Positions 1 through 64,000 of a stretch of 64,000 nucleotides of DNA are shown here, piece by piece (within the stretch, counting starts at the first letter, position 1; each line of letters starts with the position of its first letter). Below the pieces are notes generated by a model. It was not told the origin of the DNA. It saw only the letters and a list, made by a program, of their open reading frames with translations, and made no database searches. The stretch lies in sequence record NC_071015.1; one strand, 5' to 3'. Both the position numbers and the translations under genes were made by a program.

Positions 1-390
1 TTAAGCTATACCTCCATACGTATAAATTTGAAAAAGTGATTCGCCCGGATTACTATCATAATCTCGGCTATGGGCAAGATTATAAAAATCAACCAACAGC
101 TCTTTATGATCCATAATGAAGTCATTGAACTCACACACCAGTTCATGTTTTTCATTATAACTTTCAGCGTCCTTTAAAAGCGTGTCGTACTCGCTCATGG
201 TTTCGCTGAATTTGTTCAACTTCCATTTATAATACGGAAGTGTGAAATATTTAACAATGAGGTCTTTTTTATAGACACATTTGATTTTGTCAAAACACTC
301 TTTGTTATATTTGATAAGCCCAGTGATGGTTTCCAGGGCAATCCCTAAGCGGTAGTCCAAGGGAATTACATTGTCGTTGTAAACGCTCAT
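1..390 (-). CDS. Hypothetical protein (129 aa)
   Basis: ORF in the tightly tiled minus-strand run; its start overlaps the stop of 387..788. No recognisable motif. Confidence 0.7.
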   Translation of the reverse strand: MSVYNDNVIPLDYRLGIALETITGLIKYNKECFDKIKCVYKKDLIVKYFTLPYYKWKLNKFSETMSEYDTLLKDAESYNEKHELVCEFNDFIMDHKELLVDFYNLAHSRDYDSNPGESLFQIYTYGGIA

Positions 391-788
391 TTTACATATC
401 TCTCCCTGACAGTATTAATGATGTCTTGATACGGTTCCAAAATGGCTCTGAATTCCCCATCCAGTCTGTGGATCATTACCTTAGCCGGCAGGCCTCGTTG
501 GTTCTCATAACAGACTTTCATATGGGCCAGATTCCCACACAGCACTTTAAAGACCAGATACCGTCCCACCCCAATAGTGATTTTGGTATAGAGTCTATAC
601 CAAGGAGTGGCTCGATAAGTATCATTATAGAATTTGGTCACACCATCAATCAGATCTTGACATTCCTGTGCCCGATCTTTTACGTGCTTTAATTCTGGAC
701 TCTTGTAATAATTTTCCACGGATCCAAATAAAAACTCAAGTGCTGCTGTGTGTTCCTGACGACTTGCAGGACCAATAGTTACGGCCAT
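387..788 (-). CDS. Hypothetical protein (133 aa)
   Basis: ATG start with upstream AAGGGA; tiles with neighbours. Confidence 0.72.
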   Translation of the reverse strand: MAVTIGPASRQEHTAALEFLFGSVENYYKSPELKHVKDRAQECQDLIDGVTKFYNDTYRATPWYRLYTKITIGVGRYLVFKVLCGNLAHMKVCYENQRGLPAKVMIHRLDGEFRAILEPYQDIINTVRERYVK

Positions 789-800
789 GATATTTCCCTT

Positions 801-1250
801 TTAAGCATTATTAAAAGCGTACTCTAATTTATGTTTACGGTAGCGCCCTTTATTAACATCAGTGAGAGCAAATCCGTAACGAGAAACAAAGATGCGACTG
901 TATTGGTGAAATAACTCTTCCGCCACCGTTACACCTGGTTTCTCTTCCTCTAACAGATCCAGCATGGTGTCAATCAATTTGATTCCTAATCCGCTATTCT
1001 GGTATTCAGGGAGTACCCGAACACAACGGAGTTTGGTTTCATCAAGATCGCGTTTACCCAATGCAATGCCTGTTATAAGATTATTATCTTTGGCAATAAT
1101 TAATTTATCGGTTCCGAGAATCAAGCCTGGAACAACTTTATTGATATACCAGTGTTCAATGTCCGGATAGTATTTATCCAGTGTTCTGATAAAAGGCAGA
1201 ACCGAAAAAGAACTGGTAAGTGAAATAGTGGTTTCTAATTTTATTCCCAT
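801..1250 (-). CDS. GNAT-family N-acetyltransferase
   Basis: Acetyl-CoA-binding motif A: LRCVRVLPEYQNSGLGIKLI (Q-x-x-G-x-G); 149 aa; GAGG upstream. Confidence 0.8.
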   Translation of the reverse strand: MGIKLETTISLTSSFSVLPFIRTLDKYYPDIEHWYINKVVPGLILGTDKLIIAKDNNLITGIALGKRDLDETKLRCVRVLPEYQNSGLGIKLIDTMLDLLEEEKPGVTVAEELFHQYSRIFVSRYGFALTDVNKGRYRKHKLEYAFNNA

Positions 1251-1262
1251 GACTTCCTCGGG

Positions 1263-1272
1263 TAGATAATAT
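1263..1272 (-). promoter_or_regulatory. Putative phage promoter core (ATATTATCTA on minus strand)
   Basis: The same TAGATAATAT word lies upstream of minus-strand units at 7863 and 40293, and GATAATAT at 49486. Confidence 0.5.
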
Positions 1273-1345
1273 CGGTTTAAATCTATATGGGCAAAAGAAT
1301 CGTTTGGATTGATTAATCTCTAAAGTTTCACCTTAAGGTACATAT

Positions 1346-1948
1346 ATGATCATCGTTACAGGCACTAACAGCAAAAAGGTCAATGACCCCGTGTTTCTGT
1401 CTGCTCGAAAATTTATGGAAGAGCGGATCCAGCGACTGGAAGCCCAAGGTCCTAGCGAGGAATTAACCATCGCTAAGGAACGCTATACGGGGCTGACTGC
1501 CAAAGATGTGATTATCGAACCTCCGGTTTCCTTTGACAGTGGTATCATCCGCTGTTGCTTTGTTTCGCGTAAGACAGGATTCTTCCGTGCTGATATCAAA
1601 GTTGAAAAGGTGGATGTTCGTTTAATCTTTAATGAGTTCTCAGTGCCCATTACTGAGTATGACACCGTCGATGATCTGATTGACAGTGTAAAAGTGGATC
1701 AGCAGATAGCCGGTTTAGTATTTATTAAGTCGACGAATAAATACGGAATCGTAATGTCTGTTACAGATGTAACCCCAGATAACGCGCAGCGTATCATGGG
1801 TGATATCTACTGGGATAAAATTGTGACCAATGACATGCCAATGGACCCAGCTGAATATAACTCCGGTGTATTCCGCGTGGAAGCAGTGAACATCGATCCA
1901 TTAGACGGTCAGCTTTTCATTATTGAAGATATCAAAGCTATTCCATAA
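1346..1948 (+). CDS. Stand-alone paralogue of the N-terminal domain of the giant Ig-like repeat protein; probable virion protein
   Basis: 42 of 71 identical residues (manual count) with the giant's N-terminus, including ERYTG and CFVSRKTGF. Confidence 0.85.
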   Translation: MIIVTGTNSKKVNDPVFLSARKFMEERIQRLEAQGPSEELTIAKERYTGLTAKDVIIEPPVSFDSGIIRCCFVSRKTGFFRADIKVEKVDVRLIFNEFSVPITEYDTVDDLIDSVKVDQQIAGLVFIKSTNKYGIVMSVTDVTPDNAQRIMGDIYWDKIVTNDMPMDPAEYNSGVFRVEAVNIDPLDGQLFIIEDIKAIP

Positions 1949-2005
1949 AAAAAAATAAAGCATACTCTCCTACTCTCCCATTTGGGAGAGTAGGAGTTAT
2001 GTATG
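1949..2005. terminator. Bidirectional intrinsic terminator between convergent genes
   Basis: 13-bp perfect stem CTCCTACTCTCCC/GGGAGAGTAGGAG (1967-1979/1984-1996), with an A-tract on the left and TTATGTATGTT on the right. Confidence 0.8.
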
Positions 2006-2479
2006 TTATTCTCGACGCAGGTACTCTAAGACTTCATAAAGTTTACCCGGAGTAACTTTAATTCGTCCGATCTCACGAGACCCTCTTACCTGAAATTGAA
2101 GTTCGTACTGGTTGTTCCAGTAGCCTTCAGAGCAGGTTGAGACACACAGGCGCAAATTGATAAAAGGTCCCCAACCTTCATCCAGGGGGATAACAACCCC
2201 AGGTATGTAAGTTGGAACTTCGATCTTTAATTCGGTTTTGGTAACTTGATTTAAAATCAGGTCTTTCTCATACCGAATAGCACGCTGGCGATCAAGGATA
2301 TCCAGATTGAAGAAATTGTCCGTCTGACCGTGATAGGCAAAGTTCTTCAATACATGGATCAGATGTTTACGAAACGGCTTTACGAATTCATAGTTAATGA
2401 ACTCGCGAAACGATTTCTCCATCCGGCACATCGGTAACTGACCATTCAGATCAGTTTCAGTAATTTCCATTGGCTCCAT
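2006..2479 (-). CDS. Hypothetical protein (157 aa)
   Basis: Tiles with neighbours and ends at the terminator. Confidence 0.7.
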   Translation of the reverse strand: MEPMEITETDLNGQLPMCRMEKSFREFINYEFVKPFRKHLIHVLKNFAYHGQTDNFFNLDILDRQRAIRYEKDLILNQVTKTELKIEVPTYIPGVVIPLDEGWGPFINLRLCVSTCSEGYWNNQYELQFQVRGSREIGRIKVTPGKLYEVLEYLRRE

Positions 2480-2480
2480 G

Positions 2481-2927
2481 TTACCACCCGTATCCCGTCT
2501 TGTCTTCTGCGGTCAGTGTGTCGTACATGTCTTTGTGAGACGATGGCTTCCACTCATAACCCAATTCACTAAAGGCGGGCTTGCGCCCTTTTGGAAGTAC
2601 AACCCAAATGCCGTATTTGCATTTGTTCTGTTCGTACTCCGTTTCCCACCACGATCCGTTTTTAAGCAGATCTGCATAAAGCTCATCCATGCTTTCGTCG
2701 GTTCTGACCCGACATGAGATAGATTCGCCATAAAAATGCATGGTGTTAACAGCACGCAATTTATCAACAAACCCACCAGTGGAAGGCGGAAACATAAACG
2801 CTTGTGCCACATCAGAATGTTGCAGCACATGAGTTTTACGAAACATGAAGAGAGTGTCTTCAAACTTGATCTCTTCTTTGCCTTCTTCTTTTGCCCGATA
2901 GGTCCCAAACAGAAATTTAAGAATCAC
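2481..2927 (-). CDS. Hypothetical protein (148 aa)
   Basis: Upstream AGGAG; tiles with neighbours. Confidence 0.7.
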   Translation of the reverse strand: MILKFLFGTYRAKEEGKEEIKFEDTLFMFRKTHVLQHSDVAQAFMFPPSTGGFVDKLRAVNTMHFYGESISCRVRTDESMDELYADLLKNGSWWETEYEQNKCKYGIWVVLPKGRKPAFSELGYEWKPSSHKDMYDTLTAEDKTGYGW

Positions 2928-2950
2928 CGTCTAACTCCTTGTTCAAAGTG

Positions 2951-3811
2951 TTAACTTGTTGTCTTTGTGGGTGAGTTATTAAACGCCCTCACATGAGCCT
3001 GTTGTTCAACAGGCTCGATCCCGGTTTTGATTAAAGACATTCCCACGGTTGCGGATTTAATAACCTGATGAAGATTGGTCAGGGTATTAACATCACCTTT
3101 ATACTTATTTGATAAAGGCGTGGTTTCCAGCATGGCGGAAAGCTGGCTTCCCCATTCAGGGTTGTACCGTTTGGAGAATCGACTGATATGATCGAAATCT
3201 TCGTTGGAGTAATAGATCTCCGCAGCGATCAGATCATGAGTCATGTCGTAGTTAATCAAAAAGCGAACTTCGTGATCAGGACCAGTTACAATAAGTCCAC
3301 CGATCGGTTGTTCACCTGCGACAGGTAAGCGATCCATGGCAATCAAGAAACGCTCTTGGTTGATAAAGACACTATCAGTCCCATCGGCAACCACGTTGTT
3401 CTTAATGAACGTCCATTTAAACTTTCGCTGACAGATGTCTAAGAAACACCCACCATTATTATGGCGTGCCCAAACTTCCCAATCAATGAGCGGGAGGATG
3501 TCAGCATGAACCATGAAGTCAGCTTTGGGTTTGCCCATTTGCTCGACCATCATTTCATAGACATCATCCGGCAGATGGTGAGTCCAGGTCCCGGTATCTT
3601 TAAACGCACTGTAACGCGGTTCGGTACGGACGATACGAATTTGCGAGGTATCGGACCAGTCGCCTTTGGAATCCAGATTGAGTGCGGTCAATGGGATAGA
3701 CACTTGATGAGGGTATTGATCGCCACCCCCACGTAGAATTACCCGATGCCATTGTCGAAAATAACTGTCTTTATAGAACCAGTCTTTGTTGTTACTTAAC
3801 ATGTCACACAC
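2951..3811 (-). CDS. Hypothetical protein (~283-286 aa)
   Basis: Long ORF in the operon; probable start at MLSNN. Weak N-terminal resemblance to 3804..4250. Confidence 0.75.
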   Translation of the reverse strand: MCDMLSNNKDWFYKDSYFRQWHRVILRGGGDQYPHQVSIPLTALNLDSKGDWSDTSQIRIVRTEPRYSAFKDTGTWTHHLPDDVYEMMVEQMGKPKADFMVHADILPLIDWEVWARHNNGGCFLDICQRKFKWTFIKNNVVADGTDSVFINQERFLIAMDRLPVAGEQPIGGLIVTGPDHEVRFLINYDMTHDLIAAEIYYSNEDFDHISRFSKRYNPEWGSQLSAMLETTPLSNKYKGDVNTLTNLHQVIKSATVGMSLIKTGIEPVEQQAHVRAFNNSPTKTTS

Positions 3812-4250
3812 CTTTATTAAAAAGCGCTGCCTTCAGTTGCTCACCAAATTCAGCACTGCCCAAGGTAACCGCAGGATTAAGTAAGTCTTCCAGACCAGAA
3901 ATACATTCACTGCCTTTCACAATAAACCCTGACGGCAGTGCGGTATGAATGAGGCGAATATCTTTATGAACTAAGATATCCCAAACACGGTAAGGGAGGT
4001 TCTCCAGCATTTCGCGTTCGATATCCAGAGGAAGTTCGCTGTAGTAGCTAACGTCGTCAGGCAGCTGTTGGTGGAAATACTTCACCACGTTAAATTCAGC
4101 CACCTCGTCCCAGTTGCGAGGATACCCTGCAAGCTGAACTGGGGTTAGCATCACTTCGTTCTGATAAGGAACATCCTTTCCGTTGGATAGTAAAAGGATG
4201 CGAGACCACATACCGGTGATGCGGTTATACTTAAACTTAATGTATGACAT
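3804..4250 (-). CDS. Hypothetical protein (148 aa)
   Basis: Upstream GAGG; tiles with neighbours. Confidence 0.72.
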   Translation of the reverse strand: MSYIKFKYNRITGMWSRILLLSNGKDVPYQNEVMLTPVQLAGYPRNWDEVAEFNVVKYFHQQLPDDVSYYSELPLDIEREMLENLPYRVWDILVHKDIRLIHTALPSGFIVKGSECISGLEDLLNPAVTLGSAEFGEQLKAALFNKGV

Positions 4251-4407
4251 TATTGAACCTCTTTCTAAAGTTGTTGAGCAAATTAAGCTCTGGCCCGACT
4301 ACGGCTTTGGTAACAGCGGATAAAACAACATCTTCCACTACAGCTTTAGGTGTGAACGATTTACCCACTACAAAAAGCAGCAGTGAGCGTCGACTCACAC
4401 CTTTCAT
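4237..4407 (-). CDS. Small protein (56 aa) with a twin-arginine-like N-terminus, absent from the ORF track
   Basis: Manual translation MKGVSRRSLLLFVVGKSFTPKAVVEDVVLSAVTKAVVGPELNLLNNFRKRFNNVIH; GGAG 7 nt upstream; ATG abuts the stop of 4408..4764 and fills the gap. Confidence 0.65.
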   Translation of the reverse strand: MKGVSRRSLLLFVVGKSFTPKAVVEDVVLSAVTKAVVGPELNLLNNFRKRFNNVIH

Positions 4408-4764
4408 TTATTTACTCCAGCTAATCACATAGCTTTTTGTTTCAGATTCAATGTCTTTCCAGATCTCTTCGAGCTTCCCGATCGTCATTCCGATCAGTTC
4501 AACTTCTTCTTGCTGGTCAACCTGACGGTATAGTTTTTCCAGCTCAGCAATGATGAATTGAGGATCGGATCCGCGAAGAACAAAATAGTCCGCATCCCAA
4601 TTATCAGATTCCGCTGAGAAGTACTTACGAACAGTATCGTTCATGAATGTCCAGGGAGTACCAAACAGTTTCTCCATGGGTCCTTCAAAATAAGCAAAGG
4701 AAAGAACCTTTACTCCTTCGGTAAACTTTTTGTCTACCGAATGAAGCTGTAAATAATGCGCCAT
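4408..4764 (-). CDS. Hypothetical protein (118 aa)
   Basis: Upstream AAGGA; tiles with neighbours. Confidence 0.72.
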   Translation of the reverse strand: MAHYLQLHSVDKKFTEGVKVLSFAYFEGPMEKLFGTPWTFMNDTVRKYFSAESDNWDADYFVLRGSDPQFIIAELEKLYRQVDQQEEVELIGMTIGKLEEIWKDIESETKSYVISWSK

Positions 4765-4768
4765 GATA

Positions 4769-5212
4769 TTATCCTTTAATTTCTACTTTGCTTGCTAAGA
4801 ATGCATCGGCGGAACACGGAAGAGTATATTCGGTGCCGTCAATAAGAAAGACCGAAGTGAAGCTACCTTTGTCAATCAGGTTACGAACCTGAAGTACCGG
4901 GATATAATGGACCTGACCCTCGATACCGGCAATGTAATACTCAGTGGGTGGGTAGTACGCATTATGAAGAATATCACGGGCCCGATCATAGTCGTTGCCG
5001 ATCTCAATTGCGCTGTTGTCAAACAGATTGAGGTAGACACTTCGATTACGTTGACTAACCGAGCGAATAGATGACGTCAGGATAGTAAAGAACTGACCAT
5101 CCGGATCTTTAAACTCTACGGTATCTTTCATAACAGGTGCGTTCCTTACATCATTTTGAAGCTGAGTAAAATGGGCGAGGTGTGCTAAATCCCAGCGTTT
5201 ACGCTCGGCCAT
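4769..5212 (-). CDS. Protein with two small FlbD/SwrD-like beta domains
   Basis: Segments DPDGQFFTILTSSIRSV...VYLNLFDNSAIEIGNDYDRARDIL and EGQVHYIPVLQVRNL...TSVFLIDGTEYTLPCS resemble the FlbD pattern. Confidence 0.5.
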   Translation of the reverse strand: MAERKRWDLAHLAHFTQLQNDVRNAPVMKDTVEFKDPDGQFFTILTSSIRSVSQRNRSVYLNLFDNSAIEIGNDYDRARDILHNAYYPPTEYYIAGIEGQVHYIPVLQVRNLIDKGSFTSVFLIDGTEYTLPCSADAFLASKVEIKG

Positions 5213-5574
5213 TATCGAGCGCCTTGGATATCATCCGGATTCCAAGAGACCTCACTACTCGGTTGTTTTTCAGGTTTGATGATCGTCCCGCCAGGATTGT
5301 TGATCGTTTTTATCAGCTCACCCAACAGCTGAAGTTTAAGCTTTTCGGTAGCGTGCTGACTTTCCCACAGTTCTCGACGCTTAGCTTCAACCATCTCTAC
5401 CACCTGCTCACGGTTGTAGCCCGCAACCACGAACCCTTCGGTGTGATAAATTTTGGTCTTACCGCCTGCATTGCGTTCTATAGGTTTGACCATCAACGTA
5501 ATAGTGTTAACGTCAATCGTTGCAATGCGACCGTCATCAGTGGTAATTTCAATAAGGCTTGATACGTAATGCAT
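5212..5574 (-). CDS. FlbD/SwrD-like domain protein
   Basis: LIEITTDDGRIATIDVNTITLMV...TKIYHTEGFVVAGYNREQVVEMV; paralogous to both flanking genes. Confidence 0.5.
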   Translation of the reverse strand: MHYVSSLIEITTDDGRIATIDVNTITLMVKPIERNAGGKTKIYHTEGFVVAGYNREQVVEMVEAKRRELWESQHATEKLKLQLLGELIKTINNPGGTIIKPEKQPSSEVSWNPDDIQGAR

Positions 5575-5604
5575 TATTATCTCCAGCGTTATTTCGTTTT
5601 TCTA

Positions 5605-6018
5605 TTAACCCATGTCAACTTGTTTGATCGTTTCTTTGAGTTGAGGGAGTGTCATACGAGTAGGAATTTTAACACCCGAGTTCAATGTTAAAGTTACCAG
5701 CTTATTGGTTTTGCTGATGAAGAAATGGGAGACCGAGTCTTTCGGGATATAACGGGTCCCTCCTTTAATCGGAATCACATAACAGACCCGAATGTCTTGG
5801 TTACGAACATCAGTTATCATGCGTTTTACCGTTTCATAAGGCTCGGCATAATGACATTCATTTCCGTTGTGCAAACCGATGCGCGTATGATCCCCATTAT
5901 AAAAGTTGGATCGATTGTAATGACTGATGGTGTCAGGATCTACAGAACCAGGGACCGTATTTAAACTACCGTCATCGTTGGTGTACAATATGAGGGTCAG
6001 GCTTAGTTCTTTTTTCAT
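5605..6018 (-). CDS. Protein with two FlbD/SwrD-like domains
   Basis: VDPDTISHY...TRIGLHNGNECHYAEPYETVKRMI and GGTRYIPKDSVSHF...TLTLNSGVKIPTRMTLPQLKETI. Confidence 0.5.
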   Translation of the reverse strand: MKKELSLTLILYTNDDGSLNTVPGSVDPDTISHYNRSNFYNGDHTRIGLHNGNECHYAEPYETVKRMITDVRNQDIRVCYVIPIKGGTRYIPKDSVSHFFISKTNKLVTLTLNSGVKIPTRMTLPQLKETIKQVDMG

Positions 6019-6019
6019 C

Positions 6020-6430
6020 TCAAAGTTCCTTCTCTTCCCAGGCCGGTGTCCAGAACCAAGGGCGATGAATCAACTCACCGTTGTGTCCAATTTGTTTGGT
6101 GATCTCTTTCAGGACAATCTTTAAATCCCCCTGACTGTTCACTCCCGCACCTTGAACAACGGCCAGACGAATACGGCGTTTGATCATCATGATCTCCGGT
6201 TCAATTTCCGGATTGGCTTCCTGAAACAGATCCAGCCAGGCAACAGCATCAGCACGATCGGCGGTGAAGCGGAACGTGTGTTCACCACCCGTATGTGGAC
6301 AACCGTATGCGGGGATTAGACTTAACAGGTCATCAGCAGTTCCACGCCCGTACCACAGGTTGTGCAGTGCTTTGGGCATTTTGGAAAAAGCATGATGGCA
6401 GGGGGCAGAAAGGTCGAGTGTAACTTTCAT
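6020..6430 (-). CDS. Hypothetical protein (136 aa)
   Basis: Tiles exactly between neighbours. Confidence 0.7.
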   Translation of the reverse strand: MKVTLDLSAPCHHAFSKMPKALHNLWYGRGTADDLLSLIPAYGCPHTGGEHTFRFTADRADAVAWLDLFQEANPEIEPEIMMIKRRIRLAVVQGAGVNSQGDLKIVLKEITKQIGHNGELIHRPWFWTPAWEEKEL

Positions 6431-6901
6431 TTACTGTCCTTGTTTAACAAAGTTAGAATGGATCCCGTTAACTACAGTGCTGTCGTCTAACAGAATTTCT
6501 GCCAACGGACCTTTGCCGTACTGAATGACTTTGATCAGACCGTACGTGTAATCGCTTGGGACATCTGTTCCCTGACCTACCTGATAGATAGTGTCACCGC
6601 TGCGAATCATCAGATACTCACCGCGTGTGCTTTGGTTATCGTCCGTTAAGACATTCACCTCGCTGACATCCAGTTTGATGTTCTTCTCGGGATTTTGCCC
6701 GATCTTACCGAACTGGTAGAAGATGTTGGTGTTCCATTGGCAGACCAGCACTTCTTTCTTATGGTTGGTGGTTTGACCGTAGAACAATACGTCACCCGGT
6801 GCACAGCGATCTCCAACCAGCTCCAGCGGATCGGTAGCAGCATTGCCACTGAAAGATAATACGCTGGTCATAATAGCAAATGCGATCAATACGTTTTTCA
6901 T
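6431..6901 (-). CDS. Exported (periplasmic) protein with Sec-type signal peptide
   Basis: Start re-called at MKNVLIAFAIMTSVLSFSGNA (AGGAG 7 nt upstream); two Cys; FYQFGKIGQNPE motif. Confidence 0.7.
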   Translation of the reverse strand: MKNVLIAFAIMTSVLSFSGNAATDPLELVGDRCAPGDVLFYGQTTNHKKEVLVCQWNTNIFYQFGKIGQNPEKNIKLDVSEVNVLTDDNQSTRGEYLMIRSGDTIYQVGQGTDVPSDYTYGLIKVIQYGKGPLAEILLDDSTVVNGIHSNFVKQGQ

Positions 6902-6905
6902 GGTC

Positions 6906-7208
6906 TTACTCCTGACATTCATAAACTTGTTTAATACGGGTCACAGATTTCTTGGTAGGATTAAAACTACCTTGATACCAGCGAGATTCGGAAGTCAACA
7001 CTTTGCCGGGGACGGCTTCACTTTGCGGCATGGTAACTTCAAAGCAGCTTTCACCCCACTTATCAGATAACCACTTGCTGGGGCTTAACGTAATGCGTTC
7101 CAGCTTGTTACAAACCTCTACCCGACATAACTTAGTCGGTTGGGTGTTCACTTCCGCTTGTGCCTGTACAGCGATAAATATACCCATCCCTAAAAACAAC
7201 TTCTTCAT
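6906..7208 (-). CDS. Exported small Cys-containing protein
   Basis: Start re-called at MKKLFLGMGIFIAVQAQA (A-Q-A signal peptidase site); four Cys in the mature part. Confidence 0.7.
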   Translation of the reverse strand: MKKLFLGMGIFIAVQAQAEVNTQPTKLCRVEVCNKLERITLSPSKWLSDKWGESCFEVTMPQSEAVPGKVLTSESRWYQGSFNPTKKSVTRIKQVYECQE

Positions 7209-7209
7209 T

Positions 7210-7824
7210 TTACTCTGCCTTATAAATAGGTAATTTAGCAATGTCACCACGTCGATGAATGGTGGCATCAATTTGTTTTAAACCATCACGGGTACGGATA
7301 ATGAATTTACCGTCACGGAAATCTTTAACAATGATTCCGTCAACAATTCCTTTGGTACCGGTCATTAATGCTTCTTCAGCATTAAGGGTAAACTCTTTAC
7401 CATTGTATTTTTCAGCTTGACGCTTGGTTACCCCGACTTGTTCCATAAAGTCATTGACCTTACGGGCTGATGATTCCAGGTTCTTTTTATACTTATGTTC
7501 GACTTCTTCAATAGAACCTTCGCTACGAAAACGTGTGGCGTGGAACAGGAACGTTGAACTGTCATAACACAAACGAATAAAATCAGAAGTGAGCGGCATG
7601 CGCACATTCGCAGAGGCATTGGCCCCACGAGAGATGACAGTAACCGGAACATCAAAAGAACGTAAGATGTCAGCGACAGTGAGCATCATGTTAACTGACC
7701 CGCCTTGACCAAACAACTGAACAACGAACGGACCAGGACGACTCCTGTCTAACTGCTCATAAAACTTTTCAATGGTATCTTTAGTAAACCCGCCATTTAA
7801 AACAATCACATTAATACCAGCCAC
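7210..7824 (-). CDS. ClpP-like (S14) serine protease subunit
   Basis: ClpP landmarks: GQGGSV (cf. SPGGSV), GANASA with the nucleophile Ser, FLFHA with the catalytic His, LNAEEAL; GTG start with GAGGA upstream. Confidence 0.75.
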   Translation of the reverse strand: MAGINVIVLNGGFTKDTIEKFYEQLDRSRPGPFVVQLFGQGGSVNMMLTVADILRSFDVPVTVISRGANASANVRMPLTSDFIRLCYDSSTFLFHATRFRSEGSIEEVEHKYKKNLESSARKVNDFMEQVGVTKRQAEKYNGKEFTLNAEEALMTGTKGIVDGIIVKDFRDGKFIIRTRDGLKQIDATIHRRGDIAKLPIYKAE

Positions 7825-7862
7825 AATTAAATCCTCTAAAGTAGAATGTTTGGTTCATCAAC

Positions 7863-7885
7863 TAGATAATATTTGCCCAAAAAGA
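7863..7885 (-). promoter_or_regulatory. Putative phage promoter; exact 21-bp repeat shared with 49486..49506
   Basis: GATAATATTTGCCCAAAAAGA at 7865-7885 is identical to 49486-49506; both lie 40-55 bp upstream of the first gene of a minus-strand unit. Confidence 0.6.
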
Positions 7886-8046
7886 AATAGACATTAAGGA
7901 AGGTTACTACGTAACCGCTATTTAAACAAACTCCCCTACCCTAACCTACCGGTTACTTCAATAAACTAAATAATAGACTACCCATTAAGAATTTATTTGA
8001 GTCAGTATTATTAGCTTAACAATTATCATAACCGGGATTTCCAAAC

Positions 8047-9177
8047 ATGTCTTATTCTACTTTTAACATAACTAAAAACAATCAACTCGAAGAACCAATG
8101 TTTCTGGGTCAGAACGTTAACGTCTCCCGTTACGATCAACAGAAGTATCAGATCTTTGAACAGCTTATTGAAAAGCAACTTTCTTTCTTCTGGCGTCCGG
8201 AAGAAGTGGATGTGGCTCAGGACCGCATTGACTTTATGAGTCTGCCGGAACATGAAAAACACATCTTCATCAGCAACCTGAAATACCAAACCCTGCTGGA
8301 CTCAATCCAGGGTCGTTCACCGAACGTTGCTCTGCTCCCGATCATCTCTATTCCGGAGCTGGAAACCTGGGTTGAAACATGGGCGTTCTCAGAAACGATT
8401 CACTCCCGTTCTTACACGCACATCATCAGGAATATCTTTACCGATCCGTCAGAAGTGTTTGACGACATCGTTAGTAACGTTGACATCCAGAAACGTGCTG
8501 GCGCAGTATCTCAGTACTACGACCGCATCATCGAGCTGGTTCAACAATACCATCTGCTGGGTGAAGGCACTCACGTCATTAATGGCGAGAAAGTGGTTGT
8601 GTCTCTGCGTGAGATCAAGAAAGCATTGTACCTGTGCCTGCAATCGATCAATGCGCTCGAAGCCATTCGCTTCTATGTATCATTCGCCTGTTCGTTTGCG
8701 TTTGCAGAACGTAAGCTGATGGAAGGAAACGCGAAGATCATCAAACTGATCGCGCGTGATGAAGCCCTTCATCTGACTGGTACTCAGTGGATGATCAACC
8801 TGCTGGCGTCTGGCAAAGACGATCCGGAAATGAAAGAGATTGCCGAAGAGTGTCGCGAAGAAGCGATTCAACTTTTTGTGGATGCGGCAAACCAGGAGAA
8901 AGACTGGGCGGAGTATCTGTTCAAAGACGGCTCTATGATCGGTCTGAACAAAGAGATCCTCTGTCAGTACATCGAGTACATCTCTAACATCCGTATGAAC
9001 GCTGTAGGGCTCACCATGCCGTTCAAAACAACAACCAACCCGATTCCATGGATCAACTCTTGGCTGGTCTCTGACAACGTTCAGGTGGCCCCTCAAGAGG
9101 TAGAAGTGTCCTCTTATCTGGTTGGTCAAATCGACGCAGAAATTGATGTGAATGCATTCAAAGATATGACGATCTAA
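8047..9177 (+). CDS. nrdB: Ribonucleotide reductase class Ia beta subunit
   Basis: Follows E. coli-type NrdB along its whole length ([19 protein letters not shown] with the radical Tyr, [25 protein letters not shown]); uninterrupted. Confidence 0.97.
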
Positions 9178-9183
9178 GTCAGC

Positions 9184-9215
9184 GAGAGACTCTGGGGAAA
9201 CCCAGGGCTCTCTTT
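9184..9215 (+). terminator. Intrinsic terminator after nrdB
   Basis: GC stem CTGGG-GAAA-CCCAG extended by AGAG/CTCT, followed by T residues. Confidence 0.6.
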
Positions 9216-9260
9216 GAGATTTTATGCTTAGTGTTTAGGCGTTTACACAGAAGAGGATTT

Positions 9261-11429
9261 ATGGACAACGAATTTCGTCAGCTCGATTTATCGAACGCTG
9301 TCAAAGAGTGCTACGGGGTATTGAATGACGATATCCTAACTGTAGCCGCTAAAATTGTTAACCCACAAACCGGTCTTTCCATTCTCGATTTAAAGGTTAA
9401 CCCTATTTTTCATTCCGGCAACCATGTTCCCGTAGGGACTATTAAAGCCACCAATGATTTCTACGATGAACTCACCGGGTTCTATTGGTTTGATGTCAAA
9501 GTCAACCCGATCAATCGTAAAGCGCATTTTCGCTTTGAGACTACGGCTTCCGTAAATGGGCAAAGTGATTCGGTTGCCTTTGATCTGGATATCTCCGGAC
9601 AATCAAAAACAGAAACTAATAAAGTTGAGTTCATTGGACGCGACCTTTATTACAGCGTTTCTGCTAAACCAGGCCACAGCGTCTTCAAACACCCACTCGA
9701 AACAAAGGTAACTGCAAACCTTTCTGAGTTCCAACCCCGTTTCATGAATGACCAAAGTGTTGGGTATTTATGGAAATGTGAGGACTTTGTTGAAGGTAAA
9801 GAAATTTGTGCGATAGGTAATGTGATGGTTGATGGAGTGACAGAACTCTATCTCTTCCGTCATACTCTTACTCTTCCTAACCTGGTGGAGGCTACTGCCA
9901 CTCAAACGGACACTAACGTGCTGAATGTTAAAGTCACGTTAGACAAACCTTTCGGTGAGAGACCTTTGGTTAACGGAAGCGTGGGGTATACCGAAAACCC
10001 AGATTTTGGACGTTGGGTTATTAAAGGTGGGAAAAACCTGCAGGTTGATGGAAATCAGATTTCTTTTGACATTGGTATTTGGGATGTTAAAAAGAAAGGA
10101 CTAATCGATGTTGATCTTATTATCAACATTGGTGACGATGCGAACACCCCAGTCAACATCGGTATTCCTACTTCAGTGCAAGCATGGTCTGATGGCGAGA
10201 AAACCGTTACCGTCACTAAACTTACTCACAATGTGTTTAATGGGATAGAAACTTTAATCTGTCAGGTAAATTGGAAAAACAGTCAGGGTAAGGTTTGTGA
10301 CTTTACTGTTATTCCAGATGACCCTAATGTTAAAGTTACGGTCAAAGAAAACGTGTTCTTCTTAGATCGACCTGTCAGCTTAGACCGCAATCGTCGCAAC
10401 ACCTTTACCTTATCCGGTAAACTCGATCTGTCAGAATACGGCATTGCCAAAAAGACAACGTTCAGTGAATCGGTTAACATGGGTAGCGATTTCTTGCCCG
10501 TTAAAGTATCCGCAATTCAAGCTGCCATTATTGAAGATGCCGGATCCTTTATTGTCGCTCTGACCACCAATAACGGTTCACGTTTAACCGATGTTGTATT
10601 GAACAGCGTAACGGTGGACGACGGTCCGTTTGGGAAGTATATTCGTGAACAGCGTTATGATGCCGATACTGGGTATCTGCAATTCAAACTCGATGTTGCG
10701 CTGAAAGATCTTACTTACCCGGAAGTATTACTGAAGGCCAAGCTGCAGTTGGATGTCAAGTTTGATGACACCCCGGCCAGTGTGATTGTTCCGGTGCAAG
10801 TTAAAGCGACCGTAGACTATCAAATAAATGCGTCTTACATTGGAACCCGGTATGAAAGAGCCGGCGAAGGTTATCGTGGGATTGCTCAATGGCGTGTTGG
10901 GGACAATAACAACAGCGCCCCGGCTTCTGTGTCGATCATGGGCTTGAAGGTTAACGGGAAAACCACTGCCTTTACCAAGCGCTATAATCAAAGTACTCGC
11001 ATCCTGTCTGCTGAGTTTGATATCCCTGTCAAGTCAGGTCATATCCTACACCTGAATGCCACGATCTCGTCTCCGGGCGTCAATCACTTTGTGACGTTGC
11101 CAGATGTGTTGTTTACGTTCTACACGCCAGGTGCAGCAACAGTCGCTCGCCAGATGTTTAACCCGGACAAAACTCACCTGACTGTGCAATGGAACGTTCA
11201 AGGCTGGTCCAGTGAGATTCCGTCTGAAGTAACCCTGGGGGAATGGCAACCGTTAGGCGGTATCAGTACCAAAATGGTTTATGCCAACTACGATAACAAA
11301 CTCGGTCTTTTGACCTGTACCTTTGCATTGGAGAATCCTGAGTCGGATATCTTTGCCGCGAAGAACACCATCCGTATTACTCATGCTGATGGGAATATGT
11401 ATCCGTTGACGTTCAGTTACAAACTGTAA
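9261..11429 (+). CDS. Beta-sandwich repeat protein (~722 aa), probable virion structural protein
   Basis: Start re-called at ATG 9261 (GAGGA upstream); repeated YDxxTG-type motifs (YDELTGFYWFDV, YDADTGYLQFKL, YNQSTRILSAEF, YDNKLGLLTCTF), also present in the giant (YDNVTGFTYLTL). Confidence 0.75.
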   Translation: MDNEFRQLDLSNAVKECYGVLNDDILTVAAKIVNPQTGLSILDLKVNPIFHSGNHVPVGTIKATNDFYDELTGFYWFDVKVNPINRKAHFRFETTASVNGQSDSVAFDLDISGQSKTETNKVEFIGRDLYYSVSAKPGHSVFKHPLETKVTANLSEFQPRFMNDQSVGYLWKCEDFVEGKEICAIGNVMVDGVTELYLFRHTLTLPNLVEATATQTDTNVLNVKVTLDKPFGERPLVNGSVGYTENPDFGRWVIKGGKNLQVDGNQISFDIGIWDVKKKGLIDVDLIINIGDDANTPVNIGIPTSVQAWSDGEKTVTVTKLTHNVFNGIETLICQVNWKNSQGKVCDFTVIPDDPNVKVTVKENVFFLDRPVSLDRNRRNTFTLSGKLDLSEYGIAKKTTFSESVNMGSDFLPVKVSAIQAAIIEDAGSFIVALTTNNGSRLTDVVLNSVTVDDGPFGKYIREQRYDADTGYLQFKLDVALKDLTYPEVLLKAKLQLDVKFDDTPASVIVPVQVKATVDYQINASYIGTRYERAGEGYRGIAQWRVGDNNNSAPASVSIMGLKVNGKTTAFTKRYNQSTRILSAEFDIPVKSGHILHLNATISSPGVNHFVTLPDVLFTFYTPGAATVARQMFNPDKTHLTVQWNVQGWSSEIPSEVTLGEWQPLGGISTKMVYANYDNKLGLLTCTFALENPESDIFAAKNTIRITHADGNMYPLTFSYKL

Positions 11430-11434
11430 TCGAG

Positions 11435-11470
11435 AAGGACCCTGGGGAAACCCGGGCGTCCTTTATTTAT
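11435..11470 (+). terminator. Intrinsic terminator or attenuating hairpin
   Basis: AAGGAC...CCTGGG-GAAA-CCCGGG...GTCCTT then TATTTATT; same GAAA-loop core as 9184. Confidence 0.6.
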
Positions 11471-11545
11471 TATTGGTTCTCGAATTCTTTGCTTTAGTCG
11501 TAATCTACCTTAGTGCGTTGTTTCATTTACAGAGGAATCCTGCTC

Positions 11546-14500
11546 ATGGCAGAATTGATCAAAGTTAATAAAAAAGTTATTAACGACCCCCTCTACACTC
11601 CTGTGGTAAAGTTTCTGAAAGAACGCATTGCGTTTCTGGAAGCGAACGGTCCGCAAAGTGAGTTAGAGTTAGCAAGAGAACGTTATACAGGTATTGTGGC
11701 AGGTGATCTTGTTATTGAGAACCCTGTTGCTTTCTCTGACGGAGCAATTCGCGTTTGCTTCGTGTCGCGCAAAACCGGTTTTGCACGTGTTGACGTCGAC
11801 ATCACGCGTGTACAGATGAAAGAAATCCTGGATGACTTTCAAGTTCCCTTAGTGGTCATTAACGACCCGGATCACATGAAAGCCTGGGTAAAGGCCAACC
11901 CCACGGAATCTGCGTTGTTGTGGTTAGAAGATCGTCAGACTTACGGTGTCTTGCTGAGCCAGGAAGCTGCACGAACTCACGCCGGGGCAATGACCGCATT
12001 CGGTGAATTGTTCTTTGAAGAGTACACGTTAACTCGTGACTCGTTAACAGCCATTGACTATGAAACGCTGGAGTCAGGAACTGTTAAAGTCAGTGATGTG
12101 TCTTTTGGTGAAGCAACTTACCCGCTGTTCATTTATGAACTGGTGCTGGAAGAAGCTAACCTGCCAGAGATCACTTCCAATCTGCCTGCCACACTGACCA
12201 CTCGCCGTGGTGAAACGTTCAGCATTCCGAACACCTTCTGGTTTGCCGGTACGCAGGATATCACCCTTGAGATCGATCTGGTTCTCTCTACCGATTCGGG
12301 CTACACCATTCCGGCTCGCTCAAGTGATTTGCTGTCTCTGAACGGAGAAGCTATCTTTGGTTCTGCCACGGAAGATATGCAAGACCGTATTACCATCCGT
12401 GCCACGTACATGTGGAATGGACGTCCGGTCCGTAAAACGTTCCGTATCGCAGTCACCATTGAGAAAGATGAAGTCTCTGACCTGACGCTGGTTCCGGTTC
12501 CTGAAACGATTCAGGCAACCACAGGTGACACGCTGCAGGTTACCATCAGTGCGTTCTTTACTGAGACCCCAGTTACGATTTTGGTGCCGCCATCCGAGAT
12601 TGTGTCAAGCCGTAACTACGGTAAGCTCAATTACGTAAGCACCAACCCTGACGGTGGGATGGTGTACAGCGGGACAATCACCGGTGCACTCCCAGGCAAT
12701 AAAGAATCGGATACCGATTTGTTCAGCGGGAAGTTCTTGTATAACGGAGATGACGGTACGCCGTATTGGGCTACAGGGTATGTCAACATCGTTATTGTGA
12801 AACCGGAAGTCCAGCCAAAGTTCGAGGTGAAGAAATTTACCAGTGCAGTGGCAGGGTATAAAGGAGCAACCGGGACTATCGATGTCCAGGTCTTCTACGG
12901 TGAGAACCAGATCCCACTTTCTCAGCTGGCTGTTACCACCGGGGTAAAAGGTTCCAAAGGTCTGATTGAGTATAAAGCACTTCAGACTGACAAGATCGAA
13001 TATGAACTGATCGCGGACAGCGGAACTCCTGGAGTCCCGACTTCTGATGCATTCACTCAGTTCCTGATCTATGTTGATGACAAAGGGATCCGTCATGCTG
13101 CTCAGCCGGTCTTTAACGTCACGGTTAAGAAAGCCTCGGAAGTTAAGATCGTCCCTGTAGCACCGCAACCTCGTAATGTTAAACGGTATCAATACGGCAC
13201 TGCGACATTCCAGGTTCTGGTAAACGGAATCGACAAAACCAATACCATCACCAACCTGCGTAATAAAAACGCCAGTGATGAGTATGTGACGTTCCCGGTT
13301 GATTTCCCGAATCAGTGGCAGATTCTGAACACCAAAGCTGAGTCGTACACCCATGCCATGACGTTCCAATTCGATCTCGTCATCGATGGGGAAGCGCCGA
13401 AAACGTATGAGTTCAACCAGGAATTTGTGATCGAACCATGGACTCGTACCAGTGGACCAAACAGCGGAATCGTAATTGTTCCGGAAGTTGCGTCTATTTC
13501 GGGTAACAGTGACGAACCGGGGTCGTTTGCCTTTAAAGTGTTTGAAGGGGCAAAGGACATTACTGCGGATGCCAAAATTGTTACGGACCGTACCGTAGTT
13601 CCGAACAAGGTGACATTTAACAGCATCAACTACGACACCACTCGCCACATGTTTGTGGTCAGCTACTTCAAAGACAACGGAGTAGTGAGCAGCGGTAAAA
13701 TCTTTGCGGCGAAGAAGTCTGATGCGAATCCGACAGACGACACCGTAGGGTTGGTTGATATTGATGTGAATGTCAATCAGATTAAAATTCTGAAAGTGGT
13801 TGGGAAGATTGCGGGTACAGCTATCACGGTTGAAGAAACCGCTGATGTGGAATTGAATCTGGAGTTTGCTGGTACACGCTTGTCGTTGGATGATGCTAAT
13901 CTGACCTTTACCAAAGCGTTCGTTTCGCAGACCTCTATTCAGACGCGGAACAAAGATACCCTGACACTCGCTTCGCCGGACTGGAAGTTTGTAGGAAGAA
14001 CGTTTAATGAGGGCATGATTTATAAGGTCACTTATAAAGATCCCGCCGACGGTCAAGTTTACACTATTCAGCAGATTGGCTTCCCGATTGTCATTACTTA
14101 CCCACCAATGCGTCTGGAACAAACCACCGATACTATCGATGGGAAGATCTGGGACAAAGGTACGTTCCCATTGAAACTGATGGCGGGTAATCACGACTTT
14201 ACTGGAAGTGTGTATTCGGTCGAGCTGATCACTGCCAACAAGTACGTGGCGATTGCTGGATTTAACTGGAACATCTATTTCGCAGAAAGCGACGCGACCT
14301 CAACGATTGTTGGTTTGCGTATGCGTTGGGGCGTGGGCGAAACCGTTAACCAAACACTTTCTACCGATTTCCGATTCAATGTTGCAGCTTGGGACGGCAT
14401 CACATTTGCAACCACGGAAGTTACACCTGCAAATGGCATCAGTGTGGATTCTGGTGACACCGGTGAAATCACCGTTAAAATGGTATATAAAGGAAACGAC

Positions 14501-17500
14501 GCTACCCAAACGGCGACCTTTGACCAAGCGGGCTCTACGATTCCACGCACCTTTATTCTGGGTACGCCGTATTATGATCCTGATCGTGGGTTCGTGATTC
14601 CGTATACCACGACTAAAGGCGGTGACTACGATCTGAAGTTGAAGTTCAAAGCACCTACTCCGGGAACGGAAACTCTGACCGCCACTATTGCGACATCTGT
14701 TACCTGGCCGTACGATCTGAACATCGACACCAACGGTGCCAGCATTCGTGGGTTCTGGGAAGATGTGCTGGACTACCCTCTGGTCCTGAACTTTGCCGGA
14801 ACACCGGTTGCGTTAGATGACCCGTCGCTGAACCTGACCTTCACTAGTGGGACAGGTGAACCGATTACGCTGGAAGCGATTAAACAGCAAGCGTTGTCAG
14901 TTGCGTTAAATGAAGGCGGTACGTTAGGGACGAATTACAACTACACGGTTGATATCGGTCTCGAGTATCAGAATCAGGCTGACGGTCAGCTTTATAACAA
15001 AGCGCTGTCTATCCCAGCCACTATCCGTGTCTCTGCGGTAAAAGTGGGGGCGAACCCGTCTCAGACTGTGAAGGTCTATAGCCGTGGTGCAATTCCAACC
15101 ACCTTAGTAGATGAACGCGGTCGTATTGTTCCGATCACCAGTTATGCTCCTCGCGGAACCAATAACTACATTGCCTTTGTGTCACCGAAAAACTGGTACA
15201 TCACTAACGGCAGTTTGGCTGATCAGATTACGACAGCACTTCCGCTGACCCTGGGTTATGACATGGGTGGAGCGTCGTACACGTTGGATGTGGATGTTAA
15301 CTTCACTATCCTTAAGTTCGACGGGATCAAGTTGAAAGTGGAAACCGTCACCACAGAGCTGAAAGGCAAAGCGGGTGATATCGGAACACTGCAATTTGAT
15401 TTCACGTACCTGGGTGACCCAATTACCGGAATGACGTTGGATACCGCTAACAGCATTATCCCGCGTAACCTGGCAGTAGGGGATCTGACCGCAGACGGTG
15501 AACTTCCGTACACCTTACTGGGTCAAGCGGTTGATACCGTGAAGCTGGTCTTCCTGCGTCCTAATGGTGCGGTTCCGCCGGTTAACAATGTTGACTCAGT
15601 GACGCTGTCTATGGGTGTAACGTCTACGTCTTCGAACGAGCCGTTCTCTCTGACAACGTATGACACAGCCATTTCGCTGGACTGGGGCAAGAGTGATATT
15701 CTTAAGGTGACTCCACGTTACGGTCTTTACGACCTGCCAGCCAACACACCTGGTCTGACGTATACCTTAACTGAAGAAGCATCCAAGTCGGTTGCCATTA
15801 TCGGTACCCGAGCTAACGGAATCATTCTTCGTGCAACCCGCTCTAACGTACCGGGGTCTGTTGATGTTCGTCCTGAACACATTCTGGTAAGTTACAATGT
15901 TGGTGCGCCTGATCCGAAGACCGCTGAGATGTCCTTCAGTGCGACTATTTCCATGGGTAACCCTGACATTGGAAATAACGCTACGGTGCAACGTGCCATT
16001 TGGGCACTGGGAACGTTTACTCAACAGGTGAAGTTCAACGATGTCGTGTTGAACACCATTGATCACTTCGAAGTACTGAACGTGAACAAGTACGTTGAGA
16101 TGGTCAGCGACAAAGGGTATGAGATCATTGGGACGGAATTAACCACGTCTACCCAATCCATTCCGATGCGTGCGTACTATAAAGTTGATGAAACTGATAC
16201 CCTTCAGTATATCGATTTTACAGCAACGTTCCTGATTACTGGCTCGTCCAGTGTGCGCTTTAAAGTAACCCCGACTCCGTCCAAAATTGAAGGCGTGATT
16301 GAAGGTGATATCGTTATCGCTTTCCGTCCACTCTATAAGGATAAGTTGGTTGGTGGTGCTGCCACATTCAAACAGGAGCTGAGTACTCTTCCACCACAGG
16401 TGGTGATCAAATCCCATACTGTTTCTGGGAATGATCATCTTATTACCTTTACGGGTAAAGTGGGTGGAATTGGTGATGCTGAGATGGTCTTCTGGTCTCC
16501 GGTTGCAGGCGATAACCCGCCAGCCCGTGAAGTGTGGAAAGGCAAAATCGAAGCGCGTATTCTCGATGGGGAACTGGGCTTAGAAGTCGGTAACCGTGAC
16601 AACCTGTTAACCGGTAAGTCAGGTGACACAGGGGTGTACAAACTGGAGCTGCTCTTTGGTGCGTTACCAATCAGCATGAGCGATGAGATTACCCGTGGTA
16701 ATCTGACCATTGCAGTTGAAACAGGTGCGCCAACGTCATTGAACGCGAACGTGCTTAAAGCAACAGCATGGCACGATGACACGTTTGATTTCTCGCTGAA
16801 AGGTCCGGTCTCTCCAGGTAAAACGGTTAGTGTCTCAGATTACATCAACGTCACGTATAAGTTTGGTGGTAAGACGTACAACCGTCGTGTTGAAATCCCA
16901 ATGTCGTACACCAGTTTGGCTGCAACCGTCGGTGCGGTAAACTACGGCACAGTGTCAATGTGGAAAACAGGTGCGCTTAACTTCCCAGGGATTACCTGTG
17001 ATGGCGTAACCATGCCAACACCACAATCTGCTTCTGATGTTACTGATCCGGCTCAGGGTTATGTAAAAATCACAGCCAAAAACTACGAGATCATCAACGC
17101 AGACCCAGTGCAAGTCTCTAAAGGTTTGTTGCTGAAGTATGTGGGGATTTATCGTAACTGGACGTACGAAGCAGAGGGCAATGCGAGCTGGACAATCAGT
17201 GCCTGGAATGGTTACACGTTTGAGCCTAGTTTCATTACGTCTTGGACAGGGTACTTGGGTTATCCAACTACTCAATACCTGACGGTGAAACTGAAGGGTC
17301 AAGTGTTCACTCCGACCCAAGGGTATGATTACCTTGATCGGACACTGACGGATCTGAAAGGATTGTTCACGTTAGAGTTTACCGGTAACACGGCGTTCTC
17401 TGGTGGAAGCTATGCAGTTTATAAACTGACGCCGTTGAAAGTGAGTAAAGACACAGTTCGCTTAGCGTTCCGTGTGTATAACTCTCCGGTCCCAGGTGTG

Positions 17501-20500
17501 GAGAAAGTCGATTACACTTATGTTGATCTTAACTTTGAGTGTAAAGCAAAAACGCTGAGTACCACGAGCGTGACCACAACCATAGGTGGTAATGGGGATG
17601 CGATCACCGTCCCACTGGCATTGGCAATTACCGGAAGCACTGGAACACAAAACGTTTCTGTGGCAACCAACAGCCCTGATCTGACAATCACCCTTCCTAA
17701 TGAAGATGTGTTTAAAATTGTCAGCAGAACGACAAACGGCTTAGGGATTGAGATTACCGCTCCGCTCAGCAAACGGTCTGGGTCCGATGTGGTTAACATG
17801 ACGTTGACTTACAAAGATCCGCTGGGTGTTGATGTCACTTCGGTTATTCCTTATACAGTGAACTACCGTTTACCACAGGACTACCCGGCTGTTGATCTCT
17901 TACCTCCGTTTTATGTTGGTAACTGGAAATCAGCACCGTTGTGGTCTCATGGTGCGTTTACTAACTGGTTTAAAGTACGAGGCGGGCAAGCTGCAAATAG
18001 CGCTGACGTTACTGCACAATCTGACATTATCAATGTTACCGGTCCATGGGTCATTCCTTCTCGCGATCTTCCTGAAGTAGGCGACCGTTGGTGGGTAATC
18101 GATGGTGCTGAGATGAGTGCGCTCATTCCTCATGTGTATACATTCAAAGCCCCGTTCCGTGGCGGGTTTGTTAATGACGTTACCGTTACAGTGACTCTTG
18201 AAAGCGCCAGCCGTAATGGAGCAGACACTCCGTTTGTAGTAGGTGCGCCTGTGGCTTCTCAACGCTGGCCGGGTAACGCGAACACTGAGATAGAGGTACC
18301 ATTCAATATCAAGTGGCGTGGGTACAAATACGGCGAAGCGATTTTCCGTGCTGATTTGTCAACCACAGCGTCTGCGGGAGCATTCTCCAGTGCGTTTGAA
18401 GTTGTAGGGCAACGCTACGATAATGTAACAGGGTTCACTTATCTCACGTTGAAAGTTTTGAAAGACGTGACCAGTAACGTGACCTTCGTCTTTGATCATA
18501 AAGATGCAGGAAGTACACCTGTTGCAGGGAAAACCGAGGCAAGCGCGGTATATGTATTCTCCCCTGTTAATGTTGTTCCGGTTACCCCGGCTCCAACAAC
18601 GACCATGTGGAAATACATTCGCCTGAACCAGCTGTTTAAGATTATGGACGGAACGACAGATGTTACTGCTCAAGCAACTCTGTTGTCAATCGATAACCCG
18701 TTAGCAGTTATTTATCAGGCAACCAACGCCAGTTCGCCAGCTTTCTCGTTCCAGGATCATAACGCTAACCCAGGCGGAACCATCCCACTGACGTTTACGA
18801 TACAGTTGGGGGTGGCTAACCAGAGTCGTGTGATCACCTACACCATCAACGTTAACTTAGCAGCGTTTGACGGTAAAGAGTTTGTAGCCGGTGCACCAAA
18901 CCCAACCCAAGTTTATCTGGCATTGGGGGCGTCTACTGATGTGACCGTTTCAGCGCTTGATTTTAGAAGCAACATCAGTGCACTTGCCACAGACAAATCC
19001 ATTGTGACGGCAGCGAAGTTTGACGCAGCCAACCCGAATCTGCAATATGTTCGCTGGGGCTTTACGTCATCGCCGCTGGCCTTGCTGGTAACCTATAAAT
19101 CACTTAATCTCTTTAGAGGAAAAGTGAAAACTCCGATTGACTATATCGGGGCGGGTTCTACCGATTATCCGGTGGGTACGTTAGATAAGAACTTCTTGTA
19201 CTTAGAGCAAGACATCGTAGTTTACGAAGAGAAACTGTATCCGTATCCTGCGGGTTATGTGGTTCCTCCGTTAACCGGTGAATTCGGCAAACAGATCGTT
19301 GTTCCTATCCAGTTCACGATGGGCAATGACATTGTAGAAAACTTGCTGGCAACCAACGTCGCGGGATTGACGTGGACCGTTCCGTTAGATAACGGAATTG
19401 TAGCCAAACCAGGAAGTGGGTTTGTCAGTAGTGCTACCGGCATCATGTTGAATGTGACTTATGATAACCGTGGTGCTGATCTTACCATGACCGTTCCTGT
19501 CACGTTTACTTATAACGCCGGTTACCGTGGTCGCGCGGTTAACACCAGTGTGACCGTGGATGTTCCTATCACCATTAAAGGAACAAACACAGGTGACGTC
19601 ACGACGGTTATCAACGCAACCAACCCATCGGTTATTGCTTGGCAGACGGGTAACTTACCTTTCTATATCCAGCATAACGGTGTGACGGTAGCTACTGCAA
19701 GCTATAAGAGTGTGGATATCAAAGCCAACCCTTATGTGCGCAAACCGGAAACCAATCCAGGTAACTTTACACGCGCTTGGGAAGTGTACTTCGGCGAAAC
19801 CACACAAACGGTTGCTCCGGTTGAATTTACCGTGGTGTTCAATGATGGCGTGAAAGATGTGACGGTAACGTACACATCTACCTTTACCATTGCAGCTTAT
19901 GACGGTAAAGAGTTCGTGATGACATTGCGTTCACCGAGCACGTTTAACAACGGTATTGTAGGGACGCCTAACAGTAGTCCAATTTTCCAGATTTGGGGCA
20001 AGTATCGTAATACCCAACTCACCACGGATGACCTCACGAACAAGTATAGCGTTTGGGATAAAGGATTTGATCTTCCTGGATTCTTACGCATTACAAACCG
20101 TGCAGCAGGACAGACTGTTGGTGGAGGCGGTGCGGGTCAGTATCTGAACGTAACGTGTTTGGCAGGTCCAACTGATATGCCTGTAAATGTGCGTGGGGAA
20201 GTTCTGTTTGGTAAGAAAGACAAAGAGAACGATCCGAACGCGATTGAGAACGTGGACTTTGTACGTGTTCCGATCAACAGTTACGTGTACATCAGTAACA
20301 AGTTCTACCCGATTAACTGGACGAAGGAAATCAATGGTGTATTTGGAACGGGGCAAACCCCAACCTACCCACTGAACATTTCGTTCCGTCAAGGTATTAC
20401 TGCTGTCAACAACGCAAGTATTAGCACCTACGGAATTGACGCTACTGACTTCATGAACATCGTGGTCACCGGCACCTCTTCCAGCACTGCATATGCGTTG

Positions 20501-22279
20501 GCGTTTAAAACAGAACTGACGAGTGCCAAACAGAAAACTCAGACCGTTAACTTCTGGGCGCAGCCAACAGGTTCTGACCCAGCAACGCGCGCGTACTTCC
20601 CAGTTGAAGTGACGCAGAACTCTAACTACCAGTTCCCGACGGTTACCGATCTCCATCAAGTCTCTACTAACCTTAACGAATCCGGCACCCTGCCGTTCAA
20701 GTTGGTGGATCCAGACAGTGGAGCAGACGTTACCAGTGGAGCGAGTATCACAGCCGTCGCTGCTAACAGTTATATTGATGTTGTTAATGGCAAATGGCAT
20801 GTGAACAATGCCCGTACGGGTGACACTACAGTTACAGTAACGTTGACGTATAGCGTGCTGTATCGCGGTAATACCTTGTTGATAAACCAGGATGTTGAAT
20901 TCTTGATCAAAGGGTTCACTGGGGCACCAACAATAAGTAATGTCACTGAAGTCACAGGCAATGTGTGGGAGAAAGGAACTCAACTTCCGTTCACTATCAA
21001 CATCAACGGTGCTCCGGTGCCGGCAGCATGGATCACAGCCAACAGCGGTGTGTCTCCAAACAGCCGTGTAACGGTAGGTCCAGCGGTGGGCGCGTGGAAG
21101 ATTATTGCTGGGGATCTGACTCAGGCACTGCGTGAAACCGTTACGTATACCGTGACAGTTACGGTAGGAAGCTTGAGCTGGACAGTAACACAAGCTGTGG
21201 TATTCAATATCAACAAGTACGACGGTATTGAATTTAAAGCAGTTCTGCTGAATGCAGGTAACGGTAACGGTGACTTCATCTTCTCACCACGTATCCAAAA
21301 CGGTGGGCAGCCGTCTTCCTACTTCGCCGGGTATTACCGTGGGGAAAGGGAGCAGAATGTATTTAACGCAGGAATTATTAACCGCGGTCCATTCAACAAC
21401 TATGTGGATGGGATTAACCAACCGCCTAACGTTGTCTACATTATGAGTCCGTCATATCCTGACATTGGCCGTTACAACTTTACCGTTGCAATTGGTCGTG
21501 CGGACGGCGTGGGTGAAGGTAAAAACCGTGCAACCATTACGGTTCCGGCGATCATCACTAGCGGCGGGTATGTTCCTGTGTACGGTGGTGGGAACTTCGA
21601 AGGGAAACTCGGTGACGTGTTTGATGTTGGCTGTGCGATCGCTTACGGTAACGTTTGGGCTGACCTTACTAACCCGGTTCATGCGATTACATTTAGTCCG
21701 GCAAACGTGGTTGAAATGGTTCCTGGTTCACTGACTGCAAAAGGATTTAAAGTTCGCTTTAAAGCCGATGTTGATGTGAAGAAAGTTACAACCATAACGG
21801 CGAGCGCAACACGTCCTTCACCGGCATACGTCGGGTCCGTTACCCTGAGTATGACGCAAAACCCAACCCGTGAACCGGTTTCAGGTTCTGCAACAGCTCC
21901 GGTTATGAAAGTGGGAGAGACTGGTAAAATACACATTACCGGATCTTATGGCTCTCAAGGACTGGCAGGTAATGTCACGTTCGTTAGTGCTGAAAGCGAT
22001 GCCAAAGGACTGTATACATTTAACTCAATGTCGACAAATCCAGACGGCTCTCTTGATGTTAACGTCACTGCCCTTGCGGTAGGAAAAGATAACGTCACGA
22101 TTCGCTTGAAAGTCAACGGCGCAACCGGTACAGTGGAAGGCAAGGACATCTTGACCTTAACAGTTCCTGCGGAAGTAATTCCGGCGCAAATGAATACCCC
22201 TGACGATTTCGATTCTGAGATTGAAGGTGTATCTGGCGATACAGTAACTGTCACTCAGTACATGACTCTGCCAAACTAA
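11546..22279 (+). CDS. Giant Ig-like (beta-sandwich) repeat protein, ~3,577 aa; probable virion fibre or appendage
   Basis: Single uninterrupted ORF; start re-called at MAELIK (AGAGGA upstream); T/V/G-rich; about 10 recurrences of W-x-x-G-x-(L)PF...NxYV...W-x-I...F-x-I-x-x-(W/Y/F)DG. Confidence 0.88.
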   Translation: MAELIKVNKKVINDPLYTPVVKFLKERIAFLEANGPQSELELARERYTGIVAGDLVIENPVAFSDGAIRVCFVSRKTGFARVDVDITRVQMKEILDDFQVPLVVINDPDHMKAWVKANPTESALLWLEDRQTYGVLLSQEAARTHAGAMTAFGELFFEEYTLTRDSLTAIDYETLESGTVKVSDVSFGEATYPLFIYELVLEEANLPEITSNLPATLTTRRGETFSIPNTFWFAGTQDITLEIDLVLSTDSGYTIPARSSDLLSLNGEAIFGSATEDMQDRITIRATYMWNGRPVRKTFRIAVTIEKDEVSDLTLVPVPETIQATTGDTLQVTISAFFTETPVTILVPPSEIVSSRNYGKLNYVSTNPDGGMVYSGTITGALPGNKESDTDLFSGKFLYNGDDGTPYWATGYVNIVIVKPEVQPKFEVKKFTSAVAGYKGATGTIDVQVFYGENQIPLSQLAVTTGVKGSKGLIEYKALQTDKIEYELIADSGTPGVPTSDAFTQFLIYVDDKGIRHAAQPVFNVTVKKASEVKIVPVAPQPRNVKRYQYGTATFQVLVNGIDKTNTITNLRNKNASDEYVTFPVDFPNQWQILNTKAESYTHAMTFQFDLVIDGEAPKTYEFNQEFVIEPWTRTSGPNSGIVIVPEVASISGNSDEPGSFAFKVFEGAKDITADAKIVTDRTVVPNKVTFNSINYDTTRHMFVVSYFKDNGVVSSGKIFAAKKSDANPTDDTVGLVDIDVNVNQIKILKVVGKIAGTAITVEETADVELNLEFAGTRLSLDDANLTFTKAFVSQTSIQTRNKDTLTLASPDWKFVGRTFNEGMIYKVTYKDPADGQVYTIQQIGFPIVITYPPMRLEQTTDTIDGKIWDKGTFPLKLMAGNHDFTGSVYSVELITANKYVAIAGFNWNIYFAESDATSTIVGLRMRWGVGETVNQTLSTDFRFNVAAWDGITFATTEVTPANGISVDSGDTGEITVKMVYKGNDATQTATFDQAGSTIPRTFILGTPYYDPDRGFVIPYTTTKGGDYDLKLKFKAPTPGTETLTATIATSVTWPYDLNIDTNGASIRGFWEDVLDYPLVLNFAGTPVALDDPSLNLTFTSGTGEPITLEAIKQQALSVALNEGGTLGTNYNYTVDIGLEYQNQADGQLYNKALSIPATIRVSAVKVGANPSQTVKVYSRGAIPTTLVDERGRIVPITSYAPRGTNNYIAFVSPKNWYITNGSLADQITTALPLTLGYDMGGASYTLDVDVNFTILKFDGIKLKVETVTTELKGKAGDIGTLQFDFTYLGDPITGMTLDTANSIIPRNLAVGDLTADGELPYTLLGQAVDTVKLVFLRPNGAVPPVNNVDSVTLSMGVTSTSSNEPFSLTTYDTAISLDWGKSDILKVTPRYGLYDLPANTPGLTYTLTEEASKSVAIIGTRANGIILRATRSNVPGSVDVRPEHILVSYNVGAPDPKTAEMSFSATISMGNPDIGNNATVQRAIWALGTFTQQVKFNDVVLNTIDHFEVLNVNKYVEMVSDKGYEIIGTELTTSTQSIPMRAYYKVDETDTLQYIDFTATFLITGSSSVRFKVTPTPSKIEGVIEGDIVIAFRPLYKDKLVGGAATFKQELSTLPPQVVIKSHTVSGNDHLITFTGKVGGIGDAEMVFWSPVAGDNPPAREVWKGKIEARILDGELGLEVGNRDNLLTGKSGDTGVYKLELLFGALPISMSDEITRGNLTIAVETGAPTSLNANVLKATAWHDDTFDFSLKGPVSPGKTVSVSDYINVTYKFGGKTYNRRVEIPMSYTSLAATVGAVNYGTVSMWKTGALNFPGITCDGVTMPTPQSASDVTDPAQGYVKITAKNYEIINADPVQVSKGLLLKYVGIYRNWTYEAEGNASWTISAWNGYTFEPSFITSWTGYLGYPTTQYLTVKLKGQVFTPTQGYDYLDRTLTDLKGLFTLEFTGNTAFSGGSYAVYKLTPLKVSKDTVRLAFRVYNSPVPGVEKVDYTYVDLNFECKAKTLSTTSVTTTIGGNGDAITVPLALAITGSTGTQNVSVATNSPDLTITLPNEDVFKIVSRTTNGLGIEITAPLSKRSGSDVVNMTLTYKDPLGVDVTSVIPYTVNYRLPQDYPAVDLLPPFYVGNWKSAPLWSHGAFTNWFKVRGGQAANSADVTAQSDIINVTGPWVIPSRDLPEVGDRWWVIDGAEMSALIPHVYTFKAPFRGGFVNDVTVTVTLESASRNGADTPFVVGAPVASQRWPGNANTEIEVPFNIKWRGYKYGEAIFRADLSTTASAGAFSSAFEVVGQRYDNVTGFTYLTLKVLKDVTSNVTFVFDHKDAGSTPVAGKTEASAVYVFSPVNVVPVTPAPTTTMWKYIRLNQLFKIMDGTTDVTAQATLLSIDNPLAVIYQATNASSPAFSFQDHNANPGGTIPLTFTIQLGVANQSRVITYTINVNLAAFDGKEFVAGAPNPTQVYLALGASTDVTVSALDFRSNISALATDKSIVTAAKFDAANPNLQYVRWGFTSSPLALLVTYKSLNLFRGKVKTPIDYIGAGSTDYPVGTLDKNFLYLEQDIVVYEEKLYPYPAGYVVPPLTGEFGKQIVVPIQFTMGNDIVENLLATNVAGLTWTVPLDNGIVAKPGSGFVSSATGIMLNVTYDNRGADLTMTVPVTFTYNAGYRGRAVNTSVTVDVPITIKGTNTGDVTTVINATNPSVIAWQTGNLPFYIQHNGVTVATASYKSVDIKANPYVRKPETNPGNFTRAWEVYFGETTQTVAPVEFTVVFNDGVKDVTVTYTSTFTIAAYDGKEFVMTLRSPSTFNNGIVGTPNSSPIFQIWGKYRNTQLTTDDLTNKYSVWDKGFDLPGFLRITNRAAGQTVGGGGAGQYLNVTCLAGPTDMPVNVRGEVLFGKKDKENDPNAIENVDFVRVPINSYVYISNKFYPINWTKEINGVFGTGQTPTYPLNISFRQGITAVNNASISTYGIDATDFMNIVVTGTSSSTAYALAFKTELTSAKQKTQTVNFWAQPTGSDPATRAYFPVEVTQNSNYQFPTVTDLHQVSTNLNESGTLPFKLVDPDSGADVTSGASITAVAANSYIDVVNGKWHVNNARTGDTTVTVTLTYSVLYRGNTLLINQDVEFLIKGFTGAPTISNVTEVTGNVWEKGTQLPFTININGAPVPAAWITANSGVSPNSRVTVGPAVGAWKIIAGDLTQALRETVTYTVTVTVGSLSWTVTQAVVFNINKYDGIEFKAVLLNAGNGNGDFIFSPRIQNGGQPSSYFAGYYRGEREQNVFNAGIINRGPFNNYVDGINQPPNVVYIMSPSYPDIGRYNFTVAIGRADGVGEGKNRATITVPAIITSGGYVPVYGGGNFEGKLGDVFDVGCAIAYGNVWADLTNPVHAITFSPANVVEMVPGSLTAKGFKVRFKADVDVKKVTTITASATRPSPAYVGSVTLSMTQNPTREPVSGSATAPVMKVGETGKIHITGSYGSQGLAGNVTFVSAESDAKGLYTFNSMSTNPDGSLDVNVTALAVGKDNVTIRLKVNGATGTVEGKDILTLTVPAEVIPAQMNTPDDFDSEIEGVSGDTVTVTQYMTLPN

Positions 22280-22310
22280 TTCGTAATCGACACAAGAGAA
22301 ACATTACCAC

Positions 22311-25300
22311 ATGGCTGAACTGAATCAACAGTTGAGCGTAAATGGTATTGCGTTGAGTAACAAAGACCCTAATTTGGTCATTAAACTGGACGACCACCCG
22401 GTCGTCCAGATCTCATCTATTCAGGAAAGCACGATCACCTATGCTTTTCTGTCGGATGTAGATACGGCCCAGGTGTATAACCTCAACCTCACCTTTACGT
22501 ATAAAGGCACGTTAACTAAAGTAGTCCCGTTAACGTTTAAACATAACCCGAAACCAGTTCCGCTGGTTATCACCGATGCTCCGATTACCGCAGCAATGTG
22601 GGAACGGGGTGATGCTATTCCATTCACAGCTCAGCTGGATGGGGTCGATGTGACCAGTCAATTGTCCTCAATTGCTTTGGTTCCTAACGACTATATTAAA
22701 GCTGACCCAACTCCGGGTAGCGATAAGAAACGCTGGTCAGTGGAAAGTGCAGAACCTACCCCTGCCGATGCCCTGACAAAATTCAATTTCAACTTTACCT
22801 ATGAAGGTAAAGTCAAAGCTCTCAGTGCAGAAGGTACCTTTAAGTTACCGGCTTGGGATGGCTTGATGATGTGGGTTACCCCAACCACAGAAAACGATCC
22901 GCTCTTTAGTAACATTCGTGTGAAAGTTGGGTCTTCGGTTACGGTAAACGTAATGCCGAAATTCCGTGGCGGAAATGCGTACGATAATTCTGCTTCATAT
23001 ATGAGTGTCGATCACAATGACACCAATGACGGAATGGTCGAGTTCTCTGACGGAACCGGGCACTGGTCTATTGGCCGACCATTGACAGTGAAAGGACTGA
23101 AGGTCGGAACACACAAAGTCAAACTGGCACTGGCTTCAAGTGTAACGTACGGTTATCCTGCCGAAGATGTTGGTTCCACCATGACCTATTGGGAACCGAC
23201 AGTCGAAGTCTATGACGACGTATTGGCTGCTTCGTCTACCGATACTGAAGTTTCAGGTGCTAAAGGTGATGATGTTACCTTTAACCTGGCTGTTGACTGG
23301 AACGGCGCTCCGATCGATACAAACGCCGCTGGCGTGACGTTGACCTTAGACCGTGACGATGTCATGACTGTTAAGTCACGCACCGCTAACAGCGTTACAG
23401 CGACGCTCATTAAGGATGTTGAATACACCCGTGTTATTCCGGTCACTGTGAACGTTGCATACCAGGGTAAAACCACAAGTGTGGTAATGAACGTCAAAGT
23501 GATCAATGAAGTCTTAACAGTCACGATCGATCCTGAAAACACCATTGGTGGAACAAACGACACCTTCACCATCAAACCAACGATTGTGTATAATGGTGTA
23601 ACTCAGAAAGTGAATGATCCTGAGCTTACCCTTGTCGTGACACCAGACACCATGCTTCAAGTGGTCGAAACCACTGAAGACAGTATCACCATTAAAGTGA
23701 CCAATGACGATATTGAAGCAACAGAGTTTATTGCTCAGCTTATGGTGAGTAAAGGTTCGTTGCAGGCAATCGGTCCGTGGATGCACAAATACACGGTTCG
23801 TCCGTCACTGGTGATGCGCTCAGTCAGTGGGTTGATTAAAGACTCCGGCCCGGCTCCGTTTAGCTTCACGATTGATGGTCCGGCAGTTGAACCAACATCG
23901 GTTAGCGCAACGTTAAGCGAAAACGATTACGTTACGGTTGACAGTAGTGGGGCATGGACGATCATCAAAGCTGAAGATACAGCAACTGAGATCACTCCAA
24001 CGTACACCATCACTATCGAATACGATAGCGTAACTTATACCTATGTTAAAGAAGCCACTTTCAACATCGGTCCATTGGGTTCTACCGTAACAGCCACTCC
24101 GGTTGTGAAAACCTCTGACATGGTTCTGAACAAGGAATCTCAAGTAAGCTTTACCCTGACTCAACAGTTAGCCGGTTCTGCTGTTAGCTTGACTCCGCAG
24201 TTTGAAAACATGACCATTGAGGGTGAAGCAACGTATGTGGATGTTCAACCGCACCCGGACAACGCAAACGAATATGTCGTTACTGTTAAAGGTACGGGCA
24301 AAGTCGGAGCGTATAAACTGAAAGGTCGTTTCCGCAATGTGATTGATGGAACACCAGAAGCCGGTGTGAGCTATCCGTTCTCGGTTGACTTTACTGCTGC
24401 GAAACTGGCCAGTTCAACGGTCACTATGTCTGCGGTAGGCGGGACAGTGCTGACTCCGGTACAACAGAACACCTTGACGGTTGCTCTGAAATACGGTTCA
24501 GGTAACTCTGTAGTGGGCGCAACCCCACGTGATGTTACTATCGTTGCTGTTCCTAATTCAGATGCTATTCTGGCAGGATTTGAAACGACGCTGACCCCGG
24601 TAGACGGTCAACCTGGTTCTTACACCTTGAGTGTGGACGTGGGTCATAAAGCCGGTTCGATCCGTGTGAATCTGGTTGTGGTCATTGACGGTGCGCAGTA
24701 CGTCGTAGATAACGCCCTGGTTTACACTACACCGGGTGCTGATGTTCTTGCTACCCCGATTGTCAGTGAGTTTAACGCTACTGATGATACAACCTCTGAA
24801 CTTGAATTTAGCCTGGCACAAAGTCGTCTGGATGTCCCATCCTACAACTTTACCGGGGCAAGCTTCAAAGACGTGGTGGGCATCGGTGAGATCAAATCTG
24901 TTAGCGCACCAACTGTAGGTAATGAAGGCACCTTCTTTATTACTGTAACCGGTAACGGTACAGCAGGCAGCGGAACGATTGGCGGGACAGTAGTGGATGT
25001 GGACGGTAACGAATTTGCATTTGACTTTGATGTCACAGGGGTTATTCCAAGTGATGACTTTGCCATTCGCGTTACACCGTTAACCACTGAACTTACTCCG
25101 GCATCGTCTAACCCGATTCTGTTCGTGTTGAAAGATCAGTACGGTACGCCAATCACGGATGCGGCCGAAGTGTCCATGGATATTGTTGAAAACCCTAACT
25201 ACAGAAATGTATTGGCAGGTTACAGCAATGTACTCACCAACATGAATGACACGAACCCAGGTCAATACCGTCTGGGAATGAACTTGGGTGAAACGGCGGG

Positions 25301-26060
25301 TACGTTTACCATCTCCTTAACTGTTGCAGTTCCAGGTAAAACTGAAAGCTACACGTTACCGGATATGGTCTTCACGAATCCAGGTTCTCCGATTAAGACA
25401 GCGTTGTCTCCAAACACCATTGATGTGGGTGCAGGTAAGACAAGTGTTGTAACGCTGACACTGACTCGGGATAAGTATCTGGTTCCTGATGCACCAATGG
25501 AAGGCATCTTCCACGTGGTTTCAACTACCGGTCCAGTCACTGCGCTGACACCATCACTTGTTCAGAACTCCAACGGCACTATCGAGTTGACGTTCACAAG
25601 CGACGGTACACAGGGTGAGATCGAAGTTAACGCTGAGTTCGCACCAGTGGTGAATGATATTACGTGGGCTGCTGTACCGTTCACGTTTAAACTCAGCACT
25701 GCGGTACCAAGCGAACCTGTGGTGACGGAACCTACAACCGAGATGTCTTTACAGCTTTGGGAACAAAAACCCATTAGCTTTAACGTCATGGCCGGGGATA
25801 CGGATCTCACTGCTGATGCAAGCGTAAGCTTTGCCGGTGAAGCAACCGACTATCTGGAATTTGTTTCGATCAGTGACGGTGTATGGGGCTTTAAAGCCAT
25901 TAAAGCCGATTCTGTGGAAGACACTGTAATTGCAACCAAGGTAAACGTCACTGTGAGCTTTGAAGATAACGATTACACGCTTCCTATTGATATCAATGTC
26001 ACGGTTCTCGCTAATACAGGGGACATTCCGAGCAATCGATTCAATATCGAAATCCTGTAA
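22311..26060 (+). CDS. Ig-like repeat protein (1,249 aa) with invasin/intimin-like (Big_1-type) domains
   Basis: Same repeat type as the giant (AMWERGDAIPF...FKLPAWDG); LKDQYGTPI motif; duplicated two-domain unit; ends NTGDIPSNRFNIEIL. Confidence 0.85.
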   Translation: MAELNQQLSVNGIALSNKDPNLVIKLDDHPVVQISSIQESTITYAFLSDVDTAQVYNLNLTFTYKGTLTKVVPLTFKHNPKPVPLVITDAPITAAMWERGDAIPFTAQLDGVDVTSQLSSIALVPNDYIKADPTPGSDKKRWSVESAEPTPADALTKFNFNFTYEGKVKALSAEGTFKLPAWDGLMMWVTPTTENDPLFSNIRVKVGSSVTVNVMPKFRGGNAYDNSASYMSVDHNDTNDGMVEFSDGTGHWSIGRPLTVKGLKVGTHKVKLALASSVTYGYPAEDVGSTMTYWEPTVEVYDDVLAASSTDTEVSGAKGDDVTFNLAVDWNGAPIDTNAAGVTLTLDRDDVMTVKSRTANSVTATLIKDVEYTRVIPVTVNVAYQGKTTSVVMNVKVINEVLTVTIDPENTIGGTNDTFTIKPTIVYNGVTQKVNDPELTLVVTPDTMLQVVETTEDSITIKVTNDDIEATEFIAQLMVSKGSLQAIGPWMHKYTVRPSLVMRSVSGLIKDSGPAPFSFTIDGPAVEPTSVSATLSENDYVTVDSSGAWTIIKAEDTATEITPTYTITIEYDSVTYTYVKEATFNIGPLGSTVTATPVVKTSDMVLNKESQVSFTLTQQLAGSAVSLTPQFENMTIEGEATYVDVQPHPDNANEYVVTVKGTGKVGAYKLKGRFRNVIDGTPEAGVSYPFSVDFTAAKLASSTVTMSAVGGTVLTPVQQNTLTVALKYGSGNSVVGATPRDVTIVAVPNSDAILAGFETTLTPVDGQPGSYTLSVDVGHKAGSIRVNLVVVIDGAQYVVDNALVYTTPGADVLATPIVSEFNATDDTTSELEFSLAQSRLDVPSYNFTGASFKDVVGIGEIKSVSAPTVGNEGTFFITVTGNGTAGSGTIGGTVVDVDGNEFAFDFDVTGVIPSDDFAIRVTPLTTELTPASSNPILFVLKDQYGTPITDAAEVSMDIVENPNYRNVLAGYSNVLTNMNDTNPGQYRLGMNLGETAGTFTISLTVAVPGKTESYTLPDMVFTNPGSPIKTALSPNTIDVGAGKTSVVTLTLTRDKYLVPDAPMEGIFHVVSTTGPVTALTPSLVQNSNGTIELTFTSDGTQGEIEVNAEFAPVVNDITWAAVPFTFKLSTAVPSEPVVTEPTTEMSLQLWEQKPISFNVMAGDTDLTADASVSFAGEATDYLEFVSISDGVWGFKAIKADSVEDTVIATKVNVTVSFEDNDYTLPIDINVTVLANTGDIPSNRFNIEIL

Positions 26061-26064
26061 ATCT

Positions 26065-26090
26065 GAGGGGTTCTTCGGGACCCCTTCTTA
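26065..26090 (+). terminator. Hairpin with UUCG loop between fibre genes
   Basis: GAGGGGTTC-TTCG-GGACCCCTT followed by CTT. Confidence 0.55.
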
Positions 26091-26108
26091 AAGAGGGAAT
26101 TGTAACAA

Positions 26109-26798
26109 ATGGCGGATAAAGATATTGTCCTTAGCGTTAACGACATCAGCTCCATTCAAATCAAGCCTACGTTTGAAGGTGTTGCTGTAGCGTTAGCTAA
26201 AATTAGTGTTGATAATGATGCGTCTGACCTTAAAGGTCTGATTCAGATCAACAGCTTTGTCCCAGGTCCTGAAGGAATCGTTAACGTTCCGATTAAAGGT
26301 CTGGCAGAAGGTACTGGTGAAGCGACTGTGGTCTTTAAGTACGCAGATGCCGATCCCAGCAAAGCGGATGTTGAAGGGTGGGGTAAATCCACCAAGACCC
26401 TTTCGCTGACAATCAATGCAGCAGCAGCCCTGGCCCGTCTGATTGACGTCTCTACACCGCTGACCATGGATCTGTGGGCAAGTCAGCCGCTGACCTTTAA
26501 AGTGGTTAAAGGCGAAGGGGAAGATGAGAACGATATCACTCCTTCTGTTGACAGTGTCACCGTTACGCCAGCGTCTATCGACGGTAAGTTTGAATTCACC
26601 GCGGACGTTGAAGGCGGAGCGTACAGCTTCAAGTCTATCCAGTCTTCTACCACTGAAGTGGTTACCGCAACTGCGAAACTGATTGTTGCCGGCACTCACG
26701 ACGGCGTGGTTTACAGCCTGGAAGCTGACGTGGTACTGAACACTAACATTAACGATGGTTCTATTCCGACCAATCGTTTTAACGTTGAAGTCCAGTAA
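26109..26798 (+). CDS. Two-domain Ig-like protein (229 aa), paralogue of the giant and of the 1,249-aa protein
   Basis: SDLKGLIQINS...PEGIVNVPIKGLAEG matches the giant's SDAKGLYTFNS...PDGSLDVNVTALAVG; C-terminus NDGSIPTNRFNVEVQ matches the 1,249-aa C-terminus. Confidence 0.85.
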   Translation: MADKDIVLSVNDISSIQIKPTFEGVAVALAKISVDNDASDLKGLIQINSFVPGPEGIVNVPIKGLAEGTGEATVVFKYADADPSKADVEGWGKSTKTLSLTINAAAALARLIDVSTPLTMDLWASQPLTFKVVKGEGEDENDITPSVDSVTVTPASIDGKFEFTADVEGGAYSFKSIQSSTTEVVTATAKLIVAGTHDGVVYSLEADVVLNTNINDGSIPTNRFNVEVQ

Positions 26799-26800
26799 CC

Positions 26801-26859
26801 AAAAAAATAAAGCATAATTAAGAGAGTCTACCCCTCGGGGTAGACTCTCTGTATGTTTG
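26801..26859. terminator. Bidirectional intrinsic terminator between convergent genes
   Basis: 14-bp inverted repeat AGAGAGTCTACCCC/GGGGTAGACTCTCT (26821-26850); left flank AAAAAAATAAAGCATA identical to 1949-1964. Confidence 0.82.
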
Positions 26860-27357
26860 TTAATTGAAATCCCACCAAGGGCGAGTGGTAATGGAATGAG
26901 ACTCTACCACTTCATACCCACCCAGTTCTTCGTTTAAGCGAAGAGCGATAGGGAGAACGGATTTGCCTTCTCTGGTATCCACAAACCCCAGTAACTTGCC
27001 GTTATTAAAGAAAATAACCAGATAACGACTTTGGTGGTTGTCATTAGGATGATCGGTGAACGCAGGATAAGTATCATCCAACAGATCCCCAGAATCACCA
27101 GCAAGGTTTTCAATCTTGTCCAGCATTTCGCGAACGTGAAGGAAGTTCATGCCATTCTGTTGACCCGTCACATAGATAAACTCATGTTCAGGTTCACGCC
27201 ACACGAACCGCGTCTTATTAAAGTACAACGGTGGAATGTCCTTGTTATTGAGTGCTTCTACCAGCCAGATTGACAGGGCAGTAATCTGTTCAGCATTCAA
27301 TACCTTTTTCAGGTCGTTCTGCATATCCACTTCAAACGTTTTCTTAACAGTAATCAC
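26860..27357 (-). CDS. Hypothetical protein, paralogue of 27756..28277
   Basis: Shared TAxxxWLVxAxxNK...PL...FxWR and VLP(I/V)ALR motifs. Confidence 0.75.
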   Translation of the reverse strand: MITVKKTFEVDMQNDLKKVLNAEQITALSIWLVEALNNKDIPPLYFNKTRFVWREPEHEFIYVTGQQNGMNFLHVREMLDKIENLAGDSGDLLDDTYPAFTDHPNDNHQSRYLVIFFNNGKLLGFVDTREGKSVLPIALRLNEELGGYEVVESHSITTRPWWDFN

Positions 27358-27367
27358 AGCGTTATCC

Positions 27368-27718
27368 TTATTGAGTTAACTCGCCGCCTTGTAAATAGAC
27401 TTCTCCTACAGAGGTCTGCCATTCTTTCGTGCAGTTGACTTCACCGTTAGAACGGACGTCACATTCCCGATAGACTACCTTATCCAGCATCACATCACCG
27501 GCAATCTTACCGGCATGCTTACCACCTTTACTTTCCACTACACCCAGGCACGTGCTCCCCACATGGGTTGCATTACTGTAGCAGCCTTCTACCGCCACTA
27601 CCCGCCCACTGACAAAATGATTACCACTGCTATTCTCAGCCCTGGCAACAGGACCGTCCATCAAGAAGCCAGTGACGATCATACCCAGAGCGACTACAAG
27701 AACAACTGCGCGTTTCAT
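27368..27718 (-). CDS. Membrane-anchored or exported protein with Cys residues
   Basis: N-terminal MKRAVVLVVALGMIVTGFLM; four Cys; GAGG upstream. Confidence 0.7.
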   Translation of the reverse strand: MKRAVVLVVALGMIVTGFLMDGPVARAENSSGNHFVSGRVVAVEGCYSNATHVGSTCLGVVESKGGKHAGKIAGDVMLDKVVYRECDVRSNGEVNCTKEWQTSVGEVYLQGGELTQ

Positions 27719-27755
27719 TTTTATTACCTCTATAGGAGTTTAACAGTTTAATAGA

Positions 27756-28277
27756 TTAGAGTTGACCAAGCGACAGATTGTCAAACTTGTAACGAGTTAC
27801 GAAAACTTCTTTGCCTTCGTACTGATCAGTTTGTTTGACAGCGTACCAGTGCTTCCAGTCTTCACTGTGACGCAAAGCAACCGGAAGTACTGCTTCGTCA
27901 TGTTGGTCGTAATAGTTCAGAAGACCGTCAACGATCTTCACCCTGAATTTACTGACCGGAGTGCATTCATACCAATCATCCAGCACCGGGAACAGATAAG
28001 TCAGGAAACCGCCATCCAGGCGAGCGGTATTGTCAATATCCAACAAAAGCTGACACAGCGTGTCCATCGACATGGCTTCGTTTTGATCGACAAACTTAAT
28101 GACATATCCGTCACGCCAGCAAAACGTCTGACCCCGAAGGGTCAGAGGGGACATCTCTTTGTTGTAGTACGCTCCAACCAACCACAATACGATCGCAGTC
28201 AGTTCGTCGATCGTAACCGTTTTGGTGGAATCCCCACCGGTCCCGATTCGGTAAAGCGCCAGCTTTTCAATCAGCAT
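27756..28277 (-). CDS. Hypothetical protein, paralogue of 26860..27357
   Basis: See paralogue; TAATG overlap with the upstream gene. Confidence 0.75.
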   Translation of the reverse strand: MLIEKLALYRIGTGGDSTKTVTIDELTAIVLWLVGAYYNKEMSPLTLRGQTFCWRDGYVIKFVDQNEAMSMDTLCQLLLDIDNTARLDGGFLTYLFPVLDDWYECTPVSKFRVKIVDGLLNYYDQHDEAVLPVALRHSEDWKHWYAVKQTDQYEGKEVFVTRYKFDNLSLGQL

Positions 28278-29368
28278 TACTTAACCTCCAGTTCGGCCTG
28301 ACGTTGAGCCAAACGCATCAGCCACTCTTCAAACTCAGCTTGACGATAGACCGGAATGCTCTTGGTGCAGCGGTCCATATCAAAGTCAGTGTTGAAGTCC
28401 GTGGTATAGATCTGCAGCGTTGAATGGTCTTTGTAGATACGCAGACGACGACCGCCAATATACCCTTTGACAAAGAAGTTGCCGACGGCATGAATCACAG
28501 TCAGCTGAACTTCCGCGCCGTGCGCCTTACCGGTGATGTTGCGTTGCAACTGTTGCTCCGGATCCCAGGCAATGTTTTTGTCAAACATGAAGTCCACCAG
28601 TTTGGTCAGGCAGTTTTCATGTTCCCCTTTCTGCATAGCAGCGGCCAGCTCTTTTGCAGCGTCGCTTGGTTCTGCTGGACAGTTTTCGATGAGGTAAGTT
28701 TGCCAGATAGCCGACAATGAAGACATGTCCTTAATGATGCCCTCACTGAAGCCAACATTGATATGTTCTTTTATCATCGCACCGTCAATCGTTTTGCCTA
28801 CGTTCGGACCAAAGATTTGGCGCAACAGGCTTTGGATCAGTTTAGTAACCACTACATCTGGTTCGTAGGTAGAAGTAATGGTTACTTCTGTACCCAACAT
28901 CACACCGGTAATATGGGACGTTGTATCCTCAGTGATGAGGCCAGTAACGTAAACGGTATTGGCCGGACGATCTCCTGTAATGGAGAAAATAACGTCAGCG
29001 ATCAATTCCCAGTACACTCCCTTTTCATGCTCAGCCAAAATACGTTCTTTGACTTGCTGATTCAGGGAGAAGTTGTAATCGCTTAGGAAATCCCCGACAA
29101 ACGCTTCCTCGATCTGACGGGTTTCTTTAGGTTCGCCTTTTGCCATGGCGATAGCGGCAGCTTTTAATAAACCAACCACATCAAACATGGCGGTATGGCG
29201 GTTGATGTTACCGGCTACACGAATACCATCGGTTCCACAGTTTACCGTTAACTGTAAGTGTCCAGCCGAGTCTGGATCGTCGATACCTGCAAGGGTGATA
29301 TCCACAGCGTTGATGATCAAAGTTTTCTTAACTTTGTACTTAATTGGGTTTTGAGATATTGCGTTCAT
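28277..29368 (-). CDS. Hypothetical protein (363 aa)
   Basis: Long ORF with AAGGA upstream; tiles with neighbours. Confidence 0.78.
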   Translation of the reverse strand: MNAISQNPIKYKVKKTLIINAVDITLAGIDDPDSAGHLQLTVNCGTDGIRVAGNINRHTAMFDVVGLLKAAAIAMAKGEPKETRQIEEAFVGDFLSDYNFSLNQQVKERILAEHEKGVYWELIADVIFSITGDRPANTVYVTGLITEDTTSHITGVMLGTEVTITSTYEPDVVVTKLIQSLLRQIFGPNVGKTIDGAMIKEHINVGFSEGIIKDMSSLSAIWQTYLIENCPAEPSDAAKELAAAMQKGEHENCLTKLVDFMFDKNIAWDPEQQLQRNITGKAHGAEVQLTVIHAVGNFFVKGYIGGRRLRIYKDHSTLQIYTTDFNTDFDMDRCTKSIPVYRQAEFEEWLMRLAQRQAELEVK

Positions 29369-29380
29369 AAATAAATTCCT

Positions 29381-29848
29381 TTATTGAAGGTGGTAAGCTT
29401 TAACAGGGGAGCGAAATGCATTCTGTTGTTGAGTACGCGCATTAAACTTTGCTACGCGTTCACGAAAAGAGGTAATGGCTTTGACAGCCTCATCCCAGTC
29501 TTTTGCAAAAACCGGATAGACATCAGCCTCGTCGACTTGAAACGCAATGCGTTCTTTAGTCAGTGGCCACGGGATGTACCGGCGGCGATAGACGAAGGCG
29601 ATTTTTCTTAGCATGTAGTCGCCTTGTGAATCGGTTATACGGGACCACTCGCGGTACACATATGTCACCGACACGTACTTCTTCCCAAGGCACATGTCCA
29701 AAAGTCGGGGTTTTGTTTTCATCCACTTCATGTGGAGAACAGCAACCTTTGCTTTCCACATGAGGGGCAAAGATTGGAATATCAAGTACGTCCAAATCCA
29801 TCTGAACGGGTTTTTGAGAAATTGGAAGTGGATCGTTGATTTTGACAT
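29381..29848 (-). CDS. Hypothetical protein (155 aa)
   Basis: GGAG upstream of ATG; overlaps the 3' end of the kinase-like ORF by 293 nt. Confidence 0.6.
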   Translation of the reverse strand: MSKSTIHFQFLKNPFRWIWTYLIFQSLPLMWKAKVAVLHMKWMKTKPRLLDMCLGKKYVSVTYVYREWSRITDSQGDYMLRKIAFVYRRRYIPWPLTKERIAFQVDEADVYPVFAKDWDEAVKAITSFRERVAKFNARTQQQNAFRSPVKAYHLQ

Positions 29849-30359
29849 TGTTAATCTTCTCCGCTAACGTCTTTGTTTTAATTACGAAAAATTCCATCTC
29901 CAGAATAAACATTCTTTCGTTAGAATCGGGACACCAAAATGTTCCGTAATCGATACAAAACGGTCTGCCTTTATATAAGGCGTAATTTTTAGGTACGTGT
30001 TCGCAATACTTGCGAGCCAATAATGCTTCTGCATTATTATCGTTATTGGCGTGAAATAAATCAGCCAAGAATGCACGGAAATACCAGGTCGACTTATTAA
30101 TAGGTCTTACCCGTGGCATAACCACGAGTAAGCCAAGGGGAAGTGACCATAACACCGGTAAGAAATAGTTGGGACAGCGTTTAGAGTTGTCCCGTTCTAA
30201 AATGTTAGCAATGATCCCTTTAACGAAACCAAAGTAGCTTTTTAGATACGGGACTTTAATCGCATACTTTCCAATTAAAAATACCGTGCGGGTAGTGCCG
30301 TGATGGATTTCAAATCGATACCGATCTGACGCGGAAAACTTTCTTCCTAACCAACCCAT
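29556..30359 (-). CDS. Protein-kinase-like fold protein
   Basis: Start re-called at MGWLGRK (AGGAG upstream); GTTRTVFLIGKYAIKVP (glycine loop and ATP-binding Lys), LVVMPR hinge, KNYALYKGRPFCIDYG (catalytic loop and DFG-like motif). Confidence 0.6.
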   Translation of the reverse strand: MGWLGRKFSASDRYRFEIHHGTTRTVFLIGKYAIKVPYLKSYFGFVKGIIANILERDNSKRCPNYFLPVLWSLPLGLLVVMPRVRPINKSTWYFRAFLADLFHANNDNNAEALLARKYCEHVPKNYALYKGRPFCIDYGTFWCPDSNERMFILEMEFFVIKTKTLAEKINNVKINDPLPISQKPVQMDLDVLDIPIFAPHVESKGCCSPHEVDENKTPTFGHVPWEEVRVGDICVPRVVPYNRFTRRLHAKKNRLRLSPPVHPVATD

Positions 30360-30681
30360 CAAGTATTCTCCTTCGTACAGGTGAGTCCATGAACTCAGGG
30401 TTAACACTAACCCTGTACCCTAAGTTCTTTACCATGTGATCAATGCCTAACGGAATTGCTTCCTTTACCATTTCGTTGTATTGCGGCCAGGTAAGATAAC
30501 CGCCTGTATTCGTTTTCTTAACCGTAATGCGTTTCTCACCGACACAAATAACCAATTTGTATCTGTATTCATCCATCAGAAAACACGAAACTGCTTTTTC
30601 TGTTAACGATACAAACTCGATATGGTTAGGATCCCGTGATTCGCTTTCAAACATCCGCATGACCGCGTTTAAAAGCATCAT
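30310..30681 (-). CDS. Hypothetical protein (123 aa)
   Basis: Tiles with neighbours. Confidence 0.62.
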   Translation of the reverse strand: MMLLNAVMRMFESESRDPNHIEFVSLTEKAVSCFLMDEYRYKLVICVGEKRITVKKTNTGGYLTWPQYNEMVKEAIPLGIDHMVKNLGYRVSVNPEFMDSPVRRRILDGLVRKKVFRVRSVSI

Positions 30682-30683
30682 GG

Positions 30684-31034
30684 TTAGAAACCCGCAAACA
30701 GAATGTTGGTTTCGCGATGGTTCTGGTGCAGGGCGTTGTTATACACCACCGTCTGCTTAATGTCGAAGAACGACATCTTGTCCATCAGTGTCATACCGTG
30801 AACATTCATCCCCATCTGACCAGACTTCTCCAGATACTGCAACGCGCGGGTAAAGATGTCTTCAAGACCCATGCGATAGTAGCGATCCAGAATGGCATCG
30901 GTTGCCCGTGTTTCAGACAGCTTCGGTGAGACAAAGACAAATTGCTCGTCACCGATCTTGGCCAGGATTTCCATCGTGACAACGAACTCATCACGTTCTT
31001 CGATATAGTCCGTAAAAGTGAGTACCGGTTTCAT
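30684..31034 (-). CDS. Hypothetical protein (116 aa)
   Basis: GAGGA upstream; ATGA overlap with the upstream gene. Confidence 0.7.
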   Translation of the reverse strand: MKPVLTFTDYIEERDEFVVTMEILAKIGDEQFVFVSPKLSETRATDAILDRYYRMGLEDIFTRALQYLEKSGQMGMNVHGMTLMDKMSFFDIKQTVVYNNALHQNHRETNILFAGF

Positions 31035-31663
31035 GCTTGTTCCTCCACCATATGGCTTTTGAGCGCTGCACTATTAATGAGGCTGAATTTCTCTTCAGCG
31101 ATGGCTAACAGGATCTTGTTAGCGGTGCAGGTAACACGCTCTGGTTTAATGTCGGTAAGGTCTTTGTTGACCTTGAGAAGTGCTTTAATGATATCGTCTT
31201 CCATCAAGTCCAACCTAATATCACTGCCGTAGTTGATGTAGTACCCATAAAAGATGTAGTTCTCTTCCGTAAACCCGTTATCGGGATCCATAACGGATTC
31301 TTTTAACTGATCGATGTACTCTTCGGCCGCATCCCCAATTTCATTAAGAAGGCTATCACCAATGCGCATGATGGTTGGGACTACTTCCAGTTTCCCATCA
31401 ATACGGAAAAAGTGATATACCGCGAATACCCATTCCTGACGCTGAGCGTAAAAGAACTTCGTCATCTCCTCTAAAGCGAGCTTTAAGTCGGCACCTTTTA
31501 AATGCAGCTTCAAGTCACTGATGTGGAAAGACATCGGACTGTGGTTCATATCACCCATGATGTAGAAATGGTGAATCGCTTTGTTCAGTACAGCAGAAAC
31601 ATGTTGAGAACGCTTACGCAACTGAGCATACTTCTTACGCGGGGACTTCTTGTTACCAGCCAT
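31031..31663 (-). CDS. Hypothetical protein (210 aa) with basic N-terminus
   Basis: AAGGA upstream; MAGNKKSPRKKY start. Confidence 0.75.
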   Translation of the reverse strand: MAGNKKSPRKKYAQLRKRSQHVSAVLNKAIHHFYIMGDMNHSPMSFHISDLKLHLKGADLKLALEEMTKFFYAQRQEWVFAVYHFFRIDGKLEVVPTIMRIGDSLLNEIGDAAEEYIDQLKESVMDPDNGFTEENYIFYGYYINYGSDIRLDLMEDDIIKALLKVNKDLTDIKPERVTCTANKILLAIAEEKFSLINSAALKSHMVEEQA

Positions 31664-31712
31664 TGTGGTGGATCCTTTTTATCAAGTTTAAAACGTGAGG
31701 TACTGCCGGCCG

Positions 31713-31880
31713 TTATTTCTGTGCCGTGCCGAAGCTACCATAACGAGAGTTGAACGTTAACATCGCTTCTACTTTTTGGCGATTCAGCTCTTCTGGGGTA
31801 GGAAGTTTGACGGTACTTTTGTCAACGGCTTGTCGACGGGCCAAGGCATCAGCCAGTTGTTCTTTAAAACTCTTTTCCAT
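31713..31880 (-). CDS. Small hypothetical protein (55 aa), absent from the ORF track
   Basis: Manual translation MEKSFKEQLADALARRQAVDKSTVKLPTPEELNRQKVEAMLTFNSRYGSFGTAQK; fills the gap between 31663 and 31864. Confidence 0.55.
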   Translation of the reverse strand: MEKSFKEQLADALARRQAVDKSTVKLPTPEELNRQKVEAMLTFNSRYGSFGTAQK

Positions 31881-32058
31881 TGTTGAATAACCCTTCTAAT
31901 ACAGAAAAATATTGATTGAAGGCATCGTCAGAGATCTGTTCAATAATACTGATCTCCTCTGACACCATGGTTTTATAACGTTCAGTTCCTCGACCATTCA
32001 ATCGACGACGTAACGTATCGAGATATTCGCTTTTGGTACACGGCACTTTATTTGCCAT
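31864..32058 (-). CDS. Small hypothetical protein (64 aa)
   Basis: AAGG upstream; tiles. Confidence 0.6.
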   Translation of the reverse strand: MANKVPCTKSEYLDTLRRRLNGRGTERYKTMVSEEISIIEQISDDAFNQYFSVLEGLFNNGKEF

Positions 32059-32063
32059 GCTTA

Positions 32064-32261
32064 TTACCTTTTCGTTGTAGGAACAACGCTGAGATGGGAA
32101 TACATTTTTCGTAACTTAATATAGGACGCATATTCCCTATCGGTCATACGTTCTAAATCGGAGATAAGGTAATCCGCATCTAACTCTGCGATAATATCCC
32201 CGTACCGTTTTGCTCTCTCCCTGTCAGACTTCGCTTTAACCAAATGCTCTTCTCTGGTCAT
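32064..32261 (-). CDS. Small hypothetical protein (65 aa)
   Basis: Tiles with neighbours. Confidence 0.6.
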   Translation of the reverse strand: MTREEHLVKAKSDRERAKRYGDIIAELDADYLISDLERMTDREYASYIKLRKMYSHLSVVPTTKR

Positions 32262-32263
32262 GA

Positions 32264-32683
32264 TTACTTATTGGCCACCGGTTCAAAAGTAAAGCGATGT
32301 TCGCCCGGAGCACGACGACCGGCATGAGCCTGACGGTTACTGCGGTGTGAGCGACGATTAGGTTTGCCTTGATTGCGCCCTTCACGTACCTGCTCTTTCT
32401 TTACTTCGCTGTAAGGCATGCCCTGGGGCGCACCTGCCGGGGTGAAATGCATATTGGCTTTCGGCTTGATCCCCAAAGACTTACCAATAAAGTCAATCTG
32501 GTTTTGCACTTCATCAATCTGATTGGTGAGGGTTTCCCATTGCGGGCCGGTGTTCTTCACACCTTTCAGTTTGTTACGTTCCGCACGCAACTCTTTGATT
32601 TTGTTGATCAAAGCAAAACGCTGTGCTTTAAACTGCGCTTGCGTGTTCTCATTAATACGAGTTTCAACATTAATCTCTGACAT
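32264..32683 (-). CDS. Basic coiled-coil hypothetical protein (139 aa)
   Basis: AAGGAAG upstream; Arg/Gln/Asn-rich C-terminal tail. Confidence 0.72.
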   Translation of the reverse strand: MSEINVETRINENTQAQFKAQRFALINKIKELRAERNKLKGVKNTGPQWETLTNQIDEVQNQIDFIGKSLGIKPKANMHFTPAGAPQGMPYSEVKKEQVREGRNQGKPNRRSHRSNRQAHAGRRAPGEHRFTFEPVANK

Positions 32684-32749
32684 TTCTATCTTCCTTATTA
32701 AGGTTGGGGGGGGAGGTGGAGTATATCAAATAAAGTTTGGAGTTTTTAT

Positions 32750-33394
32750 TTAAATATCTTTATTAGATGTAGCGGTTGAGATCTCAATCTGGTGTTCCAG
32801 CATATCAAGCCAGGTAGTCGGAGTTACCATGTGCTCACATTGGAACATTTCACACAGCTCTTCTTTAGCCAGTTTCTCTAACTGACTATCCAGTTCAATC
32901 GCTTCCTCTACTTTACCGTAGCGAATAGCCACATCTCTTTTACTTTTCAAAGACTGAATTTCAAGAACGCGGGTATTGACAGATTCTTTACTACCCATCA
33001 TAGATAAACGCGAACCGCAGATGTTATAAAGGTCATGTAAAGGTCCTGCCATTTTTTCTTTAGGAGCGTATCCGTTAAGAGGACGCCCATTAATATTGGT
33101 TCCCAGAATTCGGCTTGAATCGTCAAGCGGATGAGACAGTCCTTTAGTTAGACTAACGTGCAATTCAAGGCGTTTTTCGACGGCATTGATTGTGTCCGTG
33201 ATACCATGTTTGTTAAGAACGATATACTCGACGAATTCCGCTTCTGTCATTGCGTTAACCATATCGATTTCGGTAACGATTGCTTGAGCCTCTGCGGTTA
33301 AGCAATGAACGCGTGCTTTTTCTGCCCAGTTAGTTAGCAGGTTTACAACTTCTTCTTTGGTAGCACCTTCGCCATACAGTTTTTCAGTTTTCAC
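32750..33394 (-). CDS. Hypothetical protein (214 aa)
   Basis: GAGGA upstream; first gene after the intergenic promoter/terminator region. Confidence 0.72.
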   Translation of the reverse strand: MKTEKLYGEGATKEEVVNLLTNWAEKARVHCLTAEAQAIVTEIDMVNAMTEAEFVEYIVLNKHGITDTINAVEKRLELHVSLTKGLSHPLDDSSRILGTNINGRPLNGYAPKEKMAGPLHDLYNICGSRLSMMGSKESVNTRVLEIQSLKSKRDVAIRYGKVEEAIELDSQLEKLAKEELCEMFQCEHMVTPTTWLDMLEHQIEISTATSNKDI

Positions 33395-33461
33395 AGATAA
33401 ATCCTCTAAGGTTAGTTTACACGTTAATAATGTAAGGCCAAAAATAAATACAACTAAAAAG

Positions 33462-33487
33462 AGGAGAGGAGCCTAAGCCCCTCTCCT
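33462..33487 (-). terminator. Intrinsic terminator
   Basis: AGGAGAGG/CCTCTCCT stem with a plus-strand A-tract (U-tract on minus). Confidence 0.6.
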
Positions 33488-33494
33488 AATTTAT

Positions 33495-34208
33495 TTAGTG
33501 GATATTGTAATCTTCCTGAGGAAGGATAATGTAAACGTCCTTCTCAGCATCGTAAAGCAGGTAATCGCCTTTACGTGGTTGATATCGACGATGACGGAAA
33601 TGGATAATCCGTTTCAACTCAATGTCATCGATGGTGGATCCATTTACAGTAATCCAGCAGTGGTTAATCTTCGGTTGGTCATAATCTTCAATGACACCGA
33701 GATACTCATGCTTTCCTGCTGCGTTGAATTCACCAATAACGAACGCGTTACAGAGTGGTTCCAGCCTCACAGTAGCTACCGGAACTTTCTGCTCTTCGTC
33801 ATTATAGAGCGTGAATGTATAGCGCATTTTAAAGTTAGGTTCCAGCAGGTTTTTCAACTCCACTTTAATCCCATCGATAAACTTACGCCACTCTTCCGGT
33901 GCTGGCACAAACTCTTCATTAATAGAACTGTTGAGGTGCGGTGCCAGGTCCAGGTTGTACAGGAAGTCCAATGCAACATCCAGTGCACAGGTGTCGAAGC
34001 CGCTGTACGGCGTCATACATCCCAAATCACCGGAGATAATCGTTTTGGACATTCCAATCCAACCGCAGTTATCCCCTGTCGCACCACGGAAGTCAACTTT
34101 CCCTTCACCACTAACATGAACGAGTAAGTTGCCAAAGCGGTGCATAAGACGTTTAAGCTCATCGGACACGAGCTCATTCAGGAAAGTTACATCAGTGGTT
34201 TCACTCAT
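33495..34208 (-). CDS. Hypothetical protein (237 aa)
   Basis: Tiles with neighbours. Confidence 0.72.
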   Translation of the reverse strand: MSETTDVTFLNELVSDELKRLMHRFGNLLVHVSGEGKVDFRGATGDNCGWIGMSKTIISGDLGCMTPYSGFDTCALDVALDFLYNLDLAPHLNSSINEEFVPAPEEWRKFIDGIKVELKNLLEPNFKMRYTFTLYNDEEQKVPVATVRLEPLCNAFVIGEFNAAGKHEYLGVIEDYDQPKINHCWITVNGSTIDDIELKRIIHFRHRRYQPRKGDYLLYDAEKDVYIILPQEDYNIH

Positions 34209-34211
34209 TGA

Positions 34212-35591
34212 TTAATTCCCCAGGTTATGAATCTCGACATACAGACCGACACGAGAACGAATCTGCTCCAACAGGGATTTAACAATATCCCCACCCGCTT
34301 TACCAATCACTTTGGTGTCACGACGGAACACCAGACCCGCAGCTTTGTTCCACAGGTCACCATGGCGTTCCATGTTAACCCAACCTGGCAACGGAGCCAA
34401 AGAGAATGACTGGTTAGAATACGGCGTAACCGCATTGTTGTCAGCCGGAGATTCTTTCAGCACATTTTCCGGGAAGAGGTCTTTTGCAAAGAACGCAACG
34501 TCGCCCACCAGAATGTCGTAATCATTCAGACGCACAAACGGGATCGGTTCAATTGCCGCAAAGACACCGTAATCCACACGACGTTTAACGTTCAACGTCG
34601 GCATGTGATAATGGACAGTTGCTTTGGATACCAAACTGTTTCCCAGATGGTGATGGGCAGTGTGTTTATGCAACTGACCGCTCAGTGAAATAGAAACACC
34701 CTGTTTGGTGTATACCGACAGACGGAAGGGTTCGGCGTAGTTGGTTGCTTTTCTGAGAGAGATATGTTCAGTTCCAGAAACAGCAACGTTATGGAAATCG
34801 CTGTCAAGGACATTAATTACCTTACTCTCGTTAATCGTCGAGTAACGTAAGACACTCCCTACTACGCTTACTGAACCACTATATGCGCTTACGAAGCTCG
34901 CAATAAAAGTGGAACGCTGCAGGTCAACATAATCGCCGCGAACAAGCGCGTTGTTCATGGCGACCTTGCCGGTCACTGAAAGCAGGCGGGCTTCAACGCA
35001 GGACCCAATGAGGGTGATTACGGCATCTTGCTCATCCCCTGACTCGGTGTACTCGTAATCCCAGCCTGTTGTGATGTTATCCTGGATGATCAGTTCAGAC
35101 CCAGAGGTCATTACCACTTTGACTTTGCCCACAGTGGCGGTCCACCATTCACACTCCTCATTGGTAAGTGTTTCATTACAAGTGTACGGGAGGGCATAGT
35201 TCCATGTATCGTTCGGCATGGCCAGTATGGAGTTCTTGGTCGCGTCGTGATAACGGCGAATCTTCAATCGATCGGTTGTCCCGCTCAGGTAAAAACCGAT
35301 TTGATCTTTATTTACTTTGGTCAGTTCAATTTCCTGACCGCCAACAATCAGAACCGGCTTATCGGTAATGGAGTTAACTTCACGACGACGCATTTTAACA
35401 GGTTGAGCGCCATCGAAGGTGATCTCGGTATCTACCGGCTTCAGCTCGATTACCTCAGGCTGAATGTCCACCACCGGCAAGGTATCGCGCTCAGTGACCA
35501 GCACCGGAACTACATCGATCGCTTCTTCCTTCTTATCGGACACGGCAGAATTCTGAACTTTCTTTGTGTCTTTCTTTACTTCTTTGGTCAT
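34212..35591 (-). CDS. Hypothetical protein (459 aa) with a possible beta-helix segment
   Basis: GAGG upstream; Ser/Val/Asn-rich short-period segment (SVSVVGSVLRYSTINESKVINVLDSDFHNVAVSG). Confidence 0.75.
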   Translation of the reverse strand: MTKEVKKDTKKVQNSAVSDKKEEAIDVVPVLVTERDTLPVVDIQPEVIELKPVDTEITFDGAQPVKMRRREVNSITDKPVLIVGGQEIELTKVNKDQIGFYLSGTTDRLKIRRYHDATKNSILAMPNDTWNYALPYTCNETLTNEECEWWTATVGKVKVVMTSGSELIIQDNITTGWDYEYTESGDEQDAVITLIGSCVEARLLSVTGKVAMNNALVRGDYVDLQRSTFIASFVSAYSGSVSVVGSVLRYSTINESKVINVLDSDFHNVAVSGTEHISLRKATNYAEPFRLSVYTKQGVSISLSGQLHKHTAHHHLGNSLVSKATVHYHMPTLNVKRRVDYGVFAAIEPIPFVRLNDYDILVGDVAFFAKDLFPENVLKESPADNNAVTPYSNQSFSLAPLPGWVNMERHGDLWNKAAGLVFRRDTKVIGKAGGDIVKSLLEQIRSRVGLYVEIHNLGN

Positions 35592-35674
35592 TTTGAAACC
35601 TCTTAAAAGTTCTATGCCTTTCCAGTCAGCATAGAAGAAGGGTGGAGTTTTCCACCCGATGGATAGAACAGTAG

Positions 35675-36187
35675 TTAAATACTACTTTCTTTCTTTTCGG
35701 ACAAAGAGGAGTAAATCCCCGCACTGTCCAACTTCTCGATAAGCCGTTCGGTACTGATAGCTACCTCACTGGCATACACGTTCATTGACAAACGCACTAA
35801 CTGCAAAAGCCGTTTGTCGTATTGAGGAGAATCCCCCTGCATCTCTGTTTTGGGAAACCCACACAGGAAAATTAAATGTTCCAGGTGAGACTCTTCCAGT
35901 GAGTGTGGAATCAGCAAGCGAGTCTTTGCCAATTCCAATTCGTCAACAGGGTTGCCTTTTTGTGGATTAACAAATTTAGTTAACCCGTTATATACATCCC
36001 CAAAGGAATGGGGGTCGCCCGGGATGGATTCCGAGAGCAGTGACTTTTCACCACTCTCTTCCTGAGTCTCGATAGGACCCGGAACAGCAGCAGGTCGCAT
36101 CCCATGTTTATGTTTACGAACAACGCTTTTGTTCACACTGTCCTCCACACTGAAGAACCATTTTACTGCTTTCCAGATCTTACCCAT
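35675..36187 (-). CDS. Hypothetical protein (170 aa)
   Basis: GAGG upstream; followed by a hairpin at 35640-35657. Confidence 0.7.
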   Translation of the reverse strand: MGKIWKAVKWFFSVEDSVNKSVVRKHKHGMRPAAVPGPIETQEESGEKSLLSESIPGDPHSFGDVYNGLTKFVNPQKGNPVDELELAKTRLLIPHSLEESHLEHLIFLCGFPKTEMQGDSPQYDKRLLQLVRLSMNVYASEVAISTERLIEKLDSAGIYSSLSEKKESSI

Positions 36188-36196
36188 GACAACCTC

Positions 36197-36490
36197 TTAA
36201 TTAAATTTACGATCAGTGATAACTGTTACAGCATTGGGTTTATCTTTATAGATGCAAAGCACGCCATAATGATAATGTCCATCCACGCTGGTTGCAGAGA
36301 AGAACTGACCTTTGCCGTCTAAACAACCTGGGGTTTCACTCCCCATTTGGACATCGGTATATCCTATATCCTTTAATATAGCTTCTGGTGTTTTCTCCGA
36401 TGAAACAAAGAGTATGATCAAAAGCACAATAACAGCCGCAGCAACGATGTAGTGTTGGTTACGCCGTCTCTTATCTGTTTCAGTGTACAT
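36197..36490 (-). CDS. Single-pass membrane protein (97 aa)
   Basis: RRR followed by YIVAAAVIVLLIILFVSS; two Cys; AAGGA upstream. Confidence 0.72.
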   Translation of the reverse strand: MYTETDKRRRNQHYIVAAAVIVLLIILFVSSEKTPEAILKDIGYTDVQMGSETPGCLDGKGQFFSATSVDGHYHYGVLCIYKDKPNAVTVITDRKFN

Positions 36491-36492
36491 CC

Positions 36493-36732
36493 TTATACTC
36501 CCCGGTGGTTACGGTTAGAAAACTCACCGTACATCGCTCTCATCATTTTCTTTTCGAAGAAAGCCATGATTAGTGAAAACACACCGAAGAACAAACACAG
36601 GGTTGCCACCACTCCAAGACCGACAAGATCACCGAGTTCAGTGACTTCGGTCCTGATAACATAAACAACCCAGCCAAAGCCGCAGGATAAAACAACGAAC
36701 ATGACCAGATGGAACCAGTTAATATCTTTCAT
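36493..36732 (-). CDS. Two-TM membrane protein (79 aa)
   Basis: Start re-called at MKDINW (TAATG overlap); two hydrophobic segments and a basic C-terminus. Confidence 0.68.
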   Translation of the reverse strand: MKDINWFHLVMFVVLSCGFGWVVYVIRTEVTELGDLVGLGVVATLCLFFGVFSLIMAFFEKKMMRAMYGEFSNRNHRGV

Positions 36733-37745
36733 TATCGATGTCCTTTGCGTTGCTTGGCAGCCGGCCATTGACACTTGCCGTTGTCAATGATTTTCTGGCG
36801 ACCATTGGTCCGCACCGTTGGAGTAACCTCTTTAGGTTGCTCTTCAAAAGTACGTGAGTATTCAGCATGAATATCACTTGTTAGTAACCCGGTACTGATG
36901 GCAAACAAAGTTTTGCCTGTTGGGAGGTGACCTGGACGGCCTTTAAGAATATCAAAGCGTGATATCTCCGTTCCATTGGTCAAACTACCGTCGAACAGAA
37001 ACTCGTAATCGGTTGCCAGTGCTGCGATTTTAGCAGCAACACTCTTATCGCTTCCGCCAACAAAACAAACCCCTTTAACCTCTTTAGGATCCCAGGGAGC
37101 GGTTTGTTTATAATCTAAAAACAGAATGCCTTTAAGTTTCTTTGAATAGCGCCAGTGATAAGGATGGGAACCGTTAACCACGATTCCGCGCTCACATGCT
37201 TCTTGTATGGTGAGAAGGTCTTTATCCATATACAGATGAACAGTGTATTCAAATGAGTACGGGTTTTCAATTTGCTCGAACTGAGAGTTCTTAATGAACT
37301 CCAAATCCTTCAACCATTTGGCATAACCTTCCCCCATGCGGATTAACTTCTTCAAGTCCCCAGCATGAAAAATATAGAGAGACGGGTAATTGGCACGGAT
37401 CTGTTCAATTTCCCAACCGTACGGAACAGAGTCGATAAACTTCTGATCATGCGGAGGACAAACTTTCTGAAAGGTCCCAAAGGTATATTCGCCCTTCATG
37501 GTTAATTTGGACCCATCTTCGTACCCAATTTCCAGTTCAGGCTCGGGATGATCGCCTCGTATTTGTTGATTGATCGTTTCGACACTATTATCCCAGGTAG
37601 AACCGTAAATAGCATCAAGTATCGCTATTGCCCGAGGAGTTAATATGTAGCTATCCTGATCAACCACAATTGTCTCTTTTATGATCGCTGCTTTCACTTC
37701 ATCAGGCAGGTTGAATTTGTTAATCATGTCTTTGGCAACTTTCAT
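36732..37745 (-). CDS. Hypothetical protein (337 aa)
   Basis: Long ORF; tiles. Confidence 0.78.
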   Translation of the reverse strand: MKVAKDMINKFNLPDEVKAAIIKETIVVDQDSYILTPRAIAILDAIYGSTWDNSVETINQQIRGDHPEPELEIGYEDGSKLTMKGEYTFGTFQKVCPPHDQKFIDSVPYGWEIEQIRANYPSLYIFHAGDLKKLIRMGEGYAKWLKDLEFIKNSQFEQIENPYSFEYTVHLYMDKDLLTIQEACERGIVVNGSHPYHWRYSKKLKGILFLDYKQTAPWDPKEVKGVCFVGGSDKSVAAKIAALATDYEFLFDGSLTNGTEISRFDILKGRPGHLPTGKTLFAISTGLLTSDIHAEYSRTFEEQPKEVTPTVRTNGRQKIIDNGKCQWPAAKQRKGHR

Positions 37746-37808
37746 GGGGTATTCTCTCTATGTAAGGGTTAAAACGACGGGCCTAAATTACGATAAACAG
37801 CAAAAGAG

Positions 37809-37832
37809 GAGAGTGGGGAATTCCCCACTCTC
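37809..37832 (-). terminator. Intrinsic terminator
   Basis: GAGAGTGGGG-AATT-CCCCACTCTC with an AAAA flank. Confidence 0.7.
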
Positions 37833-37837
37833 TAAGA

Positions 37838-38506
37838 TTAGCTCAGTACAACAGTTGGACCACGGTGAATTTCTACCGAATACGTTTTGCAGGTCCCGTG
37901 AGTCAGGATCTCACTTTTAACGTGCTCAAACGTTTCTCGAGAAATTGAGGCCGTATCATTTTTACCATGATTCGAAGCGCGTGCTTTGAAATCGTAGCAG
38001 AAACGATCGATCTCATCTTTATACAGTTCGGCAAACTTATAGGCTGCCTGATGATCGCCAGTGAGTTCGAAGTTATGGTCGTAAATACCAACCCACAGGG
38101 CAACGCGGATTTGGTGCCATTCGAAACGGGCGTTCAGTTTACCGGTCTCCAGTATTGCAGGCCAGCAACCATTGACTTCAGCGAGTTTAACCATGAGTTT
38201 GTCACGGAACTTGTCCATGGTCATTCCAGGCATGGTTAAAACTTCTGCCAGTCCTGCCATACGAAAGCGGACAATGACTTCGGGAAGCATGTCCGGGTAG
38301 ACCGCTTTAATGGCATCAGTTATCGTACACGGTAAATTTTCACCACCGACCAAACGAACCAGACGGGGAGAGCGAGGTGTTGATTGGGTGTTCACTAGCA
38401 TTTCCTTAATGAAATCTGAGAACGGCTCAGTGTGCATAGCCAAAGCCTCTTTCTCTGTCGGATACGTCGGACGAGAAGAGACAGGTTTATTAGCGCGGGT
38501 TAACAT
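37838..38506 (-). CDS. Hypothetical protein (222 aa)
   Basis: AGGA upstream, within a hairpin; tiles. Confidence 0.72.
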   Translation of the reverse strand: MLTRANKPVSSRPTYPTEKEALAMHTEPFSDFIKEMLVNTQSTPRSPRLVRLVGGENLPCTITDAIKAVYPDMLPEVIVRFRMAGLAEVLTMPGMTMDKFRDKLMVKLAEVNGCWPAILETGKLNARFEWHQIRVALWVGIYDHNFELTGDHQAAYKFAELYKDEIDRFCYDFKARASNHGKNDTASISRETFEHVKSEILTHGTCKTYSVEIHRGPTVVLS

Positions 38507-38566
38507 GGTAAGATTATCCTATTGTGGTAGATCAAACGATAGGATAACCTTTTATTTGGTACTAAG

Positions 38567-38890
38567 TTACTTATTCAGCTGAGATTTGAATTTCAGGTAC
38601 AAATCCGATAACGGGATGTCGTCGGGAAAGTCCGATTCAGGGAACATTAAAATGGCAACCCCTAACAACTTAAGACGGACCCGTTCTACGAACGCTTCAC
38701 GGGGAAGCGTTAGTGTGCCTTCCTTAATAAGGGTGTTTTGAATAAACCCAAACACTTTCGGATCGTAGTCAGGAAACTCACGCAGTAACCGGGTTTGCAT
38801 TGCTGCCGATTCCAAACCTGAGCGTTTAACATTTACTGTAAGTTTTCCACCGACCTTTTGTCCTCGGATATTTCCAATGATTCCTTTCAT
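38567..38890 (-). CDS. Hypothetical protein (~107 aa)
   Basis: Start re-called at MKGIIG (AAGG upstream), 1 nt after the previous stop. Confidence 0.65.
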   Translation of the reverse strand: MKGIIGNIRGQKVGGKLTVNVKRSGLESAAMQTRLLREFPDYDPKVFGFIQNTLIKEGTLTLPREAFVERVRLKLLGVAILMFPESDFPDDIPLSDLYLKFKSQLNK

Positions 38891-38891
38891 A

Positions 38892-39821
38892 TCAATACCT
38901 TGGTTGAAATGCATGCACCGTTTGTGGGTGGACGAGTGGGTTCTTCATAAAGTTAGACGCTTCCAAGACATCTAACGTAAGCATCTGTGCGTTTTTCGGA
39001 CCACGCAATGCGTTATGAATCACTTGTTTATCTGACTCACTTAAATTTTCATCGGCAGTTTGTGCACTTCCCCAGTGACCGCCTACCGACTTGTCGTTTT
39101 CCATGCGCTGTTTTATCTGACGACGTAACGCTTCTTCATCGTTATTCCAGCGGGTCAAATACCAACCAAATAACGGGAGGTATTTATTGGGTGTCATCCC
39201 AACCTCGGCTAAGAACTTAATCATTTCCTGAGCACGGGAATCTCGTGCCGTGATATCCAGGAACCGCGCAGCCCAATGGATGGACATGACGGTTTCGTTA
39301 TAGGAAAGAAACTCAACGTCTTCTTCAATCCAAAATCCCGGTACATCCACATACCGCTGGAGACTTTCAAGAGTTGGGATGCTCTCGTCTTTGTCTACAA
39401 CCAGACCTTCCGTAATGAAAAGAATGATCTTCTTCTCCTCACTGCGTTTATTTCGGTACGCTTGAATGCGGACAGGAAGAATCTGTTTGCCTTCTGGAAG
39501 GTTATCTTCCCACACAAACCCATCCTTCTCACCACACCACACCGGGAAATGCGGGCCGAAGTATTCGATATCCCGTGCGACACGCCAACCGCCTGACATC
39601 GAACGACGCGGACCTTCACCATCCGGCAGTGCTTTGATGTGGGTAACGTCAGCATCTTCAATCCACTGACTTTGTTCGTTACACCAGGCGCCGCCATTCG
39701 GAATGGCAAGCATCTCTTTACCTTCTTTAGTACGGATCATGTACGGGTTCTTAAAACGATGACCATTGAAAGGAACCCAAACATTGCAAACAAACGGAGA
39801 GTGGTTAAAGTATTTATTCAT
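38892..39821 (-). CDS. Hypothetical protein (309 aa)
   Basis: Long Trp-rich ORF; tiles. Confidence 0.75.
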   Translation of the reverse strand: MNKYFNHSPFVCNVWVPFNGHRFKNPYMIRTKEGKEMLAIPNGGAWCNEQSQWIEDADVTHIKALPDGEGPRRSMSGGWRVARDIEYFGPHFPVWCGEKDGFVWEDNLPEGKQILPVRIQAYRNKRSEEKKIILFITEGLVVDKDESIPTLESLQRYVDVPGFWIEEDVEFLSYNETVMSIHWAARFLDITARDSRAQEMIKFLAEVGMTPNKYLPLFGWYLTRWNNDEEALRRQIKQRMENDKSVGGHWGSAQTADENLSESDKQVIHNALRGPKNAQMLTLDVLEASNFMKNPLVHPQTVHAFQPRY

Positions 39822-39893
39822 GATGATCTCAGAATTTGGTTGGAAAAAGAATAAATAAAGCTAGAGCCAGGTTAACCCCAGCTCTAGAATGAA

Positions 39894-40247
39894 TTAGTGA
39901 AGAGGACGACTGGAGAGTTTAGTCCGCGCCGAAGCAACTTTACGATCTACCCGCAGACCTGGGTAAATGTCTTCCATGTCGACTTCCACATCATGGTGAC
40001 CTTTGCCGTCATGGGTAATGATCAGACGGTATTTGATGTTCATGCGGGTGGCGGCTTCCAGCACGGCATCGAAACTGATTCCATGGGTATTGTTGTTTTT
40101 CAACTTGTAAATAATGTTGACGCCCATACCGATACGTTCAGCCAAAGCTCGACCTGTTGTGAAGCGGAGTTTGTTGTTAACAATAAATGACAGACGGGAG
40201 ATCAGGTGAGTTTTAGCAACAGTCACAGAACGATGGGTATATTTCAT
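39894..40247 (-). CDS. XRE/Cro-like helix-turn-helix DNA-binding protein
   Basis: TGRALAERIGMGVNIIYKLKNNNTHGISFDAVLEAATRMNI fits the Cro/C1 HTH pattern; GAGGA upstream. Confidence 0.65.
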   Translation of the reverse strand: MKYTHRSVTVAKTHLISRLSFIVNNKLRFTTGRALAERIGMGVNIIYKLKNNNTHGISFDAVLEAATRMNIKYRLIITHDGKGHHDVEVDMEDIYPGLRVDRKVASARTKLSSRPLH

Positions 40248-40292
40248 TGGATATTTCCTCTAAGGTTAATGATAAGTATTATTGCCTACACA

Positions 40293-40302
40293 TAGATAAT
40301 AT
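40293..40302 (-). promoter_or_regulatory. Putative phage promoter core (ATATTATCTA on minus strand)
   Basis: TAGATAATAT, 45 bp upstream of the HTH gene. Confidence 0.5.
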
Positions 40303-40326
40303 CTGTTTGATTCTGATTGGAGTAAT

Positions 40327-40377
40327 AAAAAAAAACAAGATATAGACCACTGAGTATCTCCGCAAGGAGATACTCAG
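40327..40377 (-). terminator. Intrinsic terminator
   Basis: CTGAGTATCTCC-GCAA-GGAGATACTCAG (40350-40377), 12-bp stem; A-run at 40327-40335. Confidence 0.75.
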
Positions 40378-40384
40378 CAATCCA

Positions 40385-41725
40385 TTATGCCAGACAGAAC
40401 ATCGAACGCAACCAGCTAAAGAAACCACGCTTAGGTTCAACAACTTCAACTTTAACTGCGTCTTCTTCTTTCAGACTGTCAATCTGAAGTTCAGAGATGT
40501 TGTAAATTGAATCAAAGATATAGATGCTATCTTTAACATGCCGCTCCAGGTTGAACATCACATCGAACATGCCGGTGCCATTAAAGATCAGTCGGACACC
40601 GTTCATGATCGGGTTGTCAATACTCAGCCCATCCAGATCACTTTGGGAATATCCGTTCTGTTTAAACCCTAACGCCAATGCCGTCGCTGTTTCAGCGTGA
40701 CCATTAAAGAGCGCATCTTGCATTGTTTCAAAAGACCCCACGACCCACATGTTGTGGTTAGGAACTTTCTCACGTAAGCGATAGGTATTCAGCCCAATCA
40801 CTAAGGTGCTTAGCGGAACTCCAATTTCAGTAATGATATCCGGAGTTGTGCTGTGGTCATTACGGCATACCGAAATCGTAATTAACGTTTCACCGTTAAC
40901 TTTGTTGATCATCCCGGTCATGGTGTACCGGCATAGATCAAACGCCAGATGAACATCTTTATAGTCGAACAGTGGGGTGTTATAGCAAGCAATGGTTTTA
41001 ACCAGGTTATCCAGCAGATGGAACTGATCAAACTCACGACGGTTTACCGGAATCTTATTAATGATCGCTTTGACCGTTTCATATTCTTCCTGATACCGCG
41101 GTAACGTTTTAGACAGATCCAACGATTTAACTGACGTACCGAACTTTCCTTTATGGATAAGATCTGTGTCTTTAAACACGATGATCGTAGATTGGAGCTG
41201 GCTGTGACGAAGACCCTGATGTTCACCTTCCACCAATGTCAGTCCTGGTATGGTTACAGTAGCTACCGTAACGTTATCCAGCGTATGTGGAAGCGTAATC
41301 GGGTTAGCTGATCCACTGCGCTCCCAGTTATAGAAACGCTTCATAATGGCAGCATGAATGCGACCACCCAATTTACCTACTTCTTCCCAGCCACCCATGG
41401 CTTCGGCAAATGTCTCATCGGCATCTTCGAAATAATTACCGATGAAATAACTTTGCTCTTTTGTCCAGCTATAACCAAGAAGATCGAATTCTGCTGCTGC
41501 GCGTTTCACATCACCAAGAAAATAAGTATCATCGCTGGGCAGGATCTTAAACTTGTCACTGGCAACCAGTTGGATGTTGAGACCTTCAGCTGACGTATTT
41601 TTAGTGGTTTTCTGAAGACCTTCTACTTTGTTAATAATATCTTTTAATACCGAAGCGACGACCGAGATATTTTCAGTGGGGAGCACGGAAGAAATCCAGA
41701 CGCGAATATCAGCATTGCGAGCCAT
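40385..41725 (-). CDS. Hypothetical protein (~446 aa)
   Basis: Start re-called at MARNAD (AAGGA upstream). Confidence 0.78.
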   Translation of the reverse strand: MARNADIRVWISSVLPTENISVVASVLKDIINKVEGLQKTTKNTSAEGLNIQLVASDKFKILPSDDTYFLGDVKRAAAEFDLLGYSWTKEQSYFIGNYFEDADETFAEAMGGWEEVGKLGGRIHAAIMKRFYNWERSGSANPITLPHTLDNVTVATVTIPGLTLVEGEHQGLRHSQLQSTIIVFKDTDLIHKGKFGTSVKSLDLSKTLPRYQEEYETVKAIINKIPVNRREFDQFHLLDNLVKTIACYNTPLFDYKDVHLAFDLCRYTMTGMINKVNGETLITISVCRNDHSTTPDIITEIGVPLSTLVIGLNTYRLREKVPNHNMWVVGSFETMQDALFNGHAETATALALGFKQNGYSQSDLDGLSIDNPIMNGVRLIFNGTGMFDVMFNLERHVKDSIYIFDSIYNISELQIDSLKEEDAVKVEVVEPKRGFFSWLRSMFCLA

Positions 41726-41768
41726 ATGTGTTCCTTTTAAGACCGGCAACCGGTTGTAATAGTAAAAT

Positions 41769-41798
41769 AGGAATAGACGGGTTTCCCCATCTATTCCT
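41769..41798 (-). terminator. Intrinsic terminator
   Basis: AGGAATAGA.../...TCTATTCCT stem with a GGG/CCC core. Confidence 0.6.
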
Positions 41799-41808
41799 TA
41801 TCGGTGTT

Positions 41809-43482
41809 TTATTTAACAGATTGAAGAATCCACATTTCCAGGAATTTTGCTACCGGATACATGTGCAGTTCGTAAACACGCGAGATCTCATACAGATCAG
41901 AAGTACAAGTGTCCCATTCGCAGGCTGCGGCCAGTTCGCTAACTTCTTTAGAATCCACAATCGGATCAAAGAAGTCGCTGCTGTAGAAATCATCCCAGGA
42001 TGGTCCGACGTACGCTTTCTCACGTTGTTTTTCCAGATCACTGGCGGTGTCCAGCAGATTGGAGATAATCCCCACCACTACTTTCACCTGATCTTTATTC
42101 AGCACCGGCAGTTCTGATTTAACCATCGTTCTGTTGAACAGCGGTTCCAGATCAGACGGTTTGATTCTGGGCAGGGGTTCAGGTTTGATCGGAAGGTGTT
42201 TTCTCAGCTGCTCTTCAGCGTCATCAGCTTCGGCTTTACGTTCAAACTTGTTGAAAACGGCCAGACCTGCTTTCAGACGCGCCATCACATTAGGGAGATA
42301 CTCTTTCTGTTTCCCTTCAATGGTCTTGATGTACATTTCAAGGATCTTTTTAATCCCGTCCACGTCTTTCACATCGGCCATTGAGGTAGGAACCATGATC
42401 TTGGTCTTCCCAACATTAATGAACGTTTGCTGGTTCATCCACTTGTCAGTGGAATACACTTTAACAGCATCGTTCGCCTGGAACAGCCATTTCTGAATTT
42501 TGGCAAGATGTTCTTTCTTAGGTTGCCCTTTGAGTTTCTCACCAATGGCTGTAAACGCGTTTTTCAGGGAATCCAGAAAACCTTCCATCCCGGCCAGCGT
42601 CGGTTCGATGTCTACTTCGTAGCGCGCTTTGATATCACCGGCTGCGTTAACAAACACTGCCCCGTTATCTTCATAGCCTTCCATGCCGTCACGCTCAGAC
42701 GTTTGGCAAACTTCAACGACGCGTTCCAGTACCACGATATCGCCTTCCATTTCTAGGGCAGCAGCAACGTTTTCGTAATGGGTCGTTTCAGACGGCTCGT
42801 CATTAACTTCCGGGCCCGGACCAGGACCTGGCTCAGGGTTATCTTCAGAAGCCTCTGAGAGAGGTTGTAAGCCTGTTTCACTTACAACTGCCACTGGGTT
42901 ACCTTCTGCATCAGATACCACGTCACCGATCGATTCAGTGCCGTTAATGATAGCGGTTGGATAACGCTCAGCATTCAGGATGGTTTTTAAATAATCCACG
43001 AGATATTCCCCTTCGGAAAGGATACCTTTATGGGGAGTTGGGTCGTTCTCGCAAGAACTGATGAAATCAACCCACTTCTCCTCCATCATGTTTACAAACG
43101 CTTCAGGAGAACCACGTCCTTTATAACGTTCGATGTAATCCGCTTTCAGCTCGATTTGCGGATACGCCAGGTAATAATCCACACCGGCTTCGCGCAGAGC
43201 TTCGCGAACATTGTCATGGCTGGAAACTAAAATAAGCACATTTTCGCACGTTGCCAACACGTTCTGGATATGTTTAATATAGTTGCCAGGAAAAGCTGAC
43301 TTGTCAAACTTGGAGCTGTCAGAGTCAAACACCGGAATGCCATTGGCTTTAGCGATGTGGAGTTCGTACTCTTGGGAGTAGTCATTGAACTCAACAAACG
43401 CCGGCTTTAACCCTAACTCATTTGCCCTTTTAAAGATCTCAGATTTTCCTGTACCAGGAAACGCCGACAAAACAAGTTTCAT
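41809..43482 (-). CDS. P-loop NTPase (nucleotide-kinase-like) domain fused to a probable virion internal head protein
   Basis: N-terminal Walker A AFPGTGKS and DSDSSKF; acidic Pro/Glu linker; DGMEG and AGMEG motifs resembling phiKZ-type prohead-protease sites; helical C-terminal domain. Confidence 0.72.
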   Translation of the reverse strand: MKLVLSAFPGTGKSEIFKRANELGLKPAFVEFNDYSQEYELHIAKANGIPVFDSDSSKFDKSAFPGNYIKHIQNVLATCENVLILVSSHDNVREALREAGVDYYLAYPQIELKADYIERYKGRGSPEAFVNMMEEKWVDFISSCENDPTPHKGILSEGEYLVDYLKTILNAERYPTAIINGTESIGDVVSDAEGNPVAVVSETGLQPLSEASEDNPEPGPGPGPEVNDEPSETTHYENVAAALEMEGDIVVLERVVEVCQTSERDGMEGYEDNGAVFVNAAGDIKARYEVDIEPTLAGMEGFLDSLKNAFTAIGEKLKGQPKKEHLAKIQKWLFQANDAVKVYSTDKWMNQQTFINVGKTKIMVPTSMADVKDVDGIKKILEMYIKTIEGKQKEYLPNVMARLKAGLAVFNKFERKAEADDAEEQLRKHLPIKPEPLPRIKPSDLEPLFNRTMVKSELPVLNKDQVKVVVGIISNLLDTASDLEKQREKAYVGPSWDDFYSSDFFDPIVDSKEVSELAAACEWDTCTSDLYEISRVYELHMYPVAKFLEMWILQSVK

Positions 43483-43535
43483 TGATGATGCCTCAATTTA
43501 GGTAACATAAAATGAAAAAAGAAAAGAAAGTAAAC

Positions 43536-43563
43536 AGCTTCTGCTACCGAAATAGCAGAAGCT
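43536..43563 (-). terminator. Intrinsic terminator after RNase H
   Basis: AGCTTCTGCTA-CCGAAA-TAGCAGAAGCT, 11-bp stem, with an A-rich flank. Confidence 0.72.
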
Positions 43564-43569
43564 TATTGG

Positions 43570-44052
43570 TTAATGCTTAGGAACGAAACCTTCATCGATT
43601 TCGTTTGGTGCAGCGGCTGCAGCTTTAGCGAGCACATCGCAGCGTTCATTATCCGGCACACCGGAGTGAGCGGGAACCTTAATGAATTCTACTTTGTGAA
43701 AGCGGGTCAGGGCGTGAAGACGTTTGAAGAGATCAGCATTCTTCACATCTTCAAATCCGCCAAATTGGGTTTTTCGTTTCCATCCATTCTTGATCCACCC
43801 AAAGACCCACTTTGTAGCACCGTCAATAGTGTATTGGCTATCGCTGTAAATCTTGATAATTGAACGTTCTTGTATTTCTGATAAGGCGTCAATGACGGCC
43901 AGTATCTCCATACGGTTGTTGGTGGTTTTAAAGAACCCTCTGCTCTTTTCAGCTTTGAGGTCACCATACGTGGCTACCCATGCCATGCCGCCCGGTCCAC
44001 CTTTTGAGGAATTGTCCAGACAACTTCCATCGGTATAAATATGCCACTCCAT
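43570..44052 (-). CDS. rnhA: Ribonuclease HI
   Basis: IYTDGSCL...GPGG, TTNNRMEILAV, IYSDSQY, WIKNGW, KNADL, VPAHSG, NERCDVLA; start re-called at MEWH (AAGGAGG 7 nt upstream). Confidence 0.96.
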   Translation of the reverse strand: MEWHIYTDGSCLDNSSKGGPGGMAWVATYGDLKAEKSRGFFKTTNNRMEILAVIDALSEIQERSIIKIYSDSQYTIDGATKWVFGWIKNGWKRKTQFGGFEDVKNADLFKRLHALTRFHKVEFIKVPAHSGVPDNERCDVLAKAAAAAPNEIDEGFVPKH

Positions 44053-44063
44053 ATGCACCCTCC

Positions 44064-44096
44064 TTAGGTGACTTGTGCGTTACAACCCATGATCAT
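44064..44096 (-). CDS. Possible 10-aa leader micro-ORF (MIMGCNAQVT) upstream of rnhA
   Basis: AGGAG 7 nt upstream of its ATG; its TAA overlaps the rnhA Shine-Dalgarno. Confidence 0.35.
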   Translation of the reverse strand: MIMGCNAQVT

Positions 44097-44180
44097 ATTC
44101 AATCTCCTATTCCAACGAAATTGATATCCTTATTATCGGATATCCCCTATTATAATAAGCGCAACGAAAATATAGGCAGG

Positions 44181-44801
44181 TTATTTAAATGCGTTAACCG
44201 CATCTTTATAGTTGAGGGGCAGTGCTGTTTTGGACATCAATGTGGCAGAACGATGCTTGTAAAGATCCTTGTTCAAACCAAAATTGACATTTTCGCAATG
44301 GATGATTGTCGCGTAATACCCGCTGCTCATAGAGTAGCTACGAGTGGCGCGGTAACGGTATTCACCCACATTAACAAACCAAACTTTTCCATCGGGCGTG
44401 TCCATCGGAATAGGTATTTGTTTATCCAAATAGACGTTAGGATCCTCTCCCAGGAACTTCAGGACATACTCCATGAATTCGGCGCTAGAGTGATATTTGG
44501 ACCACTCATTACCGAATGTTCCCAACTTTATCTGCTCCAGCATCTTTCGAGTCATGTAGACCAAAGAGTGTTCGGTATTATCATGTTCAGGGTCGATCAC
44601 TGACAAACTAAACGTAACACTTTCCTCAACAGAATCTTTCCTTAGATCCTGGTAACGAAAAGCAACTCCACACTGTTCTTTCTTGAACACTGGCCCGATT
44701 TGGATTTCTTCTTTCAAACGGCAGATCTGAATTTGATGTTCACCACGATTGAGTGTCCAACCGTTATTGCCATTTCGATTCAGTTCAAAGTGCTTGTCCA
44801 T
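44181..44801 (-). CDS. Hypothetical protein (206 aa)
   Basis: GGGGAG upstream; tiles. Confidence 0.72.
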   Translation of the reverse strand: MDKHFELNRNGNNGWTLNRGEHQIQICRLKEEIQIGPVFKKEQCGVAFRYQDLRKDSVEESVTFSLSVIDPEHDNTEHSLVYMTRKMLEQIKLGTFGNEWSKYHSSAEFMEYVLKFLGEDPNVYLDKQIPIPMDTPDGKVWFVNVGEYRYRATRSYSMSSGYYATIIHCENVNFGLNKDLYKHRSATLMSKTALPLNYKDAVNAFK

Positions 44802-44810
44802 CTGCTCCCC

Positions 44811-45128
44811 TTAGAACATTTTCTTAGCCAGATCTTCCTGGCGGCTCATCAGCTGACCATCCATCATCTTACCGAACGCGCCGTACACTGTGTTGACAGT
44901 TTGATGCATTTCGCTACTGATCAGCGACAGTCCGTATTTACCGATGAAGCGACGCGTGAATGCACCCACTGCTTGATCTTCCCCAAACAACTCAAAGGAA
45001 TGCGACTTCACATCAATCAGGAACACCTGATCTTGCACCCCTGCCTCGTTAATAAGAGTTTCCAGCGCTTCAGCGGGGATTTTCTTCATCCCGCCACGAA
45101 CCATATACACAAACTTAATCATATCCAC
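44811..45128 (-). CDS. Hypothetical protein (105 aa)
   Basis: GAGG upstream; tiles. Confidence 0.68.
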   Translation of the reverse strand: MDMIKFVYMVRGGMKKIPAEALETLINEAGVQDQVFLIDVKSHSFELFGEDQAVGAFTRRFIGKYGLSLISSEMHQTVNTVYGAFGKMMDGQLMSRQEDLAKKMF

Positions 45129-45166
45129 CTCTATAAAGGAAACCGGCCTTTGCAGACCGGTATAGG

Positions 45167-47134
45167 TTACTTAGTAGAAATCAGGGCAATGAGGCTGTTC
45201 AGATCATGCAGACTGGTAATGTCCACCACCGGAATGTTCCATTTCTTTGCTTTCTCTACTTTTGATGCACTCGGCTTCTGACCCACCATTAATACCTTGG
45301 TGGATTTCGTTACCTTATCCGATAACAGGAACCCGTGCTCACCTAAGGCATTACTCATCAGAGGACGAGTCAGCGCCACCCACGATCCCGTAATCGATAC
45401 CGGAATGCCATCCAGCGACGGAGAACGTGGTTTCGAGAAGTCATAGTGACTCAGGAACTTGGTGATCCCTTCCTGGTTCTGACGAATGTAGCTGCCAATG
45501 ACCAGACCGTCCAGACCGAACATGTCCTGCAAGAAAGTCGCATCGGTTAAGAACATCATCAGGGTTTTCAGATCGTGGAACTTCACCCCGTCTGTCATGC
45601 CGTTGGTCGACGCCAGATTAGAGATCTCGATTGCACGAGTCGGCCCTAACCCTGGAATCGCCAGACCGCTTAACCAACGGTACAGATCGTGGTTATTCAG
45701 ATGGGCAATTTGTTCAATGATGTTCCCTGCTGTCAAGACATCAATGCCGGAGTTAATCAGATCCTCTTCAGTGAGGTCAAACAACTCATGAGCATTACTC
45801 AAGAACCCGTTATCCAATAACGCCTGGATACGTTTGTCCCCGAGTCCTTTGATATCCAGCCCGTCTTTCCGATCGGTTAACCGAATCAGCTGACGCAGCA
45901 GTTGACCTGGACATGCTTCATTATTACAGAACGCCGTACCTGCTTCTTGATCCAGCGTCACCATTTCATTACAGAACGGGCATTCGTCTGGATATTTAAA
46001 GCGCGGACCGGTAGCCGGGGTAACCAGCTCCACAACACGAGGGATGATCTCGTTGGATTTGGTTACTTTGATGACAGCTCCCACACCCAGACCTTTATCG
46101 AAATAGCTTTGGACATAATCGAGTTTAGCACGGGTTAAGGTAGTGCCGTCATACTGGATCGGTTCATACAGCACCGTCGCCACCAACTGACCCAACATTG
46201 TCAGGCTCCAGTCAATACCGGTGACTTTGGTGTCAATTGCAATGGTCGGGAATTTGTAACAAGCCGCATAAGTCCAATACGCGGTGTCCTGAGGAAGATC
46301 CCATTTGCGCAGATCGTTATCTTTGACAACAATCCCGTCAATAGGGTAACCGTTTTTCGGGCGCTGTGGTAGACTGAGCAATTCATTAAGCAATGCACCG
46401 TCATACTTCATCGGAATGTCAAATCCAATACCGGCCAGATACTCCATCATTTCAGGATACGTTTCAAAGGAACTGCGAACCTTTGTACACGCTCCGTACA
46501 CTTTGAAGTAAATCGGAAGATCGTCACGCTCTGTGGCTTTGTGACGTTTCATTAAACCAGAGACAGTTGAACGAGGATCGGTGTCGTTTGGATCCAACCC
46601 GTGGCGCTCGACGTAGGCATCAAAGTCTGCATACATACAGAACGCTTCACCGGTGTACTCCGTACGACCTTTACCGACATCACTTTCAACCCGATCAGGG
46701 ACGTTCAGGAGGAGATGGCGTCGATGAGATAGATCTGCGCCATTATGACCGTCACCACGAGTATGAATGCGATGAAGCTCGCCATTAATATAGATAATGC
46801 GCAGCGCCATACCGTCGAGCTTTTCTTCATAGGTCGCTCCCGCCTGAATGTTGAGTTTCACCCACTTCTCAAAATCATCCCGATCTTTCTTCTTCGTGAT
46901 AGAGAGCATGGGTTCTTCAATTTTCACCAACTCCAGCACTGGATCGGGGGCAATGAATCCCGGACGCAGTGTGGGTTGATACGTGGGAGTATCTTCGACC
47001 AACTCCCAATACTCGCGTACTAAATCGTCGTACGCCGCATCACTGATAACCGGTGAGTCCTTTTCAGTATACATGTAGTCATGATACTTGATCTGGGCTT
47101 CCAGTTCCAAGATACGTTTGATATTCTTGGACAT
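45167..47134 (-). CDS. ligA: NAD-dependent DNA ligase
   Basis: YHDYMY/ISDAAYD domain Ia, EEKLDG adenylation motif, TRGDG, DGIVVK, Zn finger CPFC...CNNEAC, HhH region and C-terminal BRCT (KVTKSTKVLMVG). Confidence 0.95.
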   Translation of the reverse strand: MSKNIKRILELEAQIKYHDYMYTEKDSPVISDAAYDDLVREYWELVEDTPTYQPTLRPGFIAPDPVLELVKIEEPMLSITKKKDRDDFEKWVKLNIQAGATYEEKLDGMALRIIYINGELHRIHTRGDGHNGADLSHRRHLLLNVPDRVESDVGKGRTEYTGEAFCMYADFDAYVERHGLDPNDTDPRSTVSGLMKRHKATERDDLPIYFKVYGACTKVRSSFETYPEMMEYLAGIGFDIPMKYDGALLNELLSLPQRPKNGYPIDGIVVKDNDLRKWDLPQDTAYWTYAACYKFPTIAIDTKVTGIDWSLTMLGQLVATVLYEPIQYDGTTLTRAKLDYVQSYFDKGLGVGAVIKVTKSNEIIPRVVELVTPATGPRFKYPDECPFCNEMVTLDQEAGTAFCNNEACPGQLLRQLIRLTDRKDGLDIKGLGDKRIQALLDNGFLSNAHELFDLTEEDLINSGIDVLTAGNIIEQIAHLNNHDLYRWLSGLAIPGLGPTRAIEISNLASTNGMTDGVKFHDLKTLMMFLTDATFLQDMFGLDGLVIGSYIRQNQEGITKFLSHYDFSKPRSPSLDGIPVSITGSWVALTRPLMSNALGEHGFLLSDKVTKSTKVLMVGQKPSASKVEKAKKWNIPVVDITSLHDLNSLIALISTK

Positions 47135-47143
47135 AAGTTCCTC

Positions 47144-47866
47144 TTAGATTTCCCAACCTTTATTAAGACGGTCAATAACAACATTAACATCGTCTTTCAT
47201 TTCTTTTAACACATCAAGTGTTCCGTTATGAAGATTTTTAAATCGTGTAGCTTGACTCACTGCGTTGAATGCTCGGGTCATCCATTCGTTCACCTGCTTA
47301 ACCAGTATGTCAAAGTTCTCCACGCCCATGTCACGGTCGTAGCTATACGACTTGGTAGACTGAACTGAGGTTTCGAAAATAATGGTAATGAACAATGAAT
47401 AACGACGATTGTCTTCTTTCTTAAAAAGAACCTTAACGGAATCCTTGCGCTTATTTGGTTCGTAGAGTTCTAAATATACACCATCCTGTTTAACTTTAAT
47501 GCGGTGATTAAATTCATACGGAAAGTGTAAGGCTTCTTGGTATTTGACCAGTTGTGCCTCTATCCCAGCTCGCCATGGCTTGGAACGTTTGAACCGACCC
47601 ATCATCACCCCAAAATGGTGATTATAATAGAACGGGAGAACGACCCCCAATTTTAATATGTGGCGATGATAAGCTTTAATAAGATCAAGGACACTATTGT
47701 AACCCAGTATCCCGAATTCAGAGAAATCTTCAAGGTGAGATTCATTAAGCAGAATCTCGTGCTTGTAGAGCGCCAGTCTTTCTTTAAACTTTCCAGACAC
47801 CTCGTTACGGGTGCCTGTGAAAACAAAACGAATATCTGCGTACTCCACTACAATCTGGCCTTCCAT
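47144..47866 (-). CDS. Hypothetical protein (240 aa)
   Basis: AAGGA upstream; tiles. Confidence 0.72.
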   Translation of the reverse strand: MEGQIVVEYADIRFVFTGTRNEVSGKFKERLALYKHEILLNESHLEDFSEFGILGYNSVLDLIKAYHRHILKLGVVLPFYYNHHFGVMMGRFKRSKPWRAGIEAQLVKYQEALHFPYEFNHRIKVKQDGVYLELYEPNKRKDSVKVLFKKEDNRRYSLFITIIFETSVQSTKSYSYDRDMGVENFDILVKQVNEWMTRAFNAVSQATRFKNLHNGTLDVLKEMKDDVNVVIDRLNKGWEI

Positions 47867-47875
47867 TTATTTTCC

Positions 47876-48295
47876 TTAATGTACAGTGACGCTAGGATAT
47901 GATTCACGAATGTCATTAAACTCGTCTTCATACTTAACGTTTGCGAAGAAGTTATTGATCAAGTGCCAAACAGTATCATTACTGATGTAATCATACTGCT
48001 TCCAATGATCCGCCATTGAGAAACTGTTTTTCAAACAAGCGCTCAGATCATACCACGATTGCAGCCCTACAACGCTGTCAATCGCATCAACCCGAACGTT
48101 GTCTTTCAGTAATGCTGACTTAAGGTAAACTACCTCCACCGGTCCCTCTGGTGTCACCCCTACTCCCATAAAGTCAATGTTAACAATAATGGACAACCCT
48201 AACTCTACGATTTCGCAAGAACCATAAAACGACTCTTTCTTTTTGTTCATTTTAGAATACCCAGCAAAAAAGTAACCAGGGATGGAATTACCCAT
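47876..48295 (-). CDS. Hypothetical protein (139 aa)
   Basis: GGGG upstream; tiles. Confidence 0.68.
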   Translation of the reverse strand: MGNSIPGYFFAGYSKMNKKKESFYGSCEIVELGLSIIVNIDFMGVGVTPEGPVEVVYLKSALLKDNVRVDAIDSVVGLQSWYDLSACLKNSFSMADHWKQYDYISNDTVWHLINNFFANVKYEDEFNDIRESYPSVTVH

Positions 48296-48311
48296 CCCCA
48301 GTTAGTTAAAG

Positions 48312-48575
48312 TTACATATTAGCAATAATATTTTCAAGAGAAGCTTGTGCCTCTACAGAAAGGGGTGAAGTAGGAGTGTAGCCGATAACAGCGCCGGTAG
48401 TGTCGTCCAGGGTTACGAATGCCTGGGGAACACCGCCGAAACTGATTACCGCCGTACGACCACCTACTTCGGTTTGTGAATATTCAATGGTCGCGTTCGT
48501 AATGCCCATACCGGGAAGGGCGGGTGACAGGATGTTGTTTGAATCCATAGTGCATGGAATAGACTGCTGGCTCAT
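48312..48575 (-). CDS. Small hypothetical protein (87 aa)
   Basis: GAGG upstream; tiles. Confidence 0.68.
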   Translation of the reverse strand: MSQQSIPCTMDSNNILSPALPGMGITNATIEYSQTEVGGRTAVISFGGVPQAFVTLDDTTGAVIGYTPTSPLSVEAQASLENIIANM

Positions 48576-48641
48576 TTGAGCTTACCTCATGTTAAAATAG
48601 TTTTCCATTCACAACATCACGATACGCGTAGATATTAACAT

Positions 48642-49430
48642 TTAACTGCCAAAACCTACATACTTGGTAGTATTAGCGATCGCGGTTGTCATGTCGTGCG
48701 AATAGAGTCCATTGTAGGCCTCTGCTAGTTGTTCACGTCCGTGTTGGTTGAAAACGAATTGCTGAATTTTAGCGGCATAGAAAGAACGTTCTTTCTTGAC
48801 TTTCTGATCTAAGAATAAGCGAAATTCTCGTGCTGTCCGCACTTGTCCATTCGGCTTAACAAACAAAGACCAATTCCCTTTAGAAATGCGAACCAGTTTG
48901 CTGATCGGCATATTGCTGTTTGAGTTTATCACTCGGGCTGCCATATCACGACCTAAGAAATGGGTCATGTAGAGATCGCCTGTTCTTACTTGTTCAGCAC
49001 TTAAGTGGGTCCTCTCAACGAGGAACCGTTTTGCATCTTGAAGACTTTCGGCTCCAATTAACAAACTTGCTTTTGGATCCCGGACGCTAGCGTTCTTCGG
49101 AAGCCCCAATTTAGAGTGATACGCTTTGCGATCACTTACCCAGGTGCCTTTGGTATGCCCTAACATACCGGAGGCAGATGAACACGAACTTTTTGCAGTC
49201 GGTACTAAACTGGATTCAATACTAGCGATAGCGGTGAGATCCGCCATATCCATACCCGTCGCTTTTGCTGCATTGTAAAGATCTAACTTCACTTTGTCGA
49301 AGCGATCCAGCATTATCTTTTTTGTGTAGTCATTTGGTTTGGCGCCCACTGAAGCATTAGCCATTCCAAAGCTCGCAACCCATCCCATAAAAAATACGAA
49401 GAGAATGGAAATGATACTGTTGGTTTTCAT
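48642..49430 (-). CDS. Lytic transglycosylase (SLT / phiKZ gp144-like catalytic domain) with an N-terminal signal or TM segment
   Basis: IASIESS with the catalytic Glu, SSASG, RDPKASLLIGAE, DLYMTHFLG; hydrophobic N-terminus SIISILFVFFMGWVASFGMANA. Confidence 0.82.
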   Translation of the reverse strand: MKTNSIISILFVFFMGWVASFGMANASVGAKPNDYTKKIMLDRFDKVKLDLYNAAKATGMDMADLTAIASIESSLVPTAKSSCSSASGMLGHTKGTWVSDRKAYHSKLGLPKNASVRDPKASLLIGAESLQDAKRFLVERTHLSAEQVRTGDLYMTHFLGRDMAARVINSNSNMPISKLVRISKGNWSLFVKPNGQVRTAREFRLFLDQKVKKERSFYAAKIQQFVFNQHGREQLAEAYNGLYSHDMTTAIANTTKYVGFGS

Positions 49431-49485
49431 ATGGTTTTCCTGATAGTGTCACATTGAACTAAAAGATCATTATCTTTTACATGCT

Positions 49486-49506
49486 GATAATATTTGCCCA
49501 AAAAGA
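49486..49506 (-). promoter_or_regulatory. Putative phage promoter; exact 21-bp repeat of 7865..7885
   Basis: GATAATATTTGCCCAAAAAGA. Confidence 0.6.
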
Positions 49507-49638
49507 TATACGTTGAAGTTTTTTATACACCGTGGGAACGGTATATAAAGGCCATAAATAGCAAAGTATTGAAAATACCAGTATTTTATTAATGAAAGCC
49601 TATTGAAATCCCCATTAAAATAGGCTTCCGATTAATTA

Positions 49639-50217
49639 TCAACGTTCGATATCGTCCATGAAAATTTCAAGATCGATTCCGACTACCGTGGCATTCAAGT
49701 CATCCATCGTGGTGTGTTGGAACTCTAATGCCCAGTATCCGGTATTAAAACTGATCTTTAATGGGATATCGTTAATGGTCGACCAGCGCGGTAGAGGTGG
49801 TAGAAAGTCATATGGGAAAAACAACTCAAACCCATTCGGATGATGTAATTTCCCATCGATTCCCCATTCTCGATAATTGGTGGGGGCTAACGTAATATAA
49901 GTGCTAGGGTCGTCAATATCAAGAATACCGACTTCCCCGTAATATGGTTTGCCTTCGTCATCGAGCACTTCTAAGATTAGCTTTTTTATTCGCATATCTG
50001 GTTTAATACTGGAAGTGCTTGTCCAGGTATAACCTTCTGGCCGGCAAAGTACGAACAGATTAGGAATAACCCCGGGTTTGATATGACTGCTGAGAAACTC
50101 CCCTTTATAGAAAGGGTGGTTATTGCGGATAATGGTAAATGGAGCAACTTTATTTACATCAATAAAGTAATCTTTATTTTGGTTGTTCCATTGCGGAAAA
50201 AGAAGAATAGGTTCCAT
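49639..50217 (-). CDS. Hypothetical protein (192 aa)
   Basis: GGAG upstream; follows the SbcC-like gene. Confidence 0.75.
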   Translation of the reverse strand: MEPILLFPQWNNQNKDYFIDVNKVAPFTIIRNNHPFYKGEFLSSHIKPGVIPNLFVLCRPEGYTWTSTSSIKPDMRIKKLILEVLDDEGKPYYGEVGILDIDDPSTYITLAPTNYREWGIDGKLHHPNGFELFFPYDFLPPLPRWSTINDIPLKISFNTGYWALEFQHTTMDDLNATVVGIDLEIFMDDIER

Positions 50218-50248
50218 AAGTTCTCCAGGGGAGTTTCCTCCCCATTGA

Positions 50249-52744
50249 TTATCGAATAATGGCTTTCTGGTTTACTTTCACCGGAACCGTCAAACCTTCT
50301 GTATTAAGCGCAATCACGTTGGAGTTGTTAAACACCCCATACTGGTTAATGTAGTGACTGATCATAAACACCTGTGGAAGTTTATCTAAACGTAACTGTT
50401 CAGCCACGTATGCACAGAACCGACCACGGTGCAATTCATCAAATGCCACCCCTACTTCATCCATCATCAACGGAATCCCGCAACGCTCTCCCAGGTAACG
50501 CAGGATAACGATACGAAACGCAAAGTTGATGATCTCCCTTTCTCCCCCACTGCAATACGCCACATCTTTATTCGGTTTATCTTTATTACCTGAGAAGACC
50601 GGGAACTGGTAGTTCAAATCCACATCTTCATCCGAGGTACTGGTAGAGCAGTTCAATACTTGCAGACGACCCGTCCAGATAGGTTGAATAATGGCATTGA
50701 CGTTTGCTACCACCGATTTCAAGAAGTCATTCATGTAGTAACCAATCAGACCTTTCACCGGCGACAATCCGTCCATCAATAAAGCAGTGTGTTTCTCTCG
50801 TCTTTCCAAATCGGCGATGTTGTCTTTAATAGACTGAATCACCGAGTGCAGAGACTCTGAACGAATCAGATTGGAGATCAGTTGGGACTTCCGAGGTGTG
50901 AGTTCGTCAATGGCTTGCTCAACCCGTTCTTTGATCTTGTATTGACCATTACGAGTGAGTACATCTTCTAACTCATCAGTCAGAATGCGCAACCGGTCAC
51001 GGCGTTGCATGTCCAACGTGATGACATCTTGCTGTTCAGCAATGTGCTTCATTTCTTTTAATGTACGGGCAATGCTGCGCTGCACTGATGCCAATTCTCG
51101 TTCAACGTACTCTGCACGTTTGAGCATGGTTTCAATATCCGCACTCTCTAAGAAAGCAATCTGTTTTTCAACCGACTCTTTCTCTTCACGTAACCGTAAG
51201 CCCAGCTCAGAAGACTCCACATACTCAGCCACTGCTTTAATCAGGTCAATCAGAACAGACGTGTCTTTCTTACCCACCTCGTAATTCTTAACCAGTTTAA
51301 TAACAATCATCCCGATCTCGTCCGCATTACGGGCAAAACGGGTCAAGGCTGCCATACTCTCATACCAACCCATGTTGTCATTAATGTAGTCAGTGTGCTT
51401 CAGTATAGATACATTCAGTTCGGTTAATCGCCCCTCGAGTGCAGTAAGCTGGTTCTGTAACTGTTCTGGGTTAAACTTTTCAAAGCCCAGTTTGAACTGA
51501 TGGTCACATTTTGGACAGTCTACGGCTTCGGCTTTATTGTAATGGTTCAGCGTATGGCGAAGTTCATCCATCTTGGCTTTCACCCCATTACGCTCAGCAG
51601 TCGCCTCCTCCAACTGTTTTTGCACCCACTGGTATTTGGTTGAGTTAATCTCAGGATCCACAGCACGAGAAACTGCCTGAATTTGCCACACCAGTTCGGT
51701 GGAGAGTAAAGCAAACTCTTTAAAGCCAGCTTCATCCAAAGACGTCCATGGGGTGAAGTGCTCTTTATGAGAATCCAATTTGTCTTTTAACGAGTTCCAC
51801 CGAACACTGTTATCATCCAACATCTTGTCAATGTTTTCTAACCGACTCTTATAACTGGCCAAGTTGTTATTGGAGTCGTGACCCGCCAACTGAGTGGCCA
51901 TTTCGGTTAACATGGTGGACAACCGGACTTCTTTAGTCTTGTAATAGTCCAGTGAGCTGAGGCAACGTTCTCTTTGTTGCATCAAGATACTTTCTGGATG
52001 TTTGACTATTGAGTTTACCCCAATGAGAAACGAGATGATGTTGGCAATCTCTTTCTTAAGCGGAGTAATGTCTTGATGTTCAACGTGTTGAAGCTGACCG
52101 TGAATAATCAGGGCGTTCTTAATCTGATCATCCAGCAATTGGATCTCTTCTTGCAACTTGGCTGAATCCATTGACGCCAATTGAGTCAGACGCCCTTCTT
52201 CTACTACCAAACGTTGACGCTGAGTCTTTAACCCGCCTTTAATCGCGTTCAAATTGCTCTTGAGCTTTTCAAACACTTTCAACCCAAAGCTGGTGTCGTT
52301 CGGGTTAACCGTCATCAGAAACTCTTTACGACGGGCTGTGGATAAGGTGGTAAAAAGATCCCTGACATCCAACCCAGTGATGATATTGTTAATGTTCGGG
52401 GTCACACCAAAATGGATTTTCACCAACTCACGTTGAACCAATAATGTGTTACCTTCGTTTAGGTTCTTTCCGTTATGGATAAAGTGGTGTTCTGAAGACT
52501 TACCCGTGGTGGATTTTAGGATATATGTATCTTTCCCGATAACGTGATGACTCTCTTTATAACCTCCCGGCATAAAGTCCGCATTGTCCGGTGGGTACAC
52601 GGTAAGTTGTCTTAATAAAGATGTTTTACCGAAACCGTTTCGTCCAAGGATAATATTAAAAATATCATTGGTGTTTAATTCGATATAAGTTACATTCTTC
52701 TTTGCCAGAGGAATATAGTCTTTTAAAATCAATTTGGTTAACAT
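50249..52744 (-). CDS. SbcC/Rad50-like SMC ATPase
   Basis: Walker A GRNGFGKTS, long coiled coils, CPKC zinc hook, signature CSGGE, Walker B LMMDEVG, H-loop ISH. Confidence 0.9.
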   Translation of the reverse strand: MLTKLILKDYIPLAKKNVTYIELNTNDIFNIILGRNGFGKTSLLRQLTVYPPDNADFMPGGYKESHHVIGKDTYILKSTTGKSSEHHFIHNGKNLNEGNTLLVQRELVKIHFGVTPNINNIITGLDVRDLFTTLSTARRKEFLMTVNPNDTSFGLKVFEKLKSNLNAIKGGLKTQRQRLVVEEGRLTQLASMDSAKLQEEIQLLDDQIKNALIIHGQLQHVEHQDITPLKKEIANIISFLIGVNSIVKHPESILMQQRERCLSSLDYYKTKEVRLSTMLTEMATQLAGHDSNNNLASYKSRLENIDKMLDDNSVRWNSLKDKLDSHKEHFTPWTSLDEAGFKEFALLSTELVWQIQAVSRAVDPEINSTKYQWVQKQLEEATAERNGVKAKMDELRHTLNHYNKAEAVDCPKCDHQFKLGFEKFNPEQLQNQLTALEGRLTELNVSILKHTDYINDNMGWYESMAALTRFARNADEIGMIVIKLVKNYEVGKKDTSVLIDLIKAVAEYVESSELGLRLREEKESVEKQIAFLESADIETMLKRAEYVERELASVQRSIARTLKEMKHIAEQQDVITLDMQRRDRLRILTDELEDVLTRNGQYKIKERVEQAIDELTPRKSQLISNLIRSESLHSVIQSIKDNIADLERREKHTALLMDGLSPVKGLIGYYMNDFLKSVVANVNAIIQPIWTGRLQVLNCSTSTSDEDVDLNYQFPVFSGNKDKPNKDVAYCSGGEREIINFAFRIVILRYLGERCGIPLMMDEVGVAFDELHRGRFCAYVAEQLRLDKLPQVFMISHYINQYGVFNNSNVIALNTEGLTVPVKVNQKAIIR

Positions 52745-52765
52745 GACAACCTCAAAGGTTTTGGT

Positions 52766-53725
52766 ATGAATATATTAGAGTGCTATGGTGTTGGCACGGT
52801 TACCATGGATAAGGATCTCAACACTGATGAAATCCAGGTACATGTTAAGTCTCTGTTTCCGGAAGCAGACGGTGAAGCTGTCACTGCAATAGAGACCAAA
52901 AATGTAACTACCCAGACACCTACAGGAGATACAACCTCCAGTACTACTTTACAATCTAACACCGTTGCTGCGAAATGGATGGCCTTAAACACGAACCGTG
53001 TTACGGCTCCAGATGTCCGCAAAGGCAGTAAAGTGGTGGTGTACAAATTTGCCGGTCAAGATGTGTATCGCTGGACCTATTTTGGTATGGACGGCACACT
53101 ACGCTTAGAAACGGTCATCTATGCATTCTCGGCATCACCAAAGGTAGACCTTAATACACCGGTTACCCCGGACAACTATTACATGTTCATGATCAGCACG
53201 CATCAGAAAAAGATCCAGCTGGTGACGGGACAAGGTAATGGTGAAAAAGCTGCCTACGTTATTGAACTCAATACTGGTGATGGTCAGTTCAGTATTGTGG
53301 ACAGTGAAGATAACATCATTTCACTCAACTCCATTGAACATGCTTTCTCCTATATTAATGCTGAAAAGTCATTCTTAAACATTGAGAAAAAAGACTTTAC
53401 GCTCTCTTGTGAAAATCAAGGGATCATCAAAGCCAAGAACACGTTAGCGATTCAATGTAAAGATCTCCAACTGAAAGCCGATAACAGTATCGCGGTGGAA
53501 ACAAAAACAACGAGTTGGATTTCCCCCGATATTTATTTTAAAGGCAATATCAAACACGACGGGAATTACACCCAAACCGGTAATACCACTATTAAAGGTA
53601 GCTTCAACCAGTCAGGTGGGCAAGGTACGGTTGACGGTGGCTGGACCATTGACGGCATTCGTTACTTGGGTCACAGACACGGTGGTGTACAAAGCGGTGG
53701 TAGTAAAACCAACACTCCTGAATAA
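52766..53725 (+). CDS. Baseplate central spike (gpV/gp5-like; phiKZ gp164-like)
   Basis: N-terminal OB-fold-like region, beta-helix-type repeats (GNIKHDGNYTQTGNTTIKGSFNQSGG) and apex motif HRHGGVQSG (H-x-H metal site). Confidence 0.82.
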   Translation: MNILECYGVGTVTMDKDLNTDEIQVHVKSLFPEADGEAVTAIETKNVTTQTPTGDTTSSTTLQSNTVAAKWMALNTNRVTAPDVRKGSKVVVYKFAGQDVYRWTYFGMDGTLRLETVIYAFSASPKVDLNTPVTPDNYYMFMISTHQKKIQLVTGQGNGEKAAYVIELNTGDGQFSIVDSEDNIISLNSIEHAFSYINAEKSFLNIEKKDFTLSCENQGIIKAKNTLAIQCKDLQLKADNSIAVETKTTSWISPDIYFKGNIKHDGNYTQTGNTTIKGSFNQSGGQGTVDGGWTIDGIRYLGHRHGGVQSGGSKTNTPE

Positions 53726-53737
53726 AGGATATTTAAT

Positions 53738-54322
53738 ATGCACCCTGGTGAAGTTGAACATTTTGCAACCATGGTATCTGGTTGCGAGGACCTTAATAAT
53801 GGCCTTGCAAGTTCTGATGCGGTGTATGCCAAAGCGGTTCTTAAAAATTATGCAGGAATGGAAGGTAACTGGTTGGGCGGATTTACCAACGCAGTTAAAA
53901 GCTGGACGAATAACCCACTAAACCTTATTCCGGCCCTTGCTAAAGGTCAGGCTGAAATAAATGGGGAACTTCAACCTGCCGCTCAAAGTGTTATGGAAAT
54001 GGCTTTATATGACCTTATGAACGATTTCTCTAAAGTAGATAAATCGATCGCTAATAAAGCTAAATCAATTGCTAAATCCCTAGATAATAATAATTGGGAC
54101 AATAACGTTTTTGTTAAAGAATGTTCAAACCTTATGAAATCAATAAATGGGTTAGTTCAAACAGAAATCAAACGCGTTAATAAAAAGAATGGCAATAAAG
54201 AGGCAGTGAAAGAAATTAATCATCTTATCCAAGCCGGTAGTCGATTTAGTAGTGCCTTTAACAAATACGGAAGTAAATCCAGAGGCATCATTAATAAATG
54301 GTTTGAAAAAAGAAAGAAATAA
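53738..54322 (+). CDS. Probable virion head protein with a cleavable propeptide
   Basis: AGMEG motif at aa 39-43, the same as in 41809..43482; co-oriented with the spike gene. Confidence 0.55.
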   Translation: MHPGEVEHFATMVSGCEDLNNGLASSDAVYAKAVLKNYAGMEGNWLGGFTNAVKSWTNNPLNLIPALAKGQAEINGELQPAAQSVMEMALYDLMNDFSKVDKSIANKAKSIAKSLDNNNWDNNVFVKECSNLMKSINGLVQTEIKRVNKKNGNKEAVKEINHLIQAGSRFSSAFNKYGSKSRGIINKWFEKRKK

Positions 54323-54367
54323 ACATAACTCCTACTTCCCCAACTGGGGAAGTAGGAGACTATGCTG
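54318..54367. terminator. Bidirectional intrinsic terminator between convergent genes
   Basis: CTCCTACTTCCCC/GGGGAAGTAGGAG (54329-54341/54346-54358); stem nearly identical to the one at 1967-1996. Confidence 0.8.
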
Positions 54368-55897
54368 TTATGCAAATGCCGGTCGTGGCAGAACCCACTC
54401 AGTCGCATCCGTATCAAAGTTAACATGGTTCGTAACTTTGGCCACATTCCACCCAGAGAGATCCTGGTTGAATTTCATAGCCGTAGAGAACATACCTTCC
54501 ATCGTGGTTGCGCTCGAGGTATCCCAGCCACTGATGTCCTGATTAAAGATTCCCATCTGGAACGTAGCGGTAAAGTTTGTCACCTTACTTACATCCCAAG
54601 CAGAAATGTCTTGATCAAAGACAACAGCCGACACAAACAGACCGTTCATCAACTGGACACTGGATGTATCCCAGGTAGTGACGTCACCGTTAAACGATTT
54701 CGCTTCACGGAACATATCCGAGATATCAATCGCCAGAGACATATCCCATGCACTGAGATCACAGTTAAACAGATCCGTTTGACGGAACATGTTACGGAAT
54801 GTCGTACAGAATCCAACATCCCAACCACTGACATCTCCATTAAAGATGGTTGCGCCGTTGAACATGCCGGTGAAGGCATACACTTTCTCAACGTTCCAAT
54901 CTTCCACCCCAGCACCTGCAAAGAACGGACAAGCGCTGAACATCCCAACCATCGAGATATCAACAGTAGTCGAAAGAACCCAACCTGCCACAGAACCGTT
55001 GAAGTTGCTGTTAGCAAACATGTAAGCAAACGTAGTACAACTGTCAAGACGCCAACCAACGATACCGGTAGCAAAGGCAGTTGCTGCATTAAACATGTTA
55101 TCCATGGCTTTAACGTTGCTGACATCCCAAGAAGAGATATCCTGGTTAAAGACGGTGTTACTGGCGAACATCTCAGTAAGAATAGCGTCTTGTCCAAACT
55201 TCCAGTTACTGATGCTACTGTTGAACTTGGACGATTTGAACATGCGTGTGGCATCAACCACATTGCTCACATCCCAACCGGTTAAGCTCGCGGTTCCGTT
55301 TGCCCCAAATGCCGTGGTGTTCATGAACATCTGGTACATGGTAGTAACGTGACCAGTGTTCCACATACCAATCGCACGGTTAAACGCAGTGGCGTTGTAG
55401 AACATCTCGTCCATGTACACAACCGAGCTTACGTTCCAGTTAATAATAGAACCATTAAACGCAGTGGCATTTTTGAACATGGCGGTCAGTCGTAATGCAC
55501 TGCCCAAGTCCCAACGTCCAATGTCAATGTTAAACGCGGTTGCTCCTTCAAACATCGACGAGAAGTCACTGCCTGAAGATGTCGCCCAGTTACCGATGTT
55601 GCCGTTAAAGAGCACAGCGCCTTTAAACATGGATGAGAAATCGGTGACACGAATAGTGTTCCAGTTCCCAATGGCCTGGTTAAAGACCACTGCGTTCAGG
55701 AACATGTTTTTCATGCTTCTGACTTTGCCGGTGTTCCATGCGGTAATGGCAGAGTTGAACTTCTGCGCATTGGCAAACGCGTTTTCAAACGTCACGACAT
55801 TACTGACATTCCATTTAGACAGGTCATGGTTAAACTGTGTGGTGTTCATACACAGCTCAGACATGTCTACGACGTTACTGGTGTCCCAGGTATCCAG
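54368..55897 (-). repeat. About 20 tandem ~25-aa DUF285 / bacterial surface protein 26-residue-type repeats (coding)
   Basis: 20 units counted manually from LDTWDTSNVVDMSEL to LSGWNVAKVTNHVNF; degenerate at DNA level. Confidence 0.88.
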
Positions 55898-58800
55898 ACC
55901 TGCATACGTCGCACCTGTTGCCCCTTTAAACAACGCTTTCAACGTGGTGACACGTTTAGGCAAGGCAGCACTGATGGTGAACGAGGTTGAGCCGGAGAAG
56001 TCCAACGAAGTGACGGTGTTACCGATCTGTTTCAGGTTGGTTAGCCCAGCCGCCCATTTCACTCGCGTCATGCCCGTGATGTACACATCCACCGTTCCGG
56101 TATAGGTTGCCGGAATAGTAAAGGTCCCACCGCCACCATAGCTCTGTGCCACGTTGTTGATGGTGATCTTGATGTTTGTCCCCGAGCCCACCGGAATAGC
56201 CCGTCCAACTGCGGTGTTCCACGACATGACTGTCGGTTTATCAGATAAGAAGAAGCGGTTGATCGGGGTTAAGGATCCCGCTACACCCAAGAACGCTGGG
56301 AAGGAAGAACCGTACCCATAGAAGTTCATGCGCTTGTTATCGATAATAGGAAGTAGGTCTGTACGCCAGCCATCTGGATCGTAATGGTAGAAGAGGTTGT
56401 TTTTCAAGAACCCACACGGCACCGCCCCAGAGTTCGGTTCAGTCTCATAATTTCCTGGACTGTGTTTCCGCCCATAGAGAACCATGGTGTTGCTGTTCTT
56501 AACGCTTCCTGCTCCTTGTGTGTTACCACCCATTCGAACAAACAGTTCGTCATCACCCTCAAAGTAGTCGTATGCCGCACTGACCGGAGCCTTGGCAACA
56601 ATGTTTGCTCCACCAACGGTTACAATAGACCCTACTGGATAGATCGGTACGCCTTTCACGGCGTTCATGATCCCGCCTTGAGCAATCACTGTTCCGATCG
56701 ACTGACTGAACAGCCCGTAGTTCCCCGGTGTTTTGCGGAATGACCACATGGACTTTTTCAGCATGACCGGTGTTTGGAAGTTGACATGGAACTGGTGCGG
56801 TGTTTTGCTTCCGTACCCAGACACTTTATTATAGTCAACAGCAAACCCAATTCCACTGTTATACGGGAAGACCGGATCAACGGCTTTGGCGTTAGGCAGG
56901 AACGTGGCAGTACCGGTGGTGGTGTTGATGGTCGTTTCAAACTCAAAATAGAAGTTATTAAACGGTGCCAGGTTCACCATTACCTGATAGCGAGACGTGT
57001 TGCCTGAGCGTTCCATCAACATGATGTAGACATCGGTGTTGTTGAATGCATCCCAGCCCACAATGTTGCGACTGTCAACGGCCAAAGACTCTTTGGTGTT
57101 TACCTTTAATGGATTGATCGTGGCATTAGCTGTGATGTCTCCATTGATCTTCAACGTGCGGGTATCGCCTTGTACGTCGATATAGGCGTTCTTAATGATG
57201 CCGTAGTAACAATCCGTCCCGTCCGCTTTCACTTCGTTTGGATCCAGCGTTTGCGAGAACCAGTACAACATCCCACGGAAGTAGAACAACTGTTTGTGGT
57301 TCTTAACCCACGCCCCACCGTTCTGAGCGATCCACGTTTGGATAGGGGCATCCAACGAAACCTGATCCAACCACGTCAGCGGATTTAACGTATTGCTGAC
57401 ATCATAACCGTAGCGTGCATAGCCGGTGAAGTTGTTTTGGGTGTTAAAGACCAAACAGGTGTTTTCAAAGCCAGCCGCTTGCTCACTGTTAGAGATCACA
57501 AAGGACGGCACTTGGTTACCCACCGGTTCAACCCACGTTACACTATCACGCCACGGCCCACGGTGATGTCCGGTTGGGGTCAGCAGTTGAGGAGATTCAT
57601 CTGTCTGAATCTTGGTGATCGCCCAGCGGTAGTTGTTTCGCCAGTCACGAGAATGAACCAGGTACTCGGTCATGCCATCTTCCGTCACGCCCAATGGGAT
57701 ATGACGCAGGTGATCGCCATAGAACCCATCATGGTTCAAAGTTGACATCTGACCATACTGGTATTTGGTTAATGCAGGTTTAACCGCATCACCTTTATTG
57801 ATCCAGGCAAGTACACTGTCCACTGCATGCTGATAATAGCCGACATATTGACGGTTATAGAACGTGTACGTTTTAACGTGTCCGCCTAAACTGTCGAATA
57901 TCCCGTTCATCACCAATGGATGCATGACGTCGCCAGCAACCGATGCAGGGGCTTGAACAAAGCGGCCTGCAGTGTTAACCTGCAAGTTAGTATTCAGCGA
58001 CTGAATGTTGCTTGTAAGATCACGCAGAGCAGTGACGTTAACAGTCACACTTTTGGTGGTGGTGTTTTCAGTAACCTGCATTGCCAGGTCAACATAGTAG
58101 TTGGTGTAGTACTTTTTATCTTTGCTGTAGAACCCGATCGGAATACGAAACGCAAAGTCGCCTTTCAATCGGTTACGCCAAGTAAAGGCAATTTGTTTAC
58201 TTAACCCAGCATTGATCGCCGCTACCATGTCTGCTAATTGTGCATCAGTATACGAGACGATATCCCGCAGCTTAATACACAACGCCGTCGGTTTACCAGC
58301 ACGTGCCCAGGTACGGACTTTATTTCCAGCCGGAACGGTATAAGTCACTGTCCCATACGCATCCTGAATCTGCGCCGTGGTTTCTGCAGCACGTCCTGGA
58401 CCGTTTTTAACGTCGATACCGTCCTGTACAAACGTATAAGGATAGAGTTCGATAGTTAGGTAGATATCTTGCCCTAAACCGCCCACGTTGTCATACACGA
58501 GGTTTGAGACGATGTTATAAAGGAAGTTCTCACGGACCTCCAGAATACCCGACCAGTTGTTCTTCCATTTGTCTGCGTTTGACAAGGTATCAAACGGTAA
58601 ACGGTAGCGGTTGAACCCACGAGCACCGATCATGTTGGTGTCAGCGTAATACGCCGTGTGGCGATCAAATAAATGAGAGGACGCTTTTAACAATTCCCCG
58701 TTTGGTTCGTTGTTGCTTTCTGCCCGCAAGAAACTGGGACGAGAGCGACGCAGATCCAAGTTACGGTTATAGACTCGCACATTGGTACCGCCCCACGGAA

Positions 58801-59437
58801 GCGCAGCCCGTTTAGACCGGCCAGGATCCGCCACAGCTTGTGTCAATACATCACTCCCGTTCATGGAAGGGAAAATGTACAGCCCACTGTCAGTACGGAA
58901 TTGCCACGGGGTATTTCCATAGAAGTTCATGGGATCAGAAGGGGACTGAACAACCTCTCCGTCTTCCCAACTAAACGGCCATTGGGTAATGGATCCCAGT
59001 AACCCGCCGGAAGCTAACGGAATGATACGCGAACGAATGTATTTCTTCGGGTCAATGGTCAAACGTGATTCGACCATTTGTTTCAAACCCGCTGGGTTAG
59101 CGTAAGCAGTCTTGATCTGCCCCGTAACGTGTTCCGCCGGTGTGGCAAAGCGCCAGTTGTCTTTGTTCCCTAGTCCAACGGTGACTTTGGTTTCCCCGTG
59201 TTGCGCACCACGTTTATCAGCGTGAGCTTTTAGGGCGTTGTCGATATCCACTGCAAACTGGTTTAATTTCTGTGTTGCCAGTGCGGTGTGACTATCAACT
59301 TTTTGTTTAAACTCGACCTCATCACCAATCGCTTCAATGCGACTATAATGAACATTAAGAAGAGCATCGAGAACCGTACCTAAGTAATCCTTTTTCTCAG
59401 AGGGTATCGGTAGCGGCTTTGAGGAATCTACATACAT
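54368..59437 (-). CDS. Tail fibre / baseplate fibre protein (1,689 aa) with C-terminal DUF285/BspA-type repeats
   Basis: N-terminal HADKRGAQHGETKVTVGLGNKDN fibre-anchor motif; C-terminal ~510 aa of ~25-aa repeats (ISxWDVSxVxxMxxMFxxAxxFNxD). Confidence 0.85.
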   Translation of the reverse strand: MYVDSSKPLPIPSEKKDYLGTVLDALLNVHYSRIEAIGDEVEFKQKVDSHTALATQKLNQFAVDIDNALKAHADKRGAQHGETKVTVGLGNKDNWRFATPAEHVTGQIKTAYANPAGLKQMVESRLTIDPKKYIRSRIIPLASGGLLGSITQWPFSWEDGEVVQSPSDPMNFYGNTPWQFRTDSGLYIFPSMNGSDVLTQAVADPGRSKRAALPWGGTNVRVYNRNLDLRRSRPSFLRAESNNEPNGELLKASSHLFDRHTAYYADTNMIGARGFNRYRLPFDTLSNADKWKNNWSGILEVRENFLYNIVSNLVYDNVGGLGQDIYLTIELYPYTFVQDGIDVKNGPGRAAETTAQIQDAYGTVTYTVPAGNKVRTWARAGKPTALCIKLRDIVSYTDAQLADMVAAINAGLSKQIAFTWRNRLKGDFAFRIPIGFYSKDKKYYTNYYVDLAMQVTENTTTKSVTVNVTALRDLTSNIQSLNTNLQVNTAGRFVQAPASVAGDVMHPLVMNGIFDSLGGHVKTYTFYNRQYVGYYQHAVDSVLAWINKGDAVKPALTKYQYGQMSTLNHDGFYGDHLRHIPLGVTEDGMTEYLVHSRDWRNNYRWAITKIQTDESPQLLTPTGHHRGPWRDSVTWVEPVGNQVPSFVISNSEQAAGFENTCLVFNTQNNFTGYARYGYDVSNTLNPLTWLDQVSLDAPIQTWIAQNGGAWVKNHKQLFYFRGMLYWFSQTLDPNEVKADGTDCYYGIIKNAYIDVQGDTRTLKINGDITANATINPLKVNTKESLAVDSRNIVGWDAFNNTDVYIMLMERSGNTSRYQVMVNLAPFNNFYFEFETTINTTTGTATFLPNAKAVDPVFPYNSGIGFAVDYNKVSGYGSKTPHQFHVNFQTPVMLKKSMWSFRKTPGNYGLFSQSIGTVIAQGGIMNAVKGVPIYPVGSIVTVGGANIVAKAPVSAAYDYFEGDDELFVRMGGNTQGAGSVKNSNTMVLYGRKHSPGNYETEPNSGAVPCGFLKNNLFYHYDPDGWRTDLLPIIDNKRMNFYGYGSSFPAFLGVAGSLTPINRFFLSDKPTVMSWNTAVGRAIPVGSGTNIKITINNVAQSYGGGGTFTIPATYTGTVDVYITGMTRVKWAAGLTNLKQIGNTVTSLDFSGSTSFTISAALPKRVTTLKALFKGATGATYAGLDTWDTSNVVDMSELCMNTTQFNHDLSKWNVSNVVTFENAFANAQKFNSAITAWNTGKVRSMKNMFLNAVVFNQAIGNWNTIRVTDFSSMFKGAVLFNGNIGNWATSSGSDFSSMFEGATAFNIDIGRWDLGSALRLTAMFKNATAFNGSIINWNVSSVVYMDEMFYNATAFNRAIGMWNTGHVTTMYQMFMNTTAFGANGTASLTGWDVSNVVDATRMFKSSKFNSSISNWKFGQDAILTEMFASNTVFNQDISSWDVSNVKAMDNMFNAATAFATGIVGWRLDSCTTFAYMFANSNFNGSVAGWVLSTTVDISMVGMFSACPFFAGAGVEDWNVEKVYAFTGMFNGATIFNGDVSGWDVGFCTTFRNMFRQTDLFNCDLSAWDMSLAIDISDMFREAKSFNGDVTTWDTSSVQLMNGLFVSAVVFDQDISAWDVSKVTNFTATFQMGIFNQDISGWDTSSATTMEGMFSTAMKFNQDLSGWNVAKVTNHVNFDTDATEWVLPRPAFA

Positions 59438-59448
59438 GGATCTCTCCT

Positions 59449-59478
59449 GATGAAGAAAGGGGAGTTGCCTCCCCTATC
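59449..59478. terminator. Short hairpin between fibre genes
   Basis: AGGGGAG-TTGC-CTCCCCT. Confidence 0.4.
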
Positions 59479-59480
59479 CC

Positions 59481-62400
59481 TTAGTTATCGTACAGCTCAC
59501 TGCGTTTCAGGAAACGGTATGTCCCTTGTGCAGTATAGGCTCCAGAGGATACTGGCACGCCCATGTCACGAACACGCGTTAACGGGAACCCGCTGATGGT
59601 GAAACTCTGACGACGATCAATGGTTACAATCCCGAAGTCATCGGTCTTTATGATAGCCACCAAGACGTGTCCTGCGTTATGGTTACGAAGTACTTTAGTA
59701 ACCTCATAGAACGCAGTAGAACCGTTCATAATACAATAAATGTAGAACGTCTGGTTCTTATACACATCCGTCAGGTCACGCAAGTCCCAGTTCGTTTGTT
59801 TCGCATTCATCGCATAACCGTTAAAGGTTGTTAAGACGTCTGCGTTCACAAAGATAGACCAGTTCCCTTCTACATATGTCGCCCCGTACATGATGTACTT
59901 GCTGTTGTCTTCGGTGCGCATCAAATCCATCGCCCCGCCAGAAACAGCAGCCGCAATCCCTGTCATCCACCCATGCTCGGCATTAGCACGATAAATTTGA
60001 GGATATTCATTGAACGGGTTTTGCCCAGACCAACCAACTTCAGCTCGCGTCACTACGTTATTAGACCGGGTGTAATAGATGGTTAATGATGCAGCATTAC
60101 CAGGCGTTTGGATGGTGAAGCATGTTTGATAACGCATCTCCATGTTACCCGGGCCGCCATTACCGACGTCCAGAATCTGGACATGACGCTGGCGCACTGT
60201 CAGCCCTGCTGACATGTAGAGGTTACTCCAGTAACCTTGGTTGGTAAGTTGGAACATACGCACCGCAGTAACGTTATTCGCACTGCCTGGACGCAACTCA
60301 TTTGCCCCGTATTTAAACGGATACTCAATCGTCCCTAAACGCGCGACGCGTATTCCATCCGCCCCAGTACTGCTCACCGTCCAGTTAAAGATCCCCACAA
60401 TCTGGCGGGTATTTTCCGGATCCCCTTTTAAGTGATACGTGATCGAGTACATTGACCAAGGAATGTCTCCGCCACTTCCTGGTGTCGCCGCAAAATAGAA
60501 ATCGACGCCAATATCCAAAAGTGTTGAAACATGGTTACCCAATGCGTTAATGATCAGATCATAATAAATGGAGCGTGGAATTCTTAACTGTTTTGCTTTA
60601 TTGGGACGCACGTTCAGACGACGGTTAACGGCATCAAGAGTGTAATCGAGTAATAAGTTGATTACAATGCTACCGTCAGCTTCTGGAACGAACCGTACGA
60701 CGTTCCCGTTATTATCGGTGGTTGAGCTAAACTCAATCCCGGCACCAGGGTTATCATACACCCCACGCCGAATCCAACTGAACACGCCAGATTCGCGTGA
60801 ACGCGCATCTTTACGGGCCGGGCGATTCACATATCCCGTTTCAGATGTTAATCCGGTAACCAACCCGAAACTGGAGTTAGTTTTACGACCGTAGATCGGT
60901 TTATCGATAAACGCAGATTGTAACGAGGCACGGTTAGCGTAGTTGTCATCTGCCCCACCTTCAGTAACGCGGTAAAACGCGCGGGTAATCTGTGTCTCAT
61001 CTTCAGCGATGAAAACCTCGATCGGATATTGACGGGTGCCGTCGGTGGTTGCATAGAGATCAGAGAAGTGTCGTGGGAACCCTGCTACCCCGAACGGTGA
61101 ACGCATTCGAAACTCTTGCGACCAACCGGCAGAGCGACCTTGAGGATCGGTCTGATTCACAGGAAGTGCCATACTTTCGTAATCTCGTACCGGATCCAAA
61201 TACGGGTTCTGTTGAACGACCATGATCGCCAACGGAGGAACCCCCGTGCTTCGAGAATACAACCCAACAACTCCAATACCTGGAATCCAACTGACACAGT
61301 TATTGGCGTATGTTTTTGTCAGGTTAGACGCATACCCACCCCAGCTTCGTAACCGTACCGTTTCTGACGGCCAGGTTGTGGTCTGGTTAGGAACATCAAT
61401 GGTGGCAAACCCAAACTCCGGATGTAGCGTCCACGTATTGCTTTCCACATCCCACTCGTAATCCGCACAGATATCTGACCAATAGGTTTGGTTTGTCCCG
61501 GTGGCATCTACCCTGATGATGTAGTTAACCATCAACACTTTAACTTTAGCAAGCCGTGGGTTGTTCATGTTGGGAACCACAATGAACGTACGACGGCGGT
61601 GACTGGCTACAGCGTCAATTGGCGGGGAGTATTTAGAATAGCATTGCGTAAACTGGTTGTTTGCATCTTTACGCGCTCTTGCTAAAAACAGCGCCGGTTG
61701 GTTAGTTCGACGTTCCCGTTCCAGGTTATCGAAGTTAACGTTAACCCGAGTGAATTTAACCGTCTGCTTGGTTGGATCGGTCAGATCTTTTCGTGGCATG
61801 CGATACAGACGTTGCTGCCAGTTACTCTGATCGAATGATGTATAGTTAGGATTATCATCCTGGAAGCTATCCGAAGACTGAATCAAGTATACCCAGTTCC
61901 CTACTGTGGCAATCGTCCATTGACCCGGCCGGCTGTTGAGCCCTACCGCAATGAGATCTGACATGTCAACCAGTTTCATCTGATGACTGGCTGGGTCAAA
62001 AGTAGAGTTACTCTCACAGATCCAGAAACGACCGACGTATTCAGTCGCCAAGGCATTACGGTCAATTGCCTCTACATCCCCTACCATCATTACCAGGTTA
62101 TTTGACCCGCTGACGATGTAGTTAGGAGCCCGACCTGCAGCAGTGATGGTTGGGTGTTGATACTGTACGTAGGTATTGAGCCACGCAGAGCGATTGATGT
62201 CGCGTTCCAACACATCCTGGTTATAGATGTAGTAGAGGTTCTTTACACGACCGTCATACGCACGAATTAACCCTACAACCCACCCGTTACCTTCTTGACA
62301 GAAAGCAGAGTTTTCTTGGTCTGTTCCCAATCCTTCAAAGGAACCAGTAATCGGGGGTGGGAGGTAGATACCGGAACCATAATACCCGAACGGTAACTCA

Positions 62401-63212
62401 GACTGCATTAAGTAGTCTTCAGAAACCGGTTCTGTTTCAGCAATGATGCGTGTCAACCCAGCTGGGGTCGAATACAAATCCGAACGGGTTCCGTCAGCAT
62501 CCTGTTGAGGAGTAGCAGTAAAAGCATTTGGCACATTGCCCAAAGCCACATCAGAAGGCAATACGCCGTGTGGATTTTGGTAGTTGCGAATGTGGGTCAT
62601 GATAGCACCCCACTTCAATTTCTGGATATAATCTAAGTGATCATACACATCCGTCTGAAGTTTTTCCAAGGCACTAAGTTGCGCAGTACTGTTTTTAATC
62701 TGGTCATTACGGAACAGCGTAAACAGTTCAATCAGCCCACCGAACCCTACCAACTCATTTGGGTTCTGAATATCGTGACTGTGCCAGGCTGGATAATAGG
62801 TTAACGGTTTTCCCGTGATCTGGGTATACCAGTCTACCGGCTTCCCGGTGATGACCATGTCTTCCAACATTTGAAGCAGAGTCTTGGTTGAGATAATCGG
62901 CATCCCAACACGCTGATAAATGACGTCTAACTCCCCACCACTTGCGAGAATGTGGTCCTTTACTTCTATATAAAGGAAGACACTCTTACCAGTGCGCTTC
63001 GTTAAATCAGTTACCCCTTCAACAGCTTCGAAGTCAGTCCCAGGAATTAAGTCTAACCCGCCTTTTAATACCCGAAGCGAATCCCCGTAAAAGGGACCTT
63101 CTTCTGGGACGATCCAAGGGGGAGAGATTTTACTGAGATCGACATTGTCTTCTTTCTTGTACTCAGCTTTCTTTGCTGTGTAGTCGATCTCGACAATATG
63201 AATGTCTTTCAT
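59481..63212 (-). CDS. Large tail/baseplate structural protein (1,243 aa), paralogous N-terminus with 54368..59437
   Basis: HIRNYQNPHGVLPSDVALGNVPN fibre-anchor motif; PLASGG- and PPPITGS-type segments at comparable positions in the two proteins; shares a C-terminal module with 63279 onward. Confidence 0.78.
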   Translation of the reverse strand: MKDIHIVEIDYTAKKAEYKKEDNVDLSKISPPWIVPEEGPFYGDSLRVLKGGLDLIPGTDFEAVEGVTDLTKRTGKSVFLYIEVKDHILASGGELDVIYQRVGMPIISTKTLLQMLEDMVITGKPVDWYTQITGKPLTYYPAWHSHDIQNPNELVGFGGLIELFTLFRNDQIKNSTAQLSALEKLQTDVYDHLDYIQKLKWGAIMTHIRNYQNPHGVLPSDVALGNVPNAFTATPQQDADGTRSDLYSTPAGLTRIIAETEPVSEDYLMQSELPFGYYGSGIYLPPPITGSFEGLGTDQENSAFCQEGNGWVVGLIRAYDGRVKNLYYIYNQDVLERDINRSAWLNTYVQYQHPTITAAGRAPNYIVSGSNNLVMMVGDVEAIDRNALATEYVGRFWICESNSTFDPASHQMKLVDMSDLIAVGLNSRPGQWTIATVGNWVYLIQSSDSFQDDNPNYTSFDQSNWQQRLYRMPRKDLTDPTKQTVKFTRVNVNFDNLERERRTNQPALFLARARKDANNQFTQCYSKYSPPIDAVASHRRRTFIVVPNMNNPRLAKVKVLMVNYIIRVDATGTNQTYWSDICADYEWDVESNTWTLHPEFGFATIDVPNQTTTWPSETVRLRSWGGYASNLTKTYANNCVSWIPGIGVVGLYSRSTGVPPLAIMVVQQNPYLDPVRDYESMALPVNQTDPQGRSAGWSQEFRMRSPFGVAGFPRHFSDLYATTDGTRQYPIEVFIAEDETQITRAFYRVTEGGADDNYANRASLQSAFIDKPIYGRKTNSSFGLVTGLTSETGYVNRPARKDARSRESGVFSWIRRGVYDNPGAGIEFSSTTDNNGNVVRFVPEADGSIVINLLLDYTLDAVNRRLNVRPNKAKQLRIPRSIYYDLIINALGNHVSTLLDIGVDFYFAATPGSGGDIPWSMYSITYHLKGDPENTRQIVGIFNWTVSSTGADGIRVARLGTIEYPFKYGANELRPGSANNVTAVRMFQLTNQGYWSNLYMSAGLTVRQRHVQILDVGNGGPGNMEMRYQTCFTIQTPGNAASLTIYYTRSNNVVTRAEVGWSGQNPFNEYPQIYRANAEHGWMTGIAAAVSGGAMDLMRTEDNSKYIMYGATYVEGNWSIFVNADVLTTFNGYAMNAKQTNWDLRDLTDVYKNQTFYIYCIMNGSTAFYEVTKVLRNHNAGHVLVAIIKTDDFGIVTIDRRQSFTISGFPLTRVRDMGVPVSSGAYTAQGTYRFLKRSELYDN

Positions 63213-63278
63213 TGAAACCTCGACAAATAAACTATGGAGCGATCAAAAGATCGCCCCAATAGTTTTGATTATTTTATT

Positions 63279-64000
63279 TTAGGAAATAAAATCTTGATCC
63301 AGCAGAATAGCAGAAGCGTCACCGATGTCGAATACTGACCCCGTTGTAGACAAGATTCCGGAACCTTGACGTTGTGCAGTAACTTGTGCACCGTCCATAG
63401 TAAAGCGATTATACGGAATAATGTTTTCGATCTGACTCGGACCCGTAATGATTTTAGCGATCATTGACTGGGAGCTGGTTTCAGGACGAACATCTTGCGA
63501 GATGGCATATTGAGCCTGACCATTGGCATAATAAAGGTAAGCATAGAACACTTTATTAGCCGGGGTAGGATCCACCGTTTGGATGTCGATATAGGTCGCA
63601 GGAATGTCGTACATCTTACCTGCTAGTAGCACGTTATCCATCTTGTTGAAATACACCACGAACTGAGACACCAACAGGTTACTCATCCCTACTTGCAATG
63701 AGTTACTCAAGTTGTTGCTAACCATCGCGTCATACAACGAACCGTTATTGCCGTAAACATAGTTCTGGCTAACGATCCCTGCACCTTCCATGATGTTCTG
63801 ACTCTGAAGCGGACTACCCTGCCCGTTACCTGGAGAAACCACCCATTTGTTTTCAGGACCCACATGGTTTTGACGGAAGTTACTCATGCGAATAATTTCT
63901 GTCCCGTTGAGTCTGAATTCATAAATGATATCTAAGGTCGAACGGTCAGCTGGCGCATGATAGCGAGCTAGACTTCGTACCACAGCAGTACCGATACCGG
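63279..64000 (-). CDS. C-terminal part of a tail/baseplate structural protein (continues beyond the window)
   Basis: Frame is open to the window edge; C-terminal module (FYAYLYYANGQAQYAIS...MIAKIITGPSQI...RFTMDG) resembles the end of 59481..63212 (FYIYCIMNGSTAFYEVT...LVAIIKTDDFGI...SFTISG). Confidence 0.72.
   Translation of the reverse strand, partial: GIGTAVVRSLARYHAPADRSTLDIIYEFRLNGTEIIRMSNFRQNHVGPENKWVVSPGNGQGSPLQSQNIMEGAGIVSQNYVYGNNGSLYDAMVSNNLSNSLQVGMSNLLVSQFVVYFNKMDNVLLAGKMYDIPATYIDIQTVDPTPANKVFYAYLYYANGQAQYAISQDVRPETSSQSMIAKIITGPSQIENIIPYNRFTMDGAQVTAQRQGSGILSTTGSVFDIGDASAILLDQDFIS

Follow-up and report, generated by a model that had tools for sequence, protein, structure and literature searches.

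Our analysis of the first 64,000 bases of the genome of the jumbo phage Kosakonia phage Kc263 (MZ348422.1/NC_071015.1, bases 1-64000; this entire stretch is the window below) identified three adjacent gene products, g20, g21 and g22, and a related protein, g04, which we judge to have an even chance of forming a long, flexible, non-enzymatic adhesin filament of the bead-string type on the virion. The case for a virion filament is built on the beta fold of the proteins, their gene fusions, a fibre-like mode of evolution, a conserved head domain, the lack of export signals and the sustained investment of the phage in these genes. We infer the virion location, the attachment site, the stoichiometry, the contact between g20 and g21 and the adhesive function. 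An earlier reading made from the letters alone (the sequence-only reading) had placed the phage in Chimalliviridae and described four co-oriented plus-strand genes amid mostly minus-strand ones, and both points are borne out. The coding sequences are g19 (9261..11429, 722 aa), g20 (11546..22279, 3577 aa in an intact frame), g21 (22311..26060, 1249 aa) and g22 (26109..26798, 229 aa), and g04 lies on the same strand at 1346..1948 (200 aa). The locus takes up 6.9% of the genome in Kc263 and over 10% in pEt-SU, and g20 is the largest gene of Kc263. It contains no tRNAs and, according to the Kc263 annotation, lies apart from the structural gene clusters, with genes of nucleotide metabolism and small genes without assignment as its neighbours. 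A check of synteny across Chimalliviridae, proposed earlier, found the locus beside nrdB in OBP, N1M2, AH04 and pEt-SU, an arrangement that holds across at least five genera.

The composition of the proteins is rich in T, V and G, as had been remarked (g20: T 11.4, V 9.9 and G 8.4%; g21: T 12.7 and V 12.0%), and their recurrent unit is a module of ~115 aa that we term the WDG module. The strict motif [WYF]DG has five occurrences in g20 and one in g21, and is missing from g22; an HMM seeded with these six copies and iterated recovered the remaining ones, giving a census of 10 copies in g20, three in g21 and one in g22, equal to the repeat counts of the sequence-only reading (about 10, three and one). 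The g20 array occupies 13169..21304 on the plus strand (aa 542-3253), most of it in super-repeats, and both the HMM and alignments space its modules at 308-345 aa; each super-repeat therefore accommodates three domains of ~100 aa. In g21 the modules start at aa 91, 504 and 1144. Since TRF found no DNA tandem repeats in the locus, the repeats exist at the protein level only. AF2 modelling covered g20 aa 1-540 and 860-1168. Residues 860-1168 are modelled as three domains of beta structure throughout (pLDDT 75.7), and Foldseek matched this model to protocadherin and desmoglein (E 1.7e-8). Three further beta-sandwich domains directly behind the head in the other model (12170..13129, plus strand, aa 209-528) matched cadherin, Ig, titin and S-layer arrays (E 7e-10). 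The best PDB structure matches, to cadherin, protocadherin, titin, S-layer and Ig arrays, reached a Foldseek probability of 1.00, and in BFVD the matches beyond the orthologues were Ig-bearing tail and fibre proteins, aligned through generic Ig-like domains. The two models and Foldseek thus agree with the beta-sandwich modules proposed earlier, and the modelled segments of g20 are predicted to be tandem Ig/cadherin-like beta-sandwiches of ~100 aa each, an assignment that speaks to structural class only.

The head domain of g20 (aa 1-205; 11546..12160, plus strand) has a predicted alpha/beta fold; the AF2 model m8a65f669c8aa, which covers aa 1-540 (pLDDT 86.9), places helices at residues 17-52, followed by mixed sheets. 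A fold search with this model returned hit lists dominated by its three Ig-like domains. The head is the best-conserved portion of g20, and g04 is a stand-alone version of it, with 36% identity to g20 aa 8-198 (blastp, E 4e-37); there are no other head domains in the Kc263 genome. The sequence-only reading had included this 200-aa protein as a paralogue of the module system: its relationship to the giant stands, but blastp shows it to copy the alpha/beta head and not an Ig-like module. Seven heads share 24 invariant residues, and the g04 orthologues OBP_226 and N1M2_179 are 63% identical. The 62 homologues of g04 all measure 195-203 aa, and in every relative examined the protein is separate and short. 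Neither g04 nor the head had a Pfam match (E<=10, seven heads) or a PDB sequence match (head profile), and the head displays no homology to any known virion component in PHROGs, Pfam or PDB, or to any solved virion.

At its other end g20 carries a connector domain (21887..22219, plus strand; aa 3448-3558), which is kept at the end of the AH04 and OBP giants and in blastp is similar to g22 aa 7-111. The next protein, g21, comprises an 88-aa N-module, the WDG modules and a C-terminal tip module, and in g22 a connector-like domain (aa 1-116) precedes a tip module (aa 117-229) similar to the C-terminus of g21; sequence comparison thus bears out the sharing of domains between locus members. In pETSU_133 and four other giants of ~5100 aa, the counterpart of g20 aa 3448-3558 is 3175-3287 and that of g21 aa 3-117, directly after the connector, is 3297-3413, i.e. 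in pEt-SU-type phages g20 and g21 are a single polypeptide. Further, the final 210 aa of the giant P0005 align with g22 over its full length (33.6% identity, E 2e-25). This fusion of g20 with g21, together with the occurrence of the g22 tip on other giants, makes the genes look like consecutive segments of one chain. The C-terminal 350 aa of g21 match the end of pETSU_132 from an Edwardsiella phage at 58.8% identity, the remainder of g21 being far more diverged, and a C-terminal motif of the form IP[ST]NRF is common to g22, g21, pETSU_132 and three giants.

Comparable trends mark the wider family. The 47 orthologues of g20, all from jumbo-phage contigs, are collinear with it and 3308-5283 aa long. 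Measured in windows, g20 shares 63-96% identity with its closest relative over aa 1-2000 and 31-47% over aa 2000-3000 and 3200-3400, and the matches to relatives are mosaic; with the g21 tip included, the proteins combine a conserved proximal with a variable, exchanged distal part, as a tail fibre does. The anchor-shaft-tip order of the sequence-only reading is supported by this gradient and by the fusions (g20 with g21 in the pEt-SU type, giant with tip in the P0005 type), except that g04 duplicates the anchor domain, not the shaft. Classical tail fibres are trimeric, and in T4 gp34-gp37 consecutive genes likewise encode consecutive segments, with a conserved proximal part and a variable, exchangeable distal tip; however, the Kc263 chain is predicted to consist of globular beads instead of a trimeric beta-helical shaft, and it matches no tail-fibre PHROG or Pfam family. 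The WDG modules occur in only 70 of 1.84 billion protein representatives, and across that set neither head nor modules are found outside these phage proteins: the giants lie in contigs of jumbo-phage size and the other module proteins have the architectures of phage proteins.

The product of g19 stands apart. This fast-evolving protein has homologues only in P0105 (57%), P0106 (45%) and AH04_198 (29%), and distant ones in N1M2_163 and OBP_208, and neither blastp nor hhalign (probability <3%) related it to the WDG module, the super-repeat or the head. The earlier proposal that one module family built all four genes consequently holds for three, g20, g21 and g22, g19 having no detectable similarity to them. 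As a separate observation, BFVD returned Ig-like arrays for the predicted OBP_208 structure. The rapid evolution of g19, and the fact that all the proteins are unannotated, might be taken to indicate a decaying or selfishly expanding repeat region without present function. We give this hardly any credence, as the frames of 3577 and 1249 codons are intact, the repeats are old and position-specific and recur in orthologues that are collinear and 32-63% identical, no repeat is present at the DNA level and the synteny spans at least five genera.

In searches with g19-g22 and g04, no Pfam family was reached at E<=0.01 and none of relevance at E<=10. The comparison with Big_1, Big_2 and invasin proposed by the sequence-only reading likewise gave no sequence match at E<=10 in any of the five, nor did the cadherin models; PHROGs returned 0 matches for all five proteins, and thus no tail-fibre PHROG, and no PDB sequence was retrieved with g21, the N-terminus of g20 or the WDG and head profiles. 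The literature searched, a set to which the OBP genome/proteome paper (PMC3264338) is external, contained no mention of OBP_203-209, OBP_226 or pETSU_133. The family being unannotated in Pfam, PHROGs and PDB and unmentioned in that literature, the locus appears to be undescribed, as had been surmised. The head and the WDG super-repeat each define a protein family that neither Pfam nor PHROGs contains. GenBank names g21 'attaching and effacing protein', a label we reject as unsupported because Pfam, PHROGs and PDB sequence searches find nothing for it; its removal rids the annotation of a misleading, virulence-like name.

That product name, and tandem beta-sandwich arrays of the size of giant bacterial adhesins, would suit adhesins of the intimin, invasin or RTX type that the phage expresses and the host exports to its surface. 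We consider this very improbable and already nearly refuted: Pfam detected no Big_1, Big_2, intimin, invasin, LysM, beta-barrel, C-terminal lectin-like receptor-binding, RTX, T1SS or secretion domain at E<=10, the proteins have neither a hydrophobic N-terminus or signal peptide nor any transmembrane segment (KD19 at most 1.55), and the modules have the narrow distribution described above. The lack of export signals led us to reject a secreted adhesin. In the Kc263 annotation tables there is no recognisable gene for a T1SS-type transporter, and no fibre chaperone was recognised. SiiE, LapA, MpIBP, the BIg arrays of the Bap type and cadherins are similarly strings of dozens of ~100-aa beta-sandwiches, but the Kc263 proteins lack their T1SS/RTX signals, Big or cadherin HMM matches and export signals, and are encoded by a lytic phage and confined to one phage clade.

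We propose instead a filament on the virion, in which the g20 head (~205 aa, alpha/beta) would dock the chain on the particle, possibly co-assembling with the head-only g04. The ~31 Ig/cadherin-like beta-sandwiches of g20 would form a shaft of roughly 110-140 nm, and its C-terminal connector would hold the N-module of g21, which would add ~12 beads. The variable 'tip' beta-sandwich found on g21 and g22 would end the chain as its binding end, with g22 as an alternative short distal piece or a cap. The rapidly evolving g19 may belong to the same system, to which sequence does not tie it. The whole filament, of ~150-190 nm, would make an initial encounter with the host surface more likely. In favor of a virion filament, microscopy of the Kc263 tail reported 'visible fibers' (PMC8402661); against it, the authors of N1M2 saw no tail fibres (PMC7058600). 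The literature searched gave no virion proteomics for Kc263 or its relatives, and the Kc263, N1M2 and ZPAH34 papers contain none.

The N1M2 micrographs could also reflect proteins that are made in infection but kept off the particle, either as an intracellular scaffold or tether or as filaments freed at lysis, where they would act as adhesives or decoys on debris, matrix or neighbouring cells. The location of the locus outside the structural gene clusters agrees with this, as does the OBP GenBank record, in which many genes are labelled 'putative virion structural protein' but OBP_203-209 and OBP_226 'hypothetical'. Additionally, an upstream element is shared with a replication-associated gene. 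The elements GAATCGTTTG (1297..1306, plus strand, 40 nt 5' of g04) and GAATTCTTTG (11482..11491, plus strand, 55 nt 5' of g20) have GAATNNTTTG in common, which is also conserved 5' of the OBP and N1M2 orthologues of both genes; it links g04 to g20, a point in favor of the proposed filament system. The total number of GAATNNTTTG copies in the genome is not above chance, but 5 of the 8 are placed 33-54 nt before a start codon, where 0.5 would be expected. As it also precedes the DNA-polymerase-associated SH3 gene, late timing is not established, and we rejected it as evidence for late or structural expression. A different element, GATTTTATG (9218..9226, plus strand), lies 35 nt 5' of g19; its 8-mer ATTTTATG is also found upstream of the major head protein gene, and 7 of the 15 genome copies of ATNTTATG precede start codons (0.9 expected). 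Scans for sigma-70 promoters fell below shuffle expectation. Terminator-like hairpins on the plus strand follow nrdB (9190..9207) and g19 (11441..11456), and a strong one with a 13-bp stem closes the locus (26821..26850); a further plus-strand hairpin with a TTCG loop, read from the sequence and absent from the terminator scan list, separates g21 and g22 (26067..26084). A role off the particle nevertheless seems unlikely to us. Appendages that contact the host typically combine a conserved N-terminal anchor with a variable distal region and a tip open to exchange, and the conservation of g04 as a separate head protein points to assembly at a particular site. No intracellular role is known for long Ig-bead arrays in bacteria, and long thin filaments would easily be sheared or missed in microscopy and CsCl preparations.

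A virion filament might also decorate the capsid, neck or tail sheath, in the manner of Hoc, whiskers or 'hairs', and not be borne by the baseplate. A separate set of baseplate or fibre genes is indeed present at 54368-67719 of the Kc263 genome, away from the locus, neck appendages are known in chimalliviruses (the whisker ring of phiKZ, the collar filaments of Goslar), and Ig-like domains are typical of decoration proteins according to Fraser et al. 2006 as cited in PMC5259590. Among the BFVD matches, moreover, is an Ig-bearing protein from Y3, a hairy phage. Set against this is a head with no detectable relative in any solved virion, and we regard such decoration as improbable. The hairy jumbo myoviruses CBB, Y3 and Atu_ph07 bear extra filamentous appendages whose genes are unassigned (PMC5259590, PMC13282480). 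Ig-bearing proteins of Y3 and Atu_ph07 are among the structural matches of the locus, but these phages belong to other lineages without sequence homology to it, and hairs are unreported for Kc263, OBP and N1M2. T4 Hoc and the Ig-like insertions of tail and fibre proteins (Fraser et al. 2006) are likewise exposed tandem beta-sandwiches, thought to provide weak accessory adhesion to cell-surface and mucus glycans. Known virion Ig-like proteins, however, have 1-4 domains that match Pfam, as against ~31 plus ~12 without a Pfam match in Kc263, and lack a dedicated head and a chain split or fused across genes.

Within Chimalliviridae itself the closest parallel to the proposed virion filament is the 'fiber cloud' of DUF7941 proteins (Goslar gp22/gp23 and paralogues, phiKZ gp126/gp127), whose DUF7941 module is proposed to drive filament assembly at the virion periphery (bioRxiv 10.64898/2026.04.21.720040). 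Both systems feature a clade-specific N-terminal module that is either stand-alone and short or heads longer proteins, the remainder of which resembles host-recognition domains. No sequence relation of DUF7941 to the g04/g20 head was found (Pfam, E<=10, with a library that possibly has no DUF7941 model). Further, length here would come from a single giant covalent chain of Ig-like beads, in contrast to the many small polymerised subunits of the DUF7941 system, and the Goslar proteins were located in the virion by mass spectrometry, whereas the Kc263 system is known from genes and models. Peripheral fibres were not resolved in the new phiKZ and Goslar structures. It is tempting, if still speculative, to suppose that the OBP-like chimalliviruses possess a class of virion appendage not described before, a filament of ~150-200 nm (longer in the pEt-SU type) built as one or two giant covalent chains with 40-50 Ig/cadherin-like beads. 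A novel alpha/beta head co-assembling with g04 would anchor it, gene fission, fusion and tip exchange would remake it, and it would be a functional parallel to the DUF7941 fibre cloud without being related to it. The locus bears on how chimalliviruses first find and recognise their hosts. If its products do form a filament on the virion, they would represent a second and independent way of capturing hosts at long range within Chimalliviridae, and a natural case in which the length and tip of a fibre are set by adding, splitting and fusing bead modules.

With 100% identity, the window corresponds to bases 1-64000 of the genome of Kosakonia phage Kc263 (MZ348422.1/NC_071015.1). This jumbo myovirus of Kosakonia cowanii has a genome of 253,740 bp, and its particle has a head of 96 nm and a tail of 175 nm "with visible fibers" (PMC8402661). 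The genus Branisovskavirus, to which it belongs, is currently classified in the Chimalliviridae, and the genome encodes a nuclear shell protein, a PhuZ tubulin and a GroEL-like chaperonin (Kc263 245436-246998, minus strand; L011:31436-32998 in our locus set), the last of which is also present in OBP (PMC7909554). Downstream of nrdB, in surroundings that are almost all minus-strand, come the four plus-strand genes of interest, which correspond to the annotated CDSs PQD71_gp019-022: g19 (9261-11429; 722 aa), g20 (11546-22279; 3577 aa), g21 (22311-26060; 1249 aa) and g22 (26109-26798; 229 aa). In GenBank g21 is named "attaching and effacing protein" and the other three "hypothetical protein". Terminator-like hairpins occur 3' of nrdB, g19, g21 (weaker) and g22 (strong). 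Two unannotated antisense ORFs inside g20 (12605-14194, minus strand, 529 aa; 20084-21193, minus strand, 369 aa) are probably by-products of T/V/G-rich codon usage on the sense strand and not genes. Many small ORFs (window 387-788, 5212-5574, 36197-36732; Kc263 161064-161309) have improbable product names, among them pentalenene synthase, ATP synthase epsilon chain, decaheme cytochrome c, photosystem II protein J and neurotoxin BmK X, which look like over-interpreted weak matches in the deposited annotation.

A composition count confirmed the T/V/G-rich character that the sequence-only reading had ascribed to these proteins. The literal [WYF]DG of their recurring ~115-aa β-sandwich unit, the WDG module, has only five occurrences in g20 and one in g21, and the six 120-aa segments carrying it were used to seed a module HMM. 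In its first pass, prior to retraining, this HMM recovered extra copies with domain E-values of 1e-12, 6e-11, 1e-7, 2e-7, 5e-4, 1e-3, 2e-3 and 5e-3, which lend them independent support. Once iterated, the census was stable, with modules at aa 542, 863, 1172, 1480, 1801, 2128, 2349, 2693, 3038 and 3135 of g20, aa 91, 504 and 1144 of g21, and aa 117 of g22, the same 10, 3 and 1 copies counted earlier from the sequence alone. WDG spacing in g20 is 308-345 aa, and since the intervening ~200-aa stretches are also related to one another, the repeat unit is a three-domain super-repeat (alignment A3). We found no DNA-level repeat in the locus, and as the module copies are only ~20-25% identical to each other the array is ancient. 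Within the Kc263 genome the WDG module is confined to g20, g21 and g22, and the head, an N-terminal α/β domain of g20 (aa 1-205), to g20 and the 200-aa protein g04 (1346-1948). Two elements of the initial picture had to be given up: 1) g19, thought to share the module family of its neighbors, has no detectable similarity to g20-g22 by blastp, and profile-profile probability is below 3%; 2) g04, thought to be an Ig-like paralog, matches the first 200 residues of g20 (36% identity, E 4e-37, blastp), a region that is not a β-sandwich.

The head family (alignment A5) has 24 positions that never vary among its stand-alone and fused copies, taken from three phages, and matched nothing in Pfam or the PDB. 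Its g04-type branch has 62 members, all of 195-203 aa and 46-85% identical to g04, on the same contigs as the giants; in OBP, OBP_209 is a third head-bearing protein. Using the first 540 residues of g20 as query we recovered 47 proteins of 3308-5283 aa, all lacking Pfam domains and encoded on jumbo-phage-sized contigs, with AH04_197, OBP_207 and pETSU_133 as the named giants. By tblastn the g20 N-terminus was found in 33 phage records, which comprise a group at ~50-55% identity (OBP, N1M2, pEt-SU, AH04, Yubaba/Sureiya, SXP01 and Survivor) and Aeromonas phages at ~30% identity, in which the protein is only ~1050 aa long. In Aeromonas phage PS1 a single ~1050-aa head-bearing protein (L014:9983-13132) and a g04-like protein (L014:878-1477) are each encoded by an isolated plus-strand gene with minus-strand neighbors; this reduced Aeromonas system may be a minimal or ancestral form. 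Homologs of g04 or the giant also occur on ~260-kb contigs of assemblies labeled as bacterial (P0109, E. coli F9Z84_06445, contig of 260,448 bp; P0025, Salmonella Saintpaul D5W64_12600, contig of 267,347 bp), which are presumably genomes of jumbo phages that accompanied the cultures.

The giants are collinear orthologs over their full length (63% identity across 3577 aa with P0002, the closest relative; 41% across aa 1-2389 with OBP_207), and individual repeats therefore hold conserved positions. In 100-residue windows g20 and P0002 share 63-96% identity up to ~aa 2000, 31-47% in aa 2000-3000 and 3200-3400, and rise again in the last 150 residues. A search of 1.84 billion protein representatives with the super-repeat profile matched only 70 proteins, with no cellular adhesin found among them, and those that were classified had the same architectures as the phage proteins.

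Synteny across relatives also held up, the order nrdB, variable protein(s), giant and one to four g21-like proteins being kept in AH04, OBP, N1M2 and pEt-SU, with a g04-like gene some kb upstream on the same strand. The number and size of the variable partners differ between phages: in OBP there are seven genes in the same orientation (OBP_209 to OBP_203), and pEt-SU encodes proteins of 1488, 5119 and 3124 aa. The g19 protein belongs to the variable upstream class and is related to AH04_198 and N1M2_163 and more distantly, via N1M2_163, to OBP_208. In Kc263 and AH04 the giant and the genes downstream of it are flanked by gaps of only 14-48 nt, as against an unannotated stretch of 624 nt between the giant N1M2_162 and N1M2_161 in N1M2 (L004:26129-26752).

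A census of 103 relatives revealed two kinds of N-terminus ahead of WDG arrays, namely the 540-aa head region (proteins of 846-5283 aa) and an 88-aa g21-like module (proteins of 396-3124 aa, first WDG module at ~aa 91). In the ~5100-aa giants (pETSU_133, which is P0038, and P0036, P0043, P0044 and P0028) residues 3175-3287 align with the C-terminal g20 domain (aa 3448-3558 of 3577), and ~10 residues further on residues 3297-3413 align with residues 3-117 of g21 (E 1e-14). In these phages g20 and a g21-like protein are one continuous polypeptide, the end of the first running into the start of the second. In its entirety, g22 similarly aligns with the last 210 residues of the giant P0005 (33.6% identity, E 2e-25), and IP[ST]NRF is a C-terminal signature found in g21, g22 and pETSU_132 as well as in three giants. 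Over its last 350 residues g21 shares 58.8% identity with the end of pETSU_132 of an Edwardsiella phage, far above the rest of g21, which indicates an exchange of the distal end. Such splits and joins of genes speak for g20, g21 and g22 being consecutive or alternative segments of one filament, in which the proximal position would fall to the head and the distal one to the tip module, the C-terminal unit of g21 and g22.

None of the five proteins (g19-g22 and g04) was recognized by Pfam (E<=0.01 and E<=10) or PHROGs, and PDB sequence searches returned no match. Two pieces of g20 were modeled with AlphaFold2. The super-repeat (aa 860-1168; nine paralogous units as alignment input) was modeled as all-β, with three domains joined by low-confidence linkers (mean pLDDT 75.7). 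The N-terminal 540 residues (18 orthologous giants as input; mean pLDDT 86.9) form an α/β domain at aa 9-205, in which two long helices (17-52) precede mixed sheets, and then three β-sandwiches at aa 209-306, 313-418 and 426-528. Foldseek matched both models to PDB structures with probability 1.00 and E-values of 1e-8 to 1e-10, the matches comprising protocadherin, desmoglein and cadherin ectodomains, titin Ig arrays, fucoidanase Ig-like modules and the S-layer proteins SbsC and EA1; TM-scores were low, as expected with differing inter-domain angles. Thus, the Ig-like β-sandwich proposal stands at the level of fold, while membership of the Big_1, Big_2, invasin or cadherin families finds no Pfam match. 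From the module spacing and the two models we estimate ~31 sandwich domains in g20 and ~12 in g21. An Ig or cadherin domain is ~4 nm long, and the extended lengths would be roughly 110-140 nm for g20 and ~45 nm for g21, a total comparable to the 175-nm tail. That the phage chaperonin might help such giant multi-domain proteins fold is pure conjecture.

The element GAATNNTTTG sits 40 nt before g04 and 55 nt before g20 and is kept ahead of their OBP and N1M2 orthologs. These are its only copies in the window, a count not in itself above chance; of the 8 copies in the whole genome, 5 are placed 33-54 nt ahead of a start codon (0.5 expected). The other genes it precedes are gp062, next to tail genes, gp095, which opens a run including virion structural proteins, and gp141, a DNA-polymerase-associated SH3 protein; for this reason we read it as evidence that g04 and g20 are co-regulated and reject it as a mark of late timing. 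An 8-mer, ATTTTATG, precedes both g19 and the major head protein gene. Of the 15 copies of ATNTTATG in the genome, 7 (0.9 expected) precede a start codon by 23-68 nt (window 9218-9226; Kc263 43482, 87166, 94322, 113314, 122004 and 229853), and g19 and the major head protein gene are among the seven genes concerned. This TATG-containing element is a candidate promoter class, with GAATNNTTTG as a candidate second class.

No signal peptide, transmembrane segment or secretion domain was found in the locus proteins, which makes a secreted intimin-like adhesin very unlikely and leaves the "attaching and effacing" name of g21 unsupported. What fits best is a virion-borne adhesive filament, given the conserved anchor with its dedicated paralog, the fixed-order conserved shaft, the variable distal region, the exchangeable tip, the split and fused genes, the restriction to one clade and the large genomic investment. 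However, in the OBP GenBank record the label "putative virion structural protein" is given to many genes but to none of OBP_203-209 or OBP_226, fibers were not seen on N1M2 by its authors, and the literature searched, the OBP paper lying outside it, contained no virion proteomics placing the locus proteins in the particle. We therefore give the virion-borne filament an even chance; the appendage proposed in the sequence-only reading is plausible and supported by the fusions, with its location on the particle in doubt. Roles outside the virion are rather improbable, as is, to a like degree, a variant of the filament model with a decoration or whisker on the capsid, neck or sheath and not the baseplate; the remaining alternatives are close to excluded.

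A DUF7941 "fiber cloud" was recently proposed for Goslar and phiKZ (bioRxiv 10.64898/2026.04.21.720040). If the filament model holds for Kc263, the filament would play a role akin to that of this cloud and of the Ig-domain decorations seen in other phages, from which it differs in family and construction. Elsewhere in Kc263 a 1689-aa protein (54368-59437) with DUF285 (BspA-type leucine-rich repeat) units (E 1.6e-130), a 1243-aa tail protein (59481-63212) and a 252-aa tail protein (Kc263 66961-67719; L008:2961-3719), all on the minus strand, have in common an N-terminal phrog_2163 "virion structural protein" module. These constitute a second, separate family, in which this module is followed by variable host-recognition domains, and may be the Kc263 counterpart of the DUF7941 proteins. 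The initial observation on the g19-g22 locus, sharpened and shorn of g19 and of an Ig-like g04, was thus largely right, and the system is plausibly a phage Ig-like adhesive appendage with two unannotated protein families.
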